From a virus, in the IMG/VR virus record IMGVR_UViG_3300033407_000001, positions 7,824 through 71,823 of that record: a DNA stretch of 64,000 bases. One strand, written 5' to 3'. The translations under genes were made by a program, and so were the position numbers. Below are positions 1 through 64,000 of this stretch, piece after piece. A model generated the notes under the pieces. It saw only the letters and a list, made by a program, of their open reading frames with translations. It searched no databases and was not told the origin of the DNA. Within the stretch, counting starts at the first letter, position 1. Every line of letters starts with the position of its first letter.

Positions 1-8
1 CCCATGAC

Positions 9-740
9 GTCTCGTTATCAAAGCCAACGAGCAAGCTATTTAAAGATGCGCTCGCATTCTGCGGAGGTTAGGTAGTCTCGTCATCAAAGCCAAACGAGCA
101 GGCTTTTAGGATTGGCAGGAGTGATGGCCAAATGCAGACAGCTGCGGTCTCGTTATTAAAGCCAACGAGCAAGCTTTTAAGATCAAATATCTCTGTGGAA
201 ATGTCGTAGAGTGTAGGGTCTCGTTATAAAAGCCGACGAGCAAGCTGTTTAAGCGAGGACCCTTGAGCAAGGCGATGTTGAGCGCATTGTCTCGTTATAA
301 AAGCCAACGAGCAAGCTGTTTAAGTCGTACTCAGGTAGGCACCGTCAACCTGCCAGTAGAGGTCTCGTTATCGAAGCCAACGAGCAAGCTATTAAGTTGG
401 TAGCGTTGCCTGGCTCGGACCGGACCGCAGGACGTCTCGTCATCAAAGCCAAACGAGCAAGCTGTTTAAAGGTGATGTCGTTGATAGCGCAAGGCTTTCG
501 ACTGGCCGTCTCGTTATTTAAGCCAACGAGCAAGCTATTTAAGATCGCTCTTCACCAGTGTGGAGTCTCGTCCTTTAAGCCGACGAGCAAGCTGTTCAAG
601 GAGCACGGGGGCTTCTGGCTCGTTGCCAACTACACCGGTCTCGTTCTTTAAGCCAACGAGCAAGCTGTTCAAGGTGGCGAGTGATGCTGATCAAAGCCAA
701 ACTTGTCTCGTCATCAAAGCCGACGAGCAAGCTATTCAAG
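9..740 (-). CRISPR. Type V CRISPR array, 11 degenerate 35-38 bp repeats and 10 spacers (21-37 bp); probably continues beyond the left edge
   Basis: Repeats start at 9, 75, 147, 218, 289, 362, 434, 508, 565, 638, 705. Plus-strand consensus GTCTCGTYATCAAAGCCRACGAGCAAGCTRTTYAAG; minus strand ends ...GAGAC with hairpin CTCGTY-9nt-RACGAG. Lies 41 bp downstream of the Cas12m-like gene on the same strand. Confidence 0.97.
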
Positions 741-781
741 GGCTATCCTAGAAACTATTCAATTATCAAAGAGTTATGTAG

Positions 782-2803
782 CTAATTTCGAGAGGTGGCT
801 TTTCGGACTCTTTTAGCAGGTTCTGCTGGTCCGATTGTTTCCTGGAAAATCCAATCATATTTAGTATTTACAGCCAATGATGGGATGCCTGACTTCCTCG
901 GGTCACCTGGGGTCTCGAAATCGGGTGGGGTTCCTCCGCCGCTGCGGCAGAGGTTGATAGCAGCATTCGCATCCTGGTCCCAGAAGGCACCGCAATCCGA
1001 GCACCAATGATTGATGGATAGCGCATGATCCCAATCGTTAATCACTCCACATTGATGGCACATAGCAGTTATGTGCTTAGAGTCCAGCGCTTCGAATATC
1101 GCGCCATGGTTTCCGCAGGCGTTATTGATGAGGATCCGCATTTTCCCAGGAGATGCGAGTGAGGCTTGTTTTCTGACGATTTTGCTGTTCAGCTCACCGT
1201 CGAAATTTTCCTTGGTCTTGAATTTTGCGTAATTTGTATTATCGACTACAACCTTGCCATATTCACGGGCAAGGAAGGCAGCAAATTTTCGATATGCGTC
1301 TTTCTTGCGTAGCTGGCAGCGGTACTCGATGCCGCGTGTCCTATTATATGCAGCCTTGTCCAGACTTCGCCAGGTTTCCAGTTCGCCAAACATGGCTTCA
1401 TCGCCATCGAAGCGATTTTTTCTCCAATGAAGAACGAATGACGCTAGCTTACGTTGAGATTCCCAGTTTCTAATCATACTGATGCCGCGCCATCCGGTTA
1501 GCCACTGCGGAAGGCTGTCTTGCTCTTTTTTATGACGAGACAGCCAGACCGCAAAAGACTCTTTAATCTGATTGAGTGCCAGGTCTCGCGCCGCCTGCTT
1601 TATGCACATCGTTTCCATCTTTTTGCTGTATTCACCCTCAAGGATGACTTCGCCGTGGCGACCATCGTCTCCGTACCAGTAGGCTGCGCGGATGTTATTG
1701 TCACCGACTCTTCTCCAGCCCAGATTCACTGCGACGACCCCAGGGCGCTGAACTTCTTTTGCCTTATCCTTGCTTAGAGTCAGTTGCAGGTAAAATCGGT
1801 AGGTGGTGCCTGATCTTTTCTGCACAATCTTGGCCCATTTGATTTTCACATCATCTGGGATACTCCTATGCATTGTAATGGGAAATTCCACCCATATTGG
1901 CTTCATGCGATTGGTTGGCGAAGATCCAACACGTATGCGCACCGTTGTTCGACAGTTTTTGCGCCGGAAGGCCCGGTCTGGGGTGCCATCCGGTCTATTC
2001 TTGGTCCAAGGATTGTCCTCCGGGGTCGAGAACGGTTTTGTGATCTGAAGGAATTTGCTACCACCCCATGCCTGCTCGGCGGTGATACCTTTCTGCAGTT
2101 GGACTGAGACAATACCGTCACCAGACCAATGTTTGAATTTTGGATCTTTCCTTCTCCCAGGAGCATATTGGGCCGCCCTAGCGGCTCTTTCGTTTGCCCC
2201 GTAGGTGCCCCAGCATATCTTATGCTGCTCCCTGAACTCATTGCGTATCCTTTTGATTTCCGCAGCGAGTTTCTTATTGTTGGCCGTTATCTTATCTTCA
2301 ATCTCTGGGCGCTGTTTGATTTCCTCGCGTATATCCTTTCGCTCAGAAGTAGCAACCTTCTTCTTAGCCGTAAGCTTTTTCTTGAGATCTTTTGCTCCCT
2401 TATTGGTCTTGTCGGCCTTGAGGATGGCCTTGAGTGATTTGATTTCTTCGGATAGCTCGTCGATCGTTGAATTCAACTCCTCCATGCGGAGGCTAGGGGC
2501 TTCACCTATGATTTCCCTGTATAGCTTCGTTGAGGCTCGATAGGCCTCAGTGAGCTTGTTCCGATGGTCGTGCCCCAGGCGCAGTTGATAGATGAGAGTG
2601 TGACCATTGCACAGGTCACCATCGGTGTCCTGATTACATTTTGGACAGTCGCTCTCCGGTCCCGCGAATGTCGGTCTCCCAAGGCGGAATTCAATAGTAT
2701 TTTCGACTGTTTTATGGCTTTCGATTTTGCAAATCGAACAGACCTGAATCAGTTCTTTTTTTGGATCTGGATGGTCTCCCCACCTGTGTTGATGTGTAGG
2801 CAT
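782..2803 (-). CDS. cas12m: Type V-M CRISPR effector, Cas12m-like (TnpB-derived; RuvC predicted inactive)
   Basis: RuvC-I VAVNLGWR (Asp replaced by Asn), RuvC-II VVVDNT (Asp for Glu), Zn finger CHQC...CSDC, RuvC-III DQDANAAINL, WGTY and GDGIVSVQLQ motifs, long Lys/Glu coiled-coil REC insertion. These match MmCas12m motifs as recalled (ALHLGWR, VLVDDT, GSGTIAVQLQ). Abuts the array. Confidence 0.85.
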   Translation of the reverse strand: MPTHQHRWGDHPDPKKELIQVCSICKIESHKTVENTIEFRLGRPTFAGPESDCPKCNQDTDGDLCNGHTLIYQLRLGHDHRNKLTEAYRASTKLYREIIGEAPSLRMEELNSTIDELSEEIKSLKAILKADKTNKGAKDLKKKLTAKKKVATSERKDIREEIKQRPEIEDKITANNKKLAAEIKRIRNEFREQHKICWGTYGANERAARAAQYAPGRRKDPKFKHWSGDGIVSVQLQKGITAEQAWGGSKFLQITKPFSTPEDNPWTKNRPDGTPDRAFRRKNCRTTVRIRVGSSPTNRMKPIWVEFPITMHRSIPDDVKIKWAKIVQKRSGTTYRFYLQLTLSKDKAKEVQRPGVVAVNLGWRRVGDNNIRAAYWYGDDGRHGEVILEGEYSKKMETMCIKQAARDLALNQIKESFAVWLSRHKKEQDSLPQWLTGWRGISMIRNWESQRKLASFVLHWRKNRFDGDEAMFGELETWRSLDKAAYNRTRGIEYRCQLRKKDAYRKFAAFLAREYGKVVVDNTNYAKFKTKENFDGELNSKIVRKQASLASPGKMRILINNACGNHGAIFEALDSKHITAMCHQCGVINDWDHALSINHWCSDCGAFWDQDANAAINLCRSGGGTPPDFETPGDPRKSGIPSLAVNTKYDWIFQETIGPAEPAKRVRKATSRN

Positions 2804-3423
2804 TATGCCACCGCCTTAGGCTTAGCAGGAGGCTGGTGACCAACCTCTATGAGTATCGACTCAGCGTAATCACCTATGCTGCTGGGTGGGGTATTGTAGA
2901 AGCCCATCTGGCAGATTTGCCTGAGGCTCTCGACGAGCTTGCTGTACTTCTCCTTGGCAGTTAAATCTCTGTCCTGAGAAAAGAGGATTCCGTTCTGCTT
3001 TGCAGCATTCCTGACAAGAGCAACCTGTGTCTGCTTGGACGGATGGTAGCCATGTTCGGAGCGATATTTCTCGACACTGATCAGTGTCGCTGCATAGATG
3101 GGTACGGCGTGCTTGTGGGCGCTGGCGTTAGCACGCATGATTTTGACGAACTCGCGAACAGCCCCCAGTCCGATGGCAACCATCTCATCATGGGTCATGA
3201 ACTGGTGAGCGGCATGGTAGTACTCGTACTCACTGGATTGAATACCAAAATGTTTGAGGGAAAATTGCCGAAAGGAAGCTGCCCCAGTCGTTCGCCACTC
3301 TTGAGATTCTTCAAGGGTGCGCATTTTACCCCATATTACAAAGAGTTCTGCTCGGCGAGCCTCTATAAGGTTGCGGATTTCTTCTATTTTGACTGTGAGG
3401 GCTTTTGATTTTTTGTCACTCAT
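2803..3423 (-). CDS. Hypothetical protein, probably co-transcribed with cas12m
   Basis: Stop overlaps the cas12m start; start moved to MSDKK (3423) because a TTGACAATT box lies at about 3471-3481. Confidence 0.7.
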   Translation of the reverse strand: MSDKKSKALTVKIEEIRNLIEARRAELFVIWGKMRTLEESQEWRTTGAASFRQFSLKHFGIQSSEYEYYHAAHQFMTHDEMVAIGLGAVREFVKIMRANASAHKHAVPIYAATLISVEKYRSEHGYHPSKQTQVALVRNAAKQNGILFSQDRDLTAKEKYSKLVESLRQICQMGFYNTPPSSIGDYAESILIEVGHQPPAKPKAVA

Positions 3424-3498
3424 ACTGGAACTCTCTTTAAGAGGAGATTCCACGTTCTTATGGGTGCGGTCAATTGTCAAGTCGCCCAATGATTTTGA

Positions 3499-3954
3499 TC
3501 AAGACTGATGCATCGTCGTCTGGAGCAGGTCCAGGGTGATTCCTAGCTCCTCGGCTACAGAGAAGATTTTATCGTCTCGGTAGAATTCAGCGTAAACAAT
3601 GCGCTTCATTCCAGCGTTGGCAATCATCTTGAAGCATGGCCAGCAGGGGCTTGCTGTGGTGTAAAGCATCGCGCTATCAATAGAGGTGCCATTCTTGGCA
3701 GCCTGGATGATGGCATTTTGCTCTGCGTGGATGGTCGCCACACAGTGGTTGTCCTCCATCATGCAGCCGACGCCAGGGTCATCGCAGTGAGGCAAGCCTT
3801 TGATCGATCCATTGTAGCCAGTGGCTAGGATGGACTTGTCGCGGACGATCACAGCACCGACATGCTTACGCGGGCATGTGGCGCGAGTGGCCACGTCTGT
3901 GGCTATGTTCATAAAATAATGATCCCAGGATGCTCTTTCCATGGCCGGGACCAT
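3499..3954 (-). CDS. dCMP deaminase (ComEB/DCTD family)
   Basis: HAEQNA and SPCWPC zinc-binding motifs; RATCPRKHVGAVIV...ATGYNG. Confidence 0.93.
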   Translation of the reverse strand: MVPAMERASWDHYFMNIATDVATRATCPRKHVGAVIVRDKSILATGYNGSIKGLPHCDDPGVGCMMEDNHCVATIHAEQNAIIQAAKNGTSIDSAMLYTTASPCWPCFKMIANAGMKRIVYAEFYRDDKIFSVAEELGITLDLLQTTMHQS

Positions 3955-3975
3955 GACTCAAGGTTTGCCTATTGT

Positions 3976-5040
3976 CTATAGGGCGCCGCCAGCGGATATC
4001 TTTGATTGCTGCTCCAGCCAAAGCTTCTTAGCCCATTCACCCCTGGTGGTGAGTTCATAATGCATAGGATCGACAAAATCGATTGATTCCCATTCTCCCA
4101 TGGCCCGCTTGAAGGCGTCTGTAGAGTTGATCGCCTGATCGTTCTGGTCATATCCAATGCCAAAGTCTCTCACCAAGTGTAGCCACTCCATCCGACCCCA
4201 GTTCATCCCACAGGAGAAGCCAACGGAGATGAAGGCGATGAATAGCTCCAGTGGCATGCTGTCTGGATACACCTCGAAGTATTGCTTGGAGAATGGGAGG
4301 ATCGTATGAATCGGTCCTCGATCAGCGATGTTAGGGGTGCAAGGTATCCATTTGATCTTACCGTTGATCTTCACCTTGCGTTGCCACTTGTGATGCTTGG
4401 AGACGCCACGATTCATCTCCATGTTCTGATCAAATGCAAAAGCCCATGAGTGATAGCTCAGTGGATTGGATTTGTTATGGCGGATGTGTCGAGGGGAATA
4501 GGCGCCAATTTTGGTCAGGTAGCTGAGGACTTTGTAGACTATGCCCATGATGGAAGAGGTTCGCGCCTCCAACTCCTCACAACGAGATAGACCCTCCCGG
4601 AAGTAGATGCCGGCCCGATTCTCCATATACAGACGAGGCCTGTCGTTGTTCCAATTGCCGGGCAGATTCTCGTGTACCTTCAGGTTGGCCTTCGGGAATT
4701 GCTTGTTGCCGGTGTCGTTTGATGGTCGTCCGTAGACGCCATAGACACTGAGTTCACCCTCCTTTGGGTAGCGGCGGGACGGAAGGGCATCCAGGGGGCC
4801 GTCAAATGGCCTGTAGAGGACCTCCATCATCAGATCCCATCTCAGCTTCCATTCGGATGGCTCCGGCTCAGAGGGCTCCACAGGAGGCGCAGGAGTGACC
4901 ACCTCCCCAGAAGCCTCGGTTGGTGGGCTTTCCACGGGAACCTTTTCAGGAAGGACCGGTATGTCCTCTTCGGTTGGCTTCTGCGGGTTCTCGATAGCAC
5001 CGAAGATCTTAAGTATCAGGTTCCATATGGCTGCGATCAT
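3976..5040 (-). CDS. M15-family Zn peptidase (endolysin-like) with Pro/Glu-rich N-terminal linker
   Basis: R...SYHSWAFAFD and DPMHYE motifs of M15 peptidases. Confidence 0.7.
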   Translation of the reverse strand: MIAAIWNLILKIFGAIENPQKPTEEDIPVLPEKVPVESPPTEASGEVVTPAPPVEPSEPEPSEWKLRWDLMMEVLYRPFDGPLDALPSRRYPKEGELSVYGVYGRPSNDTGNKQFPKANLKVHENLPGNWNNDRPRLYMENRAGIYFREGLSRCEELEARTSSIMGIVYKVLSYLTKIGAYSPRHIRHNKSNPLSYHSWAFAFDQNMEMNRGVSKHHKWQRKVKINGKIKWIPCTPNIADRGPIHTILPFSKQYFEVYPDSMPLELFIAFISVGFSCGMNWGRMEWLHLVRDFGIGYDQNDQAINSTDAFKRAMGEWESIDFVDPMHYELTTRGEWAKKLWLEQQSKISAGGAL

Positions 5041-5072
5041 GTGCGCAGTCTACACCCATGATCACCCATATG

Positions 5073-5130
5073 TCTCATCGAAGCCTATGCCTAGGCTTTA
5101 CAGCGGCATAGGTGATGCCGCAACATGAGA
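5073..5130. ncRNA. Candidate structured RNA (three-way junction with alternative fold)
   Basis: Perfect stems TCTCAT/ATGAGA, AAGCCTA/TAGGCTT and GCGGCAT/ATGCCGC in an intergenic region; alternative helix CCTATGCC/GGCATAGG. Confidence 0.5.
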
Positions 5131-5254
5131 AGAAAATTAGCGCCGCAAAGGATTGCGTTGTAACCACCTCGTAAAGCCCGTAGATGATTGCAGCGGAGCA
5201 TATTTTCCAACCATTCGTGGTGGTTTTAGACGGCAAGGTCATGGTAACGTTCAA

Positions 5255-5290
5255 AGTGAAAAGCCTGCTTGATGGCTTAGAAATCAAGAC
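5255..5290 (+). CRISPR. Solitary variant CRISPR repeat (unit A)
   Basis: AGTGAAAAGCCTGCTTGATGGCTTAGAAATCAAGAC; last 31 nt identical to 33075-33105 (minus) and 23/31 identical to the array consensus with a compensated stem; extended -10 TGGTAACGT at 5242-5250. Confidence 0.7.
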
Positions 5291-5304
5291 CAACCCATAG
5301 TCCC

Positions 5305-5838
5305 TCACTTGGGGCTAATCATCATTGTCATGACGCGGTTTTCATACCGAGCAGCCCTCTCTAGTTTCGCTATGTCTACCAGCTCAACCATGATCTTGTC
5401 CAATATGGCCTTGCCAACCTCCGGGTGAGCGTTCTCACGTCCCCGAAATCTAACCTCAAATTGGACTTTGTTCCCTTCTTCTAGGAACTTGCGGGCATGC
5501 TTGGATTTGAAGGCAATATCGTGAACGTCAGTCTTAGGTCTGAGCTTAATCTGCTTCAGCTCAACCTTGGTCTGGTTCTTTTTGGCAACGTTTTTGCGCT
5601 TTTTCTCTGCATATAAGAATTTACCGTAGTCTATGATCTTGCAGACAGGCGGCCTAACCTCTGGAGATATCTCAACTAGATCCATCTCCATCTCTTCAGC
5701 CTTAGCTAGCGCTTCGGCGATGGGCATGATCCCCTGTTGCGTACCATCCGCAAGAACAACACGTACAGAGGACACTCTGATGCTTTTGTTCATGCGTGGA
5801 CCCATTGGCTTCTTGGGTCGCCTCTCGTTACCTCTCAT
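5305..5838 (-). CDS. infC: Translation initiation factor IF-3
   Basis: MNKSIR..VRVV, DLVEISP...PPVCKIIDYGKFLY, KQIKLRPKTDVHD, FLEEGNKV..EVRFRGRE. Confidence 0.97.
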   Translation of the reverse strand: MRGNERRPKKPMGPRMNKSIRVSSVRVVLADGTQQGIMPIAEALAKAEEMEMDLVEISPEVRPPVCKIIDYGKFLYAEKKRKNVAKKNQTKVELKQIKLRPKTDVHDIAFKSKHARKFLEEGNKVQFEVRFRGRENAHPEVGKAILDKIMVELVDIAKLERAARYENRVMTMMISPK

Positions 5839-6074
5839 TCCATATCTCCGAATCCTGTCTTGGGCTTGCTGCCATGGAACGCTTCTATGTCGGCAGCCAG
5901 CTCGCCGGACTTGTCAAAAGTTCCATTACTGACGCTTTCTTGCATTTCAGCCCTGCTGCGCCTCTTGAGTTCCTCGGCATGGTCTTCACACAGGTGTGAC
6001 TCAATGCTGCAGGGATCGCCGCATTGAACGCAGTGCTCTTTACCGAATGGCCATGGATTGTCTGTGATGCTCAT
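5835..6074 (-). CDS. Hypothetical protein
   Basis: Overlaps infC start; CxxC...C-H motif. Confidence 0.6.
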   Translation of the reverse strand: MSITDNPWPFGKEHCVQCGDPCSIESHLCEDHAEELKRRSRAEMQESVSNGTFDKSGELAADIEAFHGSKPKTGFGDME

Positions 6075-6076
6075 AG

Positions 6077-6262
6077 TTATTCCGGCTTGTAGTCAAATGC
6101 CATGTCTATGCATTTGTCGCGCAGGGTGTCAAAATCTTTTTTGAACTCATCGTTTGTTCCTTCGAAGGGCACGTCTCTGTCTCGCAGGGAGTCGATTAGC
6201 TTCCAAACTAACCAGCGTTCCCGCTTAGTAATTTTCGCTATCCGTTTCTTCTGTTGCATCAT
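6077..6262 (-). CDS. Hypothetical protein
   Basis: Tiles between neighbours on the coding strand. Confidence 0.5.
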   Translation of the reverse strand: MMQQKKRIAKITKRERWLVWKLIDSLRDRDVPFEGTNDEFKKDFDTLRDKCIDMAFDYKPE

Positions 6263-8018
6263 TTTTCACTGGTATGAACTGAAGCACCTTGGCTACGTCC
6301 GGTTCCTTAACTTCGAGTCCACGCTGCTTCATGAATGCTTCGGCGAGTTTCTTGGAGTTGTGCCCCTCGGTATTGCTGCGTGCGATGAGGCTTGCATTGG
6401 GATCTCTGATGCCTTGCATTTGAGATCTCTTCACGCCTAGGACGTCGGCAATGATCGGATCACTGCCAAATTCCGAGAGTAGGTAATAGGCCATGACTGG
6501 GTCTGGTTGACCATCCCTGTGGGCTCGCCCTGTACATTGATCGTGGACCCCTGGCGACCAGTCTAGCTCACCGAACACAACGGTTCTGCAGCAGTACTGC
6601 AGTCCATCCAATCCGGCGCCGGCACGGAGGGACATCATCAGAATTTTGCTTTCGCCCTCAACAAACCTTCGCTTGGATTCGATCTTCTGTGCCGTACTTT
6701 GCCTGCCCGTGTACATGGCCGGGTTGAGGTCTTTCAGCTTTGCCTGCCATATTCCATAAACCTCATGGTGCCATCCATATAGAAGAACGGATTCACCAGA
6801 TTCTACGAGTATTCTTACAAAGTCTGCAACATACGGCGCCTTCGCAAGGCCGGTGGCCTGCCTGAGTACGTTCGATAGCTGCTCTGCAGCCATCATCTTC
6901 ATGCCCTTCTTGGCTTCGCCTTGGGCAAGGATTATCTGGGCCAGCTCAGCCGCTGAGTCCTCAATTTTACTGAGTTCTTCAGTGTTGGCTTCAATGGCGT
7001 GGGGAATCTTAGTGAGGGGCTCAAGCTCACGGCCAACCTCGCTTCTAGTCCGCCTGATCATCAATCCGATTTCCCTGAGATAAGATCCAAAACCCTTTGG
7101 ATCTGTTATCGATGGTTTATCTCCAGATGATCCACTGCACCATTCTCTGAGAAATTCTGCGCGAGTCCCTAGTACGTCAGGAGCAATCGATGACATGACG
7201 TTAAAGAATTCTCCACCGTAGTTGTAAATCGGAGTCGCGCTCAATCCGACGCGAGTCCTGGAATGGCCGGATACGTGCGCCGCTGCAATAGTCTTCTGTG
7301 ACTCAGATCTGCGCAATTCTTGGCACTCATCGAAGATAACACTCTTGGTCACACCAGCGAGAGTCTCTGCCCAACCACGAAGTTTGTGGTAGTTGATGAT
7401 GATAACGTCAGGGAAGAGGACCTTTTTCTCTTCTTTGTTTTTACCCCTGCCGACGGTTACTTTGGTCATGTCGTACGGAGAACTCTTCTTTACGATATGA
7501 GTACGAAGTCCAGGAAGGAACTTGTTTACTTCACTCTCCCATTGCTTAGGAAGGTGAGTCAGCGTGACGACGAGCGCTGGTAAATTAGACGGGTCAGTGA
7601 AAATACACATGCCGGTGATCGTCTTGCCAAGTCCAAGATCATCAGCAACGAGAAGTCTGCCAGTTCGCATCGCAAGGGCGGCTGCTACCTTCTGGTATTC
7701 TCTCGGCGGTAAAGCCATTTCCATCTCTGGCGGCTCGTATCCATCGGCTAGGATATCTGCAATGGCTGAGTCCTTAGCTCTCTGTTCATCGGCTTTTTCC
7801 GTCAGAACCAGCTGATCATTGGCCTCGATCTCCATTGGATACCGAGACATGAACCACTCAAGCTCCCTTGAGTTGTCAGTGGTCGCAGATAGCCATTGTT
7901 CGCCATACTGGCCTTTGTCTATCTGTTTGAAGATTCTCTTAAGTCGGAGAGCCACTTGTGGCTCGCATTGTATGACCCAGGTATCTTTGACTAGTGCTAC
8001 TTTTCCGTACGTTCTCAA
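6225..8018 (-). CDS. SNF2/DEAD-like SF2 helicase
   Basis: ADDLGLGKT, FDECQELR, LSATPIYN, MSLRAGAGLDGLQ, DQCTGRAHRDGQ. Confidence 0.93.
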   Translation of the reverse strand: MRTYGKVALVKDTWVIQCEPQVALRLKRIFKQIDKGQYGEQWLSATTDNSRELEWFMSRYPMEIEANDQLVLTEKADEQRAKDSAIADILADGYEPPEMEMALPPREYQKVAAALAMRTGRLLVADDLGLGKTITGMCIFTDPSNLPALVVTLTHLPKQWESEVNKFLPGLRTHIVKKSSPYDMTKVTVGRGKNKEEKKVLFPDVIIINYHKLRGWAETLAGVTKSVIFDECQELRRSESQKTIAAAHVSGHSRTRVGLSATPIYNYGGEFFNVMSSIAPDVLGTRAEFLREWCSGSSGDKPSITDPKGFGSYLREIGLMIRRTRSEVGRELEPLTKIPHAIEANTEELSKIEDSAAELAQIILAQGEAKKGMKMMAAEQLSNVLRQATGLAKAPYVADFVRILVESGESVLLYGWHHEVYGIWQAKLKDLNPAMYTGRQSTAQKIESKRRFVEGESKILMMSLRAGAGLDGLQYCCRTVVFGELDWSPGVHDQCTGRAHRDGQPDPVMAYYLLSEFGSDPIIADVLGVKRSQMQGIRDPNASLIARSNTEGHNSKKLAEAFMKQRGLEVKEPDVAKVLQFIPVKNDATEETDSENY

Positions 8019-8416
8019 AGAAGGCTGCCAACTAAACTGTGAATAAGCACGGGTTTGCCGTTGATCATCTGAGGTATTTGATTAAGTCTCGCCTTGGCGC
8101 TCACAATCAAGATCCCTCTGATGGATTCATGCTGAACATATCTATGCACTTGGCGAGTAAGAGCGCTTAGTGAGTGCTTGATCTTGACCTCGACACCAAT
8201 CATGGTCTCCGGCCAGTAGAAATCTATCCGATCTTCCTTGGACAGAATACATTCAGATTGGAAGGGGGATTCCAGAGTCTCAAATACTTCCTTGATTCCG
8301 ACTTGAAGATCAGCCTCACAGGTGTAATTGAAGTTGTACTGCTTGAGCAGGCTATCAAGCTCTTTGAGCCACGTTTCGGCTTTAATACGAGGCTCAAGTT
8401 TGACAATATCACTCAC
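8015..8416 (-). CDS. Putative PD-(D/E)XK nuclease-fold protein
   Basis: RIDFY...GVEVK...RQVHRY pattern; coupled to the helicase gene. Confidence 0.5.
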   Translation of the reverse strand: MSDIVKLEPRIKAETWLKELDSLLKQYNFNYTCEADLQVGIKEVFETLESPFQSECILSKEDRIDFYWPETMIGVEVKIKHSLSALTRQVHRYVQHESIRGILIVSAKARLNQIPQMINGKPVLIHSLVGSLL

Positions 8417-8783
8417 TATCGGCTTCGGTTTGTCCTGAGCGGAGTCTTGCGCCTTCCAGCTCTGCTGGTGTCACTCCTGTGCCGATGCCCAGGGTATGTT
8501 CGACTGGTGACATGGCCACGAGGACTTGGATGCTCATCTCTTCGATCGCCTTGATGTTGTCATCTAGCAGTTTGATGTATGACCTCATGTCGGCTACCGG
8601 CCAATCCCTGGCCGTGATGTTATTGGCCATGCAGAGTTGAACCCTGGCAAATGCGGCCAGAGCCTTCTCCTTGTGCTGCGCAATAGATTGGTTTAGCGCC
8701 TGAATCTTCTTGAGATTCTGAGTTCCCTCCGGGTGTCTAACGCCGAGGAAAGACTTAGCTACGTCGGTGTATTTCTCGTCCAT
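8409..8783 (-). CDS. Hypothetical protein
   Basis: Tiling ORF downstream of a TTGACAATT box (about 8810-8818). Confidence 0.6.
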   Translation of the reverse strand: MDEKYTDVAKSFLGVRHPEGTQNLKKIQALNQSIAQHKEKALAAFARVQLCMANNITARDWPVADMRSYIKLLDDNIKAIEEMSIQVLVAMSPVEHTLGIGTGVTPAELEGARLRSGQTEADSE

Positions 8784-8814
8784 GGTGAAACCATCGTGTT
8801 AGATGGCACAATTG

Positions 8815-9156
8815 TCAAGTGTTCTGCTCAGCATCTATTATATCTCGCAGCTTGGCCAGTTCAAGATTACACAAGTCAACCGCTGCCCTGGTTGGCGTTG
8901 ATTCATCCTCCTGGGAGGTGATCACAAACCACTCGTCACTGCACATGAAGAATTTTGTGATCCCCCAGTAACCAGACGAAATTCTCCACTCTTCCTGATC
9001 TAGGCTATTGCCGGTCTCGGCCATCTGATGAACAAAGGCAAGTCTTTGCTGATGGTCTGCATTGGCATGTTTGATCAGCAGACGGTAGACGCGCTCAGCG
9101 ACATCCTTTGTGATCGTTACTTGCTGTACCCTGTCGCCGACATCTACTTTGGCCAT
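8815..9156 (-). CDS. Hypothetical protein
   Basis: Tiling ORF. Confidence 0.6.
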   Translation of the reverse strand: MAKVDVGDRVQQVTITKDVAERVYRLLIKHANADHQQRLAFVHQMAETGNSLDQEEWRISSGYWGITKFFMCSDEWFVITSQEDESTPTRAAVDLCNLELAKLRDIIDAEQNT

Positions 9157-9185
9157 GCGGCCAGTATATCATTGCAGTGGCGTGA

Positions 9186-9536
9186 TTATGATTTATTGGT
9201 AGTTATGAAAGAGTTGATAGAATCTACATCATACCCGAGAAGCAAACCTTCAATCATAGGCGCGAAGTCACCCATGGACGATGTTGCATCTGCAAGATCA
9301 AATATCCATCTATGTTTTGCAACCTCGACGGTTCCGCCGTCGTTGTCCCCGTTGTAGCGGATGACTACATTGTGAATCCTTTCGATGTCAACTATGCATG
9401 GCTGCATGTACTCCACCCAGTGCTTTCTTGAGACCTCGCCAGCGTAGCCAAGCGAGCGGACTCCTCTGGAGATAAGATAGCAACAATCGTCTAGCCAAAA
9501 TTGCCAGCTATTTTCATATGTAGAAATTTCATTCAT
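9186..9536 (-). CDS. Hypothetical protein
   Basis: Tiling ORF. Confidence 0.6.
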   Translation of the reverse strand: MNEISTYENSWQFWLDDCCYLISRGVRSLGYAGEVSRKHWVEYMQPCIVDIERIHNVVIRYNGDNDGGTVEVAKHRWIFDLADATSSMGDFAPMIEGLLLGYDVDSINSFITTNKS

Positions 9537-9548
9537 AGCTTACTCCGA

Positions 9549-10007
9549 TCAGTCTTCACGTAGGCTTTCTTCGTCGTAGTATGGAAGGCTTAGGCGGGTT
9601 TCGTGGAGCGCTTCCTCCGCATTGGTAGCCGTCATAGCCGCAGTGGATACCCATAGATTGCCTGGTTTCTTCTGTGTTACAAACCAAGAGCCACCCTCTT
9701 CGGTTGGCGGTTTTGCTTCTCGACCTGGGAACTCCTTAATCAGCCCGCGCAAGCGCTTGCGCTCCTCGAACAGTTCGATAGCCTCAGCGCTCGGGTAGTA
9801 GCGACTGCCAACAAAGAACGCGCTACTCCTGATTGATTCAACTGAGTATCTAGGTATCCGGATGCACGGTCCGCCGCCACAGTTGTAGCAGTAGTTGCTA
9901 TCAACAGCTTCGCCCCATGAGCTGTTGTCGCTAGATCCAAAGCATCTCTCGCAGAAGTAGACGAGTTCTTTGCGGTGGGCTATTTCCTCTTGGGTCTTGT
10001 CGCTCAT
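9549..10007 (-). CDS. Hypothetical Zn-ribbon protein (CxxC...CxxC)
   Basis: Start moved to MSDKTQ to avoid overlap with the upstream ORF. Confidence 0.6.
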   Translation of the reverse strand: MSDKTQEEIAHRKELVYFCERCFGSSDNSSWGEAVDSNYCYNCGGGPCIRIPRYSVESIRSSAFFVGSRYYPSAEAIELFEERKRLRGLIKEFPGREAKPPTEEGGSWFVTQKKPGNLWVSTAAMTATNAEEALHETRLSLPYYDEESLRED

Positions 10008-10009
10008 GG

Positions 10010-10387
10010 TTACCTTTGGTCCTCTGGATCCTGATCGGGCATGTTCGGGCCTTCGCCCTGGTATGGGACCACTCCGGAAAATGGCCCGGTTTGTACTGGC
10101 AGAGTTCGATCCCAGTTCTGCGTGCTGTCGGATAGCACCTGATTTTCTAGATCTTCCTCGAAGTCGTAGCACTCAAGAGGATTGAAGTTATGACCATTTC
10201 TGGTGCAATAGTCCTGGAATCCTTGGCGTGGCTTAGTCCTTGGTGGGAGGAAAACGTAGACCTCTTCAAGCGAGACGGTATTCTCCATGCGGAGCATATA
10301 TCCGGCACCTCGCTGTCGTCCCTCCTGGAGCTTGAGTCTGATTGTGCTAGCTGCAGCTAACTTTGCTTCGTTGAATCCTCTTGCCAT
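10010..10387 (-). CDS. Hypothetical protein
   Basis: Tiling ORF. Confidence 0.55.
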   Translation of the reverse strand: MARGFNEAKLAAASTIRLKLQEGRQRGAGYMLRMENTVSLEEVYVFLPPRTKPRQGFQDYCTRNGHNFNPLECYDFEEDLENQVLSDSTQNWDRTLPVQTGPFSGVVPYQGEGPNMPDQDPEDQR

Positions 10388-10396
10388 AGCGTTAGT

Positions 10397-10768
10397 CTAG
10401 CGGCTCTCCGGCGCGGAGGGTATTCTCGCATGGGCAATCGATCGCTCTTTACCCCAGATGCCATGCTTATCTTTTGCTTTCACCAGCTCCCGATAGGTTT
10501 CCTTGGAGACAGAAATAGGCCTAGGCGACCCACACACCCTGGTGTACTCAGGGGGAGTAACGCCACGCCCCAGTCGGCCATCGAAATATTCCTTCTGCCT
10601 ATGAAGGTAATCCTCGACAAAGTGCCTGTGGTCGTCCTCGGAGAGATGCATCGTATAGCCATCTGGCCTTACGCCCCATCCAGCCTCAGATTCTTCCCAG
10701 TTCTGAGCAACGACGAGATAGGTGCTTGAGAGGACCTCCAGGGCTGATTTTCTACGCTTGAATCCCAT
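10397..10768 (-). CDS. Conserved-looking phage hypothetical protein
   Basis: WEESEAGWGVRPDGY motif; TTGACAATT box upstream at about 10794-10802. Confidence 0.65.
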   Translation of the reverse strand: MGFKRRKSALEVLSSTYLVVAQNWEESEAGWGVRPDGYTMHLSEDDHRHFVEDYLHRQKEYFDGRLGRGVTPPEYTRVCGSPRPISVSKETYRELVKAKDKHGIWGKERSIAHARIPSAPESR

Positions 10769-10804
10769 ATCTAACGCTCACAGGTGGCGGTTCAATTGTC
10801 AATA

Positions 10805-11227
10805 TCAGCAATACTGGAAACAGCTGGCTTCGGTATCGATGAAATTCACTATATCTGGGTACCAGACGTAGGTTGCCGGAAGGCAAGCTAGTTGCTTGCG
10901 AGCTTGCAATGGATTGACCCAGCATAGCTCCTGGGACTCCAGTGGCTTGGGCTCTCCATTTATGATCCAGCAGTGGTAGAGCAGCATGTGGAGCCGATCG
11001 TCCCAGGTGAATGAGCTTGTCGATATGAGCCGACCTACGCCAACCTCGACGCCGAGTTCTTCTCGCATCTCTCTCATTAGTGCATCGCGCTCAGTCTCCC
11101 CTGGCTCGACCTTACCACCTGGGTTCTCCCAGCGATTTGGCGGGACCTGAGTAGAATGGCGTAAGGCCATGAGCATCTCCATGCTGTCGTTGAGTATCAG
11201 TGCGCTAACTACGATTATGTTTTGCAT
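10805..11227 (-). CDS. Nudix hydrolase, MutT-like
   Basis: Nudix box GGKVEPGETERDALMREMREELG. Confidence 0.92.
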   Translation of the reverse strand: MQNIIVVSALILNDSMEMLMALRHSTQVPPNRWENPGGKVEPGETERDALMREMREELGVEVGVGRLISTSSFTWDDRLHMLLYHCWIINGEPKPLESQELCWVNPLQARKQLACLPATYVWYPDIVNFIDTEASCFQYC

Positions 11228-11233
11228 ATGTTG

Positions 11234-11494
11234 TTATTTTTCACGAATCGCCGTGACGATATCTTCATGGGCTCTCTTCCATGACTTGGCTTTGTAGTCT
11301 CCGAGCAGGCTTGTTGCCGCCAACGGTACGCCAGCCAACAGCCATAGCATGTTACCTGTAATCGAGAACAAGATGGCCATCAGCGATGTTGGCAAGGTGA
11401 CAGCGCGGAGAGCCAGCCAATAATTTCTAATCCTAGAGCACCTCATCAGCCCAAGGATCTGATCCTCATTGATGTAGAGCAGTTTTTTACTCAT
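11234..11494 (-). CDS. Small two-TM membrane protein
   Basis: Two hydrophobic segments. Confidence 0.6.
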   Translation of the reverse strand: MSKKLLYINEDQILGLMRCSRIRNYWLALRAVTLPTSLMAILFSITGNMLWLLAGVPLAATSLLGDYKAKSWKRAHEDIVTAIREK

Positions 11495-12663
11495 TCTTCT
11501 ACCCTGATCTTATGCATAGGCTTAACCATGCCAGCTCGGTTTACTTTAATCTTCCAGTAATCCCCAGTTAGATACGTGATGAATTCATCAGCTGTCTCAG
11601 GGCTGTGATCCCATTTTTCACCACTATCCTCGGTGTCTTGGAATTTGACCCCGTATTTGGATATGGATTCGATCTTCTGGTGCTCCTGGGATGTCTCTAG
11701 GATTGGCCATTTCATATCATGGTTGTTCACACCTGAGGAGACCTCGGTCTGGATGATTGGCCAAGTGTAGTAATCGTATTCGCACCACTCATCGTAGACA
11801 GGGCATTGCTCATAACAGGTGTCGTAAACAGTCTCGTAGCAGGTGTCGTAGCAGGTTGAGCAGCTTTGGGTACAGCTGGAGTAGCCATTCCCCTGATCGG
11901 TGCATACGTTGGAGCAGTTGCACTCGTGTGGACGGCATGAGCTGCTCTGTTGGCGCGGGTTGCAGTTGTATGGGTGGCAATTTTCGGTCCCACGCTGCCT
12001 GGTTTCACACTGGTCATTGAAGTGCGATGATGGTCTGCTGTCCTCCCAATCAGATCCGTGGTGGGTTTCCCGCTGCTTGAGATGCTTGGTATACTCCCAG
12101 GAGACTTGAGTGACTTTAGCGTCAACCTCCATCGGCACGAACAGCCAGTAGCCAAGCCAGGTGACCATCACCGTGACGGCTGCTATCAATACAGCCGCAG
12201 CCTGGTTTTTGCGACGATGCCACCATCGTCTGGGTTTGACGGAGGGGATCCGTGCAGCTACGGACTCAGGCTGCTCTTCAAGGGTTTCTTTTGGTGTGTA
12301 TCGAAGGCCACCCGTGCGGCGCTGCGAGCTATTTACCGTCTCAGCCTCTATCTCTTTCTCGCCTGCGCAATAGCGGCACTTGCCGTGAAGGGTTCGTTCT
12401 TGCTTCCCGCAGTATTCGCAAATCCAGTTGGCGCCAGCTTTTGCTTCGCGGACCCTGGCCAGATCTATTATAGGCGTCTCGGTGTCAGGATCTCCTATGC
12501 GGTCAATGACGTCTTTCTTCTTCGGGGCGCCACAGTTAGTGCATTCAAGATGTCTCCCAAGCTGCTCTGAGCTTCCGCAGGAGTCGCAGCTCCATTTGTT
12601 CTCGATGTACCAGACTTTGCTCAATTTTCTACTTTTTGCTGGCGTGCCAGTCTTCAGCAGCAA
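11491..12663 (-). CDS. RanBP2-type Zn-finger membrane protein with Cys-rich predicted exterior domain
   Basis: WSCDSC...CTNCG and WICEYC...CRYC, one TM helix, about 14 Cys in the CxxxC/CYDT repeat region. Confidence 0.7.
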   Translation of the reverse strand: MLLKTGTPAKSRKLSKVWYIENKWSCDSCGSSEQLGRHLECTNCGAPKKKDVIDRIGDPDTETPIIDLARVREAKAGANWICEYCGKQERTLHGKCRYCAGEKEIEAETVNSSQRRTGGLRYTPKETLEEQPESVAARIPSVKPRRWWHRRKNQAAAVLIAAVTVMVTWLGYWLFVPMEVDAKVTQVSWEYTKHLKQRETHHGSDWEDSRPSSHFNDQCETRQRGTENCHPYNCNPRQQSSSCRPHECNCSNVCTDQGNGYSSCTQSCSTCYDTCYETVYDTCYEQCPVYDEWCEYDYYTWPIIQTEVSSGVNNHDMKWPILETSQEHQKIESISKYGVKFQDTEDSGEKWDHSPETADEFITYLTGDYWKIKVNRAGMVKPMHKIRVEE

Positions 12664-14602
12664 GAAGTAGCGGGGCCCATTTCAGATAGTTCTTGCGGGT
12701 CCTTGGATCGTTGTAGAAGATGCGAAAGTCTCCTGGTGTGTAGGCATCGACATTCAGCACACCGTTTGCTGAGCACTTAAATCTTGCCGTCAGAGTGGAG
12801 TCATCAATCTTTTGGTAGCCAGGATTGTCCGGATCGGAAACCCATCGTGCATTGGTGCGCTCCCGCTGCCATTCAAAGTGAACCTGTCTGTCGCGACCTA
12901 CCTTCGTGGCCTGGGCGATTAGTCCAGGGCCAGGATTGCCATAGATGCTTATGTGACTCTGGCGATACGGAGTCCTAACGCGGTAGTCATCCCGCTGTCT
13001 CTCGTAGTCCTTGTTGGCTTCATATCGCTCCCATAGGTCTTGCTGGCCAACTATATTGGTGCCCTTGGCAATGCTTGCGTTGAGGCGATTGCGATACGCT
13101 TCGAAGTCCGGTGCATCGCCGTCGGTTATCGCCCTAGAATTGTCGTGGATTAGCTCAATACCATTGGTAAATCCATCAGCCTCCCAGAGTCTCCATGGTG
13201 GGTGTGGAATGAATGCAGGCGACCTATCTAGCAGGCCCTGGAGGACAACAGCGACTCTGTTGTGAGCCTTGGCGTCTGCTGCCACCAGCTTCATGGCATC
13301 GTCGTAGTAGATGTGATTTGGTTCTACCATTTCCAGTCTTGAACTTGGAGTAGGGAGCCATGGCTCGCACCTATTCTCGCGCTGCTTATCAGAGAGATTT
13401 TTCCATTCCTCCATCTTCCTCCAATGTTCTTCGAGGTGCTCTTTATGGCGCTCCATGATGCCCTGATACTCTTGCTCTCCTATGATCTTACCAACGCGCC
13501 CAGCAAAGATATCCATATAGAGGTTGCCGCCACCCAGGATGCTGGAATGGTCTGTGTCTGGAAATAGTTCCTCACCAAAGTCTATATTTGTCACAAGACG
13601 AAAAACCTGAGAGCCGTTGCGGATATAGAGGAATGTCTGTTTATCGTATTCCTCTTCATTCATGATCGAAATGAAGTTGAACAGGGTCATATCTTCTCGA
13701 TTTTTGCGCTCGCGGCGAATCCTGAACGCCACCACGCACCGAGGGTGAGGTAGGATACGGTCCAGGTTGCCCTTCCTTGTAAGCCATCGATCGAATGACT
13801 TGAGCGATTTATAGCTCATTCCGCCCGCTTCATATTCCGCCAGACACTCTTCGTCCATGTAGTGCCGGCGCTGGAAGATGCGTATCTTCTCATCATTATC
13901 GGCTGGCTTGCCCTTCTTGATCTGAGTCAACTCCTCAGTAAGTCCAGCATATAGTTCAACGGTGAATATTCGATCATCAATAGCATCGCATCTCTTGCGG
14001 AGTCTGCTGCCCTCTGCTGCCATCGGAATGAGGGATGCCTTCATCCACATGGCCATTTCAGCGTGTTCTTCTTCGATCTTCTTAAACAAATCTGGAAGAG
14101 TCTCCTCTTTTGCTTTGATCAAAGCATTCTTGTGCTCAGCGATGTCGGCAGTGCCATGGGCCACCGCCAGTGCGGTCGAGGTGGTATCACTCTCATCGGC
14201 CAGTTCTGCTCGCGGGGCAATCCCTAGACGTGCCGTCAGTTGTTTTACGCGGTCCATTAGCTTATTTGCCTGGTCGCCGTGTTGAGCTATCTTGCTTGCA
14301 ATTACGGGCTCAGGAGCAATCTCTCTAACGCAAAGGTCATTGAACTCATCGAAATGAACTCGCTGATGGTTATCCCCTGGGCCACGAAACTCTGCGAAGT
14401 TAGAGCCTATGTGGACAACGCAGGCCAGCCATGGGTCCGTTTCGTAGGCAGGTCCAAGTCCTTCATCGTCATCCAGCCAATCTTGCTTGAATTGCTTGAC
14501 CCAGAACCACTGCCCGACCTCCAGATCACTGTCTCGATCAATGGCCTGGGTAGAGTTCCTGTCGGCTGGATGTTTGAGTATCTTGTTCATAGCTTCGATC
14601 AA
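12629..14602 (-). CDS. Large hypothetical protein with coiled-coil segment
   Basis: 657-aa uninterrupted ORF on the coding strand. Confidence 0.8.
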   Translation of the reverse strand: MIEAMNKILKHPADRNSTQAIDRDSDLEVGQWFWVKQFKQDWLDDDEGLGPAYETDPWLACVVHIGSNFAEFRGPGDNHQRVHFDEFNDLCVREIAPEPVIASKIAQHGDQANKLMDRVKQLTARLGIAPRAELADESDTTSTALAVAHGTADIAEHKNALIKAKEETLPDLFKKIEEEHAEMAMWMKASLIPMAAEGSRLRKRCDAIDDRIFTVELYAGLTEELTQIKKGKPADNDEKIRIFQRRHYMDEECLAEYEAGGMSYKSLKSFDRWLTRKGNLDRILPHPRCVVAFRIRRERKNREDMTLFNFISIMNEEEYDKQTFLYIRNGSQVFRLVTNIDFGEELFPDTDHSSILGGGNLYMDIFAGRVGKIIGEQEYQGIMERHKEHLEEHWRKMEEWKNLSDKQRENRCEPWLPTPSSRLEMVEPNHIYYDDAMKLVAADAKAHNRVAVVLQGLLDRSPAFIPHPPWRLWEADGFTNGIELIHDNSRAITDGDAPDFEAYRNRLNASIAKGTNIVGQQDLWERYEANKDYERQRDDYRVRTPYRQSHISIYGNPGPGLIAQATKVGRDRQVHFEWQRERTNARWVSDPDNPGYQKIDDSTLTARFKCSANGVLNVDAYTPGDFRIFYNDPRTRKNYLKWAPLLLAAEDWHASKK

Positions 14603-14818
14603 ATCGCTTCAACATCGCCCTAACTTCAGGCGGGACCTTTGGCTCTATCGCTTTGGCTGCCAGGTTAGGATTATTGGTTATAGTCTCCCGCAGGCAACGG
14701 TGTGCGATACGGAGGATTTCAACAGGTACTCTCTGTGGGTCGTTCATGGTGCTGGCCTTGGTGTCGAGGTGGACCAGTATCCTCATAGGTGGCAGGTTTA
14801 TTGTCAAGAACAGGTTAT

Positions 14819-15253
14819 CTACCAGTCATCTCCAAACATGCGCCTGTCACGCATTTCTTCGCCTTTGGCTTCCATGGCTGCCTCATATGCGTCGTCGGCT
14901 GCCTCTTGGCAGTGCATCAGGCATTCCTGCTCGATGTCATCCTGGGCCTTGGTCATCGCGGTTTTGCCGTATTTCTTGTCCTTGGGGTCGTCTTTGAACT
15001 TCTCGGCGTATCCTTCCAGGAAGATGGCGAATGGGACCGTCTCCCATGGGGGCTCCGTCCCGTCGGCTAGGCGGCGCTGAACGGTCTCATCGTTGAACTC
15101 ACAGGATGCGGGATCATCCGGGTAGCAGTCTTCTGGCGGACCATACATTCTGCCGGGATGGAGTGGTTCGAAGTTGTAGATCTCTACTTCGTACTCATAT
15201 TCGACCCACTCTTCGCCGAGCTGATGTTCTACATAGAATAATTTACTCTGCAT
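14819..15253 (-). CDS. Acidic hypothetical protein
   Basis: Start moved to MQSKLFY; GRMYGPPEDCYPD motif. Confidence 0.6.
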   Translation of the reverse strand: MQSKLFYVEHQLGEEWVEYEYEVEIYNFEPLHPGRMYGPPEDCYPDDPASCEFNDETVQRRLADGTEPPWETVPFAIFLEGYAEKFKDDPKDKKYGKTAMTKAQDDIEQECLMHCQEAADDAYEAAMEAKGEEMRDRRMFGDDW

Positions 15254-15449
15254 TTTCGTCGGTATCCTCTCTGTACATTCCGTAGACATCTTGCCATGCC
15301 TCAGTGAATTCAACGTTTGCCTTCTTGCACTCTTTCCTGGAGTCGGCGAGGTCCAGTAAATCGCTGGTAGCATAGAGGGCACGACGTAAGATCTTCTTGT
15401 GCCTCTGCAATTGTTCAATCTTCTCTTTGTCTGTCATCGTTTGCTTCAT
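15243..15449 (-). CDS. Hypothetical protein
   Basis: Tiling ORF. Confidence 0.5.
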   Translation of the reverse strand: MKQTMTDKEKIEQLQRHKKILRRALYATSDLLDLADSRKECKKANVEFTEAWQDVYGMYREDTDENAE

Positions 15450-16372
15450 TGCTTTACCTGATAGATGCGGGAGAACGCCTGCCCCTCTTCTGGGCCTTTG
15501 ACATAGGGCTTAATCCACTTGCGAACCCTATCCTCTCGGCCTGTGCCGCAGGCTTGGTTTCTCCAGTGGCCGCGAACCATAAATCTCTTTCCTATTCGGA
15601 ACGTAGAGGGAGGTGCTTCGCCGCTGCTGATGTATTCCCTGGCGATTCCGAGAGGAATATCCGTAGAGGTTGCCTCGACGTTCCAGATGTTGACCTTGGC
15701 GTTGGTACTCTTAGCGATTTTGTCGTAGCCAATGCGCTTGCCAGCCTTCGTTTTGCTGCCGCCTTCATTGATGAGCAGGCAGAGGTTGGTCAACAAGGAT
15801 CCAATCGCTGAAGTTCCGTTTGCCATCGATATCTGATTATTCGCCACGTCGCTGACGGTGAGGTATGTGAGTGACCAATCGGCGGAATTGTTTGTGATGT
15901 CGGCGAATGGTATCGCTACAGCCACGGTGAAATGCTCCGTAGACCCTCCCGCTACTGGAGTAGCCGTAGCATATGGAAGCTCGATGGCGAAGGCTGGGTA
16001 TGGGATATTCCAGTTGGCCCGGCAGGACTCTGGCGAGTCGTAGCCGTCCATCGGCGCAAGCTCGCTGAGTGGCGGCGCTGCCGTACAGGCGAGTAGATCT
16101 AATACACTCTCTCTCAGCGAGAATGTCTGGCACCCAGACTCCTTCCATGCGAGCAGGGTGTTGATGCAAGTTAGCTCTGTGCTGAACCCAATATCGCCAA
16201 ATTTGTCCATCATGGCGACGAGACTTGGAATGCTGTGTCCGCGCAGATCATTCGGTGACATACCATAGGTAGTTCCCAGGACGGCCATTACTCCCGCCCT
16301 GTGCCTATCCGTGGTTCGCATTGCCATCGCTTTATAGAGATGCTTCAGCGATGTTGTCCTCGTGTCGGTCAC
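15446..16372 (-). CDS. Phage hypothetical protein with C-terminal VRGHWRNQ...WIKPY.KGP motif
   Basis: Motif recalled from phage hypothetical proteins; 308-aa tiling ORF. Confidence 0.7.
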   Translation of the reverse strand: MTDTRTTSLKHLYKAMAMRTTDRHRAGVMAVLGTTYGMSPNDLRGHSIPSLVAMMDKFGDIGFSTELTCINTLLAWKESGCQTFSLRESVLDLLACTAAPPLSELAPMDGYDSPESCRANWNIPYPAFAIELPYATATPVAGGSTEHFTVAVAIPFADITNNSADWSLTYLTVSDVANNQISMANGTSAIGSLLTNLCLLINEGGSKTKAGKRIGYDKIAKSTNAKVNIWNVEATSTDIPLGIAREYISSGEAPPSTFRIGKRFMVRGHWRNQACGTGREDRVRKWIKPYVKGPEEGQAFSRIYQVKQ

Positions 16373-16893
16373 TTGGTTTCCTTTGCGAGCATGGCGCGGA
16401 CCTTGGCCAGCTCATCCTCAGTGTGGACAACGCCGCCTTCATTTAGATCTAGGTACCACTGGAGCACTTCAGCATGGGTTTGGAGATCATTGACGTGAAC
16501 CACGAAGTCGGGCCCACTAAGCGAACGAAGGCGACCCTCCATATCCTTTTTCAAGACTCCGAAGGCTGGTATTTCGCTCGCAAGCCACTTGCGTACAGCG
16601 TCGAGCCTTTGCTTCCCATCGACGAGTTGCATAGCTCCCTCGACCCCACTGCCAAGGTAATTGGCGCAGTTGAAGTAGATGTCGTGCGAGGATTGTCCGC
16701 CGCGAAGGATGTATTCGACATAGCGAATCCTCTTATGGTCGTCCCATACATGTCCACGTTGGAATTCTGGGTCAAGCTCAAACCCGACACAGTCTCTCTC
16801 CTGCGCCTCCAGCCAACTCTCCAGGTAGGCCCACGACACATTCACGCAATAACGAGAGCTGCGCGTGAATGGTTTGATGTCTTTGTAGTTCAC
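16369..16893 (-). CDS. DUF262 (GmrSD N-terminal, ParB/Srx-like) domain protein
   Basis: PEFQRGHVW and LVDGKQRL motifs. Confidence 0.8.
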   Translation of the reverse strand: MNYKDIKPFTRSSRYCVNVSWAYLESWLEAQERDCVGFELDPEFQRGHVWDDHKRIRYVEYILRGGQSSHDIYFNCANYLGSGVEGAMQLVDGKQRLDAVRKWLASEIPAFGVLKKDMEGRLRSLSGPDFVVHVNDLQTHAEVLQWYLDLNEGGVVHTEDELAKVRAMLAKETK

Positions 16894-17183
16894 TTTGATT
16901 CCGTTCCAGAAAAGTCAGTCCTTGAGAAGACCCGGCCAAGGCTTTGAATAAGCCAGTAGGCGTGTTTCCTGGTCATAGTGCAGCCCTCGAATTCAATGCT
17001 GTCATCGTCGCCGCACTCGTCGGCAAGCTTTTGAATGGCTTCAAGCTTAGCTGGGGTCCAGTCGGTGATGTAGGCAGTCATGTTCTGAGATTCTCCTATG
17101 GATTTCCTATTGTCTAGTCCAGTGGCCGTACACGCATCGCGCTCCATCTCTGGATGAATCATGGGAGTCATGCAGTACGCCAT
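16890..17183 (-). CDS. Hypothetical protein
   Basis: Tiling ORF. Confidence 0.5.
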   Translation of the reverse strand: MAYCMTPMIHPEMERDACTATGLDNRKSIGESQNMTAYITDWTPAKLEAIQKLADECGDDDSIEFEGCTMTRKHAYWLIQSLGRVFSRTDFSGTESK

Positions 17184-17574
17184 CTATCACTGTCGCGATA
17201 TGGCGTGAGAGGCGCACAATGACGACTCCAGAAGGTAATTCATCTGAACGGAGGTGAACTTTGCAGCCAGCACCGATGAACATGGTCGGGGTCCAGACCC
17301 ATCCAAGCTCGGTCAGGTATGGGCCATAGACTGCCTTGTGGCTCCCATTCCTGGGGCTGGCCTTGCCCATGGACAGGCCCTTGGATTCATGATGAAGACG
17401 GTTCCTGCGGAACATCTCATCATAGACAGACTGATAGTCCATTTTGGTTGCTATGCAGATTGCGCGGACTACGCAATCGCCGGTGTTCCCTTTGAATCCG
17501 GCTGCGGCTCTGCCGCCATCGTCCAGAACGAAGCCTATAGTGGAGTCGTCGAGATTATTGATTGTGTTCGCCAT
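17107..17574 (-). CDS. Conserved phage hypothetical protein (DDGGRAAAG..G..GDCVVRA motif)
   Basis: Preceded by a class-B promoter motif. Confidence 0.75.
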   Translation of the reverse strand: MANTINNLDDSTIGFVLDDGGRAAAGFKGNTGDCVVRAICIATKMDYQSVYDEMFRRNRLHHESKGLSMGKASPRNGSHKAVYGPYLTELGWVWTPTMFIGAGCKVHLRSDELPSGVVIVRLSRHIATVIDGVLHDSHDSSRDGARCVYGHWTRQ

Positions 17575-17606
17575 TAGTAGGTAAACACCTCAGCTCTGCT
17601 GGAATT

Positions 17607-18440
17607 TCACCGTATAGGTCCGAAAATCGATTTTGGTCGTTTCCCACGTTTGTCCATGCCACGAATCTTATTCCCGTGTATGTGCGGCAACCTGGGCTTA
17701 ACTTTTTTGAGAAGGTCCCTCATGGCTTCAGATCGATCACCATCGTCGCTGCGCCCGGCACCCCATGACTTGGTTTCCATGCGACCGTCGATCGATGCAC
17801 ATGACTTCAGCGAGACCTGAATGCCTTTTGCAGACCTCCAGTCGTCCGACCTGACTCCGCAGTACAGTTCCCAGTCGAGATGCATACTCTCGACTTCATG
17901 GGCCAGGATATGGTCTATCCGACGACGACGATCATCCATCCATTCGAAGTGGAGCTTGCGCTCACGTATCCAGTGCTCCCAGCGTCTTGAGGCGTCGAAG
18001 TCTGAGATACGCATGGTTCGATCGGCCCACCAGGTCCAATCGACATCAACTTCGCCAGGGTACTCCCAGCTGCAGTTGTAGTAGTGAGGTGGCATAAGAT
18101 GGATACGGAAAGGCTGGTACGGGGCAATGCCATTCTCTAGCGCCCAGGTGGCGTTATGGCCTATACCTTCCTTGTCGTAGTGCGTGCTGCACTCAGTGGA
18201 GCCACCAAAATCGTAAATATCAGTACCAGCGTAGGATATCTCTTCCTCTAGCCACTCCGGGCGGGTGCCTTGTTCTTCGTTGGCGCACTCTTCTAGCAGA
18301 AGATCTGCCCCCTCTTCCGTGAAGAGGTACCAGATGTAGCATTCCTTCTCATCGTAGAAGTCAACGAGCCTGGGATTGGGCAGGCATGGTGGCCACCAAT
18401 ATTCATTGGCCCACTCTTCCGGGTTTTTAAGGAGATTCAT
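17607..18440 (-). CDS. Hypothetical Trp/Glu-rich protein
   Basis: 277-aa tiling ORF. Confidence 0.7.
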   Translation of the reverse strand: MNLLKNPEEWANEYWWPPCLPNPRLVDFYDEKECYIWYLFTEEGADLLLEECANEEQGTRPEWLEEEISYAGTDIYDFGGSTECSTHYDKEGIGHNATWALENGIAPYQPFRIHLMPPHYYNCSWEYPGEVDVDWTWWADRTMRISDFDASRRWEHWIRERKLHFEWMDDRRRRIDHILAHEVESMHLDWELYCGVRSDDWRSAKGIQVSLKSCASIDGRMETKSWGAGRSDDGDRSEAMRDLLKKVKPRLPHIHGNKIRGMDKRGKRPKSIFGPIR

Positions 18441-18593
18441 CGACGCTTACGGCTTTGCGAGTAGCCGCCCGGCATCTATAGGTGGCCATCGCTGCGTCTA
18501 CAGAGCTATACCGATCACCGCAGCTACAACATGTGTAATCTCTTGAAAACGAGGCCCACAGTAGACCACCACATATCATGTTCCGATTCTTGC

Positions 18594-18842
18594 TCATGAA
18601 AATTCATTATCCCGATCACCAATGAGTGCTTTCGCCGTCATCTTCTTCTGGAGGCTTGCATAGATGCGAGATGTTGACCTTAGGTCTACTGCGGCCTTGT
18701 CTAAATTTCGCATAGTATCCTCGGGTACGATCCCAGCACCATCAGCCCCACGGGCGCGGTATACAGCTGACTCCGCTGTATGATGAGCAAGTGAGGCAGC
18801 CAGAAGGTTGTCCATGGCTTTCTGTAATTCAGTCAGGCTCAC
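18594..18842 (-). CDS. Hypothetical protein
   Basis: Tiling ORF. Confidence 0.55.
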   Translation of the reverse strand: MSLTELQKAMDNLLAASLAHHTAESAVYRARGADGAGIVPEDTMRNLDKAAVDLRSTSRIYASLQKKMTAKALIGDRDNEFS

Positions 18843-19183
18843 TTTTTCTTCTTCTCCCTATCCTCTACAGCGCGGCCAAGTCGTTCCCTGAACTCCATTG
18901 CTTCGGGGCCGGAAAGAACTTCTGAAAGGAAGAATTGACCGACAGGGCTCCCTAGCCATTGAATGGCTGTATTGGCGACCAGCCAGTCTCGCTGCGAGAG
19001 CTGCGGATCAGGGATTCCCTTATTGGACTCATCCATGAGGTAGTCCAGGGTTGACTTGGCATTCACTGCCGACGGAGAAAATGAGCTGTTGATCGTCTGC
19101 CAAGCCTCGGCAAACCGTTTTTCGAGCGGATCACTGGCATAGCGATGTTTGCCCATGCCCTGGAATTGCTTTTTTATCTTCAT
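18839..19183 (-). CDS. Hypothetical protein; partial paralogue of 20457..20918
   Basis: Class-B promoter; shares RDWLVANTAIQWL / [13 protein letters not shown] motif with 20457..20918. Confidence 0.75.
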   Translation of the reverse strand: MKIKKQFQGMGKHRYASDPLEKRFAEAWQTINSSFSPSAVNAKSTLDYLMDESNKGIPDPQLSQRDWLVANTAIQWLGSPVGQFFLSEVLSGPEAMEFRERLGRAVEDREKKKK

Positions 19184-19215
19184 AATCGGTTAAACACTTC
19201 AAAGGCCTGATAATT

Positions 19216-19551
19216 TCAGGGATATCTGGCTTTCTTATCCTCTTTTTGTTTTTCCCTGTATTGACGCTGATATTCGCGACAGTCATTGCACATTTTCATG
19301 CCCCTAATCGCAGGGGCTTTCTTGCATTGCCTGCAAATCTGCTGGCGTGGACCGACCGATGGCGCATCCTTAGTCTGGTCTTCTTCTCGATACAGGATTA
19401 TGACTGCTCCGCAGTCTCGATCTGGCCCGGCATTACCAAGGGGGACACATCTGTCTATTTGGATATCCCCCTCGGCCTCAAGCCACTCATTGAGGCGGTC
19501 CTCGATAGCCTGGACGTTGGCCAGGTTATATGAGATCACTTTAGCCTTCAT
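19216..19551 (-). CDS. Hypothetical protein with C-terminal CxxC...CxxC
   Basis: Tiling ORF. Confidence 0.6.
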   Translation of the reverse strand: MKAKVISYNLANVQAIEDRLNEWLEAEGDIQIDRCVPLGNAGPDRDCGAVIILYREEDQTKDAPSVGPRQQICRQCKKAPAIRGMKMCNDCREYQRQYREKQKEDKKARYP

Positions 19552-19567
19552 CGCTGGCAGATCTGAC

Positions 19568-19912
19568 CTAGGTGTAGTTGCCGGTGGCTGGAGTTTCCTG
19601 TTTTTGCTCTTTTAGTTTATTTCTGATCCACTCATGCAGCATGGGAGCCTTGAACTCCCACCTGCTTGAGCCAATAGGAGCGATGATGTCTCGTTGAAAA
19701 TCTTGGTATAGATTCAGCGCCATATCATCACCGCAGAAGTCCGCGAGAATTGCCAACGCTAATTGACCGGAACCCGAACTCTCTAATCCCCATTCATAAC
19801 CAGTGTTCGACAGGGGTCGGATATCAGTGCGAGCTGGCAGCTCCACATTGTCGCAAGTCACAAGACATCCGTTTGGAGTCCTGAGACCTCGATAGCTAGC
19901 TTCTGCTTTCAT
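19568..19912 (-). CDS. DUF6166-like protein
   Basis: YEWG..SSGSGQLALAILAD motif. Confidence 0.6.
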   Translation of the reverse strand: MKAEASYRGLRTPNGCLVTCDNVELPARTDIRPLSNTGYEWGLESSGSGQLALAILADFCGDDMALNLYQDFQRDIIAPIGSSRWEFKAPMLHEWIRNKLKEQKQETPATGNYT

Positions 19913-20460
19913 AGATTGTTCTCTTGCTGAGACGTGGTCGTCTCTTTGTGATACGGCGCTTTGCAGCCCCGTTCAAGTTCATAGGAATATATAGCCTGGT
20001 AGAGTTGCCTATTCCAGTGCGCATCCGCAAGGGCATTGTGCGCATCGGTTGGATCTGTCGGCTTAATTTCTGGTCTTCCGCACTGAATCCACCATTGCTG
20101 GAGATCCATGCATAGCATAGGGAAGCCATGCGGTAGGTCAATCATGCCGCCCCAAAGCCAACAGAAAGCGACCCAATCATAATCGGCATAATAAGCCCAG
20201 AACTCAGCGAGTAAGTCGCCACCTACGAAGGCAGCTATCTCGTCCCTGATGGTGGCTCTTGTTTTGCGATGTTCCTCTGGCCCAAGGAGAGGGATAACGT
20301 TTGCCCTGACCCAGTCATTGCAGTTGAAGATAGCGAACTCATTCGACTCGGCATAATACTCCCTGCCATCCTCCGCCACGAGACCTATGCTGATGAGATC
20401 GATAGTCGGAGAATGGTCGGATCCAGTTTCGGCGAACTCTGTATCTAAGTAATATTTCAT
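19909..20460 (-). CDS. DEDDh 3'-5' exoribonuclease (Rv2179c/DUF5051-like)
   Basis: YYLDTEF, LISIGLVAEDGREYYA, HNALADA. Confidence 0.85.
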   Translation of the reverse strand: MKYYLDTEFAETGSDHSPTIDLISIGLVAEDGREYYAESNEFAIFNCNDWVRANVIPLLGPEEHRKTRATIRDEIAAFVGGDLLAEFWAYYADYDWVAFCWLWGGMIDLPHGFPMLCMDLQQWWIQCGRPEIKPTDPTDAHNALADAHWNRQLYQAIYSYELERGCKAPYHKETTTSQQENNL

Positions 20461-20918
20461 GATTTATCTTCTCTACTCTCTCTATCCTCGTCCCACTTGG
20501 TGTATTTGAAGCCTGCTGCTTCGAGCACACTCATGCCGACGTTGGTGGCCAGCCATTGGACAACCGACGTCGCTACATACCAATCCCTGGCTGATGGCCG
20601 TGCCGGATGTTCACTTTCACGTCTTTCGTCTAGAATCTGCGAAAGTCTATGATCGTCAATGGCCTTCTTCCAGGCCATCACTATCCTGGTTTCCCTAGGG
20701 TTGTGACCATTGTGAACGCGGTAGTTCATAGCCCCTTCGTATCGCCACTCGGTTGAGTGGCGCAGAGCAGCTACGGCGCGGCATGGACTGCAATAGCATG
20801 GAACTTCTTTGTCCTCCGGGAATTCCAGGAACTCGCACTCATCCATGGCGACACGCTCTAGGACGGCTCGCATATGGAACATCTGAGCTTCAATAGACTC
20901 GTATTGAGGATCTGTCAT
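20457..20918 (-). CDS. Hypothetical protein
   Basis: Tiling ORF; motif shared with 18839..19183. Confidence 0.65.
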
Positions 20919-21760
20919 ACCGAAATCTGAAACTTGATCGCAGGGTCAGGGTCGTAACCGACGAGGCGAATATCTTCGGCAACCATCCTATCCAGTGGCC
21001 TGCCGTTAAGATAAACCTGCGGCAACTGGCGAGGCTCACGAGTGAGCTGCTCTCGAATGCCTTCTATGTGATTTTGGTAGATGTGAGCATCGCCAATGGT
21101 GTGTACAAGGACACCAGGATTAAGGCGAGTGAAGTTGCCGGGTTTCATACTGCATTCCTGCGCTATCATGTGCATAAGGAGTGCGTAGCTTGCGATGTTG
21201 AAAGGGACGCCTAAGGCCAAATCAGCGGAGCGCTGGTACATTTGGCAGTCTAGGTACTCACCCTGGCGAACATAGAACTGAAACATAAGGTGACACGGAG
21301 GAAGGGCCATGTCATCAAGGGCGGTGACATTCCATGCGCTCACGATATGCCGACGGGACTCGGGGTTGGTTTGAATGGAGTGAATCACCTCGGATATCTG
21401 ATCGATCCCAGGTTCGAGTAATTGCTCCTCAGCCTCTGCTCGGGTCTTGCTCCAATCCTCTGCACCCCAGTTTCGCCACTGGCTTCCGTAGATAGGCCCG
21501 ACATTACCATCGGCATCGGCCCATTCATTCCAGATTTTGGAGTCGAGAGTATTTATGTTGGTGCCACCCCTAAGGAACCAGAGCAACTCGGCGACGATAG
21601 CCTTGAAGTTGACCTTCTTAGTGGTGAGGAGAGGGAACCCTTTCTGCAGATCATAGCGGGTTTGGGTGCCAAAAATGGACCGTGTGCCAGTGCCAGTGCG
21701 GTCGCCGCGATCTGTGCCATCCTTTAAGACTTGTTCTATTAGTTCAAGATACTGTTTCAT
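20915..21760 (-). CDS. thyA: Thymidylate synthase
   Basis: [36 protein letters not shown]. Confidence 0.98.
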
Positions 21761-21769
21761 GGTGTCGCC

Positions 21770-22372
21770 TTATGAAGATCTAATAACAATCGCTCTACTA
21801 TTATCTCGGCATGCTCGGAGCAGGTTGTAGCATTTTTCTTTGCTAAGCTTCTTTTTTGATTCATATAGAGACTCAATTTGATCCCAATTGTCAATCAGGA
21901 GAGCCCATTCAGGGAATTTCTCGGAGACCTCGCTTAACCTGCTCTTCCACTCAGGGAAGAGCTGAAGCAAGCGATAACATCGGCCAAAGTCATCTAAATC
22001 GTATGGTATTCCATTGGAGCGAACAGGAATATCAGTCATCACTCCGAAGATAGTTTCCGAGCTAATGCCTGTATCGAGACCGTAATACCAGGAGAGATGC
22101 TTTTCTCGGTCTGAGTCCTTGGCCTTTAGGGTCGCCAGTTCAGCTTCAAGTTCGGCTATTCGTGCCCTGGCTATTGTCTGATACTCCACGTCCCCGCATT
22201 GAACGCACAGCCAGTTGTTCTCATCGCCTGCCTTGTAGTCATCTTCGGTCATTTCTTCGCAACCTTTACAGGGTCCCTTGGCGTATCCTAGGATCTCTTC
22301 ATCATTTCTCAGCATATAATCTGAGAAGAGTTCGATACTGAGCGTGCCTCTTTTGGCTTTTATAATGCTCAT
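21770..22372 (-). CDS. Phage hypothetical protein
   Basis: DTGISSETI...PYD.DDFGRCYRLL motif. Confidence 0.65.
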   Translation of the reverse strand: MSIIKAKRGTLSIELFSDYMLRNDEEILGYAKGPCKGCEEMTEDDYKAGDENNWLCVQCGDVEYQTIARARIAELEAELATLKAKDSDREKHLSWYYGLDTGISSETIFGVMTDIPVRSNGIPYDLDDFGRCYRLLQLFPEWKSRLSEVSEKFPEWALLIDNWDQIESLYESKKKLSKEKCYNLLRACRDNSRAIVIRSS

Positions 22373-22566
22373 TTGTTTCTCGGCAGGGTGTTCCGCAGCT
22401 TGACGGCATCAGGTTGGCTAATCCCAGTTGGACCTCTCATCCCGCAAAAGTCGCAGACAACCCATCCGTACCAGGCGAAAGGAAATGGATCTCTAGTCAC
22501 CACAGGCGGCCCACCTGAGCATTCAGGGTTTGGGCACGATTTTAGATCTGATTCTTCTCTGCCCAT
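22369..22566 (-). CDS. Small Zn-ribbon protein (Lar-like CP.C...CxxC)
   Basis: LKSCPNPEC...VVCDFCGMRGP. Confidence 0.45.
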   Translation of the reverse strand: MGREESDLKSCPNPECSGGPPVVTRDPFPFAWYGWVVCDFCGMRGPTGISQPDAVKLRNTLPRNK

Positions 22567-23063
22567 TTTCTTGCTTTAACAACTTTGTCAGAGGGTCCCA
22601 TGAAGCGAAACGTATGGCCACCAAACGTATGGCCAATAACTAATTTACCTCGATCAACAAATCTCTGAGATAACATCACAGCCTGGGGCCTATCAAAAGC
22701 ACCGGGCTCTATTTCGTAGGCTTGAATTTCCTGCTGCTTAGTGAACTCGGTCTTCCCATTGGTTGGCGCAAAAATGACACCGAGCTTATCTGGTCTATCG
22801 CCGCTACCACCGAGTCCATTCTGCCAGAGACAATAGAAGCTGCGGCAATGCTTTGGCCTAGTCGCGTAAATGCCGCAGCCTTCGTGGCTCAGATGGTCGC
22901 ACGGCACCCAGGGATCTTTTTCAATTTCCTCGACGCCTAGTACGGTACAGCATTCCGTGCAGCCATCACATGGTCGTACTTGATCGGCTATTGGTAGCTT
23001 CTTAAGCTGCGCAAGCTTGGTTTTCTTACGAACCTTACGCTTCTCTTTGTTATTCTTTCCCAC
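22542..23063 (-). CDS. YkgJ/UPF0153 Cys-cluster protein
   Basis: CDGCTECC...C..L...GCGIYATRPKHCRSFYC. Confidence 0.8.
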   Translation of the reverse strand: MGKNNKEKRKVRKKTKLAQLKKLPIADQVRPCDGCTECCTVLGVEEIEKDPWVPCDHLSHEGCGIYATRPKHCRSFYCLWQNGLGGSGDRPDKLGVIFAPTNGKTEFTKQQEIQAYEIEPGAFDRPQAVMLSQRFVDRGKLVIGHTFGGHTFRFMGPSDKVVKARKWAEKNQI

Positions 23064-23520
23064 GGTCTATCTTGCCCAGGCGATTATACCAGCCAGCAAC
23101 CTCTCGGTCGGAAACCCATCTCTCCGGAACGCAGCCATGTGGACATCGCATCCTGTTATTGTCAACCATTCCGTAAAGACGGCAGATAAGTGGGCGGGAC
23201 TCATGAATGCCGCACCGTTTATCTTTGGTCAACGCCGGGCAGGTATAGTCGTCATGTCCGCATAAAAGATTGCCATCTGGCATCTCTCCAAGAAGAGGAT
23301 TTGTTGAATTATTGGATGGGTTGGCGACGAATCGTACGACTTCTCCTAGGTATCCTTTATGAGCCTTTCTGACGATAGGCATTTCGGCATCGACAACGGG
23401 TATGGTTCCGCACGTCCCATGGCATAGTCCTTTACACCAGATCCCAGGTATCTCCTTGTACAGCGCAAGAACCTTGGCGCGAGCGTCTCGACGCCGTTGC
23501 TTATCCTTTTTGCTGCTCAA
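23050..23520 (-). CDS. YkgJ/UPF0153 Cys-cluster protein
   Basis: CKGLCHGTC...CPAL....CGIHESRPLICRLYG. Confidence 0.8.
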   Translation of the reverse strand: MSSKKDKQRRRDARAKVLALYKEIPGIWCKGLCHGTCGTIPVVDAEMPIVRKAHKGYLGEVVRFVANPSNNSTNPLLGEMPDGNLLCGHDDYTCPALTKDKRCGIHESRPLICRLYGMVDNNRMRCPHGCVPERWVSDREVAGWYNRLGKIDRGKE

Positions 23521-24109
23521 CTTGCTCGCTTTGAAGCTCGGTAATCAGCAGTGGTAATAGGTTCTCGCGTAGGATCGTCAGGCATGGCGCCTCTTTGAGT
23601 GCGAAGTAGTGCTCGTAGATGTCAGATCCCAGGACTTTGAATATTGATTCTGGCATAGCCCAGTATGCGACCGATGGTCCGCCCTCGGAATACTCCATCA
23701 TAAGCATTTCAACGTCGTCCCAGGCTTCCCTGGCATCTTCGGCGGTGACACTGCCATCCCTCCGCAGTTCTAAGATACGATCACGAATTGCTTTCTCTGT
23801 GCCTTCTTCGTCTGGAAGCCTCCTTGCATCAGATGGCATGGAATAGCTGAGCTTGTTGGCCAGATAGTCAGCGTGCTCCGGATCCCTATCCCTTATGAAT
23901 TCAGTGAGGGTTGCGCCGTTACCAAGGTGTTCAATATTCCAGCGGTGACCCCAGCATCCCCAGTCAGACTGTACCGATAGCTCGCCGGTCTCATCGCAGA
24001 TAGTGAAGATGACCCATCCGCTTAAAGATCCCCTGAATACGAATCGATAGACATCGGCGGTGTGCCGGCACTTGGAATGAACCTGGAATTCCTGATTACG
24101 TCCAGTCAT
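23501..24109 (-). CDS. Phage hypothetical protein
   Basis: GELSVQSDWG motif; start moved to MTGRNQ. Confidence 0.65.
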   Translation of the reverse strand: MTGRNQEFQVHSKCRHTADVYRFVFRGSLSGWVIFTICDETGELSVQSDWGCWGHRWNIEHLGNGATLTEFIRDRDPEHADYLANKLSYSMPSDARRLPDEEGTEKAIRDRILELRRDGSVTAEDAREAWDDVEMLMMEYSEGGPSVAYWAMPESIFKVLGSDIYEHYFALKEAPCLTILRENLLPLLITELQSEQVEQQKG

Positions 24110-24965
24110 CGCCATCGCCCTCTGCCACGAACCTGTCAATTGAGTAAGAACCGTCATCGGCTATCACGAAAGTCCCCTGAACCCTCGGTAGATAGTATTC
24201 GGCGGCCCCCGTATAGACCTCGATGTCATCCGTGATCTGAGACCTCCCTGCGCCGTGCGTATGCCCGCACAGGACCGTTATCTTCTTCCCAGGGTGCTGA
24301 GCCGACCGTTCTTCGATCAGTTCTCCTGTGGCCTTACAGGAGAACCAGGGGAGCCAATCATCATTACTGTGCTTGCCCTGATGCCAGGTAGCCTCTCGCC
24401 ATGGTGGGACATGAGTCATTACGTACACATGTTGGCTTTGCGCAAGCGCTTGCGCGAGTATCGGGCCAAGGATGCTAGCCTCTTCATGGCCAAGTTTCTT
24501 TAGCATGGCCAGTCTCTTTGATCGGTCGCGCAAGATTCCAGCCTTTCTCATATCCTCGATAACATCCCAATCGTTGAGAATGACATTGGAATGGAGTCCA
24601 TCGCCAAGGAGTCCGTCCCCCCAGCCGTCAACTCCGATCAGTGACGCATGCGAGTTCATCTGGATGATGTTGCCAGATATGTAGAAGAGCTTGCCGTTAC
24701 CGGAGATTGTTTTTTTGTTGGCCCATCTCCTAACCCCTCCGATAGATCCACCATAGAAGTCATGGTTGCCAAGTACGTAGAAGATCGGAACTCCAACTCG
24801 CTCTTGTAGCTCAGGGAGTAGTGTCTTGATCTTGCTAGCGTTTGCTATATCACCCGTGATGAGAACGTTGTTTGGATTCTGAAGTGAAATCTCATCGGCC
24901 AGGCGCTTCCGCCCAGCATCGCTCGGGAACTCAAGGTGAATGTCGGTCAGCCAAGTCAATCGCAT
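24096..24965 (-). CDS. Calcineurin-like metallophosphoesterase (CpdA/Icc-like)
   Basis: TDIH, GDI, GNHD, HVPP, GHTH motifs. Confidence 0.92.
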   Translation of the reverse strand: MRLTWLTDIHLEFPSDAGRKRLADEISLQNPNNVLITGDIANASKIKTLLPELQERVGVPIFYVLGNHDFYGGSIGGVRRWANKKTISGNGKLFYISGNIIQMNSHASLIGVDGWGDGLLGDGLHSNVILNDWDVIEDMRKAGILRDRSKRLAMLKKLGHEEASILGPILAQALAQSQHVYVMTHVPPWREATWHQGKHSNDDWLPWFSCKATGELIEERSAQHPGKKITVLCGHTHGAGRSQITDDIEVYTGAAEYYLPRVQGTFVIADDGSYSIDRFVAEGDGDDWT

Positions 24966-24968
24966 GGT

Positions 24969-25256
24969 TCATACTCGATCTTTCTCGCCCACTACGATCG
25001 ATAGCGTGTACTTCTCTAGGGGATCGTCGATCACATTGCCACGTCCGTTGTCCACTTTGTAAGCAAATTCCATATGCCCATACTCAGTGTTGATGCCATG
25101 GTGGTTGCTCATCCATTCAACAATGGCTTCGAAGACTTCGAGCTGGGTCAGCTCATATATGGATTTCACGGCTTCACTTTCAACATACAAGGGGCGGAAC
25201 GGCCCATCCTGGTTGGTGGATGATTGCTTGGGCTGCGCTACGTGTATTGTTTTCAT
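24969..25256 (-). CDS. Hypothetical protein
   Basis: Tiling ORF. Confidence 0.5.
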   Translation of the reverse strand: MKTIHVAQPKQSSTNQDGPFRPLYVESEAVKSIYELTQLEVFEAIVEWMSNHHGINTEYGHMEFAYKVDNGRGNVIDDPLEKYTLSIVVGEKDRV

Positions 25257-25525
25257 TCCGGCTTAGGGATGGCCCGGACATCGGGAACTGGACTTAAGAT
25301 CTTCCGCTCCTGAATGTTGATTGTATTGCCAGACTCGATAAGGCTTGCAACGCAGATTTGTCGCCTGGCAGGTGACATGGCGACTACGTCATCGCTGGTG
25401 ATGGTGATGTTTGCAAATCCAGCATCACGTAGGGCTTCGTGGATAATATCCGCTATCGTTGATTTCCCAACCCCCGCCATACCAGCGACGATAATCTGAA
25501 TATGCTTTTCCTCGTTCATCAGCAC
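25253..25525 (-). CDS. Small protein with Walker A-like motif
   Basis: GMAGVGKST; too short for a full NTPase. Confidence 0.5.
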   Translation of the reverse strand: MLMNEEKHIQIIVAGMAGVGKSTIADIIHEALRDAGFANITITSDDVVAMSPARRQICVASLIESGNTINIQERKILSPVPDVRAIPKPE

Positions 25526-25550
25526 GTCATATTGTGCGGAAGGCCTATTG

Positions 25551-26297
25551 TCAATTACCCTGAGACAGGGCGCGGAGATACTCGATGGCCTGCTCTTTGC
25601 CGTAGGCGTGAGCCCCAGTCTCCCATATAGTGATGCGGTTGTCGTAAGCCTTCTTGAAGAGCACGGTGCCGTCGTGCTTAATCTGTGAGTTGCTCCAGTC
25701 GATATTGATCACTCGCTTGCGCCAGCCCATTCGAATGGGACCCCATTGTGTCTCCACGATGAACCATGGGTTGCTGTAGAGACCGGAGTGGTACTCGTTG
25801 GGGATGGCACGCATGGAAGTGTAGGGCATCTCTGAGCGTTCCATGACCTCCCTGAAGAACTCTTGCTCTCTCTCTATGACCCATAGCTTGTGACAGCTCT
25901 CATGGCGATGAGGAGCATCATCGCTTCTGTGCGGATGATAGTCGCTCACATTACGTAGATCCCATCCGCGAAGGCATCTGTCGCATCTCTCAACGATGGG
26001 CGGAAGATGGGCGTTGGTAGCCGACCATGAGCCTCCAGTAACCTCAGTCATTTCGGCCATGGTTGCCACAGTTCCAAGCTTGTAGCCCTTGGGATGATCC
26101 TTCGGAGCCCCCTCAATCAGCATGTCAAAGTTGCCATTGCAGGAGAGGCGGAAGTACCCGAGGACGCACCATTCCTCCATGGTCTCATTGCGTTTATACC
26201 CAGCCTCATGGCGGGCCTTGCGCAGTTCCTCTAGGCCGCCGATGCCCTTATTGGTGGCTTCCTCGATTCCCTCTTTTGTGTCGTACCAAGGTGTCAT
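25551..26297 (-). CDS. Phage hypothetical protein
   Basis: PNEY...PWFIVET.WG.I..GWRKRVINIDW motif; start moved to MTPWY. Confidence 0.7.
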   Translation of the reverse strand: MTPWYDTKEGIEEATNKGIGGLEELRKARHEAGYKRNETMEEWCVLGYFRLSCNGNFDMLIEGAPKDHPKGYKLGTVATMAEMTEVTGGSWSATNAHLPPIVERCDRCLRGWDLRNVSDYHPHRSDDAPHRHESCHKLWVIEREQEFFREVMERSEMPYTSMRAIPNEYHSGLYSNPWFIVETQWGPIRMGWRKRVINIDWSNSQIKHDGTVLFKKAYDNRITIWETGAHAYGKEQAIEYLRALSQGN

Positions 26298-26878
26298 CGC
26301 TTTTGCTCCGGTAATGAAAGTTTGTGGCAAAACAGCTCGCATCGGCACGGGTAGCACCCGCATGGACCGGATGCAATTGTGGCCTTTGCCGGTCTGCGGC
26401 GAAGGAGTCTATCCAGCCATGTTCTACGGCGCCGAGGCTCGATGAGGACAAATTTGATCTTGTCCTGGCTCTCGTTGAGATTATCGATGAGCTTCCTATG
26501 ATAGCTGGTCGGGGGGACTACATTTCTCCTTGGTGCCTGCGGATAGACTTCGACGATGCGACGGAAGTCGAGACCTGCTTGCTCCATTAGCTGGCTGAGG
26601 GGGATCTTTGCCGGGGCTCTGTACGAATGGTCCGGATTGGTAACTACCTCATCGTCCAGAAGCAGCTTGGAAATCCCATAGTATTTGCTGGAGGCATTGA
26701 GTTCCATGAGGGCTTTGTAAGAAACCACATTATTCTTTACGGCCTTTTTAGTAACGCCAGACAGTTCTGCTAGGGCCTTATATTGAGTGAGCCCTTCAAG
26801 GTCCTTCAACATGCCCTCCATCAGTTTCTGCGCAGCGGTAGCTCGCTCTTCATCACTCATCGGTGGTCCATAGGGCAT
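26294..26878 (-). CDS. Hypothetical protein
   Basis: Class-B promoter 6 nt before the ATG. Confidence 0.75.
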   Translation of the reverse strand: MPYGPPMSDEERATAAQKLMEGMLKDLEGLTQYKALAELSGVTKKAVKNNVVSYKALMELNASSKYYGISKLLLDDEVVTNPDHSYRAPAKIPLSQLMEQAGLDFRRIVEVYPQAPRRNVVPPTSYHRKLIDNLNESQDKIKFVLIEPRRRRTWLDRLLRRRPAKATIASGPCGCYPCRCELFCHKLSLPEQKR

Positions 26879-26909
26879 ATCCAGTAAACACTTGAGCTGG
26901 TTGAGAATT

Positions 26910-27230
26910 TCACTCGGTGTCTTCTAAATCAAACATTGCATCGTATTTTTTGGCATTTTCTTTGACCTCAGCTATCTCCTCTTCGGTCCAGTATTTTTGA
27001 TGCCAGCCAGGGCCATTCTCATGCCCGTCTTCGTTGCGAAACCATAGCTCTCCACACAGGTCACAGTGGACGCCTTTGACCTCGGCGGGAATCTCCTCAA
27101 GGCTCATGCCATACCAGTCCACGTCATCCTGCGTGAACCGCCAGCCGTTACTATGACGGCAGGGCCCCTCATCTGCATAGCGAGGCATGGCGGGTACTAC
27201 GATATGGGTGTCGCCTGGTTTCACCCGCAA
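26910..27230 (-). CDS. Hypothetical protein
   Basis: Tiling ORF. Confidence 0.55.
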   Translation of the reverse strand: MRVKPGDTHIVVPAMPRYADEGPCRHSNGWRFTQDDVDWYGMSLEEIPAEVKGVHCDLCGELWFRNEDGHENGPGWHQKYWTEEEIAEVKENAKKYDAMFDLEDTE

Positions 27231-27706
27231 TTCATCACAGCTTTGACTTTGACTGGCAGTTCGATGCCGAAGGCTTTGAATGCACCGTCTACCTGATTCA
27301 GGTATGACTGTAGTTGATCGCCGTCCAGGGTATCCTTGTCATTGTTTGGCCTGTCATCCGATCCAGCCTCAGCGACAGCTGCTCCGAAGAGCTGATTGTC
27401 GTTCTCGTAGCCAAACCGCCAGAAGCCAATGTCACCCCTGTCGGCTCTGAAGTATTTGCCACCATCCTCCATGAGTGACTCCCAAAGCTCCTCAGGCGAC
27501 TGCTCGTAGGCTTTTGCGGCGCGAAGCATTGCCTCAGTCCAGAGAAACTCAGCTTCTATGGTGCATTTCTTTCCGCAGTTACCGCAGAATGGTTTCTCCT
27601 GTTGACCATGCGCATAGCAGGAGAGCTTCTTCTCCCCTTCTTCGTAGAAGTGAGAGACTGGAACCTTTGCTCCGATGAATAGGTATGCTGTGTAATGTAC
27701 GCTCAT
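27221..27706 (-). CDS. Hypothetical protein with CxxH...CxxC
   Basis: Tiling ORF. Confidence 0.6.
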   Translation of the reverse strand: MSVHYTAYLFIGAKVPVSHFYEEGEKKLSCYAHGQQEKPFCGNCGKKCTIEAEFLWTEAMLRAAKAYEQSPEELWESLMEDGGKYFRADRGDIGFWRFGYENDNQLFGAAVAEAGSDDRPNNDKDTLDGDQLQSYLNQVDGAFKAFGIELPVKVKAVMNCG

Positions 27707-28563
27707 ACTTCAAGGTCCTGGTTGTCTACCCACCAGGTGATCAGGAAGCTCACGGCCTTCTCCTGGTAGCCTTTGCCTTTGTAGACGATCTGTCCGATCA
27801 CCATTGGGTCTTGGTTCCTGGCTCTACGGTTGGGTGAGACTCCGATTTGATCGAAGATCATCCGAGCCATCGCTGTTGATGTGTCGGTTAAGATCTGCGG
27901 CTTGGCCAGCTTGTACGGGAAGTCAACATCTCGCCAATCCTTGGCTACAGCCATGTTCTCGGTGTGCGACTTTCCTTCGCCGTCATCGATCTTCTTAACC
28001 GTGTGAGTCAGCTCCGGCCAAGGGTCAACATATTCTCCCTCACCAAGCACTGAGCGGTCGGTTTTATTCTCAAACTCACTGGGATCTGGCATCCCATATC
28101 GTCTAGAGGTGGACTCTGCCTTTGGTCTGAACTTGGTGGTTCTGATCGCAAAGATGTCCAGATCGAAGTTAGGGACGATGACATATCCAGCTTCGAGAGC
28201 TGCCCTCACCTTGAGGTAGTAATTGTATCGCTCCCTAGCATACCGGACGTTAGTCACAAAGCCAGTCTGTCGCCATCTTGACTTTTTAGCCTGCTCAAGG
28301 CTTTCGTTGGCCTCGGTTAGTTCGGCGAGCGACGTTTCCACCTTGTGAGAAGCCCAGTCACAGAGCTTCTTCTGCGCGACTTGCATCTCTGCAGGGTTTC
28401 GTGCAATTACGACTAACTTATCATCTCCTACCGGCTCATCCATGGGCAGATCTTTCCTGGGCAGTGGTTTCTTGGCTTTAGGCCTGACCGTCCGACCCTG
28501 AGAAAACCGCCCTTTGCGGGCAATGCTCTCACGGATTTGTTTTCTGTCCTTGCTGGCGGCCAT
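27703..28563 (-). CDS. Hypothetical protein
   Basis: 286-aa tiling ORF. Confidence 0.75.
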   Translation of the reverse strand: MAASKDRKQIRESIARKGRFSQGRTVRPKAKKPLPRKDLPMDEPVGDDKLVVIARNPAEMQVAQKKLCDWASHKVETSLAELTEANESLEQAKKSRWRQTGFVTNVRYARERYNYYLKVRAALEAGYVIVPNFDLDIFAIRTTKFRPKAESTSRRYGMPDPSEFENKTDRSVLGEGEYVDPWPELTHTVKKIDDGEGKSHTENMAVAKDWRDVDFPYKLAKPQILTDTSTAMARMIFDQIGVSPNRRARNQDPMVIGQIVYKGKGYQEKAVSFLITWWVDNQDLEV

Positions 28564-28626
28564 TACTGTTCGAGAACACCATCCAATGATGGGTGCCTAT
28601 TGTCAATCGCATCCGCCCATAACACA

Positions 28627-29118
28627 TCATCCATTTCTGAGCGCCTCCCATTCCTCTGGGGTTAACTTGTCCCTGGCGCTAACAATCAACTCTTCGCGCT
28701 TCTCTTGCATTCTGCGGGCTGCTGTAGCCCTATTGTCTTTGAGGGATTCCCACCAATCGAAGGCGTTGTCAGGTAGCAATTCGATCTGTCCCTTGTCCTC
28801 CAAGATTTGGCACGTAATCTCCAGCATGTTAGACACCCTCTCAAGATGAGCTGAGAGGTGAACTGGGTCTAAATCTTCTTCATCAAACATAGTAATAACC
28901 TTGTCTTGCTTAGGTTTTGGTTCTGTTTTATTCCACTTCCCTCGGTAGCGACTGATTACGTTTAGGGCTCTCCCGATGAATGAGGCAAGCTGCAGGGCAT
29001 GAGGGCTACATTTTTTACAGAACTTGTGATCGATAGCATTTGCCCACCAGATATTATTCTCTAGCGCATCTGCATCGTGCGACAATTGGCTTCGTGTCGC
29101 TGGGCGGCCCCTCCTCAT
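28627..29118 (-). CDS. Hypothetical protein
   Basis: Tiling ORF. Confidence 0.55.
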   Translation of the reverse strand: MRRGRPATRSQLSHDADALENNIWWANAIDHKFCKKCSPHALQLASFIGRALNVISRYRGKWNKTEPKPKQDKVITMFDEEDLDPVHLSAHLERVSNMLEITCQILEDKGQIELLPDNAFDWWESLKDNRATAARRMQEKREELIVSARDKLTPEEWEALRNG

Positions 29119-29456
29119 AGCGCTTTTTGTGCAAGGCGGAAATCCTCAACCTGTTTGACTATGGATGGATGCAGGCCATCTACGGTGGCTAGTATTGGTC
29201 CGCATTGCTCTATCCGCAGGCGCCAGCCATAGAACATTTGACACGCAACATCCTCAGCTTCAATCTCATCCCTGACACTAGCCGATACACAGGGAAAGTG
29301 AGTCCAGCGATTGTCTAGCGTGCTTAGATATTCTAGCCCGATATATAGACGTTTATTTGGGGCCAGCTGGATGACAGCACGCAGGCGATTGTCACATTCT
29401 CCGATATGGTAATGCCACTCCTGCGAGGTTGGCTGAGGCAAAATCTTGTCAATCAT
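29115..29456 (-). CDS. Hypothetical protein
   Basis: Tiling ORF. Confidence 0.55.
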   Translation of the reverse strand: MIDKILPQPTSQEWHYHIGECDNRLRAVIQLAPNKRLYIGLEYLSTLDNRWTHFPCVSASVRDEIEAEDVACQMFYGWRLRIEQCGPILATVDGLHPSIVKQVEDFRLAQKAL

Positions 29457-29806
29457 GCTGCCTCTTGCTTCCGTGGAGCCATGAGAATTCTATGGCTGCA
29501 ATTCATGCATTTGTAGGACAAATGCTCTGGCATTCTAAGGGCAACATTTCGCTCTCTATATACAGGGTCAAAGAAAGTGGTCGAGCGAACCATGCCCATA
29601 GGATGGCTTTTTGAGTTGCCACACTTTGGGCATTCAGTGGGCACGCCGATTGGTAGGGATTTCTCCATGGCGATCACATCCGTAAGCTGCTTTTCCTTGA
29701 CCTTCCTGAACCCACGCATGAATCCGAAATAGCCTAACCAAATCATTACAGCTATGAAGATTATGTTGATGAAGGTAGCGAAGCCGCTTAGATCTAAGTC
29801 ACTCAT
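29453..29806 (-). CDS. Membrane-anchored Zn-ribbon protein
   Basis: N-terminal TM, CPKC...CMNC. Confidence 0.6.
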   Translation of the reverse strand: MSDLDLSGFATFINIIFIAVMIWLGYFGFMRGFRKVKEKQLTDVIAMEKSLPIGVPTECPKCGNSKSHPMGMVRSTTFFDPVYRERNVALRMPEHLSYKCMNCSHRILMAPRKQEAA

Positions 29807-29809
29807 TTA

Positions 29810-30118
29810 CTAATCATCCTGTTCTTGATGCCACTTGAGGAACAGGCTGAGCTTTTCGCTACGCCGATCCATGATCTTATCTATATCGAGACCGTTGAGT
29901 TGAGTGACGAATCTGCATGCGGCGAGGACATCGGCAATCTCGTCTTCAAGGCGCTCCTTGAGATTACTTCCATCCCAATGTTCGACTTCACCTCGGCTAC
30001 CGAGAAGCTTGCCTCCTACCTGGACAACCTCTCCGCACTCTTCGATAAGCTTGCTGATACCAGGCCAATAGTTAGATCCAATGCTGAAGTCGCCGCTTCC
30101 TTTGTTACTCATAGGCAC
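29810..30118 (-). CDS. MazG-like NTP pyrophosphohydrolase
   Basis: KLIEECGEV...LEDEIADV (EExxE...ExxD). Confidence 0.75.
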   Translation of the reverse strand: MPMSNKGSGDFSIGSNYWPGISKLIEECGEVVQVGGKLLGSRGEVEHWDGSNLKERLEDEIADVLAACRFVTQLNGLDIDKIMDRRSEKLSLFLKWHQEQDD

Positions 30119-30722
30119 CGGCTTGTAACAATAGTTTAGCCAGATGGCCGTTGGCGCAGACGCAATAGACTCGCCAGCCTACTCCCTCTTCGCCCCAGGC
30201 ATATGGACGAGACTGTCCGTGGAGCCGGGCTTCTTCTCGGTGGGCAAAGACCTTCTCGGTGCGCCAATGTTTGGTGCCGATCTCATGGTCTTCCATCATC
30301 TCATTGGTGACCTTTTCAGCGTCCTCAGCGTCCGAGGTATGCCAGCCCCCTCCATCCTCTACACAGTGCCAATCAAGATCCTCCATGGCGCTATAGTCAT
30401 GCGGGGATAGACCATATTCCACGGTCTGAAATAGGAAGATAGGGTCTCGCGTGGACTCACGGTAGGCAACCATACCCCTCGGCGAATTTAGAGCCTTGTC
30501 GGTTGAATTGGCGGGGCCACCCGGATCTGGGGTAAACCTTTTCCCACCAGCCTCAAAGCATTGCCTACCGTACTCCAGGAGTAGATCTTGTGTCAGATCT
30601 ATTGAAAATTGCTGTACTCCATTCTGCCCAGCAAGAGCTATCTGGCTCAGAGTTGGCGGCTCCAGGATGCCTCTTAGTAGCTTTTTAATGATGACTGATG
30701 ATTCTATGCGATCGTCTGACAT
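30105..30722 (-). CDS. Hypothetical protein
   Basis: Tiling ORF. Confidence 0.65.
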   Translation of the reverse strand: MSDDRIESSVIIKKLLRGILEPPTLSQIALAGQNGVQQFSIDLTQDLLLEYGRQCFEAGGKRFTPDPGGPANSTDKALNSPRGMVAYRESTRDPIFLFQTVEYGLSPHDYSAMEDLDWHCVEDGGGWHTSDAEDAEKVTNEMMEDHEIGTKHWRTEKVFAHREEARLHGQSRPYAWGEEGVGWRVYCVCANGHLAKLLLQAGAYE

Positions 30723-31433
30723 CTAGTCCCAGTAGGCAGCAGGATCGAGGTAGTCTGGGTAATTCTCCAAGAGATAGGCCCGTGCAGCTTCGTCTGCGAG
30801 TTCGCCGCCCGACAATCTATAGCCACTTCCAGGGCGCGGCTCAGTTTCCTTGTCAAATGGACCAAAGCGATGAATCTCTTCTCCGTTATCAGAAATGGTG
30901 GCGAAGTACGGACCGTTGTAGTCCTCGCCGACGCTGGTGCTGCCAGCGCTGTATCGACGGATTGGCGAGATGCTGCATGATCTGTCGTAGAAGGCAGCCT
31001 TGTAGAAGATCTGGGCACGTTTCCTGCCCTTGTCGTCGAGAAGGTTGCTCCACATGGCGTGGCCAGTTCCGTCGAGCTTCCATCCATCTGGGAGCTGTGC
31101 TTCAACCCAGATCTCATCTCCGCTGACTGGTTTTCCGATTTTCACTCCGATACTTGACCAGTCAAACGGCTCCTGGCCTAAGCGTCCTTCGTTGATGGTA
31201 CCGTCTGCTGGCAGTCGCGTACCGTTGGCTTTAACCAACTCTGCCTGTCCGGTAGCTTCCATCTCCTCGATGAAGCCCTCGCCGCCACGACCTTTTCGCA
31301 TTGCCACGAGAATGTGCTCGGCTGCGTGCTGGGCTGAGGTGTTGGTGATAGGAGCACCCTGCGTTCCATTTTCGATTCTCTCGGCGAGAGCCATCATCGC
31401 TCGAATCTCCAGGTTTTTTTCAAATTCATCCAT
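30723..31433 (-). CDS. Phage hypothetical protein
   Basis: LPDGW....HAMWSNLLDDKGRKRA.IFYKAAFYDR motif. Confidence 0.75.
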   Translation of the reverse strand: MDEFEKNLEIRAMMALAERIENGTQGAPITNTSAQHAAEHILVAMRKGRGGEGFIEEMEATGQAELVKANGTRLPADGTINEGRLGQEPFDWSSIGVKIGKPVSGDEIWVEAQLPDGWKLDGTGHAMWSNLLDDKGRKRAQIFYKAAFYDRSCSISPIRRYSAGSTSVGEDYNGPYFATISDNGEEIHRFGPFDKETEPRPGSGYRLSGGELADEAARAYLLENYPDYLDPAAYWD

Positions 31434-31447
31434 GTCATCAATTCTTT

Positions 31448-31921
31448 CTAGCTATGTGTAGGGCGCAGGAAACTGAGCCAGAGTTCTGCGTGGGATTTTT
31501 CCTTAAAGAGAGTGAACGACGGATCCGAGTCGAGGGCCCACCAGCCATCGCACTTCACGCCGTGCAACAGGTCACTGCCACGTTTATACGTTGACCTTAT
31601 GTACGATGCCTCCTTTAGACGGACCTTGCGTTCTTCAAGTTGATCTTTGAAGAAGTGAGACGCTGCTTCAAAGCTGCTGCCGTCTCCAACAAGATAGCAA
31701 GTGTAGGGCGGAGAATCCTTATCGACGACTACTGTAACACTCTGAATTGCCCAGGCGTGGGCGAGTGAGCGTATTGTCTTAAGTGTCTTGGGCAGGGTGC
31801 CGAACTCGAACTCAGAAGCTCCCATGTAATCGAACTCGAACTCAACATCGATACCCTTGCGAGCATCGCATGGATGTTCACGACGTTGGATTCGTTGGAC
31901 TAGATATGGCTGGTCTTTCAT
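31448..31921 (-). CDS. Phage hypothetical protein
   Basis: FDYMGASEFEFG motif. Confidence 0.7.
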   Translation of the reverse strand: MKDQPYLVQRIQRREHPCDARKGIDVEFEFDYMGASEFEFGTLPKTLKTIRSLAHAWAIQSVTVVVDKDSPPYTCYLVGDGSSFEAASHFFKDQLEERKVRLKEASYIRSTYKRGSDLLHGVKCDGWWALDSDPSFTLFKEKSHAELWLSFLRPTHS

Positions 31922-31937
31922 CGTTGCTTTCTGCCTT

Positions 31938-32240
31938 TCAGCACTTTTTTACGTGTACTTCGGCCCATGAGCCCCCATTCGCCACCATGTACACGAGATG
32001 CATGACTTGATAATGAGTCACATTGGGGCCAGCGCCTATGGCGGTCTGGATGATCGAATCTTTCGTGGGAACTGGACCGTCGAATTGTGCTATCAAGTCC
32101 CCGGATACAAAATCACGTAGTTCATTGAGTCTCACTGAGATAGCTCCTGACGGCGAGTGTTGACCAGCTCGCGGTCCATGCATGGCACTTTTTTTAGCTC
32201 TGCCAAGCTTGGCTGGCTGCCACTTTTGCCGAGCAGGCAT
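31938..32240 (-). CDS. Hypothetical protein
   Basis: Tiling ORF. Confidence 0.45.
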   Translation of the reverse strand: MPARQKWQPAKLGRAKKSAMHGPRAGQHSPSGAISVRLNELRDFVSGDLIAQFDGPVPTKDSIIQTAIGAGPNVTHYQVMHLVYMVANGGSWAEVHVKKC

Positions 32241-32370
32241 AGCCCTTTGAAGCCCTTTTTGCCAAGCCCAGACTGAGAATCCAGCGAACTATAAGATTGG
32301 CAGCCCTGACAGTCGGATAGGAGAACGAGGCCCTGCCTATCCCAGACATTCTTGTTGCAGGTGCTCATAG

Positions 32371-32748
32371 TTACTCTTGTTCACCTCTGATCTCATTGCA
32401 AAGAGCAATCACTCGATCGTCATCTGTTGAGTCTTCAGGAAAGTCTATAGACGATGAGCACATGAAGTTATCGACTCCCCATTCTTCACACCAAGCAGTC
32501 AATTGCCCCATGGTGTGGACTACCGCTTTGGATGGCTTGGGATATTTCTCGTGCATCTTATAGACATGTAGTCCGTCTTTGTGGACGACCAGGTATCCCG
32601 GAGCAGAAGGTGTCATGGCCTTTTCTGCCGCATTGACAGCATCCTCAAACATTGATTCTGAACATGTTCCCGTATCGACACCGAGAGCCTTGGCTACGGC
32701 ATCCACTACGTTCTCAAGTCTTGACCTGTCCATATTCGGTAAACACAT
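32371..32748 (-). CDS. Hypothetical protein
   Basis: Tiling ORF. Confidence 0.55.
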   Translation of the reverse strand: MCLPNMDRSRLENVVDAVAKALGVDTGTCSESMFEDAVNAAEKAMTPSAPGYLVVHKDGLHVYKMHEKYPKPSKAVVHTMGQLTAWCEEWGVDNFMCSSSIDFPEDSTDDDRVIALCNEIRGEQE

Positions 32749-33019
32749 GACGCGGCTGATAGTTTCAGCTAATCGTCATCCTTTTTAGCCAGCCAGGTCT
32801 CTGGGTCAACATTATCAACGTTGATGGGAACTGGCTTAGTAGGATGTACCCAGGCGATGAGAGCGATTCAATCCGGTGAATCACTTGGCCTTCCACTCTT
32901 CAATGTGGGCTGCCCAGAGGGCTAAAATCATGTATTTCCACCACATTCGGCATGAGTACGTCGAATCGAACAGCTCTTTGATGCGGGAAATCATGGTTTT
33001 ATCTCACTTCGTTGAGAGC

Positions 33020-33184
33020 CAATTGTCAAGCTGGCCTAGGGTAGGTCGAGGGCGGAGTTGATTTTCTCTTCCTTGTCTTGATTTCTAAGCCATCAAGCAG
33101 GCTTTGCAGCTATTTATTGCTGAATGCTGCAATTGTCAAGCTGGCCTAGAGTAGGTCGATGGCGAAGTTAATTCGCTCTTCTTT
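33020..33184. repeat. Imperfect 55-bp direct repeat (33020-33074 and 33130-33184) bracketing solitary repeat unit B
   Basis: 48/55 identity at a 110-bp offset; each copy contains TTGACAATT; copy 2 encodes the recombinase C-terminus. Confidence 0.9.
33075..33110 (-). CRISPR. Solitary variant CRISPR repeat (unit B)
   Basis: GCTGCAAAGCCTGCTTGATGGCTTAGAAATCAAGAC; 33/36 identical to unit A; TTGACA (33134-33139)-N17-TAAATA directly upstream. Confidence 0.75.
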
Positions 33185-33718
33185 GAAACTCAGGTATTGG
33201 GATGTGGAGGTAATCCACTTGTGCCCAAGTGCTCCTTGGAGCTGCTTCAGATCACCATCAAGGAGGTCATGCATTCGATCGGCAAAGGTCTTGCGCATGC
33301 AGTGAGTCCCGAGAGTTCCGGTCATACCGATAGATTTAAATGCCTTATCGAAGATCCGCCACACCTGAACTCGTGATATCCTCTTGTGGGCGGTTGAGCA
33401 GAATAGAGGAGTCTCCCCCACACACCCTCCTATCTCCTCGATCCAAGCAGCAAGGGCAACCTTAGCCTTGGAGTTCAGCTTGACCGTCCTCCCCTCCCCC
33501 TTGCCTTTCATGGCAGACCGTCTTACAGAGACGGTATCGACAATTCGATCGAACTGAAATACATCAGACACATTGAGGGATAGAAGCTCACTGATGCGAA
33601 ATCCAGTCATCAAGCCGACCGTGAATAGGCAGGCATTCCTAACTCCATTGCTTCCGCAGTGGAGAGTCGCAGTAACCAATTCCGATTCCTGCTTTGTCAA
33701 TGGCCTGCATCCCTTCAT
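33146..33718 (-). CDS. Small tyrosine recombinase (catalytic domain only)
   Basis: RNACLF...TGFRISELLSL, HCMRKTF, LGHKWITSTSQY (R-H-R-H-Y catalytic set); class-B promoter. Confidence 0.92.
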   Translation of the reverse strand: MKGCRPLTKQESELVTATLHCGSNGVRNACLFTVGLMTGFRISELLSLNVSDVFQFDRIVDTVSVRRSAMKGKGEGRTVKLNSKAKVALAAWIEEIGGCVGETPLFCSTAHKRISRVQVWRIFDKAFKSIGMTGTLGTHCMRKTFADRMHDLLDGDLKQLQGALGHKWITSTSQYLSFKEERINFAIDLL

Positions 33719-33751
33719 CTTAGGTAAACACCTCAGTCGGCATAGAATTTC

Positions 33752-34135
33752 ATGAAAAAGACATCAGAATGGGATGGTTTCAATCGTTCCACCGCTCGCC
33801 CATCGGCGCTCAAGATGCTTGAGCAGGACGACGAATTTCATAAAGTATTGACGTCCTTAAAGCCTGAGCCCGAATGGGACAGTTCTATCCCGCATGTGAC
33901 TCTAGTGATCGAGTTCAGCCAAAGAACCGCCACACTCAGAGCCTGGGAAGATGTCCCTGAGCCAATGATGTTCTATCTGCTAGATTGCCTGCAGCAGAGA
34001 ACTGGTTTCGAGAGGTCCCAGGCAACCAGAAACTCTCTTCGGGAGATCAATCAATGGATAAAAGAACAGCTAGTAAGAATGCAGAGGGAGAACATACTCT
34101 GGAAGGAGGACGGGAAATGGGTCTTCGAGGGGTAG
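33752..34135 (+). CDS. Hypothetical protein, divergent from the recombinase
   Basis: 127-aa ORF filling an otherwise empty gap; against the local strand trend. Confidence 0.5.
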   Translation: MKKTSEWDGFNRSTARPSALKMLEQDDEFHKVLTSLKPEPEWDSSIPHVTLVIEFSQRTATLRAWEDVPEPMMFYLLDCLQQRTGFERSQATRNSLREINQWIKEQLVRMQRENILWKEDGKWVFEG

Positions 34136-34247
34136 ATTTACCCATTTACGGCACCAACTCTATCCCACTGCAGCTGTACAGGTTTCTCCGCCAGGAGCAG
34201 ATATTGTTAACCTGGTGTGAGAAGAGATCGAACTGTTAAGGATTCCT

Positions 34248-34673
34248 TTACAGTTCAAGATCGAATACGACGTATGGCATGCCTCCCGGCAGGATGCTCC
34301 ACATTTCCCTGGGCATGCAGTACTGCCCTACGCCAGCCGCGAGGGCAAGGATAACCAGCTGATCCATGGTTGGGTGTTCACCCCATTGTGTGCCGTCCTT
34401 ATCGACGCACATGCTCAGGAATGACATTCCGCCACCCTTTCCCTTGTGAAATTCATCGGGGAGCTGTTTGACCATTTCGATGATGGCAGGCTTAGAATCT
34501 GCGATTCGACCCTGATGAAAGGCGACCATTGTCATAATCCCTCTCGTGACCTCCATTCCTGCCGGGGCCTCACCTTTCTTGGTGTCCTTCATCAGAAGCT
34601 TTGCTTCCTCGTCGGTGTGCAAGCATTTCCTGAATATCTCATCTACGTTTGCTGCTGTTAATTTTGTGCTCAT
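34248..34673 (-). CDS. Phage hypothetical protein
   Basis: GGGMSFLSMC.DKDG.QWGEH...LPGGMPY motif. Confidence 0.75.
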   Translation of the reverse strand: MSTKLTAANVDEIFRKCLHTDEEAKLLMKDTKKGEAPAGMEVTRGIMTMVAFHQGRIADSKPAIIEMVKQLPDEFHKGKGGGMSFLSMCVDKDGTQWGEHPTMDQLVILALAAGVGQYCMPREMWSILPGGMPYVVFDLEL

Positions 34674-34838
34674 AGGTTCTTCTTTGTGGGTAGATTTTGA
34701 GGCATGTCCTACAAGGCGTATGCTTCTTCATTGGGATTCTCAGATTGAATGAGATGCCCATCCTCCCGCATGCAGAGACTGTGGAGTTGTCCTTAAATGC
34801 ATGCGAGCACAAGGTCATGCAGTGAACTCGCCATACGA

Positions 34839-35177
34839 TCATGCGACGGTCATCCTCCGTTGCATAGGCGATGGAGCGGTTAGGATTCCCTCCTGGGTCT
34901 TAGTCTTGCTCTTACGGGCCCGTAGGACAGGGCTGGGGACGTTATCAGTGGCGGCAGTGCGATAACCCTCATCGTAAGCCCAGCCTGCATCCAGCCAGCG
35001 TAGGTGGTGATAGGCGGGATCGATGTTCCCGGTCTTAGTCCTGCATCTTTGATGGGGAGCTGCCCCACAGTACCGGCATTCAAAATCTAAGACGATTCGA
35101 TCTACCTTGGCTCCAAGGCAATTGGGGTGCTCTCTGAAGTCTTGAGAGGTCAAGTTTACGGCTCTGTACAGGTGCAA
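34839..35177 (-). CDS. Hypothetical protein with C.YC.A....C...H motif
   Basis: Tiling ORF. Confidence 0.5.
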   Translation of the reverse strand: MHLYRAVNLTSQDFREHPNCLGAKVDRIVLDFECRYCGAAPHQRCRTKTGNIDPAYHHLRWLDAGWAYDEGYRTAATDNVPSPVLRARKSKTKTQEGILTAPSPMQRRMTVA

Positions 35178-35442
35178 GGCTGTAGGTAGCCCTCAGTCTT
35201 AGCCAGGCGAACGCTGAAGGCTCCGAGGTTGGCTATGGTTTGATTGGTAGCTAACTCACGGGCAATGTACTCACCCTTTGCGTTCATCTCACAGGCGAGG
35301 ACGATCAGTGACTTAGCTCTATCTTCACAGCAGACGCTGTGTACTGGAAGGTGACCTTTGGGCGGGGTACGACCGTACCCAACAACAACGGCTCAAAAGA
35401 TTTTTATTGGCTTGTCTAGATCATACATAGAGATTGTTTCGC

Positions 35443-36060
35443 TTAGTTGATGAAGATCGAGATAGGTGGTGAAATATCAAAGTCGTATGAGGTCAGGTAT
35501 GCCTCATTGACTGCTTCATTGAATCCGCCTGCCTCCGTCACGCATGTGCCAAAGTAAACGCTCCTGTAGCTAAACATGGTCTCCATGGCAAATGGTTGAG
35601 CGAAATTGGCGAATCCATACCAGGCGCCGTTGTGGTTATAGAACGAGTCGAACGATTCGCTGGTCCTAAAGTGATTGAAATACGGGGTTCCAGAGCAATC
35701 CATTGATTTGTAGTACATGTTATCCATGCTCGCGGTAACCATAGTGAGACCCTCCGGAAAATTCGGTGGCGGGTCGTCCCTGTGAGCCACGATGGCCATC
35801 GCCGTGCCGTAGAGGGTGTCGATAGTGACCTGATATCCAAGTTGCTCACCGGAGGCGCTGGAAAGCACTGGAGTGCCAGGCCCGGCTGGTCCTTCGGGCC
35901 CCTGTGGTCCGGCAGGTCCTTGCGGTCCCTCTGGGCCAGTAGGACCTTCAACCTCTATTGGGTCAGGCTCGGGTTCGTCATCCATGGGACCGTCAGCACA
36001 GGCCATGAAGGCAAAGGAAAGAAGGAAAGAAAGGATGATTGTATGTATGTTTGTTTTCAT
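35443..36060 (-). CDS. Predicted lipoprotein with short collagen-like (GPX)n repeat
   Basis: Signal peptide ending FAFMA-C; GPTGPEGPQGPAGPQGPEGPAGP. Confidence 0.75.
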   Translation of the reverse strand: MKTNIHTIILSFLLSFAFMACADGPMDDEPEPDPIEVEGPTGPEGPQGPAGPQGPEGPAGPGTPVLSSASGEQLGYQVTIDTLYGTAMAIVAHRDDPPPNFPEGLTMVTASMDNMYYKSMDCSGTPYFNHFRTSESFDSFYNHNGAWYGFANFAQPFAMETMFSYRSVYFGTCVTEAGGFNEAVNEAYLTSYDFDISPPISIFIN

Positions 36061-36143
36061 AATCTAAGTATCAAGTCCTATATCCCGATTGTCAATGTAT
36101 GAGAATACGAGGCATTAAGCATTTGCCTTGGCCATCGGTTTCC

Positions 36144-36407
36144 TCAGTCCTGAGCCGGATCACACCAGTCGCAGCCCGGTTCAGTACATGGTTCAGGCGT
36201 ATAGTGATCGAGTCTGGCAAATGCCTCTGCGATTGCCTCCTTGCGCCACTCAGATTCGCCGATATCATAGTGCTCGCAGTAATAGTGAAGACCGTCTTCC
36301 AGCTTCATTCCTGGTGGTGTTTGTACATAGATGATGCAGGCAACCCTGTCATCTTCGACTTCGAGCCCGAGCTTGGCTGCTGCTCGTCTTAATTTGTCGA
36401 GTCTCAT
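36144..36407 (-). CDS. Hypothetical protein
   Basis: Class-B promoter. Confidence 0.75.
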   Translation of the reverse strand: MRLDKLRRAAAKLGLEVEDDRVACIIYVQTPPGMKLEDGLHYYCEHYDIGESEWRKEAIAEAFARLDHYTPEPCTEPGCDWCDPAQD

Positions 36408-36744
36408 ATTAAATAAACACCTCAGCTCACGTAGAATTTCACCATTTGGTGCGCAAGCGCTTGCGTTACTAACCTATATAGGAATTATAAAGTTCTCAGC
36501 CGGGTTCTTGGGATGGCATTGAGTGCATCGATCATGTCGAAAGCATCTTGCCCGTCGTGCCAGCGTTCTATGACAATCGATATGACCGTCTTAATTTGAT
36601 CGTAGTCATGATCGTCAATGGATATCCAAGGCTCTGAGGTTGGCCAATACTTTTGAGGCAGGGGCGCAGCTATGTATCCCTGGGCTCCGCATATGCAAAC
36701 GAGATGCTCGCAGCGATAGCAGCACATTGCTTTCCCAGGGTGGT

Positions 36745-37164
36745 TCATCGGCGGTTCCTGGCCTTTGCCTGGCGGATGGCCTTACGCTCTGCCTTGCTTG
36801 GTAGGTGCTCCCGAGACGCAAGGGTTGCCTTTATATTGTTGATCATGGTGTCGATGGTGAGCCTGGTCTCGGCGACACACTGCCTCATGCCATCATCTTC
36901 GACCCATCGCTCGCCGAAGTCCTCGACGAGCCTTCTAATCCTGGCATTCAGCCTGGATTCCTCCTTGCGGTACTCCTGAAGCCACCTAAGTAATGATCTG
37001 GTGTCGATGCACTCGTACATGTAGAGGTTCCCTCTGGACTGGTCAGCTATCCTCATCTTTGCTGTTAACTTCAATGATCGATTGGCGGCAAAGACGGCAT
37101 GATAGATCTGCTCCAGGTGTTCTCGTACGTCTGTCAATACTGCCGCTTTCCGGACGGTGAGCAA
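36745..37164 (-). CDS. Hypothetical protein
   Basis: Tiling ORF. Confidence 0.55.
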   Translation of the reverse strand: MLTVRKAAVLTDVREHLEQIYHAVFAANRSLKLTAKMRIADQSRGNLYMYECIDTRSLLRWLQEYRKEESRLNARIRRLVEDFGERWVEDDGMRQCVAETRLTIDTMINNIKATLASREHLPSKAERKAIRQAKARNRR

Positions 37165-37441
37165 TCTCTACCATCCCATTCGCATTCTTGGCCTAACACA
37201 TGACACCAGTTGCCACACCTTGAGCAGACGAAGCTATATGCGGCCAGTGGCTTCTCGTACTCCTTGACCTCCTGCCATGCTTCCAGCTTGATCTTCTCTG
37301 AGTCCACGGAGCCATGCTGAGCCCCATGGCGCTTGCTGAGCACCTCTACGGCGAGCGACCCATTCCTATAGCGCCTCACGAGCCGCACCCTTTGGATAGA
37401 CCCATTCAGTCTAACTTTGATGTACTCGTTGCCCATACTCA

Positions 37442-37660
37442 TTATCCATTGTCAGGGTAGCGGGCGACTTTCTCCAGTAGACGTAGAATGCCTTTCTTGG
37501 TTGGCTCGAAGCTGATCTCCTCGGCAATCTCTGCCAATTCACCAGTGTAGAGTTCTGGCTCATTCTTGGCGTCCTGGACAGCCTCCTTCTTCGAGGCGAA
37601 CCAGCGAAAGCCAATCGAGCATTCGAAGTCGAGGTAGAGATGGTTTCTGTAGAGCTTCAC
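37442..37660 (-). CDS. Hypothetical protein
   Basis: Downstream of a class-A-like box at about 37700. Confidence 0.6.
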   Translation of the reverse strand: MKLYRNHLYLDFECSIGFRWFASKKEAVQDAKNEPELYTGELAEIAEEISFEPTKKGILRLLEKVARYPDNG

Positions 37661-37700
37661 TTGGTCACACTCACCATTTCAGACCTATATTCATCAATTG

Positions 37701-38060
37701 TCAATGTCGCGACTCATGGAGTCTCTCTGATTCCAGGTTCATGGTCAGGAGTAGCCGTCTCATGCTCCAGTAGAGCTTCTTGTCCGCCAAGAATCCTTCT
37801 AGGATCTTGCAGAGAGTGTCAACTTGATCCCCGCTCAGGGTAGATGGCGACGGGGTCTCGTCGGCCATGGCATTGCTCATCCGCCTCTGTAGCCGATAGA
37901 GGAAACCGACCTCAGTCGAGGCATGTTGGCAACGCCCGTCGTAATGCTCCCTGGAGCACGTCATCATGTTCTCTACCTCCTCTGTGGTAAAGGTGACATT
38001 GGCGTAGACCTCGTAGGTGAATGGGCTCTCAGTCATCGCCCAACCTGAGGCGCCGTTCAA
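37701..38060 (-). CDS. Hypothetical protein
   Basis: Tiling ORF. Confidence 0.55.
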   Translation of the reverse strand: MNGASGWAMTESPFTYEVYANVTFTTEEVENMMTCSREHYDGRCQHASTEVGFLYRLQRRMSNAMADETPSPSTLSGDQVDTLCKILEGFLADKKLYWSMRRLLLTMNLESERLHESRH

Positions 38061-38186
38061 GATCAGTCAGGCGCCGAATCGCCTCCCTGTTTGCGGCCTT
38101 GCATGCCGGGTCATCGGTGAGGTCGATGTTGCGCTGGCAATATTTGATAACATTGGAAAAGTATTTCTGCTCAGCTTCGCTCATGC

Positions 38187-38591
38187 TTAGTAAACACCTG
38201 AGGAGCTACAGAATTTCAGGAGTCGCGACTCAAACCTCCTGCCAGCCTGAAATGCTTTGAGTTCTGCTTCCGTGCAGTAGCAGGTGAAGTTGTACCAAGC
38301 GCCGCATGGACATATGGGATTGGGGTTCTTAGTACATTCCGGGCAGGACTTCCTTGGTCCACAGTCACAGGGATCATCATCGGGGCTGGCAGGAACGGTG
38401 TAGACGGCCTCTTCGCCGAGGATATCCAATGGCTGCATCCCTAGAGAAAAGTGAGTAACCATGGCTGTGCAATCACCTCTTCTCGCATGACGATAAGAGG
38501 TCAAGACATGACCGGAAACCTGCCGAAGTATCACATCCTCGTTGCAGACCCTGCACCTGTAGGGGCTCCTGTGTTTGTCAGGATGGGTCAT
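38187..38591 (-). CDS. Cys-rich hypothetical protein
   Basis: Tiling ORF. Confidence 0.5.
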   Translation of the reverse strand: MTHPDKHRSPYRCRVCNEDVILRQVSGHVLTSYRHARRGDCTAMVTHFSLGMQPLDILGEEAVYTVPASPDDDPCDCGPRKSCPECTKNPNPICPCGAWYNFTCYCTEAELKAFQAGRRFESRLLKFCSSSGVY

Positions 38592-38811
38592 GGTTTTGAC
38601 TCGTTGATTAGGATTTCTAAGACCTTGCCCAGGATATAATCGTGCATGCCTTTTGGGCGTATATTTTCGCGATGAGTGTTGATGGTCTCTACGGCGAGCT
38701 TCACTCTTGCATGAAGATCTCTGGCATCTAGCTGTCGAATGTACAGACAGCTGTCGCAGTAGTCGGGCTCAGCATCGTGGCTGCAAAAGTCAAAACCATC
38801 TCGCTTTTCGC

Positions 38812-39285
38812 TCATGCCATCATCATTTCCCTGCCAGTAGGCCAGGAGTCAAGGCAGTCTTGGCAAAGCTTGTTAAACGGCGCGTAGATATCACCCCAAT
38901 GCTTTCCAGCCTCTTCGCTTCCAAAGTTCCAGGTGAACCCCTCTTCGTTGCACATGGAGATTGCCTCCTTCAAGCATTCCTTACTTCCTTCGATAACGGC
39001 TTTGATTCCTAAGTTGAAGGCGATGCCAGATTGCACGTACCAGTCGCCCTCAAGGTACGTCCCGTGGGTCTCTTGGACTCGTCGCATTTCCAAAGTCATC
39101 TCGGTGATGAAGTGAAATCGACGGTCTTGCTCCTTTCGGTCCTGGTTGGTCCATGAATTTTTGAACCTGGCAATGCCTTGGGATGTGAGCCAGTCTGTCA
39201 TGGTCATCCCTGAGCCACAGAAGTCGTCGCTGGCCGGGTTGAGCCATCCGAGGAGATCTTTCTTCTTTGGGCTGTCGCTACTCAT
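38812..39285 (-). CDS. Hypothetical protein
   Basis: Start moved to MSSDSP. Confidence 0.55.
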   Translation of the reverse strand: MSSDSPKKKDLLGWLNPASDDFCGSGMTMTDWLTSQGIARFKNSWTNQDRKEQDRRFHFITEMTLEMRRVQETHGTYLEGDWYVQSGIAFNLGIKAVIEGSKECLKEAISMCNEEGFTWNFGSEEAGKHWGDIYAPFNKLCQDCLDSWPTGREMMMA

Positions 39286-39607
39286 TGGTAGCGGCCTCTG
39301 GCGACATGACCAGGGACGTATCTTTGCCAATATTGATGATGTCTGAGATCTTAAGCAATGGATCTTCACCGGGGAGCGGGACATACCGACCGGTGCGAAG
39401 GTCATCGCAGTATTCCTTGACCAATTCCAATAGGCCCAGACGACTCTCGGATATGGTCTTATCGTCATTAGCCTGATACCCAGCCTCAAACCAGGACCAT
39501 GCTGTCTCCTTCGCTTCCAGAGAATAGGTACGACCCTCCATCTCCTTCTCAAAGGCCATTCCGGCAGGTGTTTTATGTATTGCGTCCCAATCAGTATAAT
39601 CAGTCAT
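39278..39607 (-). CDS. Hypothetical protein
   Basis: Class-A promoter places the start at MTDYT. Confidence 0.7.
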   Translation of the reverse strand: MTDYTDWDAIHKTPAGMAFEKEMEGRTYSLEAKETAWSWFEAGYQANDDKTISESRLGLLELVKEYCDDLRTGRYVPLPGEDPLLKISDIINIGKDTSLVMSPEAATNE

Positions 39608-39639
39608 AGTAGCTATCTCATGGCATATATCGTCAATTG

Positions 39640-39861
39640 TCAAGGTCGCGACCTGAGTCGCTGGATGACAGTGGCAAACCATTGCTTCTTAGTCGGAACT
39701 TGATGCGGCCTACTATTGGACGCACAGTCAGTGCAGAGGGCGACATCCTTTGGCGTATACCAGTGGGCAGTCAGCCTCATGCAGATAGCACATGGCTCAC
39801 GATCACAAGGGTCTTCGCACTTTGGATTTACGATGATTCTGAGAGACATACATCTGGCCAT
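39640..39861 (-). CDS. Small Cys-rich protein
   Basis: Tiling ORF. Confidence 0.5.
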   Translation of the reverse strand: MARCMSLRIIVNPKCEDPCDREPCAICMRLTAHWYTPKDVALCTDCASNSRPHQVPTKKQWFATVIQRLRSRP

Positions 39862-40274
39862 TACCGGCGGTTGTAGTGCTCATCTTTTAGAGCTTTCAGA
39901 TCAGCCTTCCTGGTCCGTATTTCAGCATTGAGCGTATCAAATACCATGGCACCAATTGACCCCTTGCTATTAAGCGCCGCCCCCATTGCAGATACAAAAA
40001 GGCTGCGCTTGGTCTGCGAGCAATCAACTAGACGCTTTGGTTCATCCCACTTCTGGTTAATAGAATCGAACTCATGGCTGATCAGATCCCAGTCTGGCTG
40101 TCCATTCCTTTCTTTCGGCATGCGTCCCCAGAATACAGCCGACGTGAGCTGGATTTTCACTTGTGGGTCATACGAGGACAGCTCGCATCGCATCTCGTTG
40201 ATTACTGAATTGATTTGATTGTTGAGTTCACCGAGATCTTTCTTCAGTTCCTCAATCTGTTCTTTCATAACCAT
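39861..40274 (-). CDS. Hypothetical protein
   Basis: Tiling ORF. Confidence 0.55.
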   Translation of the reverse strand: MVMKEQIEELKKDLGELNNQINSVINEMRCELSSYDPQVKIQLTSAVFWGRMPKERNGQPDWDLISHEFDSINQKWDEPKRLVDCSQTKRSLFVSAMGAALNSKGSIGAMVFDTLNAEIRTRKADLKALKDEHYNRR

Positions 40275-40599
40275 GTCAGATATCCCTTATGAATCGACCT
40301 GGATCGGAGAAGATCTCAGCCATGAGCAGGAGCGTCCTGGCGTCGATGTCACGTCGCTCCTGATCGATAATGGGCCAGAGCAGTGGTGGTTTCAGGCGAT
40401 TCATTGCTTCCTCCTGTGGCACTCTCCGCATAGTCTGCGGCAAGCTGATTCTGGGTAGCCAGGTGCTCGTATCTTCCATGATGACCCTGGTGCGGCTCGC
40501 GCTCCACAGATGGCGCACAGCGTAATGTTACGCTCAGGATCAAGCGTCACCTTAGCCTTTGCCTCTTCTAGGACCATAGCTAGCTCATCCAAGGCACTC

Positions 40600-40860
40600 T
40601 CAGCGCTGCGGCCCATAGGCTTGGCCTTCACTGGGAACCAGGCCCGTCTTTGAGTGCTCCATGACATCTGCGAGAGAGAATGTACCACTGCCGACGAGCA
40701 TTCCCTGGCAGAAGCCAAGCCATCGCATGGCCTTCGAGATGTCCCCATCCTCTGGAAATCTGTCTCGTATGGTGAAGAGAAGATATAGCTTATCCTCACC
40801 ATGTTCATTGGCTATCGCCTGGTATTGCTTGATGAGGTCAAGAGCGGTATCCCTGGTCAT
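40600..40860 (-). CDS. Phage hypothetical protein (KAMRWLGFCQG motif)
   Basis: Class-A promoter places the start at MTRDT. Confidence 0.7.
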   Translation of the reverse strand: MTRDTALDLIKQYQAIANEHGEDKLYLLFTIRDRFPEDGDISKAMRWLGFCQGMLVGSGTFSLADVMEHSKTGLVPSEGQAYGPQR

Positions 40861-40925
40861 GACTACGACTTGAAGGCATATATCGCCAATTGTCAAGGTC
40901 GCGACCTGCGCAAGCGCTTGCGTGA

Positions 40926-41282
40926 CTATTGTCTTCGATGTGGTCCGCCAGCGGCCTCTAAGGTTAGCCATAGTCCCACGGCAGCCTTGTTCCCAAGTCG
41001 ATGAGAGACCTGGACATCGTATTTCTCGGTAAGGGCCCCAAGAACCTCCAGAGGGATCAGGTAGCGACCCTTTGATGTCCAGAGAATCGGATCGAGTATG
41101 TCGGATGGGATGACTTCTCGCCCGAGGTGGTTAAATCCCATGACAAGGATATGCTCCTCTTCCATACATGATTCGCAGGGGATCTCCTGTTGGTCAGCCC
41201 CAGATGCCACAGGACAGTCGCTTTTCCCATACTTGCATCCATGCCGAAGGCAGCAGTGTTCTATGTGGGGCATGGTCCCCAT
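40926..41282 (-). CDS. Hypothetical protein (HCCLRHGCKYG motif)
   Basis: Tiling ORF. Confidence 0.6.
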   Translation of the reverse strand: MGTMPHIEHCCLRHGCKYGKSDCPVASGADQQEIPCESCMEEEHILVMGFNHLGREVIPSDILDPILWTSKGRYLIPLEVLGALTEKYDVQVSHRLGNKAAVGLWLTLEAAGGPHRRQ

Positions 41283-41453
41283 ACCCTCTTATGGAGAATG
41301 TCGAGGATCAAGGCAGATGGCCTGGGAGGATCTACAATCCGATAGTGACTCTTACAGGATTCACAGAAGAGGTAGGGGAGAATCCATGCCGTGGTGCAGT
41401 CGTATCGTTCCCTTGGCAAATAGCCGAGGGTCCAGACGCAGTCGCGATTTAAC

Positions 41454-41768
41454 CTATATTTCTTCATTGTCAAGGTCCGGGGCCTCCCGGAGCACGATGA
41501 TCTTGTATGCCTGATCAATAACGGAATCTATGGCCACGAGAACAGCTGGACCATTTACGGCGAGTTCATGGGCAATGTCGTCATCTTCGTAAGCACAAGT
41601 GATGCTCACGTTGGGGAGGCCAGGATGAACATTGAGCATCTCCATCTCGAAAGCCCCGCCGCCATCAATAGCAGCATGGGCCTTTTCCTCGATTTCTGGA
41701 GGACGTTCGATGGACTGGGGAGATTTACGTCCGTGAGGCATCAAGTATTGGGTGAATACGATAGACAT
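41454..41768 (-). CDS. Hypothetical protein
   Basis: Class-A promoter places the start at MSIVFTQY. Confidence 0.7.
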   Translation of the reverse strand: MSIVFTQYLMPHGRKSPQSIERPPEIEEKAHAAIDGGGAFEMEMLNVHPGLPNVSITCAYEDDDIAHELAVNGPAVLVAIDSVIDQAYKIIVLREAPDLDNEEI

Positions 41769-41940
41769 GGCTCCGACTTCAGGACATATATCGTCAATTG
41801 TCAAGAGTGCGACTGCTCTTCGTACTCTTCGTACTCTTCGTCTGCCAGTTGACACAGGCAGTCGTCGCAGAAGGTCTCATCTGGGTCAGTCATTTGCGCA
41901 TCGCACCGCTCACACAGCTGTGGTTGTGGCAAGGTTGCCA

Positions 41941-42180
41941 TCAGGTCTTATCTAGCGTTTTCAGGCTATGCTTCATGAATTTACCGATGCCAGGGGCGGA
42001 GACCAGCATCTCCATGATCACCTCAACCCCGTGACCTTCGGCCAGCGCGGCGTCCATTCCCCGGAGGATGCAGGAATATCGGTTAGCTAGGATCATGTCG
42101 TTTCGACGGCAGTCAAGACAGGTGCTGATTTCATCGGTGCAGCCGCAGATGTCGCATGGGTCGGCAGAGCTTCGTGTCAT
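41941..42180 (-). CDS. Small Cys-rich protein
   Basis: Tiling ORF. Confidence 0.5.
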   Translation of the reverse strand: MTRSSADPCDICGCTDEISTCLDCRRNDMILANRYSCILRGMDAALAEGHGVEVIMEMLVSAPGIGKFMKHSLKTLDKT

Positions 42181-42189
42181 CGGTTAGCC

Positions 42190-42732
42190 TCAGGCTGTTT
42201 CATAGTAGCTAGGTCCATTGGTGCCCTGCTTCTCAAACCATCTATGGATCACATCATAGTGCAGGGAGAAAGCGAACTCATCTTTTAGCCCTTCAGATCC
42301 GTAGATGATACCTCTCTCTGAGACTTCCTCGTTGGGCTTGAATGGAGGGAGCGAGTAGTCCACGTCGATGCCATCGGCTTCACCGAAGAGAAGGATACGG
42401 TTTGGCCTGGGTTTGGTTGAAGAGATCCAGAAGGGGACTATGTTGCTTACCGATAGCCCTGTCTCTTCTCGAACCTCACGGATACCTGCCTGCACCCAAG
42501 GCTCATCCCTATCAACAAATCCTCCTGGAAGCGCTAACTTACCCTTTCCAGGCTCAATGCCACGGCGCACCGTGAGAAGTCCAAGTCCACGCACACTCGG
42601 CAGGGGTACCAGTACAACGGTAACTGGTACCGGGTTCTCCCAGACGATGAAACCGCAGGAAAGACAGGAGGGATGAAGGGAGCCATCTGGTGCATGGATG
42701 GTCCCGCATTTTGGGCAAAAGCTTCGTGTCAT
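42190..42732 (-). CDS. Nudix hydrolase with N-terminal Zn ribbon
   Basis: FCPKCG...CLSCG..WENP; LPGGFVDRDE...REVREETG; class-A promoter. Confidence 0.92.
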   Translation of the reverse strand: MTRSFCPKCGTIHAPDGSLHPSCLSCGFIVWENPVPVTVVLVPLPSVRGLGLLTVRRGIEPGKGKLALPGGFVDRDEPWVQAGIREVREETGLSVSNIVPFWISSTKPRPNRILLFGEADGIDVDYSLPPFKPNEEVSERGIIYGSEGLKDEFAFSLHYDVIHRWFEKQGTNGPSYYETA

Positions 42733-42758
42733 TGATTTAGACTTCAAGACATATATCT

Positions 42759-42995
42759 TCAATTGTCAAGGAGCCGACACTTTTCCTCATGGAGCCTAGC
42801 GAGTTCACGTCGATGACGAGTAATGTCATCGTCCCGTTGTCGGCAGCGGGTGCAATAGAAAATATTTCCCTCTGGTAATAGTTTATGACTGTAGGTCACA
42901 TCTCCACAGGAGAGAGTTATCAGGTAGAGGCCAGTCTTAACCTTCCCCTGCTTCTTGATCGTTTGCCCGTAGTTGGTTCTTGTTTTGAAACCCAT
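42759..42995 (-). CDS. Hypothetical protein
   Basis: Class-A promoter; start MGFKTR. Confidence 0.55.
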   Translation of the reverse strand: MGFKTRTNYGQTIKKQGKVKTGLYLITLSCGDVTYSHKLLPEGNIFYCTRCRQRDDDITRHRRELARLHEEKCRLLDN

Positions 42996-43039
42996 AAATG
43001 GAATCCTCGACATATATCTGCAATTGTCAATGTCGCGGC

Positions 43040-43336
43040 TCAGATGGCCAATACACAGAACTGATGATGCTTCTCGGCGGGCCATGGCTCATCCTCTGGA
43101 CCCTTGGCCTGCGTCCCGCAGATACCGCATCGCGTGAAGCGATAAGGTTTATCTGGGCTCCACCCCATGTCATTTGGATCTACCTCTGGATAGTGAGTGC
43201 GACGAAGAATAGCCTGCTCGCGGACCAGATCTAGCTTCGCTGATAGGTTTTTCACCTCCAGCAAGAGGGCGTTCCGCTCCTCGATTATTGCCAAAGCATT
43301 GTCTACCTGCACATCATCTAGCTTCACTGAGATCAC
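43040..43336 (-). CDS. Hypothetical protein
   Basis: Tiling ORF. Confidence 0.55.
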   Translation of the reverse strand: MISVKLDDVQVDNALAIIEERNALLLEVKNLSAKLDLVREQAILRRTHYPEVDPNDMGWSPDKPYRFTRCGICGTQAKGPEDEPWPAEKHHQFCVLAI

Positions 43337-43536
43337 TCCCTATTGCTGGCTTTTGCCTTCTCAGCGGCAGCCATCAAAGCTCTCCCAAGCCTCTCAGCCT
43401 CGACAGGGGTCAGCATAATGTCTTCAATGAAGTCATTATGCTGCCAGATGGTCACCAGTGGTCTACCCGTAAATGCATCATGAGTTGCATCTACGATGAT
43501 TTCCGGGTTATGCCGACATTTGATGCTCTTGCCCAT
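43333..43536 (-). CDS. Hypothetical protein
   Basis: Class-A promoter; start MGKSIK. Confidence 0.65.
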   Translation of the reverse strand: MGKSIKCRHNPEIIVDATHDAFTGRPLVTIWQHNDFIEDIMLTPVEAERLGRALMAAAEKAKASNRE

Positions 43537-43568
43537 ACTGTTCACTTCAAGACATATATCTTCAATTG

Positions 43569-43877
43569 TCAAGGTCGCGGATGGTCATCTTCACTATGAT
43601 CCACAGGACCACAGCAGTTCAGGGCTGAACACTGAAAACCACCAGGTGAAGTAACCAGGCGGTCAACTACTTCTCTCTTTCCACAAATATTAAGCAAAAC
43701 ACTCTCCAGAGAGATGCTGAGTGCGAATGGTAGAAGCAGTAGACATCTTGAGGCTAGGCTAGGAAGTGTTTCCATGTACTCATTTTCGATTTTTTCGATA
43801 ATGACGTGTTCGTACCGGCAGTCGCAGACTGAATCTCCTACTTTCAGGGACATCACCCAGTCCAGTCGTTCACTCAT
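43569..43877 (-). CDS. Hypothetical protein
   Basis: Tiling ORF. Confidence 0.55.
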   Translation of the reverse strand: MSERLDWVMSLKVGDSVCDCRYEHVIIEKIENEYMETLPSLASRCLLLLPFALSISLESVLLNICGKREVVDRLVTSPGGFQCSALNCCGPVDHSEDDHPRP

Positions 43878-44131
43878 CAGCTGAGATTGTCACTCTGCTC
43901 TGTGAGCCAGGGAATAATCTTGTCGATTTCCCCTGGCGCCTGGTGCGAGGTGAAGACATCGAAGCCACCCATTTCGTAGACGAGGAAGATCACTGGCAAT
44001 TGGCCAACGAGCCAGCACTCCGCCATGTGGTCTGGTCCTCGAACGTTTGATTGCCAAAGGCAGCGAGACTCTGCAGCCAGCAGAAGCTTCTCGAATTGTT
44101 CCCATTGTTGATTTGGTTTCTTTTTCTTCAT
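43877..44131 (-). CDS. Hypothetical protein
   Basis: Tandem class-A plus class-B promoter. Confidence 0.75.
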   Translation of the reverse strand: MKKKKPNQQWEQFEKLLLAAESRCLWQSNVRGPDHMAECWLVGQLPVIFLVYEMGGFDVFTSHQAPGEIDKIIPWLTEQSDNLS

Positions 44132-44194
44132 ATCCAGTAAACACTTCAGCTCTCGTGGAATTTCACCTATATCTCACAATTGTCAACGGCGCGG

Positions 44195-44404
44195 CTATGT
44201 TCCCCATCCAGGAAACAACTTCTTGGCTATCCCTTCCAGGTGCTGTGCGTGTGATAGGTGCCAGTCGAGTTGGCTTTGCGTGATTTCCCCGGCAACATGG
44301 GATAAGCGGGCCTCTTCACGATGCTTTGTGATTGCCTCCCGAAGAAGTGACGCGAGGTTTTCGCGTTCAAAGTCGTCTAGCTCATTCATCTTCACCCATT
44401 GCAC
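44195..44404 (-). CDS. Hypothetical protein
   Basis: Tiling ORF. Confidence 0.5.
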   Translation of the reverse strand: MQWVKMNELDDFERENLASLLREAITKHREEARLSHVAGEITQSQLDWHLSHAQHLEGIAKKLFPGWGT

Positions 44405-44588
44405 GCTCGTAGGCGATCACCGCCTCATAGAGGCTCGTGGTCTTGAAGCCCATGGCAGCAACCTTTGCGCAGAGGGAGTCAGGGCCAGAGAATGGAAGCA
44501 TGCCTTCGGCGCAGTCCTTGATGAGGGACCCGATGGTGTCGTTCCTGGGTACAAGGATGAGTTGCGGATCACTACTGTTTGATTGCAT
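44382..44588 (-). CDS. Hypothetical protein
   Basis: Class-A promoter. Confidence 0.6.
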   Translation of the reverse strand: MQSNSSDPQLILVPRNDTIGSLIKDCAEGMLPFSGPDSLCAKVAAMGFKTTSLYEAVIAYERAMGEDE

Positions 44589-44618
44589 GCCTCACTTCAA
44601 GACATATATCTGCAATTG

Positions 44619-44891
44619 TCAAGGGCGCGGTTTAAGGTTATCATCGAAGAAAACAAGCCATTGGTCCCTGGAGAGACCAGTAGCTAAGGTGAGAGGAGCC
44701 TTCGCCCATGCAACCATAATGAGGTCACAGAGTATCTCGTCGGAGGTTGTTTCCATGACGTTGAAGAAGTAGGGGCGGTCACCGCTGAACTCTTCGGCCA
44801 ATTCGTTGATGGCATCCTGGGTAGCGCAGCACTCCAGCTCGCTTTTGCCAATGAGTCTCGTAAGGAAGTTCTGTGTGATTTGTCGTTCCAT
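44619..44891 (-). CDS. Hypothetical protein
   Basis: Tandem class-A plus class-B promoter; start MERQI. Confidence 0.7.
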   Translation of the reverse strand: MERQITQNFLTRLIGKSELECCATQDAINELAEEFSGDRPYFFNVMETTSDEILCDLIMVAWAKAPLTLATGLSRDQWLVFFDDNLKPRP

Positions 44892-45057
44892 ATTCAGTAA
44901 ACACCTGAGGCCCCGTACAATTTCACCTATATTTAGCAATTATCAAGGGCGCGGGTAGATGGAACTAAAAAAGAAACCTCTGAAAGATTACCTAACCCCA
45001 ATAGAAGATCAGAAGAAGAACCAAAGGAAGAAGGAAAAGCAAAACCACTGCTGTCAC

Positions 45058-45093
45058 GTCTCGTAATCAAAGCCAACGAGCAAGCTTGTTCAG
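45058..45093 (-). CRISPR. Solitary CRISPR repeat of the array type (unit C)
   Basis: Plus strand GTCTCGTAATCAAAGCCAACGAGCAAGCTTGTTCAG, 28/29 identical to array repeat 1; TTGACA (45136-45141)-N17-TGTAGT upstream; no second repeat nearby. Confidence 0.88.
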
Positions 45094-45950
45094 AAAGACA
45101 CTTCGTCAAAGAACTACATCACCTGCTATTTCCATTGTCAATATTTCTAAGGGTGCAGTATCGCGAGGGCTTAGTATGAAAGTATTTTCCTGGACAATAG
45201 CAGATGATGTATTAAGGGGGAATTGTCCATAAAATCGATCCCTTGATCCATTGGCAGATGATCTGGTAATCATAAGGGGTGATGATGAAAATACTTTCAT
45301 GGTTGATTTTGTAACACTGGGTAATTGCTGGAGTTAGGTGGTTGGATATAGTGGGAGGATCTGCTTTCGGCCTCCCTCGCCGGGGCAAAAAAGTTCACAA
45401 AAGATCGAACGCAAATGGACGCAAGTGCAGGAAAACTCCTGAGTTTTCCGAATTTCTCACTGTTCAGGGGAGGGTCAAAAGCTAACGCAAACGAGCCCTG
45501 CATTGTCAAAGCGATTGTCAAGGCAGGGCTCGGATCAGGAAAACTCCTGAGTTTTCCTTATGTATCAGGGAGGTAGTGGTTAGGTTATGGTCTCGTCCCA
45601 GACTGCCCCGTGTTGGCTCCAGGGTAGACAAGCGTCTGAGTTTTCTCTAGGCCCCTACGAGGAAAACTCAAGCCATCACCACTGCTTACCTCTGGGCGCT
45701 CGTCCAGCTCCTTCTTTTTCCTCTTGCCAGCAGCGACTAGATCTCTACCTTCAGCTATAAGCTTCCTGAACATAGCTTGAGTATACCATGAACCCCCAAA
45801 TGGGTGTACCTTGACAATGCAGATCTGATCTCATCCTGAAAAGTTCAAATCCTCGGGGTTTTTCTAACTAACTACCTGAAATGTCGTCATTGACAATTGC
45901 TCGGATTACCAATAATCCACCCTTTCTCTACTATATAAAAACAGATACTT

Positions 45951-46817
45951 ATGGCACCCAAACGCGGCACTGGTGATATTTCAGTCAAACAGGAGGTGTA
46001 TGAAGCCTATCGGGCTCACTGCACAACCCATGAACTCTCGATGCGGAGGGAGATGGATAAGCTGATCGATGGGGTGCTTGATGGTGACCTGAGTTCAGAG
46101 AATGCTCATTGGGCAGCTGTGAATGCGGAGAAGAGGAAGCGGAAGAAGGAACCCACTTTCCGGGAGTCAGTCAGGGAATTCGCTTCCAAAAATGACAAGG
46201 TTCCACCTGAGATTCGGGCTCTGTCTGGTGTGCCAGCTCTGGTTGAGCGTGAGCCAACCAAGGCTGAGCTAATCTCCACTGAGGAGATTCTCGCCAACTT
46301 CTATCGTATTTTTGACGATGGATGTCCCTTTGGTCAGGCGGACCCCTACTTCGTCAAGGTGCTCAGGAAAGATCCGGTGCCAGTTGATGTCACCATTGAG
46401 CTTGGCCTGCCAGCCGCTGATGCTGCCCGCACTGCAAAAGACTTCAAGCTTGAGCCGCAAGATCATCCTGAGCCCTCGCCTATGCCAAGGCCGAGCGCTG
46501 AGCTATTCAAGACAGACCCGGAGATTGCTGAACTCGATGCAGAGATTCAGGCTCGTGTTGCAGACGCCAAGCAGCGAGGGTTGGTATCCAAGCCAACCAA
46601 GGCTGAGTGGGATGCTGAGCTTAGGGAGGAAGCCTTGAAGAAGATGAGGCCGTACCACGCTGGCCCAGCTCTGTTCTCGCCCGAGGGCCTAGAAGAGGCA
46701 AAGGCCGCCCCGAAGGACGACCCTGTTACTCCATCTGCACCTGGCAGGCGAGATATGGGAACCGTATCACTTGGGGAGTTGAAAAGCTGCATCGATCCTA
46801 CTTGGGGCAAGAAGTAA
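45951..46817 (+). CDS. Protein with N-terminal ribbon-helix-helix-like DNA-binding domain and Pro/Ala-rich tail
   Basis: DISV-KQEVYEAYRAHC-LSMRREMDKLIDG strand-helix-helix pattern; TTGACA...TAAT promoter at about 45891. Confidence 0.5.
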   Translation: MAPKRGTGDISVKQEVYEAYRAHCTTHELSMRREMDKLIDGVLDGDLSSENAHWAAVNAEKRKRKKEPTFRESVREFASKNDKVPPEIRALSGVPALVEREPTKAELISTEEILANFYRIFDDGCPFGQADPYFVKVLRKDPVPVDVTIELGLPAADAARTAKDFKLEPQDHPEPSPMPRPSAELFKTDPEIAELDAEIQARVADAKQRGLVSKPTKAEWDAELREEALKKMRPYHAGPALFSPEGLEEAKAAPKDDPVTPSAPGRRDMGTVSLGELKSCIDPTWGKK

Positions 46818-47537
46818 TCTCTGCTAGAGTAGAATCTTGCTCGCTTCGGTGGGTTTCGGCGCTGCATATGTTTGACTTGATGCACCAGGACCAGGTTTTT
46901 TTGATCGCATATTGTTTCCCTGGTCCGACTTCATAGGGTGAGTAGTCGGTCTTCACTTCAATTGAGTCATACCGGCAACACGTTTGAAGGCTACCTTCCT
47001 GCAAGAGGGTAGCCTTCCTTGTTTTCGGTAGATCTTCCGTGTAGGGTCGCCTCACTCCCATAGTAGCGACTATAGGAGCCCGGCACTGAAGTCTCGCCGT
47101 TTGTGCGATGTATCAGTGCCGGGGTTTCATTTGAGCAGGTAACGTTTTGCCCTTTTGTTACCTTTGACTCCCAAGTAGCCATGATCAAACACTTACGATC
47201 ATGGGCGCTTCCCCAGGTCATAGTGGGTGGATGATCTGTCCTCGCTGTTAATATCGTGAGCGTCTACCAACCTGTAGACGATCTGTCTACTACACTAGAG
47301 ACACCCACCGTATATGGATCAGGAAAACTCCTGAGTTTTCCATTCCTCCCCTGGAAAATCCTGGCCAAATTTTTGGCGCGGCGGAGCGCTGTTCAATGTC
47401 AGACTGTCTGGCTGTTCAGTATGGGTGTGTGCGATAAGTAGGATATGGAAAACTCAGGGCTCCTGCCCGGCGCCCGATCGGGCGGCCAGTCTGGGACAAA
47501 GCCTGAAATTCTGTCTGGTCTGAGGTGTTTACATACT

Positions 47538-48806
47538 ATGGCAGCATTACCAATTCACTTAGGCCGGAGCGTATCCGGGGAACCGTTCACCCTTCCACTC
47601 TCAGCGCTTAAGCGACACTTTCTCGCGCTCGGTGGCACGGGCTCGGGCAAAACCGTGCTTTGCAAAGCCTTGATTGAAGAGTGCATCCGGTATCGATTGC
47701 CGTGCGTCGCGATTGACCTGCAAGGGGATATCCTTTCCCTTGCCCTGCAATCCATGGATTGCCCCGAAGGTGCCGTTCCCGTTTCCGACGTGACCCGTGA
47801 GAAGTACGCGGAGCGCCTCGATGTCAAGGTTTGGACCCCCGGCTCACGGGATGGAATTCCCGTGTCATTGGCGCCAGATATGACCATTCCAAACATTGCC
47901 GGCGTGGAGGATAGGGTTGCTATCATGGAGTCCATTGCCTGCGGTATCGGTACTATGCTTGGCAATTCCAAAGATGGAACGATTGCAGGCTTTTACACTA
48001 TCCTTGAGTATGCCGACCAGCACGGACTAGAGTGCAGCAATCTCGGTGACTTGGAGATGTTTCTCGCGGACCCACCGAACGAGCTAGCCGACGAGCTAGA
48101 GCATATTATGCCGGCCAAAGTGCGGGCCAACATGCTGGCATCGTTGAAGATTCGTCTCAAGGGGATGAATGGCCTCCTGTATGCCATGGGTCAAGGCATT
48201 GATATTGATGAATTATTCGGGCTTCGCTTGCCCGGTCCGCTTACCTACGGTAAGGCGCGGCTATCGATTATCTACCTTGCCCACTTGACGCAAGAGCGCC
48301 AGCAAGAGTTCCTGGCCCTATTGTTTTCAGCTATGTATCGCTGGATGCTGCGGCAAAGCGATGCTTTGTCTGGTGTTTTGTACCTGGACGAAATAGCCCC
48401 GTTTTGTCCCCCAGTGAGCAAACCCCCTGCTAAGGCGGGGCTGATGATGCTCTTGCGTCAAGCCAGAAAATACGGTCTCTGCACTGTACTTGCAACGCAA
48501 TCGCCGGGCGACCTGGATTATAAGGCGCTTGGCCAGATTGGTACGGTTGCGCTCGGTCGTATTACTCAGGGCCGGGACATTGGCAAAGTGGACGGTATGC
48601 TCTCGACCATACCTAACATCGATTCAGGGGCCATTGTAGCGGCTCTGCCTGGCCACAAGCGAGGCGAATTCGTGATTGTGAATCCAGACCACCTAGCGGC
48701 GCCAGAGTCCATCCAGGCGCGATGGTTGGCCACCGAGCATCGCATTGTGGAGCGCCAGAGCATCGGGTTGCTCGTTTCCGACGATGACCGTGAAATTCTA
48801 GGCTAG
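47538..48806 (+). CDS. HerA/FtsK-like P-loop ATPase (DUF87/DUF853-like)
   Basis: HFLALGGTGSGKT, LYLDEIA, RQARKYG...LATQSPGDLD; start fixed by class-B promoter. Confidence 0.88.
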   Translation: MAALPIHLGRSVSGEPFTLPLSALKRHFLALGGTGSGKTVLCKALIEECIRYRLPCVAIDLQGDILSLALQSMDCPEGAVPVSDVTREKYAERLDVKVWTPGSRDGIPVSLAPDMTIPNIAGVEDRVAIMESIACGIGTMLGNSKDGTIAGFYTILEYADQHGLECSNLGDLEMFLADPPNELADELEHIMPAKVRANMLASLKIRLKGMNGLLYAMGQGIDIDELFGLRLPGPLTYGKARLSIIYLAHLTQERQQEFLALLFSAMYRWMLRQSDALSGVLYLDEIAPFCPPVSKPPAKAGLMMLLRQARKYGLCTVLATQSPGDLDYKALGQIGTVALGRITQGRDIGKVDGMLSTIPNIDSGAIVAALPGHKRGEFVIVNPDHLAAPESIQARWLATEHRIVERQSIGLLVSDDDREILG

Positions 48807-48824
48807 CTGAGGTGTTTACTAGGC

Positions 48825-49007
48825 ATGAGCAAGACAGCCAAAGAGTTCTGGGCCGACGCCGAGAAGCGGAGCGCCAACCTTAACCGGGCCTTTGTTGAGA
48901 TTCAGCAAGGCCCGAATCCTCTCACCCCGGATGAAATCCGGATCTTGATCAACAAGCGGCCAGAGCAGTATGGGCGCTTCGAGAAGTATGCGACCCCGAA
49001 GGGCTGA
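48825..49007 (+). CDS. Small hypothetical protein
   Basis: Class-B promoter, downstream hairpin. Confidence 0.75.
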   Translation: MSKTAKEFWADAEKRSANLNRAFVEIQQGPNPLTPDEIRILINKRPEQYGRFEKYATPKG

Positions 49008-49100
49008 TCCCTCCGGGGCTTCGCCCTGTCGGCCTGAGTTTTCCTCCCAGGCTGGCTGATTTTCTCTGAAATTCCGCATGAGCTGAGGTGTTTATCTACT

Positions 49101-49289
49101 ATGAGCAACAAAAGCCAAACATACAGAGAGCTACTCCAATCCTTACTCGCACTCGATGAGAAGCAATTGTCCATGACTGTCACCGTGGAGATGGGTCCAG
49201 AGGATGAGTATTATCCGGCGGAGCTGAGGATCACAGATTCAGGTCATGAAGTTCTTGACGAGAATCATCCCGTTATTTTCGTCCCATAG
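49101..49289 (+). CDS. Small hypothetical protein
   Basis: Class-B promoter. Confidence 0.78.
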   Translation: MSNKSQTYRELLQSLLALDEKQLSMTVTVEMGPEDEYYPAELRITDSGHEVLDENHPVIFVP

Positions 49290-49396
49290 ATGAGCCCTGC
49301 GATCAAATCGCAGGGCTTCGCCCTGTTGCCATGAGTTTTCCTCCTAGGCTGTGCGCTTTCGCTGAAATTCTGGCGGAGCTGAGGTGTTTACTAGAT

Positions 49397-49786
49397 ATGA
49401 GCAACTCACTGAAACCAAAAATTGAAATGGTCCCAATGATTCCCTTCACCATCACCGAGAAGATGGCCGAGGCCGTGAACAAGCACTTCGAGTATGGGAC
49501 TGGACCGGCGCGACTGATAATGATTCGCAGCGGGCTTATCCAGGAGATTCGTATCCCAGGGATGCGGATGACTTCCAAGGCTCCCAAGTGTTCGACCATT
49601 CTCCGTAAGGAGTTCGGGATGAGTGGTAAGCCGGTCAAGCTGTTGCACCAGTTCGAGATTCTCCTTCAGATGACGGAAGTTCTCGATGGATGGGATTCGA
49701 CTACCATCGTTGAGAATGGGACCCTGCGAATCCTCACCGGGGAAGAGTCCGACGAGCTGAAGGCTCAGCACAAGGGCGTGGCATAA
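49397..49786 (+). CDS. Hypothetical protein
   Basis: Class-B promoter; terminator at 49789. Confidence 0.78.
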   Translation: MSNSLKPKIEMVPMIPFTITEKMAEAVNKHFEYGTGPARLIMIRSGLIQEIRIPGMRMTSKAPKCSTILRKEFGMSGKPVKLLHQFEILLQMTEVLDGWDSTTIVENGTLRILTGEESDELKAQHKGVA

Positions 49787-49788
49787 TC

Positions 49789-49811
49789 AGGGGGGCTTAG
49801 ACCCCCTTTTT
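49789..49811 (+). terminator. Intrinsic terminator
   Basis: GGGGGG-CTTAGA-CCCCC-TTTTT after the stop codon. Confidence 0.75.
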
Positions 49812-49917
49812 GTGATCAGGGATGGAAAACTCAGACTGTCTGTGGATATGCCCTGAGTTTTCCACAACAAGCTTTGCGTTGGGTGAAATTCCACAAGAGC
49901 TGAGGTGTTTACTGAGC

Positions 49918-50406
49918 ATGAGCAACAACTACACACAATTTTCTTTTGATTTCATCGTGCCGGAGAGCCAGCGAGGCTGGGTCTGTGAGGTGGTGGAACT
50001 CATTGACGAGCACACCGGTGATGAGCTGGAGGATGCTAGTCCACTACTTGTGGCTATTCCCGATTGGAATGAATACCAGGAACCAGGCTTCGACATCAGC
50101 ATCGACATGGAGAATGGGTGCTGCTGGATCTACGCTGAGGAGACCGGGAACGTGGACAACGTTATCGCCTTTCTCATGGCCCTGTTGATCAGGCTTGCCG
50201 ACGAGAGCCAGCGTGAGTTCGGGTTTATCAAGCGTGATTCTGCGCATCTCAAGGAGGTGGGATTCACCTACGCCGATACGTGCAGTTCCATGCGGGTCAA
50301 TGAGTTCGGAGGCGGGGCGGTTCGCGTCTATCTCAATGGAGGTGGCGTTTCCTTCCAGACCATGAGTGCCCACCAATGGCTCGCCGACGCGATGGCGGCG
50401 GATTAA
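49918..50406 (+). CDS. MGE-type hypothetical protein (TCS..R..EFGGGAV motif)
   Basis: Class-B promoter. Confidence 0.8.
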   Translation: MSNNYTQFSFDFIVPESQRGWVCEVVELIDEHTGDELEDASPLLVAIPDWNEYQEPGFDISIDMENGCCWIYAEETGNVDNVIAFLMALLIRLADESQREFGFIKRDSAHLKEVGFTYADTCSSMRVNEFGGGAVRVYLNGGGVSFQTMSAHQWLADAMAAD

Positions 50407-50441
50407 CTGAAATTCCGCATGAGCTGAGGTGTTTATTTACC

Positions 50442-50801
50442 ATGAGCAATGCAAAAAAAGAGTTCCGCTGTACTCGAAACAGCCCATATCAACATGAGTG
50501 TGCAGGCCAGCATGATCTGAAGGCCCGCCAAGGTCACTACATCCGCGCCGAGTCAAAGGAACAGGCCCTCACCGAGATGGCCCGTATCTTCATCGAAGAC
50601 AAGCATGGTTTCACTGCTGATTGCAAAGACAGGTGGGATGACAATGAGCTTCAGTTCGCCAGGCTACTCTCAGAGCTGGTGGCTGCCGGGCTTGACCACG
50701 AGACAATCGCTGGCGCGGCTGAGTCGATGGACTTGGACCCCGCCGAGGTGCAGGAAATTCTCGCTAGAGCTGAGACTGTCTTCGAGAAAGCAAAACCATA
50801 G
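50442..50801 (+). CDS. Hypothetical protein
   Basis: Class-B promoter. Confidence 0.78.
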   Translation: MSNAKKEFRCTRNSPYQHECAGQHDLKARQGHYIRAESKEQALTEMARIFIEDKHGFTADCKDRWDDNELQFARLLSELVAAGLDHETIAGAAESMDLDPAEVQEILARAETVFEKAKP

Positions 50802-50805
50802 GGAT

Positions 50806-50824
50806 AGGGGCTTCGGCCCTTTTC
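50806..50824 (+). terminator. Intrinsic terminator with cUUCGg loop
   Basis: AGGGGC-TTCG-GCCCTTTT. Confidence 0.75.
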
Positions 50825-50888
50825 CTATATATGGAAGAGTTTTCCTTGATAAGATGAAATTATGGGTTCACTCAGGTGTTTATAGACT

Positions 50889-51077
50889 ATGAGTACAAAC
50901 AGCAAGACAACCATCAGCCCGCCAACGGACACGGAGAGAATTGAGTCCCTCGAAAAACGTGTAGGCATCCTTGAATCGCAACTGCTCGTCTGTATGCGCT
51001 GGATGCGTCGGGAGGCGGAGAAGGAAGCCGTACTGAAAGATCCGGATTTCAAACCGATGGTGGTGGGTTTATCCTAG
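50889..51077 (+). CDS. Small hypothetical protein
   Basis: Class-B promoter. Confidence 0.72.
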   Translation: MSTNSKTTISPPTDTERIESLEKRVGILESQLLVCMRWMRREAEKEAVLKDPDFKPMVVGLS

Positions 51078-51289
51078 TAGTAGAACAACCAGGCACCTGC
51101 CGCAGACGACCCTACAGAGATGATCAGAAGGACCCATGGCACTCGCCTCGGGTTCCTTCTCTTTGGCATTGGAGTGATCAGTCCTTGATGAATGCTTCTT
51201 TTATAGTCCACGGTTACTGAGACTCTCTATGACCATCATCCAATTGTCTAGAGTCTGAAATTCTGGCGGAGCTGAGGTGTTTACTAGAT

Positions 51290-51760
51290 ATGAGCAACCA
51301 AATTAAAGTCAGCCCAGGTTCAGAGCTTATTGGCCTTTTGGGGCCAAAGGCTCTGCCCTCCATCGACACTTTTCGCGAGCTGGTTATCGCAGCGGCAATG
51401 AGCGATGACCACCTGCCGCCAGAGGTTCTTGCTGGAATCCTCACTGCATACATCGAGATGAACTCTCATCTGTGCGAGAATGAGGATGCCGGCTCCGACT
51501 TCGATCTCATCTACATGCCTGAGTCTGAGCAACTCTATCGAGAGTTCGCCGTCAAGGGGTTTCGCAAGGGCATGCGCAAAGACACCAGTGAATTCGATGA
51601 TGATGAAATATTCGAGAGGTGTTGTATGTATGAGTTCGAGGTTGCCGCATGGCCCGATCAACTGTTGGCCGACATTGCATTCGCTATCGGCTACCGCGAC
51701 GCAATGCAGGCCCAGGAGTTCTATCGCTATGCCAGTGAACAGAAGGGAGGGATGAGCTAA
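51290..51760 (+). CDS. Acidic hypothetical protein
   Basis: Class-B promoter. Confidence 0.78.
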   Translation: MSNQIKVSPGSELIGLLGPKALPSIDTFRELVIAAAMSDDHLPPEVLAGILTAYIEMNSHLCENEDAGSDFDLIYMPESEQLYREFAVKGFRKGMRKDTSEFDDDEIFERCCMYEFEVAAWPDQLLADIAFAIGYRDAMQAQEFYRYASEQKGGMS

Positions 51761-52092
51761 TGATGTTACTTTGCTACCTGTTCCCACCCCTTGCTGTTCT
51801 GCTTATGGGTAAGCCGGTCAGCTCCCTCTTCAACGCTTTTTTGACCTTCGGGTGTTTCTGGATGCCCGGTGTGCGACATGCTCTCGCCTGCTATGTTGAG
51901 TATGCCGCCGACAAGAAGTTCACGAAGGTGGTGGACGCAATCAACGACCCGGCCCATGCTCGCAGAGGTGCGAAGTCAGGCCCAGACGGCGTGACCCATG
52001 TAACCAATAACTATTACGGTCAGGCTCCATCCAGTGGAGGCCATGACCCCGGAGTCGGTGCCAACGGCACGGTATTCCGCAGAAAATCGTAG
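51760..52092 (+). CDS. YqaE/Pmp3-family small membrane protein with C-terminal extension
   Basis: LLCYLFPPLAVLL.GK....N..LT...W.PG..HAL. Confidence 0.75.
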   Translation: MMLLCYLFPPLAVLLMGKPVSSLFNAFLTFGCFWMPGVRHALACYVEYAADKKFTKVVDAINDPAHARRGAKSGPDGVTHVTNNYYGQAPSSGGHDPGVGANGTVFRRKS

Positions 52093-52362
52093 GGGTAATG
52101 TTGCTCATTATAAATGTCGGGGGAGGGTGGTTCCTCCCCCGGCGCCCCGCTTAAGCAATGGAAAACTCTAAGAGTTTTCTTTGCCGCGCAAGCGCTTGCG
52201 CTGGTACGATGTGATTCCACCGGGGCGGATAACACGCACCCATATTGATCGGCCTGCTCGCTGGCTTCGATGGCGAGACTGCCTACCTATAGAACACCTG
52301 AGCCAGAGTGAAGTTTCTGCGTTTTCGCTGAAATTCTGCGAGAGCTGAAGTGTTTATGTACC

Positions 52363-53799
52363 GTGAGCAATTCAATCACCAACAAGAACCCTTCCTTTTC
52401 TCTTTCCGACGCACCCGTGGGTGAGGTCCTATTCGACGCGGCGCGGCCAAAGCCGCTCGCACAAGAGGTCATTCCTGAGCGTGATGGCTCTTGGAATTCT
52501 CCAGGCGTTTCCGCCGAGGGCGCCGCTCGCGCCAAAGAAGACGAGCAAGCTGCTACTGCTGCGGGCTTCACCGTCGCCCCGCCGATCTACGAGATTGGCT
52601 CCCTGGTCAATCAGACCGGAGTTGAGAATTTCCGCGCATCTCGCGAGGAGTTCGAGGCAATGCCTACCGCTTTTGAGGCGTGCAGCAAGCTGGCCGCGCA
52701 AGTCCAGGCCGAGCAACGTCGCGACATCGTTATCGAAGTTCCGAATCTTCGGATGCTCGATGATGGTCGCCTTACTCGCGGCACGGGTGCCGGCATGCCC
52801 ATGAGCGAACGTGCCATGACCGGCCTGGCAACCCATGTTACCCCCGGTGGTGGTGGGTACCTTCGGGAGTGCCCTACGGAGCTTCGCGCTCTCAACGTCA
52901 ATCACTGGTGTGAGAACGGGTATCGTGAAGATGTCCGCGCGACCAATCGACTCATGCGCGAGTGGCAAGAGCAGGGCTGCTTTGATGCTCAGCCCGCCCC
53001 GGTGATTGTCCCTCGCGAGATCACTCTTCGCACCCGTATCAACGGGTCCGATGGTCGCCGCGAGAATTTCGCCGTGGTCGGCCCTCGCTACTCTGCGCAT
53101 GACATTGACGCCATTGCCAATCAGGTGATGTCCAGCGAGGCGATTCCCGCCGATGCTCGCGCCAACGTCACCTATGACGGGTACCGCTCGCGCATTGACG
53201 TGCTGTTTCACAGCAATGTCCAGCCGGAGCGAGTCGTCGCTGGCGAGATTTTCAAGGCCGGAATCATGCTGAAGACTGCCGATGATGGCAGCGGTTCGAT
53301 TCAGATTGCTGCCCAGCTATGGCGCAACCTGTGTCTCAATCTCATCATTGTGGACCACGCCAGAGACATGGTGATGCGCCGCTCGCACCGTGGCGACGGA
53401 ATCGCCGATGCTGTCAATATTGGCATCCGGGACGCCATGAAGAAGGTGGAGTATTTCTGCCAAAAATGGAGCGAGGCAACCCTGGAGAACGTCCTGGAGA
53501 AGTACGGATGCGCCGATATCGAATCCGTGTTCCGTGGACTCATCTTCAACAAGGTGGTCAACATTGGTGGCGTTGCCCCCCAGGCCATGCACGCTCGCCT
53601 GATGAGGGCATGGGAAGCTGAGCCTGGCAATGACAAGACGGCTATCGTCAATGCCATCACTCGCTCGGCTCACACCGAGACCTGGAAGCGCTGGACCATC
53701 GTTGAGGAGCTTGAGACCCTCGGCGGGGCGATGCTCTTCGCCAAAGATTGGAAGGTGTCCATCCCTGAAAAGGTGGACCTGGCCAAGCTGGGCTACTAG
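52363..53799 (+). CDS. DUF932-like protein
   Basis: FAVVGPRY, LKTADDGSGSIQI...WRNLCLN; GTG start fixed by class-B promoter. Confidence 0.65.
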   Translation: MSNSITNKNPSFSLSDAPVGEVLFDAARPKPLAQEVIPERDGSWNSPGVSAEGAARAKEDEQAATAAGFTVAPPIYEIGSLVNQTGVENFRASREEFEAMPTAFEACSKLAAQVQAEQRRDIVIEVPNLRMLDDGRLTRGTGAGMPMSERAMTGLATHVTPGGGGYLRECPTELRALNVNHWCENGYREDVRATNRLMREWQEQGCFDAQPAPVIVPREITLRTRINGSDGRRENFAVVGPRYSAHDIDAIANQVMSSEAIPADARANVTYDGYRSRIDVLFHSNVQPERVVAGEIFKAGIMLKTADDGSGSIQIAAQLWRNLCLNLIIVDHARDMVMRRSHRGDGIADAVNIGIRDAMKKVEYFCQKWSEATLENVLEKYGCADIESVFRGLIFNKVVNIGGVAPQAMHARLMRAWEAEPGNDKTAIVNAITRSAHTETWKRWTIVEELETLGGAMLFAKDWKVSIPEKVDLAKLGY

Positions 53800-53916
53800 T
53801 CCAGGCGGGACGGCGGGGGCTCAGGCCCTCGCTTTTCCTTTGGTGCCATGAGTTTTCCGATTAGATCTGCCTGCGCTTTCGCTGAAATTCCATAGGAGCT
53901 GAAGTGTTTACTAGGC

Positions 53917-54123
53917 ATGAGCAACAAACAAAAATTCATAGTCGAGGTTAGGGAGGTCCACGTCGCGACCCACGAGGTTGAGGCCATGTCTGTCGATCAG
54001 GCCATCCACCTTGTGAAGCGAGGATTCTCGGAGGCGGTCGATACTGAGTACAGCCACACGCTCCCGGAGGGGACGTGGGTTGTCACGGATGACGATGGCG
54101 CCGTCCTGAAAGATCAGGAGTAG
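53917..54123 (+). CDS. Small hypothetical protein
   Basis: Class-B promoter. Confidence 0.75.
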   Translation: MSNKQKFIVEVREVHVATHEVEAMSVDQAIHLVKRGFSEAVDTEYSHTLPEGTWVVTDDDGAVLKDQE

Positions 54124-54127
54124 GACC

Positions 54128-54298
54128 ATGAGTGACTACAGAGCAAATCGCACCGCCGCCTTGCTTGTCTTTGGTGAGCATGTCACTGAGAAGCAAATCG
54201 AGAAAGCCCTGGCGACTTTGGAGCATTTGCTGGAGCGTGAGCCACGAGTCGAGGATTACGACAATCGGTATGCCGACCCGGTCCTCTACTTCCCATAG
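54128..54298 (+). CDS. Small hypothetical protein (56 aa, not in ORF track)
   Basis: ATG 4 nt after the previous stop; followed by a hairpin and GAGTTTTCC. Confidence 0.55.
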   Translation: MSDYRANRTAALLVFGEHVTEKQIEKALATLEHLLEREPRVEDYDNRYADPVLYFP

Positions 54299-54402
54299 CA
54301 GCCCTAAGCCGAAAGGCTTGGGGCTTTGCCCTATGGGCCTGAGTTTTCCTGTATCCTCGGCGGTTCGCTGAAATTCTGCGAGAGCTGAAGTGTTTATTGG
54401 CC

Positions 54403-54564
54403 ATGAGCAAGCAAACCATCAAGACCATTTCTCGCGTCGAGGTCATTCTCGCTAAGGCTAAGGCTCCCTGTGGAACCTATCCTGGCGCGAATCGCTCGCG
54501 CAAATTCGTGGACCGCAAGCGCAAGGCAAACAAGAATGCCTGTCGCGGCAAGGTGAAATTCTAG
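54403..54564 (+). CDS. Small basic protein (53 aa, not in ORF track)
   Basis: Class-B promoter; MSKQTIK...RKRKANKNACRGKVKF. Confidence 0.7.
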   Translation: MSKQTIKTISRVEVILAKAKAPCGTYPGANRSRKFVDRKRKANKNACRGKVKF

Positions 54565-54587
54565 CGTTGCTGAGGTGTTTATAATAT

Positions 54588-54884
54588 ATGAGCAACAAAC
54601 AAAATAACCCTGCCAACCCTACCGTCGAACTCGATGGCCTGGAAGTGGAAATCACCAGAGGTGTCGATGGCGCCCTGGTGGTATCTATCTCCGGTCCTGG
54701 TGATGACGACACGACCGCGCTCGGCTCGCCGGACATCCGTGTCTGGCTGAACGATGCCCTTATCTACGCCCACGGGGAGACCGGCGATGATCTGCAATGG
54801 ACGCCACCGACCGCGCCAGATCAGATTGTCGTCAATCCAGACCCGAGGGCGATCTCAAAGAAGCATTACGGAGATGACCAATGA
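54588..54884 (+). CDS. Hypothetical protein
   Basis: Class-B promoter. Confidence 0.75.
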   Translation: MSNKQNNPANPTVELDGLEVEITRGVDGALVVSISGPGDDDTTALGSPDIRVWLNDALIYAHGETGDDLQWTPPTAPDQIVVNPDPRAISKKHYGDDQ

Positions 54885-55222
54885 GTGAGCATCGAGAGAT
54901 CAATTGTCCCATTTGTCCTGGCCCGATATGTAAGCTGGACGGGAGCGTGGCCCCTGATTACGGGGATAAGGTCTACGTCTTGACCTACACTCACAAGCAC
55001 GGTGAAGATCATGCAGTCCATATAACCTATGAAGGTGCCCTCAAGGCGGCATATGCGCTGGCCGATGAGCGTGTCGATGAGTCCTGGTGTGATTCCGAGA
55101 ACGAGGCGAAATTCAAGGGGATTGAGGATAAGACAGCAGCCCTCGCCTTTTTCCATGACATCGAGAACGAGACCAGCTACGGGGAGATACTGGAGATCTA
55201 CGAAACGCCACTGAGGGACTAG
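54881..55222 (+). CDS. Hypothetical protein
   Basis: ATGA-coupled to the upstream gene. Confidence 0.7.
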   Translation: MSEHREINCPICPGPICKLDGSVAPDYGDKVYVLTYTHKHGEDHAVHITYEGALKAAYALADERVDESWCDSENEAKFKGIEDKTAALAFFHDIENETSYGEILEIYETPLRD

Positions 55223-55325
55223 TTCCCTCGGCCCTTCGGGGCCTATGTATTGGAAAACTCTATGAGTTTTCTACTATTAGCAACAGAAAGTCGCCAAGGG
55301 AGATGATCTCCCCGGCGACTTGGCA

Positions 55326-55679
55326 CTACTGTGCGGCTTGGTTTTCGACTGCTTTCCGTGGCTTCGCGAGGCGACGCAAGCGGTCTTTCGCAGCCGAGGT
55401 GAGACGATATTGGCCGTCTCCGATCTCCTCGGGATGCTCAATCCACTTGGCTTTCACCAGGCGACGAACGGTGTTGCGAACTCGTGAATTTGCCTTGGCT
55501 TTGCCGAGGCCCTTCCATTTACATTCAACGATCAGTTCTTTGATGGTCAAGATGGGGCGGCCTGGTTTGGCGAGCGCTTTAACGATTTTCAGTTCGTTGT
55601 CGCTTAGCTCCGAGTAGTGGAGCTTCAGCTCCCCCCCTCGCTGCCCTTGCTTCGATTTCAGCTCGGTTTGTTTACTCAT
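55326..55679 (-). CDS. Winged-helix DNA-binding protein (paralogue of 56049..56750)
   Basis: SRVRNTVRRLV...IGDGQY; class-B promoter. Confidence 0.72.
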   Translation of the reverse strand: MSKQTELKSKQGQRGGELKLHYSELSDNELKIVKALAKPGRPILTIKELIVECKWKGLGKAKANSRVRNTVRRLVKAKWIEHPEEIGDGQYRLTSAAKDRLRRLAKPRKAVENQAAQ

Positions 55680-55920
55680 AATTCATAAACACCTATTGGT
55701 TCTCATAATTTCACAATCATTGAGGAATTATAAAAAGTCTAACATTATTACGGCTCTAGTCAATGCAAAGTACAGATCGAGGCTACTTTATTTTTACAGG
55801 CTCATTTAACCCACAGCCTGTGGACATAAAAAAATAGATCTCCGGTAACATTACTAGTTTGAGAAACCTTCAATGAAGTCAACGCAGTTAGATCTTTATC
55901 CACAGATACATCCACAATGC
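55680..55920. promoter_or_regulatory. AT-rich region with DnaA-box-like 9-mers (candidate origin or control region)
   Basis: TTATCCACA at 55896-55904; near-boxes at 55807, 55819 (reverse) and 55908; two TAGATCT. Confidence 0.4.
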
Positions 55921-56048
55921 CTCGTTTTTGCTGGACAAATAGGTGCCTGGATTTTGTTGACCACGATCTCTGGCTGATGCTAGGTAGGTTCTCGGGAGAT
56001 AGTCCGCCGGATACTGAAATTCTGTCGGTTCTGAGGTGTTTACTGAAC

Positions 56049-56750
56049 ATGAGCAAGCAACTGCATGTCATTGATAATGGTGTGGTATTCAACTCTGGGC
56101 AGAGGGGTAAGCCTCTCGATTTAGAGTTCAGCCAACTGAACAAGGATGAGCAGGCTGTTTTGCAGACGCTCCGCCAGTCCGGGGATCGAATGAAGATCAT
56201 ATCCATCATGGAGGCGCTCGAATGGGACATCCCAGTTGTGCCGTTCTCGCCAGAGTATTGCAAAGTCAAAGGGTATAGCAGGGTTCGCAACGCTGTGCGG
56301 CGCCTTGTTCGCTCTGGGATGATCATGCACAGTAGTGCCATTGGTGACGGAACCTATATGGTTCCCGATATCGTTCCGGTTGCTACCATTGCCCCGGTCA
56401 AGCTCTTGCCGGTTGCCAATCCCCTGCCGGTTGACATCGATAGCATCACCAAAAGGGCCATGGCGGCTGGCAGGAAGAGTGACTGTGCATTCTACAATGC
56501 CTGCCTAGATCAGGCTATCAGTAACAAATGGGATGGTTTCTCGTGCCATGGATGTAGGGCTTACGCTGAGCCCGATGAGTTCCAGAAGGAACAGAACATT
56601 CTTGGGCTTCGCGCCGTTCAGACAGCCGCAGATCTGGTGGCCAAACATGGCAAGGTCAACCGGATTCGTGGCGTGAAGCCTGGCGCAGATGCAAAGCGTA
56701 ACTCCGGCGAGATGGTGAGTCTGTCTGAAGTCATGGCGATGACGGACTAG
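56049..56750 (+). CDS. Winged-helix protein with C-terminal Cys-cluster domain
   Basis: SRVRNAVRRLV...IGDGTY; C..Y..C...SCHGC; class-B promoter. Confidence 0.75.
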   Translation: MSKQLHVIDNGVVFNSGQRGKPLDLEFSQLNKDEQAVLQTLRQSGDRMKIISIMEALEWDIPVVPFSPEYCKVKGYSRVRNAVRRLVRSGMIMHSSAIGDGTYMVPDIVPVATIAPVKLLPVANPLPVDIDSITKRAMAAGRKSDCAFYNACLDQAISNKWDGFSCHGCRAYAEPDEFQKEQNILGLRAVQTAADLVAKHGKVNRIRGVKPGADAKRNSGEMVSLSEVMAMTD

Positions 56751-57015
56751 CTACAGCTGGGGCAATCGTCCGAGCTTGAGATAGAAGATCCCGCATATCG
56801 CAACGACGAGCACTGCCCAGAGGATCTTCTTCGACTTGGTGATCTGAACATTGGGAAGATAGGCATCTATCAGGCTTCCCAGCGACCATCCAAGTAGGCC
56901 GCTGAGCAGGGATATAATGATCAGTCGAGTATCTGGATCCATAGTGGATCCTTTTACCCTTGGGGATCTGAAAACTCTATGAGTTTTCCTGTCTTGGGCC
57001 GGAGGCCGCGATGGC

Positions 57016-57270
57016 TCAGCTCTCAACGGGGGAGATGATGATTTTCACCAGGATGAGGTCAAGGTCATCAAGGTCATCTCCATAGATTTCCTCTTCTTTG
57101 CACATACCAAGGTGTTCTTTGGCTTCCTCGGGTGTGTCAAACAGATGATCGAATGGGTGCTCATATCTCATGGGATCGTCCAGGGGTATGACGTAAAGTG
57201 GTTGGCCATCGCCACAGACAAGCTGGCGATAGGCATAGTGTGTAGTTGATGGCTGTTTTGCATTGCTCAT
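57016..57270 (-). CDS. Hypothetical protein
   Basis: Class-B promoter (divergent pair). Confidence 0.75.
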   Translation of the reverse strand: MSNAKQPSTTHYAYRQLVCGDGQPLYVIPLDDPMRYEHPFDHLFDTPEEAKEHLGMCKEEEIYGDDLDDLDLILVKIIISPVES

Positions 57271-57348
57271 GGCTGGTAAACACCTCAGCTAGCCCAGAAT
57301 TTCAGTGAATTGTCTGAAATTCTATCGGCTCCCAGGTGTTTACTAAAC

Positions 57349-57984
57349 ATGAGCAATGCAATCGACAACAAGAGTATCGTCCGCGACCTTCGCAATGATA
57401 CCGTGGACGTTCAGTCCCGGCACATCGACTGGGCAGCAACACTCGGCGAAGACCTGGAGGGCTGGGAAGCCTTCGAGGCTGTTGATTGCGACGAGTGCGA
57501 CCGGGTCACGGTCCTTACAACGGCCATGGGTGGCGATGAGCATCGCTACATTGAGCCAGAGTTTGAGAATGAAGACGGCGAAGTGGTCGAGAATGAGTGC
57601 ATGGGGCATCTCTACTTTGAAGGCCCAATGATGAATAGCTTTTACCCTTGCCCCTTCAACGATACCGACGAAGCGGCACGGGCGATTGCCAGCCTTCCCC
57701 TCTGTGTGATTGTCCTGCAAGACGGCGAGACCGGCTTTGCCCTCACGGGTGGCGGCATGGACTTGAGCTGGGAGATTTGCGACGCCTACATCCGTTGCGG
57801 TTTCCTTCCCCCATTCCAGTTCTGTTGCCTACCAGACATGGCCGGCAAAGACAGGGAGAGCCGAACTCAGCTCATTCTCACAGCCTGCCAGCGCACAGCC
57901 GATGTCCGGGGGAGCCAAGCCGAGTACCGCCGCATCGAACTTAAGCAGATGGCTACCAAGTACAAGAATCCAAACGCCGCGTAA
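57349..57984 (+). CDS. MGE-type hypothetical protein (LTGGGMDLSWEI..AY motif)
   Basis: Class-B promoter. Confidence 0.8.
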   Translation: MSNAIDNKSIVRDLRNDTVDVQSRHIDWAATLGEDLEGWEAFEAVDCDECDRVTVLTTAMGGDEHRYIEPEFENEDGEVVENECMGHLYFEGPMMNSFYPCPFNDTDEAARAIASLPLCVIVLQDGETGFALTGGGMDLSWEICDAYIRCGFLPPFQFCCLPDMAGKDRESRTQLILTACQRTADVRGSQAEYRRIELKQMATKYKNPNAA

Positions 57985-58160
57985 ACGGCGAGTGGTTGCT
58001 CTAGGTGGCCGGGGAATTCTCCTCGGCCACCGTTTTTGCGTGTGCTCCGATCGGAAAACTCTATGAGTTTTCCTTGTGACAGAAAAGAACTGCCCCCCAA
58101 GGCTATGCTGAACACAACGGCCGAATTGCCACTGATTCAACCCTGGAGGGCAGAAAAGCT

Positions 58161-58580
58161 TTATGAACAGTTGACTGGACAAAAGAGGCCAGAGCTGTAG
58201 CGCCCCGACTGGTATTCCACCCGGTCTGCTGGCATGGCCACAAGTCTTTCAGGGCCATTCTCGCCGGCTATTGTGCCAATTTCAACACAATAGCCATAAT
58301 CATACTCTTTGGGAGCGCGAGTGCGCAGGAGCCCATATTTCTTAGAGTGGTCGATGACCTGCCATTTGCCACTCTTGCCACCGTCGCCAAATAGTGAGCG
58401 GAGACGTTGCTCCATCTCAAAGTAGCCTGGCGATGTCGTTGCCATCGCCTTAGAGGAGAAGGCGCCATCATATCGGCCCAGTTCGCCGATTTCTTGCAGA
58501 GCCCGTACTGTGCTCATATGAACATCAGCGCTTGCTATGAGTGCCTCCTGGTCAATTTCAAATCTGATTATTCTGAACAT
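58161..58580 (-). CDS. Hypothetical protein
   Basis: Class-B promoter; start MFRII. Confidence 0.75.
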   Translation of the reverse strand: MFRIIRFEIDQEALIASADVHMSTVRALQEIGELGRYDGAFSSKAMATTSPGYFEMEQRLRSLFGDGGKSGKWQVIDHSKKYGLLRTRAPKEYDYGYCVEIGTIAGENGPERLVAMPADRVEYQSGRYSSGLFCPVNCS

Positions 58581-58658
58581 GCATAGTAAACACTTCAGGA
58601 ATCTGAAAATTTCAGCAGATTCTTTGAAATTACACAAAGGCTGAGGTGTTTACTGGGC

Positions 58659-59024
58659 ATGGGCAATAGAGCCCACCCGAATCAACCGGCCCCGCGAGGG
58701 TGTCCGACCGAAAGTAGGTTGCTGATGTTTGTGATGGATGGGGATGTAATCCCGGTTAGTCTTGATGAGTCGATTGATCGAATCGTTGCCTTACAGAATG
58801 AGCGCAAGCTCCTGAATGCGAAGATCGACAATCTCAAAGCAGTGGCAAAGCTTCACTTGAAGAAGCTTGAGGTCACTGAGTACGAAGCGCCCTCTGGCCA
58901 CTCTGCGAAGTATTCGTCTAAGCAGATGCCAAAGTATGACAAGGAGGCAATCCTTGAGCTTACAGGTGAGGACTTCGCCCTCTGTGTGAGCTTCACGAAC
59001 GTCACAGCGTTCACGGTCAAGTAG
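58659..59024 (+). CDS. Hypothetical protein
   Basis: Class-B promoter. Confidence 0.72.
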   Translation: MGNRAHPNQPAPRGCPTESRLLMFVMDGDVIPVSLDESIDRIVALQNERKLLNAKIDNLKAVAKLHLKKLEVTEYEAPSGHSAKYSSKQMPKYDKEAILELTGEDFALCVSFTNVTAFTVK

Positions 59025-59124
59025 GCCAGTCAGGCGGGGAGAGATCCCCGCCCTCTTTGCTTGTGTGACATTGGAAAACTCAATGAGTTTTCCGACTCCC
59101 CGGCGAGGCCGAGGCCCCGAAGGG

Positions 59125-59586
59125 TTAGGCCCATACGATGAGCCTGTCACCTGCCCGCTCGCACGTTGCTAGCAATTGCTCGCAGCGCTGGCGGAGATAG
59201 CCGCCCTCGCGTCCCATGGTGATGAATCGATCCGAGTTCTCAAGGCCCATGGACTCGGCCCGCTCGTCATTGCTCATGGGAGCATCGTGGTTGCGCTCCA
59301 CGTCCCACAGACGACGGCGCAGCATTGGTGCCAGTTCTTTGGCAGGAATCTCCCCACAGTAGTCAACCGTGAGATTGAGCCAGCGCAAGAGATCGAGCGC
59401 GTTGCCATTGGCCATGTTGATCTCCGCATCGCAGATATCACACGAGTACATTTCTGGTGTGTCCTGGTCAAGCTTCCAGGCAGCATCGCAATCGTCGCAC
59501 CATCGGCGCGAGCAATCACAGGACTCAGCGGGCTCAGTGTAGCCCTTGGACTCGTTCTTGACTCCGATGAAGAATGTTATGCTCAT
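59125..59586 (-). CDS. Hypothetical Cys-rich protein
   Basis: Class-B promoter; hairpin after the stop. Confidence 0.78.
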   Translation of the reverse strand: MSITFFIGVKNESKGYTEPAESCDCSRRWCDDCDAAWKLDQDTPEMYSCDICDAEINMANGNALDLLRWLNLTVDYCGEIPAKELAPMLRRRLWDVERNHDAPMSNDERAESMGLENSDRFITMGREGGYLRQRCEQLLATCERAGDRLIVWA

Positions 59587-59664
59587 ATATTGTAAACACC
59601 TCAGCTCTTGCAGAATTTCAGCGAATAGTCTGAAATTCCAGCTGCCCTCAAGTGTTTACTAGGC

Positions 59665-60180
59665 ATGAGCACAATAACCGCACGATACGTCGATACCTGT
59701 CTGTCTGATTACCTTCAGGACAGTTACTCTCGCCCAGGCCAGGCTCTTTGCCTTGCATCTCTTGGGTGTTCCATTGAGCAGACCGTTGAGGAGTTGCTCA
59801 ATTCCCTTGATGATTCCGACAGCGGGTTCCCTGAGACCATCGGCAACGATGAGATCAAGGAGGTACTGGCCGAGGCTATTGAGGCTATCGATCTCCGTTA
59901 CATCGATGAGAACGGCAACCGATGCCAGACTCCTCCCGAGGAAGATCGTGATTGCGAGGAGCCGATGCTCTATGTCCTCATTGAGTGGGATGCCAGTGTG
60001 GTCAAGCTCCGCATGACCGTCGATGTCGAATACCAAGCGAATGGAGTGGACTCGTATGAACTCAAGCTCATGCTTGAAGATGCGATCCGCCAGGCCTCGG
60101 CCAATGGTGCTCTTACTGGCGGCACGGGTGCCACCGTAACATCATGGGGAGCGAGCGCCGAGGTAGTACCCGAGGAGTAG
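59665..60180 (+). CDS. Acidic hypothetical protein
   Basis: Class-B promoter; UUCG hairpins at 60181-60200. Confidence 0.8.
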   Translation: MSTITARYVDTCLSDYLQDSYSRPGQALCLASLGCSIEQTVEELLNSLDDSDSGFPETIGNDEIKEVLAEAIEAIDLRYIDENGNRCQTPPEEDRDCEEPMLYVLIEWDASVVKLRMTVDVEYQANGVDSYELKLMLEDAIRQASANGALTGGTGATVTSWGASAEVVPEE

Positions 60181-60200
60181 CCCTTCGGGGCTTCGGCCCC
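60181..60200 (+). terminator. Overlapping UUCG hairpins followed by the GGAAAACTC palindrome
   Basis: CCCTTCGGGG / GGGGCTTCGGCCCC; no U-tract. Confidence 0.55.
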
Positions 60201-60286
60201 CCTGGGAATTGGAAAACTCTAAGAGTTTTCCGACCTACGCAAACGCTTGCGCGGCGAGGAGTTACCCTGCCGCGCAGCCCGCCCGC

Positions 60287-60697
60287 CTATTCCTTGAGTA
60301 GCGCATTGCATTTGTCGCAATTGGCAACGAAGTGCCGATCGAGCCAGGCAACAGTTTCGCCCTGTGTCTCATTGCCGCACAGTGGCAAGCTATCGTTGTC
60401 CATGTCGGGTATATGGCGCGGAGCGTCATATACTTCGACTCGGAAATAGCCCTCGGGGTCAATCCAAACGTCAACAGGGCTGGAGAGTGTCCCGCAGGTA
60501 TCTGTTTCCTCAATTTTCTCAAGCACGGTTTCGGCAGTCAAGAATTGAGGTTCACACCCGAACACCTCACGGGCTAGCTCGGCGTAGCGTTCTTCAGGCA
60601 TGGCGTTGATCGCCTGCTCGACCGTGAATGGTCGTTCCTGGCTGAACTCGTCGTCGGAGATGAAGAATTCGGGGCTGAATGATAGTGAGTAGCTCAT
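60287..60697 (-). CDS. Hypothetical protein
   Basis: Class-B promoter. Confidence 0.78.
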   Translation of the reverse strand: MSYSLSFSPEFFISDDEFSQERPFTVEQAINAMPEERYAELAREVFGCEPQFLTAETVLEKIEETDTCGTLSSPVDVWIDPEGYFRVEVYDAPRHIPDMDNDSLPLCGNETQGETVAWLDRHFVANCDKCNALLKE

Positions 60698-60818
60698 ATA
60701 TAGTAAACACTTCAGGACTTACGGAATTTCAGTAAAAGATCAGCAAACGCAGTGCTTTATGAGTTTTCCAATTCGGAACGCAAAAACCGCCCCGAAGGGC
60801 GGCGCGGTCTGGCTCCTG

Positions 60819-61034
60819 CTATGCTGGGAGTAGCAGATGGCCCTGTTTGCGAATCTTCCCAGCTTCCACCAGGGTTCCGACGATGGTATTGAACTGCTCA
60901 AGAGAGCATCCGATGCCCATGAGAGTCGCGTACAGATGGCCGGCTGGTAGGCCCTGCTCGCCCAATTCCTCGACTGTTTCAACAATTGCCGAGGCGATTG
61001 CCATGAGTGCTTTGATTGCTTGTGTGTTGCTCAT
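60819..61034 (-). CDS. Small winged-helix-like protein
   Basis: G.LYATLMG..CSLEQFNTIVGTLVEAGKI; class-B promoter. Confidence 0.7.
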   Translation of the reverse strand: MSNTQAIKALMAIASAIVETVEELGEQGLPAGHLYATLMGIGCSLEQFNTIVGTLVEAGKIRKQGHLLLPA

Positions 61035-61112
61035 ATTATGTAAACACTTGGGGACTGATAGAATTTCAGCGAAAAGAGTGAAATTCTAGCCTGGCTGGCG
61101 TGTTTATTAACC

Positions 61113-61697
61113 ATGAGCAAAACCACCAAAACCATCCGAATCCGCCTCGATGATGATGCTGAGTCGCCGCGTGAATATGCCGGCGAATTCAGCACCATGG
61201 CTTGCTGGCACAACCGTTACAACCTTGGCGACGTACAGCCCCGCGAAGAGCCGCAAGAATGGCTCAAGGAGAATGCGCCCAAGGGCTCCGTGGTTCTTTG
61301 CCTGTATCTCTACGATCACAGCGGAATTACCATGAGCACTGGCCCGTTTTCTTGCGGCTGGGATTCTGGCCCTGTTGGCTACATTGTGTCAACGCCAGAG
61401 CAGATTCGCGCAACCTTTATGGTCAAGCGTATCACCAAAAAGATTCGTGAGCAGGTCACGAAGAATCTCGAAAATGAGGTCAAGGTTTACGCGGAATATC
61501 TCGAAGGCAATGTCTATGGTTTTGAAATCATTGAGACAACCGAGTGTGACTCATGCCAACACGGGGAGCCAGAAGTGATTGACTCGTGTTGGGGATTCAT
61601 TGGCAACGATTGGGCGCTTGAAGCTATGGCCGACCATATCGACCCGGAGCTTCGCCCTCAGCTTGAGCAGGCTTGGGAAAATAGGTTCGACGGCTAG
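61113..61697 (+). CDS. Conserved phage hypothetical protein (SPRE...H.RY.LGD; YLYDHSG...WDSG motifs)
   Basis: Class-B promoter. Confidence 0.82.
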   Translation: MSKTTKTIRIRLDDDAESPREYAGEFSTMACWHNRYNLGDVQPREEPQEWLKENAPKGSVVLCLYLYDHSGITMSTGPFSCGWDSGPVGYIVSTPEQIRATFMVKRITKKIREQVTKNLENEVKVYAEYLEGNVYGFEIIETTECDSCQHGEPEVIDSCWGFIGNDWALEAMADHIDPELRPQLEQAWENRFDG

Positions 61698-61791
61698 GCC
61701 CTTCGGGGCTGCGGCCCCAGGTCGCCTGAGTTTTCCTGTAAGAGAATGAGATCTCAGTGAAATTCCACAAGAGCTGAGGTGTTTACTAGAT

Positions 61792-62097
61792 ATGAGCAAC
61801 ACCGACGAACAGCAAGAAACAATCGAAGAAGAGGCACGCCAGATCATGGTGGAGATCCTCTATCATCACTTCGGCGATGATTTCATTACATCGGATCGCG
61901 TTGACGGTTCAGTCTGCGGCGGAGATCCGCACGGATGGACTCAGGGCGCGGTGGCAACAATTCTCACTGAGAGCTGCTTGCCAGATCCGGTCTATGGTCC
62001 TGTTGAGGCATGGTGCCGAGTATTCGAGGATGCTGCCGAGCGTGGCCTACACTGCGAGCCAATCAATGGGGCGGTGATCGGAGTCTACCCCCTCTAA
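61792..62097 (+). CDS. Hypothetical protein
   Basis: Class-B promoter. Confidence 0.78.
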   Translation: MSNTDEQQETIEEEARQIMVEILYHHFGDDFITSDRVDGSVCGGDPHGWTQGAVATILTESCLPDPVYGPVEAWCRVFEDAAERGLHCEPINGAVIGVYPL

Positions 62098-62189
62098 GGG
62101 AAGGGGCTTCGGCCCTGTTTGCCCTGAGTTTTCCTTGAACTTATTGATTCACAGCTGAAATTCTAGCGCTTCTGAAGTGTTTACTAGAT

Positions 62190-62435
62190 ATGAGCAACAC
62201 CGGAAATCAATTCAGACTTATCGATCGTGGCAGCGGAGCATGGTCCGCTATCCTGAAGCGTAAGGCTGGAAGCCTTGCCGTACGGGTCATCACCGAACAG
62301 GGTGGCTATCGCATCGACTTTACCAAGAGCGTCGGCGCGGCTTGGCAACCCTGGGAGCCTATCGCGACCACTGTCTTTTCTACCTTCGACGAAGCCGAGA
62401 AGGCTCTACGAAGTTCTGTTACCGGGCTCCTGTAA
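62190..62435 (+). CDS. Hypothetical protein
   Basis: Class-B promoter; UUCG hairpin at 62440. Confidence 0.75.
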   Translation: MSNTGNQFRLIDRGSGAWSAILKRKAGSLAVRVITEQGGYRIDFTKSVGAAWQPWEPIATTVFSTFDEAEKALRSSVTGLL

Positions 62436-62576
62436 CTGCAGGGGCTTCGGCCCTTGTGCGAATTGGAAAACTCTATAAGTTTTCCTGCCTGCACAGTAAA
62501 AAGAGCGAGGGGATTGGACTTTGTACACTCGGGCCGGAGCCACTCGGACATAGTACACACACCCCTCACTCAAAAC

Positions 62577-62777
62577 CTACTCGGCGGCAGCTTGCTCCTC
62601 TTCGCGGTCCCGGCACAATTCCTCGAATTGCTCTTCGGTGTATTTGAACTGCGAGCAGAGGTCGCGCAAGTCCTGGTCATCTTCACAGATGAGAAGGTCT
62701 CGGTAAAGGTGCTCAGTATTGAGGACATGGAGGCTCAGCTCTTGTTCCCCGTACATTGTGATGTCTATCTTGCTCAT
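62577..62777 (-). CDS. Small acidic protein
   Basis: Class-B promoter (divergent pair). Confidence 0.75.
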   Translation of the reverse strand: MSKIDITMYGEQELSLHVLNTEHLYRDLLICEDDQDLRDLCSQFKYTEEQFEELCRDREEEQAAAE

Positions 62778-62855
62778 ATTCAGTAAACACCTCAGCTCGC
62801 CTAGAATTTCAGCGAATTGTCTGAAATTCTATCGGCTCCCAGGTGTTTACTAGAT

Positions 62856-63680
62856 ATGAGCAACACAAAACAATTTGGTGAGTCCGGTGTCTGGCGCGGC
62901 TGGGTTGAACTCGGCGGCGATATCAACTGGGAGGAGCATGGCGGCAAGTGGTGTCGCAAAGATCCGAATCTTTCTCGCGTGTTCTACGTGATTGAGCATA
63001 TGAATCTCGTTGAGTGCATGGGCGAGCGCGATGTCGAGGCCGGCGGCCTTGATAAATACGTGAGTAGCATCTCACGGATCGATCTCGATGAGATCCCGGA
63101 GTCTGAAGTGGAATCCGCGCTTGAGTCATGCGGCATCGAACTCGCCAACTATGACAGCGACGAGACTGATCTTGTTGTCGTTGAAGCTCTCACGGGCTAC
63201 GGATGCGCGGCCCCCATGGGAGAGTATTCAGATCCATCCTATCCCGAGCGGTCACGGGCGGCAGCAAGGCGCGAAGTCGAGGAGCTTATCGCCGATTCCG
63301 TCAAGTGCGAGGATATGCTTGACCGGCCAGTGAATGCCATCGGTTCCACGGCCAGGGACTTCGGCCAGGGTAACATCATGGCGGGGCTTGACCGATACAA
63401 GGTGGAGCAAGAGACAAGGGCTCTGAAGGTCCGACTCAAGAGGGTTCCCAGCGATGACCCGATTGCATTCGCTCATGGATTCCAGACGGGTTGCGCTGGC
63501 GGTGCATTCCCCGCCGATGAGAGTGACCTGGCCCCAGAATGGCTCAGAGGGCATGAGCTTGGGCTTAAGGTCCGCAACGGTGACGAGGACATTCGCGAGC
63601 TGAATCACTGGGTAGAGCCGGATACGAGCAACACCTCCATGGATCTCATGGTCAAGCTGCAAAGCGCGGCAAGAAACTAA
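62856..63680 (+). CDS. Acidic hypothetical protein
   Basis: Class-B promoter. Confidence 0.8.
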   Translation: MSNTKQFGESGVWRGWVELGGDINWEEHGGKWCRKDPNLSRVFYVIEHMNLVECMGERDVEAGGLDKYVSSISRIDLDEIPESEVESALESCGIELANYDSDETDLVVVEALTGYGCAAPMGEYSDPSYPERSRAAARREVEELIADSVKCEDMLDRPVNAIGSTARDFGQGNIMAGLDRYKVEQETRALKVRLKRVPSDDPIAFAHGFQTGCAGGAFPADESDLAPEWLRGHELGLKVRNGDEDIRELNHWVEPDTSNTSMDLMVKLQSAARN

Positions 63681-63685
63681 ACACT

Positions 63686-63720
63686 CGGCGGGGGTCGGAA
63701 TTGCCGGCCCCCGCCGTTTT
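63686..63720 (+). terminator. Intrinsic terminator, possibly bidirectional
   Basis: CGGCGGGGGTCGG-AATTG-CCGGCCCCCGCCG-TTTT between convergent genes. Confidence 0.75.
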
Positions 63721-63762
63721 GCTGTACAGAATAGGAAAACTCTAAGAGTTTTCCTTCCCGCG

Positions 63763-63933
63763 CTACCGCCGCCAGTTCTCCTTGACTTGTTCCCATGCCT
63801 CAATCAGCTCGGCTTCGGCTTGTTCCATCTTAGCCCATGAGCGCTGGACCATTGGGTCATTCTCAACTTCATAGACGATAGACCAAAATATGCGGCGAAC
63901 CTTCCAGTAAAGAAGGAGAACGAAGTTACTCAT
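63763..63933 (-). CDS. Small hypothetical protein
   Basis: Class-B promoter; start MSNFVLL. Confidence 0.65.
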   Translation of the reverse strand: MSNFVLLLYWKVRRIFWSIVYEVENDPMVQRSWAKMEQAEAELIEAWEQVKENWRR

Positions 63934-64000
63934 AGTATGTAAACACTTCAGAACCCATGTAATTTCAGGCATTGTTAACTACCGATTTCATTGATGTATT

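Follow-up and report, generated by a model that had tools for sequence, protein, structure and literature searches.

What purpose is served by a short two-box sequence that stands, dozens of times and at one fixed distance, in front of the start codons of a phage? We addressed this question in a window of 64,000 nt (positions 7,824-71,823) of IMGVR_UViG_3300033407_000001, a 199.6 kb contig of a roughly 200-kb soil phage. Coordinates refer to the window unless stated otherwise.

Motif copies and their distance from start codons

The consensus TGAAATT-N13-RGTGTTTA has 38 matches in the window when up to two mismatches are allowed, 35 of them exact, against 0.18 expected from shuffled sequences (the highest shuffle value was 2). 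The motif described in an earlier note on this DNA therefore stands, but its count of 36 copies does not: we accept 37 genuine copies in the window and 43 in the contig, the other six lying just past the window. Two variants are included, one at 61079-61106 on the plus strand (GGCGTG) and one at 32740-32767 on the minus strand (TGAAACT...CATGTG). A two-mismatch match at 63678-63705 (minus strand) was rejected; a 13-bp G+C terminator stem encloses it, and no start codon follows at the expected distance. The window copies all fall within 17582-63967.

All 43 genuine copies are oriented toward an ORF, with the start codon exactly 6 nt downstream in 41 cases. Within the window the gap is 6 nt for 35 of 37 copies and 7 nt at 17582 and 19191; the start codon is ATG in 36 of the 37 genes and GTG once, at 52363 (42 ATG and one GTG across the contig). 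In 32 of the 43 genes the second codon encodes serine, and 29 of these 32 serine codons are AGC, compared to a genome-wide share of 22%; conservation of the motif reaches into the first three codons. The embedded GAGG is found in about half of the copies, the others having GAAG, CAGG, CAAG, GGCG, CATG or GATG. These figures bear out the earlier description of a constant 6-nt distance with two N7 cases and a single GTG, of genes mostly beginning ATGAG(C/T), of copies on both strands with the highest density at 47-64 kb, and of a GAGGTG that is not a required Shine-Dalgarno (SD) sequence.

Genomic arrangement

A motif scan places nine scattered copies, all on the minus strand, in the replication/recombination module (17582..44925): 17582-17609 and 19191-19218 (both N7), 26885-26912, the variant at 32740-32767, 33725-33752, 36414-36441, 38191-38218, 44138-44165 and 44898-44925. 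The copy at 33725-33752 precedes the gene of a 190-aa tyrosine recombinase of the Phage_integrase family (ORF 33146-33718, minus strand), and a TTGACAATTG element lies immediately 5' of the last two. Twelve plus-strand copies, each 6 nt from its start codon, are arranged in tandem at 47504..54581. The motif starting at 47504 leads to a HerA-like ATPase of 422 aa and the one at 52329 to the GTG-start gene, whose 478-aa product has a weak DUF932 match; the others start at 48791, 49067, 49363, 49884, 50408, 50855, 51256, 53883, 54369 and 54554.

Two outward-facing copies (55686-55713, minus; 56015-56042, plus) are 301 bp apart. Five divergent pairs are more compact: 57277..57342 (ORFs 57016-57270, minus, and 57349-57984, plus), 58587..58652, with the same 10-bp geometry (ORFs 58161-58580, minus, and 58659-59024, plus), 59593..59658 (ORFs 59125-59586, minus, and 59665-60180, plus), 61041..61106 (ORFs 60819-61034, minus, and 61113-61697, plus) and 62784..62849 (ORFs 62577-62777, minus, and 62856-63680, plus). 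A gap of 10 bp lies between the two TGAAATT boxes in the first and second pairs, and in all five 78 bp separate the ATGs, which leaves no space for another promoter. The plus member of the fourth pair lacks an SD-like GAGG because it has GGCGTG there. A single minus-strand copy at 60704..60731 belongs to ORF 60287-60697 (136 aa); two tandem plus-strand copies (61758-61785 and 62156-62183) each follow a G+C hairpin and TGAGTTTTCC; and the final window copy, at 63940..63967 on the minus strand (ORF 63763-63933), diverges from the first of the sigma genes described below.

Conservation in related phages

Relatives with 67-84% nucleotide identity keep TGAAATT-N14-GTGTT-N8-ATG at an unchanged offset. 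An ATG or GTG lies exactly 8 nt past GTGTT in 55 of 60 motif matches and never at another offset, while the N8, the spacer and GAGG drift. Insertion of an additional ATG codon (ATGATGAGCAAC) leaves the distance from the motif to the first ATG unaltered. Outside this lineage, IMG/VR holds three single, chance-level matches to the exact motif; contigs with multiple copies occur only among the relatives.

Evidence for the proposed leaderless transcripts

Immediately before the start codon, at -1, 41 of the 43 copies have a pyrimidine (C or T), as opposed to 46% of other genes; the +1 nucleotide is A. The median folding energy of positions +1 to +35 is -1.7 kcal/mol for motif genes versus -4.1 kcal/mol (p = 9e-10), and their 5' coding ends are richer in A+C (68% vs 53%). 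An AUG start together with an accessible, unstructured 5' end is a hallmark of leaderless mRNAs (PMC8459731, PMC9031893), and, one GTG start aside, the motif genes have both. None of the 43 motif genes carries an SD core at a distance of 3-10 nt; the share is 27% among other genes and 42% among late genes. Genuine SD sites of this phage are most frequent at 6-8 nt from the ATG, whereas the GAGG of the motif, in 19-21 of 43 copies, stands at 12 nt. The motif regions yielded neither a consensus RNA fold (mean z = -0.13) nor a match to an Rfam family, and sigma70-like promoters are not enriched at 47-64 kb (12 vs 11.2 expected).

We propose that TGAAATT, at -34 to -28 relative to the A of the ATG, acts as a -35 element and GTGTT(TA), at -13 to -7, as a -10 element, both recognized by RNA polymerase carrying one of two phage ECF-type sigma factors. 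Because the -10 element ends 6 nt ahead of the start codon, transcription would begin on the A of the ATG or at most one or two bases away, and the mRNAs would therefore be leaderless. The ribosome would bind the 5' AUG directly, aided by an unstructured, A/C-rich beginning (ATGAGCAAC...), and the genes would be expressed early to middle in infection, following host-sigma70 expression of the sigma genes.

Two observations count against a leaderless start. In about half of the copies GAGGTG is a good complement of the anti-SD, at a 12-nt spacing that is long, though not impossible. Furthermore, one copy precedes a GTG start, which serves leaderless translation badly in E. coli but does work in mycobacteria.

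Phage-encoded sigma factors

The earlier note had pointed to the DNA outside the window as the place to look for a phage sigma factor, and two ECF-type sigma genes are indeed found just beyond it. Sigma 1 (162 aa) is encoded at contig positions 71890-72378 on the plus strand, 67 nt past the window end; sigma 2 (180 aa), a paralog with 29% identity, follows 5 kb past the window end. Both genes are located within the motif cluster and are conserved alongside it in relatives. Sigma 1 matches TIGR02937 over its full length with 46.3 bits (cut-off 42.9), and its region 2 matches PF04542 above the cut-off of that model; sigma 2 reaches 37.8 bits, full-length, on TIGR02937. The Pfam region-4 models alone match neither protein. 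The AlphaFold model of sigma 1 (pLDDT 77) predicts two helical domains and a disordered linker at residues 79-96. Among the top 50 Foldseek matches of this model in the PDB, nearly all are ECF sigma factors aligned to the whole of sigma 1, over 150-168 columns, with weak E-values (0.01-1); the best include sigmaH, sigmaL and sigmaE of M. tuberculosis, and identity to solved ECF sigma factors is 9-21%. As modeled, sigma 1 fits the two-domain plan of an ECF protein (sigma2 plus sigma4), which stays below about 200 aa and lacks regions 1.1 and 3.

ECF sigma factors often autoregulate; the motif is absent upstream of both sigma genes. Each stands behind a sigma70-like promoter that likewise abuts its ATG, and that of sigma 2 is near-consensus (TTGACC-N16-TATAAT-N6-ATG) and kept in the relative. 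The same abutting geometry defines a second promoter class, TTGACA-N29/30-ATG, to which the sigma 2 promoter belongs; it is represented by 15 of 132 TTGACA sites and, in relatives, by 11 sites at N29.

The motif itself has the layout of an ECF promoter, i.e. two gene-facing boxes at a fixed spacing of ~16-19 bp: its boxes are held at a fixed 13/14-nt gap in the 43 copies and in about 55 copies of relatives. When TGAAA(TT)-N18-GTT, with GTT at -11 to -9, is aligned with the sigmaH/sigmaE consensus GGAAT/C-N18-19-GTT (PMC10012870), the first G is replaced by T, and the C/T position by A or T depending on the register. TGAAATT and GTGTTTA depart from the textbook ECF boxes, with A in place of C at the AAC position; with GAAAT aligned to GGAAT, the spacing falls short by 1-2 nt. 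Judged by proximity and promoter type, the motif is probably read by the phage's own ECF-type sigma.

Our preferred interpretation, which we hold with fair but not firm confidence, is that the motif copies are phage-sigma promoters giving leaderless early and middle mRNAs, in cassettes that double as homology points; we infer the start site, the sigma factor involved and the timing. The alternative-sigma regulon of leaderless transcripts proposed earlier is supported by the invariant offset, the Y(-1)/A(+1) dinucleotide, the absence of a normally spaced SD, the 78-bp pairs and the nearby sigma genes, with the start site deduced from this geometry.

Terminators and cassette exchange

The terminator module of the cassettes (45431..63754) occurs in two contexts. 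Between convergent genes we find a GGAAAACTC-N2-3-GAGTTTTCC palindrome (for example at 47323, 52161, 55253, 56970, 58054, 59074, 60212 and 63735), and ~20 nt upstream of tandem motifs a G+C hairpin followed by TGAGTTTTCC (49036, 49333, 49855, 50837, 53850, 54341, 61728 and 62126). Terminator-like sites at 47-64 kb number 34, against 14.4 expected. In comparison with a relative (contig L016), genes between conserved copies are replaced, relocated or inverted, and homology breaks at the motif/terminator borders. The cassette unit would consist of terminator hairpin, promoter, start codon and small gene, and its conserved ends may provide homology points for gene swaps between related phages, similar to the PeSL units of T4-type phages. 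The stem-loop that defines a PeSL has its counterpart in the hairpin plus GAGTTTTCC ~20 nt 5' of the motif. The cassette behaves as a PeSL, yet it is not one in the strict sense: a sigma70 promoter followed by an SD is absent, because the boxes are not sigma70-like, sigma70 promoters are not enriched, and only 6 nt separate the -10 element from the ATG.

Alternative interpretations

With the same start site, the promoter could depend on a host factor and not on the phage ECF-type sigma factors: either an alternative sigma of stress or ECF type, or sigma70 redirected by a phage appropriator bound to the TGAAATT box, in the manner of MotA/AsiA at T4 middle promoters. The lack of the motif upstream of either phage sigma gene fits this possibility, as do the assignment of the phage sigma factors by proximity and promoter type only, and the second conserved upstream box, TTGACAATTG, a further extended -35-like element in the phage. 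However, two ECF-type sigma genes lie inside the cluster and are conserved with it in relatives, GTGTT is a poor sigma70 -10 element because it has no TAnnnT character, and the exact motif is restricted to this phage lineage; we therefore consider a host sigma factor unlikely. Even less credible, in our opinion, is that the motif is mainly a transcribed 5' UTR or translation cassette, in which transcription starts upstream of or within the TGAAATT part and GAGGTG is an SD at a fixed long spacing. The late genes show that the host uses SD sequences, GAGGTG is complementary to the 3' end of the 16S rRNA in 19-21 of the 43 copies, and the G at -14 is more constant in the closest relative. Yet GAGG is replaced in half of the copies here, and GGCG takes its place in at least 8 copies of relatives, while GTGTT and TGAAATT are kept (apart from TGAAACT at 32740-32767). 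Nor does the 12-nt spacing fall within the 6-8 nt peak of SD sites. Divergent pairs and tandem copies have no sequence in common upstream of the motif, and thus no common upstream promoter; the missing enrichment of sigma70-type promoters and the absence of a conserved RNA structure also argue against a 5' UTR, which would give the pyrimidine at -1 no role.

The block with its hairpin and GAGTTTTCC might also be primarily a recombination site that moves cassettes, by homologous exchange or by a tyrosine recombinase, or a repressor operator, with a secondary promoter role or none. Cassettes replaced, relocated and inverted relative to L016 with breaks at their borders, the Phage_integrase-family gene under one copy, and conservation into the first three codons are in line with such a role. 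What it leaves unexplained is the ORF-directed orientation, the invariant offset, the Y/A dinucleotide and the match to ECF-promoter geometry; moreover, no direct or inverted repeat relates the two boxes, as it would in a typical operator or recombinase core site. As a replacement for the promoter we regard it as highly improbable; as an addition to it, a recombination role is compatible with the promoter reading.

Comparison with known systems

The motif system adds a new case, large and tidy, to a strategy already known from phages. The lytic coliphage phiEco32, with its ECF-family sigma factor gp36, and Salmonella phage 7-11, whose system is predicted, likewise possess their own small sigma70-family factor, expressed from host-type promoters, and a phage-specific promoter repeated before many genes (PMC12276001, PMC4331800). 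Like GTGTTTA, the 7-11 consensus tgTGATGTTATA contains a GT-rich element resembling a -10 box. The phiEco32 promoters, about a dozen, have just one 9-bp element (TAATGTATA) and no conserved -35 box, and they precede middle and late genes with leaders; here, 43 bipartite copies abut the ATGs of mostly small early/middle genes, and two paralogous sigma factors are present.

PeSL/PmSL of T4-type phages also place a stem-loop just 5' of a conserved promoter and start codon, repeat this unit between small ORFans of a plastic region – our phage has T4-like head genes – and coincide with indels and gene replacements between close relatives (PMC2839356, PMC4122927). Their promoters are of the sigma70 type (TTGACA-N17-TATAAT) or carry a Mot-box, followed by an SD (PMC2839356, PMC4122927), whereas the promoter here is ECF-like and leaves no room for a leader or SD.

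In Thermus phage phiYS40, as summarized in PMC3594737, middle and late leaderless transcripts have their -10 element a few bases before the ORF, as here, and the leaderless mode is linked to changes in the initiation factors IF2 and IF3. In Deinococcus-Thermus, -10 regions adjacent to ORFs and leaderless mRNAs are found genome-wide (PMC12340547). There, however, it is the primary sigma of the host (TAnnnT) that recognizes the promoters, and leaderless genes are the norm in that phylum; our phage combines promoters of an alternative-sigma type with SD-led late genes and an IF3 gene of its own. The actinobacterial sigmaH/sigmaE/sigmaR promoters resemble the motif in their two boxes, the GAA in the -35 element, the GTT at about -11 to -9 and the similar spacing (PMC10012870). 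Differences are the -35 sequence, which is TGAAATT and not GGAAT/C, and the distance to the start codon: 30-207 nt for the listed sigmaH promoters (PMC10012870) versus a fixed 6 nt.

Translation and significance

The phage carries a translation toolkit of about 40 tRNAs, tmRNA, a release factor and IF3, the last encoded by an SD-led gene at 5305-5838. At high level, IF3 suppresses leaderless initiation. One could speculate about two modes of translation, with early/middle genes leaderless from the two ATG-abutting promoter classes, late structural genes SD-led, and accumulating phage IF3 switching the leaderless class off; we rate this scheme as quite unlikely.

The motif pins down the exact start codons of dozens of ORFans, which gene-calling programs may place wrongly. 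If confirmed, the system would be among the largest and cleanest phage leaderless regulons outside Thermus and actinobacterial systems, comprising 43 nearly identical promoters with a defined geometry, together with two candidate sigma factors and matching terminators. Sigma factor, promoter, leaderless start and terminator would then make up a compact orthogonal expression kit for synthetic biology, and the phage would offer a natural test bed for the balance of leaderless and SD-led translation in infection, particularly in view of its IF3. Confirmation would also extend the PeSL idea – regulatory cassettes doubling as recombination handles – from sigma70 promoters to those of phage sigma factors.

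Motif geometry and conservation

The two-box, promoter-like element TGAAATT-N13-RGTGTTTA matches the window 38 times when up to two mismatches are allowed, against 0.18 matches expected. Of these matches, 37 are genuine; the one at 63678-63705 was discarded because it sits within a terminator stem. The whole contig holds 43 genuine copies, all at contig 25-106 kb, and every copy faces an ORF. The earlier note had described a fixed short distance between motif and start codon, and this holds throughout the contig: the gap is 6 nt in 41 of the 43 copies and 7 nt in the other two, and the start codon is ATG in 42 cases and GTG in one. Conservation across the aligned copies extends from about -40 to +8 (C-TGAAATT-CT...CTGA-R-GTGTTTA-C...Y-ATG-AGC-AA). 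Five back-to-back pairs occur, with the TGAAATT boxes 10 bp apart and the ATGs 78 bp apart.

The contig is a linear-ended IMG/VR virus record of 199,636 bp (CheckV completeness 92%), with the window spanning its bases 7824-71823. Among sequencing runs, a search for this DNA returned a single DNA run, a soil metagenome that is probably its source, and no RNA run. Genes on the contig include those for a portal and a prohead protease of T4 type, about 40 tRNAs and one tmRNA; the phage's nearest cultured relatives, at ~35% identity, are Flavobacterium phage immuto and Microcystis phage Mel-JY01. A protein identical to that of sigma 1, a phage sigma gene just beyond the window end, is on record from a 286.8-kb contig, and the true phage genome may therefore be larger. 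The window also carries part of a CRISPR array (window 1-780, continuing upstream to contig ~6320; ~32 copies of a 36-nt repeat with a period of 72-73 nt). The array adjoins a gene for a 673-aa protein (window 782-2803, minus strand) whose TNB domain is Cas12f1-like and which matches a TnpB-like PHROG, so that the two together look like a phage-borne type V system. A lone copy of the repeat is set well apart from the array, immediately upstream of the motif-rich region (window ~45050-45090, plus strand; contig ~52880-52915).

The exact motif is found in only three IMG/VR contigs with one copy each, which is the chance level; megablast of window 47-64 kb against the phage collection gave no match, and IMG/VR queries with sigma 1 and a motif-driven SNF2 helicase returned no relatives. 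One relative (L016, an ENA contig) was reached via a homologue of the sigma protein, and 15 further contigs came from a scan of JGI metagenomes with a generalised motif pattern; in coding regions they share 67-84% identity with this phage. These relatives yield 60 distinct motif hits. A start codon follows GTGTT at exactly 8 nt in 55 of them (ATG in 52, GTG in three) and never at a different offset; the other five hits are look-alikes. Variation is seen in the spacer, in the dinucleotide directly after GTGTT and in the hexamer that precedes ATG. Since flanks and spacer drift while boxes and offset stay, what selection maintains is the pair of boxes and their distance to the start codon. In three copies (L106:~129, L107:~327 and ~2430) the gene opens with ATGATGAGCAAC, i.e. 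one extra ATG codon has been inserted, and the distance from promoter to first ATG is unaltered, suggesting that the constraint falls on the first AUG.

A probable promoter rather than an RNA element

Several readings of the motif were weighed. An RNA element was rejected, since RNAalifold finds no consensus fold among the motif copies (mean z against shuffles -0.13) and no Rfam family is matched in the window. A common promoter further upstream is excluded, because tandem and divergent copies have no upstream sequence in common. An archaeal TATA/BRE signal was dropped as well: T4-like head genes, bacterial-type tRNAs and tmRNA, Shine-Dalgarno (SD)-led late genes and sigma70-family sigmas indicate that the phage infects a bacterium. 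The region at window 47-64 kb contains ~30 genes in both directions, where sigma70-type promoters are at chance level (12 vs 11.2 expected) and terminator-like hairpins are enriched (34 vs 14.4 +/- 3.1 expected). With sigma70-type sites at chance, no shared upstream sequence and no RNA fold, these genes have no recurrent promoter candidate other than the motif, and we consider it very probable that the motif works as a promoter.

Terminators and cassette architecture

Two 8-mer arms, GAGTTTTC and GAAAACTC, are found 49 times altogether, with a single occurrence outside contig 53-77.5 kb. Between convergent genes they make GGAAAACTC-N2-3-GAGTTTTCC palindromes with G+C hairpins on the flanks; in tandem arrays, a G+C hairpin is followed by TGAGTTTTCC ~20 nt before the next motif. 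In the comparison with L016, the genes lying between conserved motif copies have been exchanged, moved or inverted, and homology stops at motif or terminator borders. The cassette-shuffling logic is the same as that of the PeSL elements of T4-type phages, which combine a stem-loop with an early promoter; unlike the arrangement here, PeSL promoters are of the sigma70 or Mot-box type and are followed by an SD (PMC2839356, PMC4122927). One motif copy drives a gene for a 190-aa tyrosine recombinase (Phage_integrase family, 84 bits; window 33146-33718, minus strand), a possible actor in cassette movement. A further repeat, the perfect 16-bp palindrome GCGCAAGCGCTTGCGC, is present at 12 contig sites in all modules, often directly after gene ends (12-mer core starting at window 9749, 24442, 36453, 40910 and 52188), and may serve for termination, protein binding or cleavage by a nuclease.

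Two phage sigma factors

A phage sigma, which the earlier note had suggested seeking outside the window, is encoded there twice. Sigma 1 (contig 71890-72378, 67 nt past the window end; 162 aa) passes the TIGR02937 sigma70-ECF model with 46.3 bits (cut-off 42.9) as well as Pfam Sigma70_r2; sigma 2 (contig 76832-77374; 180 aa) is its paralog at 29% identity. Pfam Sigma70_r4 and r4_2 alone match neither gene, and a phmmer search of PDB sequences with sigma 1 gave no hit. The AlphaFold model of sigma 1 (mean pLDDT 77) consists of two helical domains and a disordered linker, and nearly all of its Foldseek matches are ECF sigmas, full-length with weak E-values, including M. tuberculosis sigmaH, sigmaL and sigmaE, CnrH, SigK, SigW and E. 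coli sigmaE. Both sigma genes and their placement within the motif cluster are kept in a relative; sigma 2 and its neighbour are inverted in a relative with respect to this contig. Both genes stand behind sigma70-like promoters that abut the ATG: TTGAAT-N17-GATAAA-N6-ATG before sigma 1 (with a GTG start in one relative), and TTGACC-N16-TATAAT-N6-ATG before sigma 2 (TTGACT-N17-CATAGT-N6-ATG in the relative). We lean towards a phage sigma as the reader of the motif. A late-promoter motif for sigma 2, sought by eye upstream of the structural genes, did not emerge as a single shared element; only TTGACA-like boxes with leaders were seen there.

Start site and translation signals

With the A of ATG as +1, TGAAA occupies -34 to -30 and GTT -11 to -9. 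The resulting TGAAA-N18-GTT has a two-box spacing comparable to that of experimentally mapped sigmaH/sigmaE promoters (GGAAT/C-N18-19-GTT, with T/C at -31; PMC10012870), and on this basis transcription is predicted to begin on the A of ATG or one base earlier. A pyrimidine stands at -1 in 41 of the 43 copies (46% for other genes), followed by A at +1. Pyrimidine(-1)/A(+1) is the dinucleotide favoured by bacterial RNA polymerase for starting, and the pyrimidine thus favours the A of ATG. Judged from these positions, a leader of two bases or fewer on the motif-gene mRNAs is likely.

The motif's embedded GAGGTG is probably no required SD, as the earlier note had argued. Its GAGG lies 12 nt from the ATG and is found in only about half of the copies; in relatives the position reads GGCG, CAGG, GAAG or CATG in many copies, and GTGTT is without any change. 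GGAG/GAGG cores before the other genes of this genome peak at 6-8 nt from the ATG, and a core at 3-10 nt precedes 27% of these genes, 42% of late genes and none of the motif genes. Motif genes also differ just downstream of the start: over the first 35 coding nt the median folding energy is -1.7 vs -4.1 kcal/mol in other genes (p = 9e-10) and the A+C content 68% vs 53%, and codon-2 Ser is encoded by AGC in 29 of 32 motif genes vs 22% genome-wide. Leaderless initiation is determined by start-codon accessibility, zero leader length and AUG identity (PMC8459731), and is boosted by CA-rich sequence downstream of the AUG (PMC9031893). One of three tRNA-Met(CAT) genes (L006:2768-2838, minus strand, at contig ~149.8 kb) has the initiator-type GGG/CCC anticodon stem, but its position 1:72 is paired and its D arm is odd. 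An additional initiator tRNA boosts leaderless translation.

A second class of promoter-like sites abutting ATG

Promoter-to-ATG distances were taken from promoter-anchored histograms, the gene-caller upstream profile of non-motif genes being noisy. An ORF-starting ATG lies exactly 29-30 nt (17 + 6 + 6-7 nt) after TTGACA at 15 of 132 sites, vs ~1 per other distance bin; relatives contain 11 TTGACA sites with ATG at 29 nt, and an SD is present in two of 33 members of this class. The contig has 27 occurrences of TTGACAATT. The form TTGACAATTG-N2-3-GATATAKG-...-ATG, with ATG 28-31 nt after TTGACA and no SD, is found on the minus strand at window 39607-44588 and also at 8783, 10768, 25519 and 36060; in the cluster at 39.6-44.6 kb, GATATAKG is conserved between the -35 box and a weak -10 region. 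Because this class shows the same abutment as the motif, abutment is a general habit of the phage's non-late genes and not one motif's peculiarity. Late structural genes are operonic, with an SD at normal spacing.

Model and implications

As to timing, we infer that host sigma70 polymerase would transcribe the TTGACA-class genes first, both sigma genes included. One phage sigma would next read the 43 TGAAATT/GTGTT promoters, yielding monocistronic leaderless mRNAs that end at hairpin/GAGTTTTCC terminators, and the late genes would come after as SD-led operons.

The phage also encodes an IF3 (window 5305-5838, minus strand; IF3_C, 111 bits). The gene has an ATG start with an SD (GGAG) 7 nt before it, and it is coupled to the upstream gene, whose stop it overlaps. 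IF3 proteins of many phyla match it at ~50% identity, and Acidobacteriota turn up repeatedly among the top hits, so that it is uninformative for host assignment. High IF3 inhibits leaderless translation (PMC9031893); in Thermus phage phiYS40, middle and late mRNAs are leaderless, with IF2 reported up and IF3 down (PMC3594737). Speculatively, the phage IF3 could thus silence the leaderless class at late stages of infection.

Leaderless phage mRNAs are already known, as in lambda cI and phiYS40, and so are PeSL cassettes. Phage ECF-like sigmas with cognate promoters have likewise been described, namely phiEco32 gp36 (PMC12276001) and that of phage 7-11 (PMC4331800). What is different here is the scale, with 43 copies, and the use of the motif promoters, which would serve early/middle ORFan cassettes and not late operons. 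Different, too, are the back-to-back promoter pairs, the PeSL-like shuffling array in which promoters are coupled to dedicated terminators, the two ATG-abutting promoter classes side by side, and the presence of two sigmas plus a phage IF3.

Follow-up and report, generated by a model that had tools for sequence, protein, structure and literature searches.

A solitary CRISPR repeat unit at the end of a phage recombinase gene and its possible role as a Cas12m guide against sister phages

The stretch of DNA analysed here (the window) has 64,000 nucleotides and spans bases 7824-71823 of a virus record of 199.6 kb, which originates from a soil metagenome. On its minus strand, a gene at 33146..33718 encodes a tyrosine recombinase of 190 aa that consists of the catalytic domain only (Pfam Phage_integrase, E=1.1e-23). 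Direct reading of the minus strand shows a TTC, a Phe codon of this gene, at 33185..33187, followed immediately by a resident copy of 55 nt (R1, 33130..33184) that represents a candidate self-protospacer. R1 contains the last 12 recombinase codons (KEERINFAIDLL), the stop codon TAG (33148-33146), GCCAGC and then TTGACAATTG. It is followed by 19 orphan nucleotides (33111..33129) ending with a -10-like TAAATA (33116-33111), which stands exactly 17 nt past the TTGACA (33139-33134) of R1, and by a 36-nt variant CRISPR repeat (33075..33110). The last base of the repeat adjoins a displaced copy of the recombinase 3' end (R2, 33020..33074), which is thereby in the spacer position; we refer to the whole as unit B. 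R2 would read KEEKINSALDLP, TAG, GCCAGC and TTGACAATTG. Within R2, 33074-33039 make up a guide of spacer length, 33074-33058 are the 17 nt expected to pair, and 33029-33024 are the TTGACA of the next gene's promoter. The first-pass annotation had described the order of TTGACA-N17-TAAATA, variant repeat and guide-like copy on the minus strand, as well as a TTC-flanked homologous site in the last recombinase codons 110 bp upstream, and both descriptions were confirmed.

R1 and R2 are identical at 48 of 55 positions with a period of 110, and they flank the 19-nt orphan sequence and the 36-nt repeat; a repeat finder reported the pair as a 56-nt direct repeat with 88% identity and a spacing of 110. 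The mismatches are at guide positions 3, 10, 11, 15, 20, 25 and 35, five of them in the first 20 nt as the annotation had counted. There are none in the last 20 nt, which could also be explained by promoter constraint. The annotation further held that the homology begins exactly at the repeat end and extends over 55 bp through a duplicated promoter. The homology does begin at the repeat end, but this is exact only to 1 nt, since both sequences have a C there. Likewise, the length of 55 bp and the shared TTGACA hold, but a consensus sigma-70 scan called no promoter at unit B because TAAATA lacks the final T. The -35 of unit B is perfect and belongs to the recurrent TTGACAATTG promoter family (D12) of this phage, and unit B appears as a solitary intergenic repeat just behind a putative promoter with a perfect -35 and a weak -10. 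To describe the changes between the two copies as mostly synonymous or conservative was an overstatement: of the six codons that differ, two are synonymous, two conservative (R/K and I/L) and two radical (F/S and L/P). There was no second repeat within 300 nt of unit B, which has one repeat only, and neither a terminator nor a closing repeat was found at the 3' end of the guide, a finding that speaks against the guide reading. Downstream, an ORF of 37 aa (MISRIKEL..WWKY.., 32881..32994, minus strand) is conserved in relatives, with a homologous ORF in contigs L016 and L017. Its transcription would come from the R2 promoter (TTGACA-N17-TGAGAT), and probably also from unit B by read-through.

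The phage carries its own Cas12m-like effector, a protein of 673 aa encoded on the minus strand at 782..2803. Among solved structures it matched Cas12m PDB 23vw (E=9e-56), 8pm4 and the Cas12m2 structure 8hio (E=2e-30), and it has the TNB domain PF07282. When aligned to H317/D485/D579 of Cas12m2, the RuvC triad of the phage effector shows N, D and D. Non-canonical RuvC triads occur in Cas12m enzymes that bind DNA and do not cut it (PMC10442227; PMC11013384), and from its N-D-D triad the phage Cas12m is probably a binder, not a cutter. The cas12m gene is single copy in the whole virus record and supplies the phage's own cognate effector for its crRNA units. Downstream of cas12m is a CRISPR array with about 36 repeats, between which the spacers measure 31-41 nt and in most cases 35-37 nt; the leader-proximal part of the array occupies 1..740 (minus strand), and the array extends 1.7 kb past the window start. 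Both Cas12m and the repeats are absent from related phages of 197 kb and 145 kb. None of the ~36 array spacers had a target in the phage itself, in the compared relatives or in five related virus records, so the array does not support a habit of targeting relatives. A phage reference collection contained no DNA similar to the array or to the unit-B locus.

Apart from the array, five solitary repeats (units A-E) are dispersed over the phage genome. Unit A (repeat at 5255-5290, plus strand), unit B and unit E (outside the window, beside a permuted tRNA-like gene) have one common variant repeat, whose copies are near-identical to one another and distinct from every array repeat. Unit C (45057-45092, minus strand) is array-type, and unit D (52244-52279, plus strand), which was missing from the first-pass list, represents a third repeat type. 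The repeat of unit B has the hairpin CUUGAU/AUCAAG and the pseudoknot AGCC/GGCU and ends with GAC; it has one other copy in the window, with 3 mismatches, for which shuffles predict 0. Within the phage, the repeat types are graded from the array repeat with GCCTG through unit D to units A, B and E. Across 14 array and solo repeats, the pairing of the 6-bp hairpin is kept through compensatory changes at 3 pairs, and the 4-bp pseudoknot helix is also kept. Paired cells amount to 98.6% over the 14 repeats, and none of 500 shuffles was equally good. The conserved core of the variant repeat is 29-31 nt, the same as the ordered part of the Cas12m2 scaffold, in which the first 7 of 36 repeat nt are disordered (PMC10442227). 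A repeat that folds into a scaffold of hairpin and pseudoknot directly 5' of the guide position parallels the Cas12m2 architecture.

Homologues of the recombinase with 37-93% identity are found in many large-phage contigs. The closest are L016 (93% aa, 83% nt) and L017 (92% aa), followed by a clade at ~86% (L118 and L120-122), by L018-L023 at 70-78% and by L001 at 69%. The unit-B repeat is absent from L016, L017, L118, L120-122, L018-L023 and L001. In the relatives, ...SFKEE(K/R)IN.A.D.L-stop leads straight into a promoter or small ORF, and they then carry the TTGACA-N17-TGAGAT promoter and the WWKY small ORF, as found after R2 in the window. Since the closest relatives do not have the unit, unit B is, by this alignment, a lineage-specific insertion at the TTC/AAG junction, 12 codons before the recombinase stop. 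The insertion adds 110 bp compared with the closest relatives, the 55 nt to its right are duplicated, and the small ORF that the relatives have at this place is lost in the window phage. Because the 55 bp are present twice, the recombinase stays whole (R1) and the next gene retains its promoter (R2). Such a long flanking duplication occurs at unit B only among the solo units. The TTC at the PAM position is conserved in L016, L017, L018-L023, L118 and L120-122.

The same comparison bears on two explanations that the first-pass annotation had raised. One is a neutral tandem duplication, which the annotation named as the outcome that would overturn its reading; in a more general form, it would be a local duplication that resembles a CRISPR unit by chance and has no function. 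It is true that the junction position, the rate asymmetry and the mismatch distribution are each marginal (p ~0.03-0.1). Nevertheless, the repeat belongs without question to the CRISPR repeats of the phage as one family, the relatives show an insertion, the element U is not duplicated and the event is therefore not a tandem duplication, and the same junction logic is found at unit A (see below). These results weaken the neutral scenario, and we consider it very improbable. The other is an excisable 110-bp switch, in which recombination between R1 and R2 would delete the guide and give the recombinase a KEEKINSALDLP tail. Recombination between the 55-nt direct repeats (87% identity) is conceivable, and the neighbouring gene codes for a small tyrosine recombinase of FimB size. 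On the other hand, a deletion between direct repeats is irreversible and would not constitute a switch, unit B lacks inverted as well as dif-like sites, and the P-terminal tail is found in no relative. Unit A has a duplication of 9 nt only, which suggests that duplication is a by-product of insertion and not a designed site. Among public sequencing runs, the locus was present only in the soil metagenome that is its probable source, and in no RNA run. No de Bruijn (Logan) contig of this metagenome joins R1 to R2 across the deletion; these contigs end at the repeat because it is multi-copy, so the missing junction is weak evidence in a weak test. The switch thus found no support, and we give it hardly any credence.

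R1 and R2 have states in common that differ from L016 and L017, namely A12, C18, the codon CTA, and GCCAGC with its spacing. These shared states identify R1 and R2 as sister copies that arose in the lineage of the window phage. When the seven differences between them were polarised with outgroups, five (positions 3, 10, 11, 15 and 20) fell on R1, one (position 35) on R2, and one (position 25) was ambiguous; the polarity of position 3 is less certain, as the ~86% clade also has A. According to this polarisation, the non-coding R2 kept the ancestral sequence while the coding R1 changed. L016 and L017 are 12% apart overall and identical in the first 20 nt, in which R1 has 7 substitutions relative to both. 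This is the maximum of the gene (top 0.5% of 20-nt windows), and two of the 7 substitutions are common to R2. The relative-rate counts were 6:1 with L016, 5:2 with L017 and 3:2 with L118; they are not significant alone and depend on the outgroup, and the R1/R2 rate asymmetry is suggestive only. We also considered that R1 had been imported from a distant lineage, and rejected this origin, since the two copies have derived states in common and none of the sampled lineages matches R1.

To what does the guide of unit B fit? Cas12m2 forms a 17-bp heteroduplex and needs a 5'-TTN (PMC10442227). Behind TTC, the first 17 nt of guide B match L016 and L017 at 16/17 positions (mismatch at position 12), L118 also at 16/17 (mismatch at position 3), and L120-122 and L018/19 at 15/17. 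Over the spacer length, the match to the relatives is 30/36. The phage's own R1, also behind TTC, is matched at only 13/17 (mismatches at positions 3, 10, 11 and 15) and at 29/36 overall, and there is no other near-match of guide B in the phage's own genome. The proposal of the annotation that the guide is directed against related phages is partly supported by the TTC and the 15-16/17 matches in the relatives, but a perfect protospacer for guide B was found neither in IMG/VR and JGI metagenome contigs (first 24 nt, exact) nor in the compared relatives. The best targets carry 1-2 mismatches, one of them at position 3, which counts against the guide reading.

The match to R1 also raises the possibility of autoregulation, in which a mismatched guide would weakly direct Cas12m to R1 and thus tune the recombinase or the read-through into unit B and the downstream genes. 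R1 has the TTC and a partial match in the pairing zone, and it lies on the same molecule 110 bp away. Furthermore, the guide is complementary to the template strand of the recombinase gene. For dCas12a, pairing with the template strand is the orientation that blocks elongation. However, the mismatches at positions 3, 10, 11 and 15 fall in the seed and the middle of the guide, where Cas12 enzymes tolerate them least. The derived changes are on the target and lead away from the guide, which looks like avoidance rather than tuning, and a block only 12 codons ahead of the stop would be badly placed for control. In addition, the phage's own genome offers no PAM-flanked target to unit A. Tuning of the phage's own recombinase, as the annotation had suggested, is disfavoured by these findings, and we regard it as improbable.

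Unit A provides a second locus at which the junction can be inspected. It occupies 5255..5326 on the plus strand, with the repeat followed by a guide-position sequence (5291-5326) that is antisense to the infC end. Compared with the relatives L126 and L129 (infC 86% aa), unit A is an 83-nt insertion flanked by a ~9-nt duplication; it sits in the first codons of a conserved small ORF, which obtains a new ATG, in frame, from the insert. Among cellular IF3 homologues, the nearest come from Myxococcota. In the relatives, the homologue of the unit-A guide-position sequence is flanked by TTC and matches at 16/17 in L126 and 15/17 in L129. These alignments make unit A an independent second case of an insertion at TTC. 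TTC occupies 1.9% and TTN 6% of positions in the genome, and two chance junction hits (A and B) would have p ~3.5e-4 for TTC and 3.5e-3 for TTN; the basis of the statistics on units B and A is 7 differences and two loci. Unit D stands where the relative L130 has a terminator hairpin. The L130 site homologous to unit D follows TTT, but this lies inside the T-run of the terminator, and the match is broken by indels, so that unit D says little about the junction rule. Taken together, the comparisons with uninterrupted sites indicate that repeat cassettes are placed precisely where a PAM would touch the protospacer. In units A and B, the duplicated part of the target is long enough for the interrupted gene to stay functional.

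Such placement would also be expected if the units were scars or decoys. Here, a foreign type V-M array of the host or of a rival that targets this lineage would have left the variant repeats through spacer-protospacer recombination, which automatically puts the repeat at the junction of PAM and protospacer. The unit would then have no guiding role now, being either inert or a Racr-like repeat mimic that soaks up host Cas12m, and the changes in R1 would be escape mutations against the foreign spacer. This explanation accounts equally well for the exact junction and for the TTC in the empty-site relatives of both A and B, and it also accounts for the homology past the spacer length and for flanking duplications of variable length (9 and 55 nt). 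It fits variant repeats that are near-identical mutually and unlike all array repeats. Recombination has been proposed as a source of viral mini-array spacers (PMC6858448), and promoter-led solitary repeats in phages are known as RNA anti-CRISPRs (PMC10651486). Against a foreign source, a search with a looser stem-loop pattern found no variant-repeat array among 185,579 species genomes, only 10 single matches, about the number expected by chance, none of which lay within an array or included the conserved 5' portion. In separate searches, an exact query with the variant repeat gave no match in IMG/VR or JGI metagenome contigs, and nothing matched the orphan sequences that precede the repeats of units A, B and E. 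Also against a scar or decoy, the graded repeat series inside the phage fits the phage's own repeat family, and the phage carries a matching effector. It would also be unexpected for inert DNA that R2 is nearer to the ancestral sequence than the coding copy is, and that the orphan 19 nt set a -10-like box exactly 17 nt from the duplicated -35. We therefore regard a scar or decoy as rather unlikely, although it is the alternative that we take most seriously.

The explanation that we favour, and to which we give about an even chance of being right, is that unit B serves on its own as a Cas12m guide directed at sister phages in which the site is uninterrupted. Within the type V-M (Cas12m) system that the phage carries, unit B would then be a stand-alone cassette of promoter, repeat and guide. 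Transcription from TTGACA-N17-TAAATA would start at about 33105-33103, ~7 nt past TAAATA. A start at this place, 29-31 nt before the repeat end, would yield a complete Cas12m scaffold plus guide without processing. The N-D-D Cas12m would bind the unit-B RNA and be led to the TTC-flanked recombinase ends of co-infecting sister phages without the insertion, where, on the template strand, it would form a roadblock in the last 12 recombinase codons, just upstream of the next promoter. The phage's own R1 would be spared by the four mismatches in the 17-nt pairing zone, having drifted or been selected out of reach. As a whole, the cassette may act as a heterotypic superinfection exclusion against the "empty-site" allele. 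If so, this phage uses its own DNA-binding, non-cutting CRISPR effector together with dispersed single-repeat guides against near-identical phages.

How would such a guide arise? The homology between R1 and R2 continues past the spacer length into the promoter, which indicates that the "spacer" is resident sequence and explains why guide and target are in close proximity. More tentatively, we propose that cassettes are knocked in at PAM/protospacer junctions independently of Cas1/2 and turn the resident sequence into a guide against all relatives whose site is still uninterrupted, resulting in a drive-like, allele-specific "empty-site exclusion" by a non-cutting Cas12m; we consider this possible but would sooner expect it to be wrong than right. 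The route of the knock-in could be spacer-protospacer recombination or another one that does not depend on Cas1/2. The carrier would be protected by the insertion itself in unit A or by point mutations in unit B. If this is true, new guides are made by insertion of a repeat beside a PAM in a resident gene, bypassing spacer acquisition, and there is an answer to the question why the spacers of viral mini-arrays and their targets in relatives sit at neighbouring positions.

Viral mini-arrays are the nearest precedent. In the mini-arrays of SPV1 and SPV2 (Medvedeva et al. 2019), the spacers match adjacent genes of close relatives, the carrier locus is mutated, and the proximity was left unexplained (PMC6858448); phage mini-arrays were also described by Faure et al. 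2019, as far as they are covered in PMC6858448. Like those of SPV1 and SPV2, the unit-B guide lies beside an orthologue of its own putative target and matches, though imperfectly, the gene of close relatives, there are point mutations at the carrier's own locus (R1 positions 3, 10, 11, 15 and 20) that would prevent self-targeting, and a promoter, putative in unit B, is directly upstream. Unlike viral mini-arrays, which have 1-2 spacers with repeats on both sides and use host Cas proteins, unit B has one repeat and none closing, and the phage supplies a non-cutting Cas12m. Its "spacer" is also different, being a local duplicate of the resident gene end for which no 100% target was found. Since the homology of unit B extends 20 nt past the spacer length into the promoter, it does not derive from Cas1-Cas2 acquisition. 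What is new here is the logic of mini-arrays and solitary repeats combined with the phage's own Cas12m, one covaried repeat and a guide that comes from insertion and duplication, not from adaptation.

Racrs (Camara-Wilpert et al. 2023, PMC10651486) are similar to unit B in having a solitary intergenic repeat right behind a promoter and a conserved repeat structure. However, Racrs mimic host repeats and need no target, whereas this phage has its own cognate effector together with an array of ~36 repeats. Racrs are on elements without a cas gene; the present phage has one. Unlike Racrs, two of the units adjoin sequences that in relatives are candidate protospacers flanked by a putative PAM.

The characterised type V-M Cas12m roadblocks to transcription or replication (Wu et al. 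2022; Omura et al. 2023, PMC10442227; Bigelyte et al. 2024, PMC11013384) share with the phage system a compact effector with a non-canonical RuvC triad, binding rather than cutting as the expected activity, a repeat of 36 nt, ~29 of them structured, that forms a hairpin and a pseudoknot, and a T-rich 5' PAM (TTC here, putative). Their PAMs are 5'-TTN for Cas12m2 and T/C-rich for others. The triad is HDD or DED in the characterised enzymes compared with N-D-D in the phage Cas12m. The characterised systems are plasmid-borne or chromosomal with ordinary arrays, whereas here a 200-kb phage has dispersed single-repeat units with a covaried variant.

Standalone repeat-like elements are also known as the cr-like RNAs tracr-L and CreR (Shmakov et al. 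2023, bioRxiv 10.1101/2023.03.03.530964), which, like unit B, combine a partially matching guide with a resident effector. They target cas promoters for autoregulation, whereas the partial match of unit B is in the recombinase end, 30 kb from cas12m. We found no partial match of guide B to the cas operon promoter, and the only partial self-match was R1.

A further likeness is to the guides of mobile elements. CRISPR-associated transposons (I-F3 and V-K CASTs) reportedly use homing guides with atypical repeats or in delocalised positions (Petassi 2020 and Saito 2021, as cited in PMC11656645). As in these homing guides, unit B has a variant-repeat guide apart from the main array, a dedicated mobile-element task would be served, and imperfect matches would be tolerated. 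Unlike CASTs, there is no transposase, and the target would be the gene end of a competitor, not an attachment site; the link between unit B and the recombinase is positional only, unlike that of CAST guides. With the phage's own copy and three sister alleles, the locus represents a natural graded target set for the mismatch tolerance of Cas12m.

On the 3' side of the recombinase gene, relatives carry an ORF of 70-80 amino acids between the recombinase and the small WWKY ORF (L016:3570-3830, L017 and L118:833-1075), whereas comparison of window positions 33020-33145 with these three loci showed that this ORF is absent from the window. The promoter in R2, the displaced copy of the recombinase gene end that follows the solitary repeat of unit B, resembles a fusion of the recombinase stop with the second promoter of the relatives (…CGAAGTGAGAT…).

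Solitary unit A (window 5208-5290, plus strand) is followed by its guide-position sequence at 5291-5326. Comparison with the infC relatives L126 and L129 showed that the unit is an 83-nt insertion flanked by ATGGGTTGG/AATGGTTGG. The insert lies in the beginning of a small ORF (MGWKIF...), conserved and membrane-like, to which it supplies a new in-frame ATG (MTLPSKTTTNGWKI...), and the uninterrupted site in both relatives is flanked by TTC.

Outside the window, the variant repeat occurs a third time, as unit E, on the minus strand of the same phage genome (L013:1504-1539, corresponding to C1:126481-126516), immediately on the 5' side of a tRNA-like gene that is circularly permuted. Because the 3' half of this repeat, together with the 9 nt that follow it, is able to base-pair with sequence immediately 3' of the tRNA-like gene, this copy may belong to a structured RNA or mark a site at which such an RNA is processed.

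At about 35 sites (window 17571-63967), a conserved element, CTGAAATTC-N9-CTGAGGTGTTTAC-N5-ATGAGCAAC, lies directly 5' of start codons on both strands, and many of the products behind it begin with MSN. In this phage, which has an IF3 gene of its own (5305..5838, minus strand), the element may serve as a signal for transcription or translation initiation that is specific to the phage. A degenerate copy of the genome-wide 5' element, in reverse orientation, lies 3' of unit D (window 52244-52279, plus strand), a fifth solitary repeat of a third type with the stem CTCGCT/GGCGAG, which in the phage replaces the terminator hairpin of the relative L130. Unit D was missing from the solitary repeats listed in the first-pass annotation. 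Two further motifs recur between gene cassettes, GGAAAACTCTAAGAGTTTTCC hairpins (window 52148-63754) and GCGCAAGCGCTTGCGC palindromes (9746-60258).

The Cas12m gene (window 782-2803, minus strand) encodes N, D and D at the RuvC positions aligned to H317/D485/D579 of Cas12m2. The genes upstream of it encode a deaminase and a peptidase, and no cas1, cas2 or cas4 was seen in the window.

The closest cellular homologues of the phage IF3 are from Myxococcota (Kofleriaceae and Nannocystaceae), which hints at the host. Since a 286,833-nt contig carries proteins identical to the recombinase, IF3 and 478-aa protein of the window, the 199.6-kb record may not cover the whole phage genome.

Follow-up and report, generated by a model that had tools for sequence, protein, structure and literature searches.

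Single CRISPR repeats outside arrays are known from several systems. Viral SRUs and Racr RNAs (Faure et al. 2019; Camara-Wilpert et al. 2023, PMC10651486) involve solitary intergenic phage repeats located directly past a predicted promoter, which mimic the repeats of the host and are found in elements without cas genes. The crRNA-like regulators, including crlRNA, CreR/CreA and viral Cracr (PMC10120712; bioRxiv 10.1101/2024.10.29.618823), consist of a standalone repeat and an adjacent pseudo-spacer that program Cas proteins to bind without cutting. Mini-arrays carried by viruses and directed at their relatives, reported in 2019 and reviewed in PMC11656645, have a repeat-spacer-repeat organization, use host Cas proteins and carry spacers matching a rival virus.

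Cas12m effectors belong to type V-M. Orthologues with N-D-D catalytic triads display PAM-dependent DNA binding without cutting, and the PAMs of Cas12m proteins are T/C-rich motifs (Bigelyte et al., PMC11013384). In the structure of the Cas12m2 crRNA, the 5' seven nucleotides are disordered (PMC10442227). A phage example has been reported, the myxophage MV-1, which encodes Cas12m and an array but no adaptation genes, and whose spacers have no identified protospacers (bioRxiv 10.64898/2026.09.14.751636). Here we describe a lone repeat, called solo C, in a phage that carries its own cas12m gene, and we compare it with these systems.

Results

The phage encodes a single Cas12m effector and a 35-repeat array

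The window that we analysed is a stretch of 64,000 nucleotides and represents part of an IMG/VR virus record of 199,636 bp. An ENA contig with the same genes indicates that the phage genome is at least 286.8 kb long. The cas12m gene, the array and the lone repeats of the window are the following:

782 to 2803, minus strand: cas12m (673 aa; match to PDB 23vw Cas12m, E 9e-56; RuvC triad N-D-D by alignment)
9 to 740, minus strand: in-window part of the CRISPR array (11 of the 35 repeats), after cas12m
5255 to 5290, plus strand: solo A, a repeat with a variant stem (covariance model; insertion of about 83 nt relative to contig L021)
33075 to 33110, minus strand: solo B, a repeat with a variant stem, beginning 29 nt past a TTGACAAT box
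45058 to 45093, minus strand: solo C, a 36-nt type V-M (Cas12m) repeat of the array type (covariance model and alignment)
52244 to 52279, plus strand: solo D, a repeat with a compensatory stem change of its own (covariance model)

The 673-aa protein matched the solved Cas12m chains of the PDB with E values ranging from 9e-56 to 2e-30, with an identity to the solved proteins of just 26 to 31%. The alignment places Asn, Asp and Asp at its RuvC positions. The cas12m gene is the second of its operon, which is preceded by a TTGACAAT promoter at about position 3480, and the viral record has no other gene of the Cas12/TnpB type. Solo C thus has one cognate effector encoded by its own genome, as expected for a member of type V-M. 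We found no Cas1 in the viral record, nor a second effector that might serve the solos with variant stems. The CRISPR array, with 35 repeats, lies 3' of cas12m on the same strand. No Rfam family reached its gathering score anywhere in the window.

Solo C is an intact repeat of the array type

The first-pass annotation of this DNA had reported an identity of 28/29 between solo C and the first repeat of the array, and alignment of the core (45058 to 45086) gave the same value. We built a covariance model, R1, from 11 array repeats and four solos, namely, those located in the window. With this model the full solo C unit scored 49.9 bits (E 1e-10), within the range of the 35 array repeats (40 to 59.7 bits), and the best non-repeat match in the genome scored 14 bits. 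All columns that are invariant in the 15-repeat alignment are retained by solo C. Its one core difference turns the loop-closing pair into T-T; one of the true array repeats likewise lacks pairing at this position.

The predicted fold is well supported across the repeats. In the 3' stem, 97.8% of the cells are paired and three of the six pairs show compensatory changes; sliding the partner strand reduced pairing to 30 to 61%. The stems covary among the solos, and a second helix (AGCY with the loop) covaries in the array of L021, where AGCT/AGCT and GCC/GGC combinations were read by eye. Solo C itself brings no informative covariation change of its own. The architecture matches that of the solved Cas12m2 scaffold, i.e., 36 nt, seven variable nucleotides at the 5' end and a 6-bp stem separated from the guide by 2 nt. 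A G and an A are invariant at the place of the G(-23)/A(-2) pair of Cas12m2, with an offset of one position. Judged by its sequence and predicted fold, solo C is a genuine, intact Cas12m-type repeat in crRNA orientation. It is unpaired with a second repeat, since the nearest other repeat-like match is more than 7 kb away, and it is located 42 kb from cas12m.

Solo C lies behind a conserved, predicted promoter of the early type

The region around solo C comprises the following elements, in the direction of its transcription:

45132 to 45141, minus strand: -35 box with extension, TTGACAATGG, of the early ('class A') type (class motif; kept in contigs L002 and L003)
45113 to 45121, minus strand: TG-extended -10 region, TGA-TGTAGT, with the hexamer at 45118 to 45113 and a predicted start at about 45106
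45094 to 45106, minus strand: predicted 5' leader of 12 to 13 nt ahead of the repeat, forming with the repeat a block that lacks a counterpart in L002
45058 to 45093, minus strand: solo C
45038 to 45057, minus strand: guide-position sequence GTGACAGCAGTGGTTTTGCT, native leader sequence by homology to L002
44961 to 45037, minus strand: unstructured, pyrimidine-rich (73%) tail of 77 nt, which ends in T6 (44967 to 44972) and is ancestral, as L002 has it too
44937 to 44946, minus strand: next promoter box, TTGATAATTG, that of the first leftward gene, whose ATG is near 44891

Most of the local layout proposed in the first-pass annotation held up. Solo C is in a strand-switch region, with minus-strand ORFs ending at 44939 and plus-strand ORFs starting at 45951. 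The TTGACA box (45141 to 45136), the 17-nt spacer, the TGTAGT hexamer and the start at about 45106 are all present, the guide is found at 45057 to 45038 of the minus strand, and the pyrimidine-rich sequence of about 80 nt said to follow it corresponds to the 77-nt tail. What had been taken for a T7 run at its end is really T6 (A6 on the plus strand). This run is preceded by a weak predicted hairpin only, with a fold z-score of +1.1, and a terminator scan called no minus-strand terminator there. The small transcription unit ends at the TTGATAATTG promoter.

We then characterized the promoter class. The TTGACAAT motif is present at 58 sites in the viral record, compared with 5.7 expected, and 41 of these sites have a G at position +9. 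In the hexamer located 17 nt downstream, position 2 is A at 32 sites and G at 13, and position 6 is T at 35. Many TTGACAAT sites are found 5 to 8 nt ahead of a start codon, implying that the corresponding early genes are leaderless. The promoter of solo C fully matches the class in its box and its 17-nt spacing. It also carries a TG extension and the T of position 6, and position 2 of its -10 hexamer is G rather than A, which explains why a generic sigma-70 scan did not call it. L002 and L003 both retain this promoter at the corresponding site, including the block AGGTGATG. Solo C begins 48 nt after its TTGACAAT box and solo B 29 nt after its own, both on the sense strand. Among public RNA runs, none was found that contains this DNA, and contigs from two soil runs yielded only that of the phage itself.

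The repeat is probably a recent gain and the guide is native sequence

We compared the locus with that of its nearest relative, L002, a metagenome contig of 7.7 kb whose HerA-like protein is 88% identical to that of the window. L002 is the sole close relative that covers the solo C locus, and a search for counterparts through the neighbouring proteins returned nothing in IMG/VR. It aligns to positions 44922 to 46114 at 69% identity. The upstream region with the promoter is identical at 80 of 104 positions (77%), the first 20 nt of the guide at 16/20, the tail at 42/62 and the next promoter at 36/41. In contrast, the block made of the leader and the repeat (45058 to 45106) is identical at 21/56 positions, i.e., unrelated, between flanks showing 77% identity upstream and 68 to 88% downstream. 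Homology picks up again no more than 1 to 2 nt from the junction between the repeat and the guide. The repeat is absent from the homologous place both in L002 and in the more distant L003.

As the flanks are homologous to the repeat-less L002 and only 45058 to 45106 is not, the repeat is a lineage-specific gain in an older early leader. Similarly, the resumption of homology at the junction indicates that the guide existed at this location beforehand. By this homology the guide GTGACAGCAGTGGTTTTGCT is native leader sequence rather than an acquired spacer. The simplest history compatible with the alignments is that the lineage of this phage gained solo C within a small transcription unit that already existed.

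The same sample as that of L002 yielded another contig, L022, which has a Cas12m 53% identical, the same gene order and an array of 17 repeats. L021 is the equivalent of L022, and its IF3 is 81% identical. L002 and L022 are likely to represent one phage. As L022 carries the system and L002 lacks the solo, this relative has a CRISPR system but not solo C.

Solo A could be compared with L021 in the same manner. The alignment shows a clean insertion of about 83 nt with a 4- to 5-nt duplication on its flanks, and native downstream sequence becomes the guide. The guide is thus native sequence in both solos for which an alignable repeat-less relative is available. TCTC is found directly 5' of the guide-homologous sequence both in L002 for solo C and in L021 for solo A. 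This is a T/C-rich motif, like the PAMs of Cas12m proteins, and the observation was made post hoc on two cases. At the guide, L002 differs by a 1-nt indel at position 6 and two mismatches. Both relatives show indels and mismatches in the seed, and neither would itself be matched by the guides. For solo D, we considered a decayed repeat in L004, whose alignment is too diverged to tell.

Lone repeats are dispersed in this and other Cas12m phages

The covariance model detected exactly five lone repeats in the viral record. A sixth, in the part of the genome beyond the record, adjoins the start of a response-regulator gene, bringing the total for the genome to at least six. All six keep the complete scaffold, and the three of the variant type have in common only a 31-nt core that corresponds to the ordered part of the scaffold. 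Four of the six are sense to local transcription, and two are antisense to neighbouring genes. We considered that the solos might have spread within a shared mobile cassette. This was rejected, as solos A and C are each preceded by unique sequence and have just the repeat, 31 to 36 nt, in common.

Lone repeats were also found elsewhere. Two unrelated viral contigs with Cas12m-like genes and arrays of related repeats have one lone repeat each, 19 to 35 kb from the array. In one of them, a sigma-70-like promoter ends 11 nt upstream of the lone repeat. In the other, the phage G002, a terminator hairpin directly follows the lone repeat, which hence has no guide.

Searches for a target of the guide

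The first-pass annotation had found no target of the guide in the window by eye, and our computational search agreed with it. We extended the search to the 199.6-kb record plus 56.5 kb reached by contig walking (256 kb). Allowing as many as 5 mismatches over 20 nt, we detected the solo C guide only at its own position, which led us to reject self-targeting or regulation of a phage gene within the 256 kb searched. The guides of the other solos and the 35 array spacers gave no significant blastn-short match in the record plus the 56.5 kb. The array spacers also had no match in GenBank phages, in their own phage or in its relatives, and no cross-targeting with the array of the relative was found.

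We also looked for partial matches of the guide, allowing up to one mismatch over its first 12 nt or up to three over 16 nt. This yielded one chance-level match and none near the cas12m promoter. Solo C therefore lacks the partial complementarity to a cas or cargo promoter near a PAM by which crlRNA and CreR are recognized.

Beyond the phage, the exact 20-mer of the guide was found neither in IMG/VR nor in JGI metagenomes, and once in 185,579 GTDB species genomes, in Polynucleobacter. We rejected this match as a target. About one is expected by chance, the PAM position reads CAA and the match stops at 20 nt. The first-pass annotation had proposed a stand-alone crRNA gene probably directed at host or other-phage DNA. 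Its first half fits what we observed, namely, an intact repeat in crRNA orientation behind a predicted promoter of a class used by the phage, in a genome that encodes Cas12m. Its second half does not, given a native guide, no Cas1 in the record, and no protospacer in the phage and metagenome searches suggested along with it.

Discussion

A model for solo C

The reading that we prefer, giving it an even chance from sequence data, is that solo C gives rise to an early-expressed, crRNA-like RNA loaded in Cas12m and equipped with a native guide. In this model, a recent extra copy of the phage's own repeat sits 12 to 13 nt past the predicted start site, in a divergent control region whose early promoter is conserved and older than the repeat. 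The unit would be transcribed early, together with cas12m, as cas12m is behind a promoter of the same class. The RNA would fold into the Cas12m scaffold, with a 3' stem of 5 to 6 bp and a second helix formed by AGCY and the GGCU loop. On binding this RNA, Cas12m would trim its 5' end to yield a crRNA-like product of about 50 to 60 nt, whose guide of 17 to 20 nt would be the native leader sequence that happened to be downstream. The complex would then bind matching DNA next to a PAM, and the N-D-D RuvC triad leads us to expect binding without cutting. The phage's own locus would be spared, because the end of the repeat (GAC) occupies the PAM position.

As for the target, our guess falls on close relatives that infect the same cell and whose copy of this leader lacks the repeat; the bound complex would block their early transcription. 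We regard this kin-targeting step as unlikely. An alternative reconstruction of the pre-insertion sequence would place GAC upstream of the guide, not a pyrimidine PAM, which argues against it. A broader version is more doubtful again. It holds that the dispersed, separately expressed repeats, at least six in number, might make up a self-marking, kin-excluding form of CRISPRi. The inserted genome would be shielded, the uninserted allele would keep a T/C-rich PAM, and solo C would act by blocking the early promoter region of the rival.

Several observations are in line with the production of a Cas12m-loaded RNA from solo C. Its scaffold scores in the range of the array repeats, there is a single cognate Cas12m, and the predicted promoter belongs to a real class and is conserved in L002 and L003. 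Moreover, both solos B and C are behind TTGACAAT, and two unrelated Cas12m phages have lone repeats. On the other side are a -10 hexamer without the usual A at position 2, the lack of a clear terminator, and searches of the phage, IMG/VR, JGI and GTDB that returned no target. Because it is absent from the nearest relative, the solo C copy bears no sign of selection.

Other explanations

It may be that solo C is a neutral ectopic repeat, a by-product of array recombination that landed in a non-essential leader and has so far acquired no function. This deserves some weight, although we find it less than probable. The near identity of solo C to the array repeats shows that it is young, both solo C and solo A are missing from the closest relatives, and the solo C guide has no target in the searches made. 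The generation and loss of ectopic repeats are documented in genomes with CRISPR-Cas systems (PMC10120712). However, two of the five solos are in sense orientation less than 50 nt downstream of TTGACAAT; the p value for two or more of five is about 2.5e-4 if the probability of a random site is taken as 0.005, with the distance window chosen after seeing the data. All six solos have the complete scaffold, the three of the variant type share only the 31-nt core, and lone repeats recur in unrelated Cas12m phages. Alternatively, the repeat might act in cis or by titration, the guide being irrelevant. It could mark the early leader RNA for binding or cleavage by Cas12m, thereby regulating or stabilizing the phage's own RNA, or serve as a Racr-like decoy soaking up the Cas12m of the phage, the host or a competitor. 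A location at the 5' end of a transcription unit older than the repeat, the sense orientation of four of the six solos and the G002 solo, which runs straight into a terminator hairpin, would all suit such a handle, and Racr RNAs act in this way for other CRISPR types (PMC10651486). Nevertheless, the next gene has its own conserved promoter and the leader may thus be outside any mRNA, it is hard to see what a phage would gain from a decoy for its own effector, and two solos are antisense to neighbouring genes. We consider this explanation rather improbable.

The remaining two explanations fare worse. A canonical stand-alone crRNA, with a spacer acquired against host or foreign phage DNA, would have the layout seen here, i.e., a promoter, a repeat and about 20 nt of non-repetitive sequence. 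The 35 array spacers likewise have no known target, and orphan spacers are common. Nonetheless, this reading is largely contradicted by the homology of the guide and the tail to the repeat-less L002, which resumes at the junction, and we hold it to be very unlikely. A second repeat is missing from the locus, the record lacks Cas1, and the guide has no protospacer in IMG/VR or JGI metagenomes, the lone GTDB match being at chance level with CAA at the PAM. Solo C therefore departs from a canonical spacer unit in all three respects, namely, repeats on both sides, foreign origin and a PAM-flanked protospacer. Lastly, the pyrimidine-rich stretch could be the antisense of a gene for a small Lys-rich protein of 35 aa on the plus strand (44961 to 45068), with the repeat overlapping its end. 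The plus-strand frame is open, and gene calling placed a 38-aa gene at the corresponding position of L002. Yet the composition of purine-rich DNA by itself keeps every frame open, and this frame has no ribosome-binding site, class-B leader motif or leaderless promoter geometry. Relative to L002, the majority of codon differences are nonsynonymous and the indels do not come in clean multiples of three, and L003 has no counterpart, which makes such a gene extremely improbable. We also rejected a small peptide on either strand of the tail as an effect of composition. A 1-nt indel shifts the minus-strand frame relative to L002, and the plus-strand frame is devoid of start signals.

Comparison with described systems

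Solo C resembles the viral SRUs and Racr RNAs in being a single intergenic phage repeat directly past a predicted promoter, from which a small Cas-bound RNA would be expected. They mimic host repeats in elements without cas genes, whereas solo C copies a repeat from the array of its own phage, whose genome supplies the effector along with the 35 repeats. In addition, several solos are dispersed in this genome, and what comes after solo C is not a terminator but about 85 nt of unstructured, native DNA. With the crlRNAs it shares a standalone repeat next to a pseudo-spacer, which would program Cas for binding and not cutting, and the formation of ectopic copies described for crlRNAs would apply to it as well. 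The crlRNAs, however, are partly complementary to cas or toxin promoters and are usually found by the cas locus or aimed at that of the host, whereas the solo C guide has no partial match to the cas12m promoter or elsewhere in the 256 kb, and solo C is 42 kb distant from cas12m.

The crRNAs of MmCas12m2 and GoCas12m (PMC10442227, PMC11013384) have the same 36-nt scaffold with the repeat 5' of the guide and no tracrRNA, and the non-canonical N-D-D triad of the phage protein is of the type shown to bind without cutting. Solo C differs from these crRNAs by its location outside an array, its lack of a downstream repeat and a guide that was not acquired, and its effector is phage-borne and 26 to 31% identical. 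The viral mini-arrays are the nearest precedent for kin targeting, as an element proposed to exclude close relatives. Their organization is nevertheless distinct, as solo C has one repeat, the phage's own effector and a guide taken from its own flank, with no matching rival found. The report on MV-1 mentions no solitary repeats, and the triad of the MV-1 protein is D-E-D, compared with N-D-D here.

We found no paper that pairs lone Cas12m repeats with a phage-encoded Cas12m, and none that describes the combination of a copy of the own repeat, an own effector, dispersed copies and a native guide made by insertion. The repeat-less relative provides a testable prediction, i.e., that Cas12m would be directed to the uninserted allele. 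If the model is correct, it would also offer a natural precedent for compact single-repeat guide cassettes in Cas12m tools.

Lone phage CRISPR repeats have so far been understood as decoys or hijackers of host Cas proteins. In this phage and in two other Cas12m phages, the lone repeats instead copy the phage's own repeat and stand apart from other repeats; here they are spread over the genome, in two cases right behind early promoters. If they are expressed and loaded, many single-guide genes would program a binding-only phage effector with no need for spacer acquisition, and dropping repeats into existing transcription units would represent a new way to generate guides.

Promoter and older transcript at solo repeat C

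The promoter at 45141, behind which the lone CRISPR repeat solo C lies, predates that repeat. We located the counterpart of window 44961-45057, the guide and pyrimidine-rich tail of solo C, at about 4010-4110 of L002, a contig from a related phage that covers the locus and lacks the repeat. There, the homologous promoter is predicted to yield an unstructured, pyrimidine-rich RNA of approximately 130 nt, ending at a U-rich tract ahead of the next promoter. This RNA contains CU-rich runs with complementarity to purine runs of the Shine-Dalgarno type; this is of note because the early genes of the phage look leaderless.

Antisense to the guide and tail of solo C, an open frame on the plus strand (44961-45068) would encode a Lys-rich peptide of 35 aa and terminates within the repeat, and at the corresponding position of L002 a gene of 38 aa was called. 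The 35-aa frame is probably a composition effect.

In a 0.8-kb non-coding stretch next to solo C, 45176-45189 and 45287-45300 form an inverted repeat of 14 bp. Between its arms lie a second, smaller inverted repeat and GCAGATGAT as two direct repeats. This element is strongly conserved in L002. The element at 45176-45300 may serve as an origin or operator cluster or form a structured RNA.

Insertion of solo A and duplicated promoter at solo B

Comparison with L021, a contig from a related phage, revealed that solo repeat A corresponds to a clean insertion of approximately 83 nt at window 5207-5294. The insert is made up of 43-44 nt of unique sequence and the 36-nt repeat, and a direct duplication of 4-5 nt (CCAAC / CAAC) is found on both sides of it. 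The guide of solo A is native downstream sequence, which is kept in L021.

Solo B lies between two copies of a 56-nt promoter block (window 33020-33185), which are 88% identical and spaced by 110 nt, and its guide is thus a diverged copy of the sequence 5' of its own promoter. The upstream copy of the guide sequence is preceded by TTTC. Transcription from the solo B promoter would begin at approximately position 7 of the repeat, where the ordered scaffold has its 5' edge.

Repeat arrays

The relative's contig L021 also carries an array of 17 repeats (6886-8030), in which changes in the loop sequence go along with changes in the AGCY block 5' of it (AGCT with AGCT; GCC with GGC). This joint change supports a second (pseudoknot) helix in these repeats. 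Spacers are 16-42 nt long in that array, versus 16-41 nt in the phage's own.

One repeat-spacer unit of the phage's array, at genome 7201-7273, just left of the window start, is found in the viral record, and the ENA assembly of this phage lacks it. As the unit is flanked by two identical repeats, its absence reflects either recombinational loss or assembly collapse.

Genome extent and additional lone repeats

The viral record is incomplete. The genome runs at least 86 kb past the array side, as seen in an ENA contig of 286,833 bp and a Logan contig of 60,254 bp (L026, L028-L033), and this additional sequence does not wrap around to the other end of the record. It encodes a tubulin/TubZ-like protein (L032 4200-5765), and the source phage is therefore a jumbo phage carrying a PhuZ-type gene.

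Further lone repeats are as follows.

G000 126481-126516 (locus L024 1082-1117), minus sense: fifth solo repeat, in the viral record
L029 8728-8763, minus strand: sixth solo repeat, array-type, in a part of the genome beyond the viral record
L008 3213-3264 (virus record G002, 23204-23263): lone repeat in an unrelated 61-kb Cas12m phage

A tRNA-Leu(UAA) gene is located 37 nt upstream of the fifth solo repeat, and the sequence 3' of the repeat resembles, at its end, the 3' half of a tRNA, with T arm and CCA. Enzymes that process tRNAs could therefore set where its guide-like RNA begins and ends. For the sixth, the guide had no match within 256 kb of the phage, and the repeat ends 8 nt from the start codon of a response-regulator receiver gene encoded by the other strand. 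In the unrelated phage, the stem of the lone repeat has covaried and a terminator-like hairpin follows directly 3', and this repeat would yield a guide-less, Racr-like RNA.
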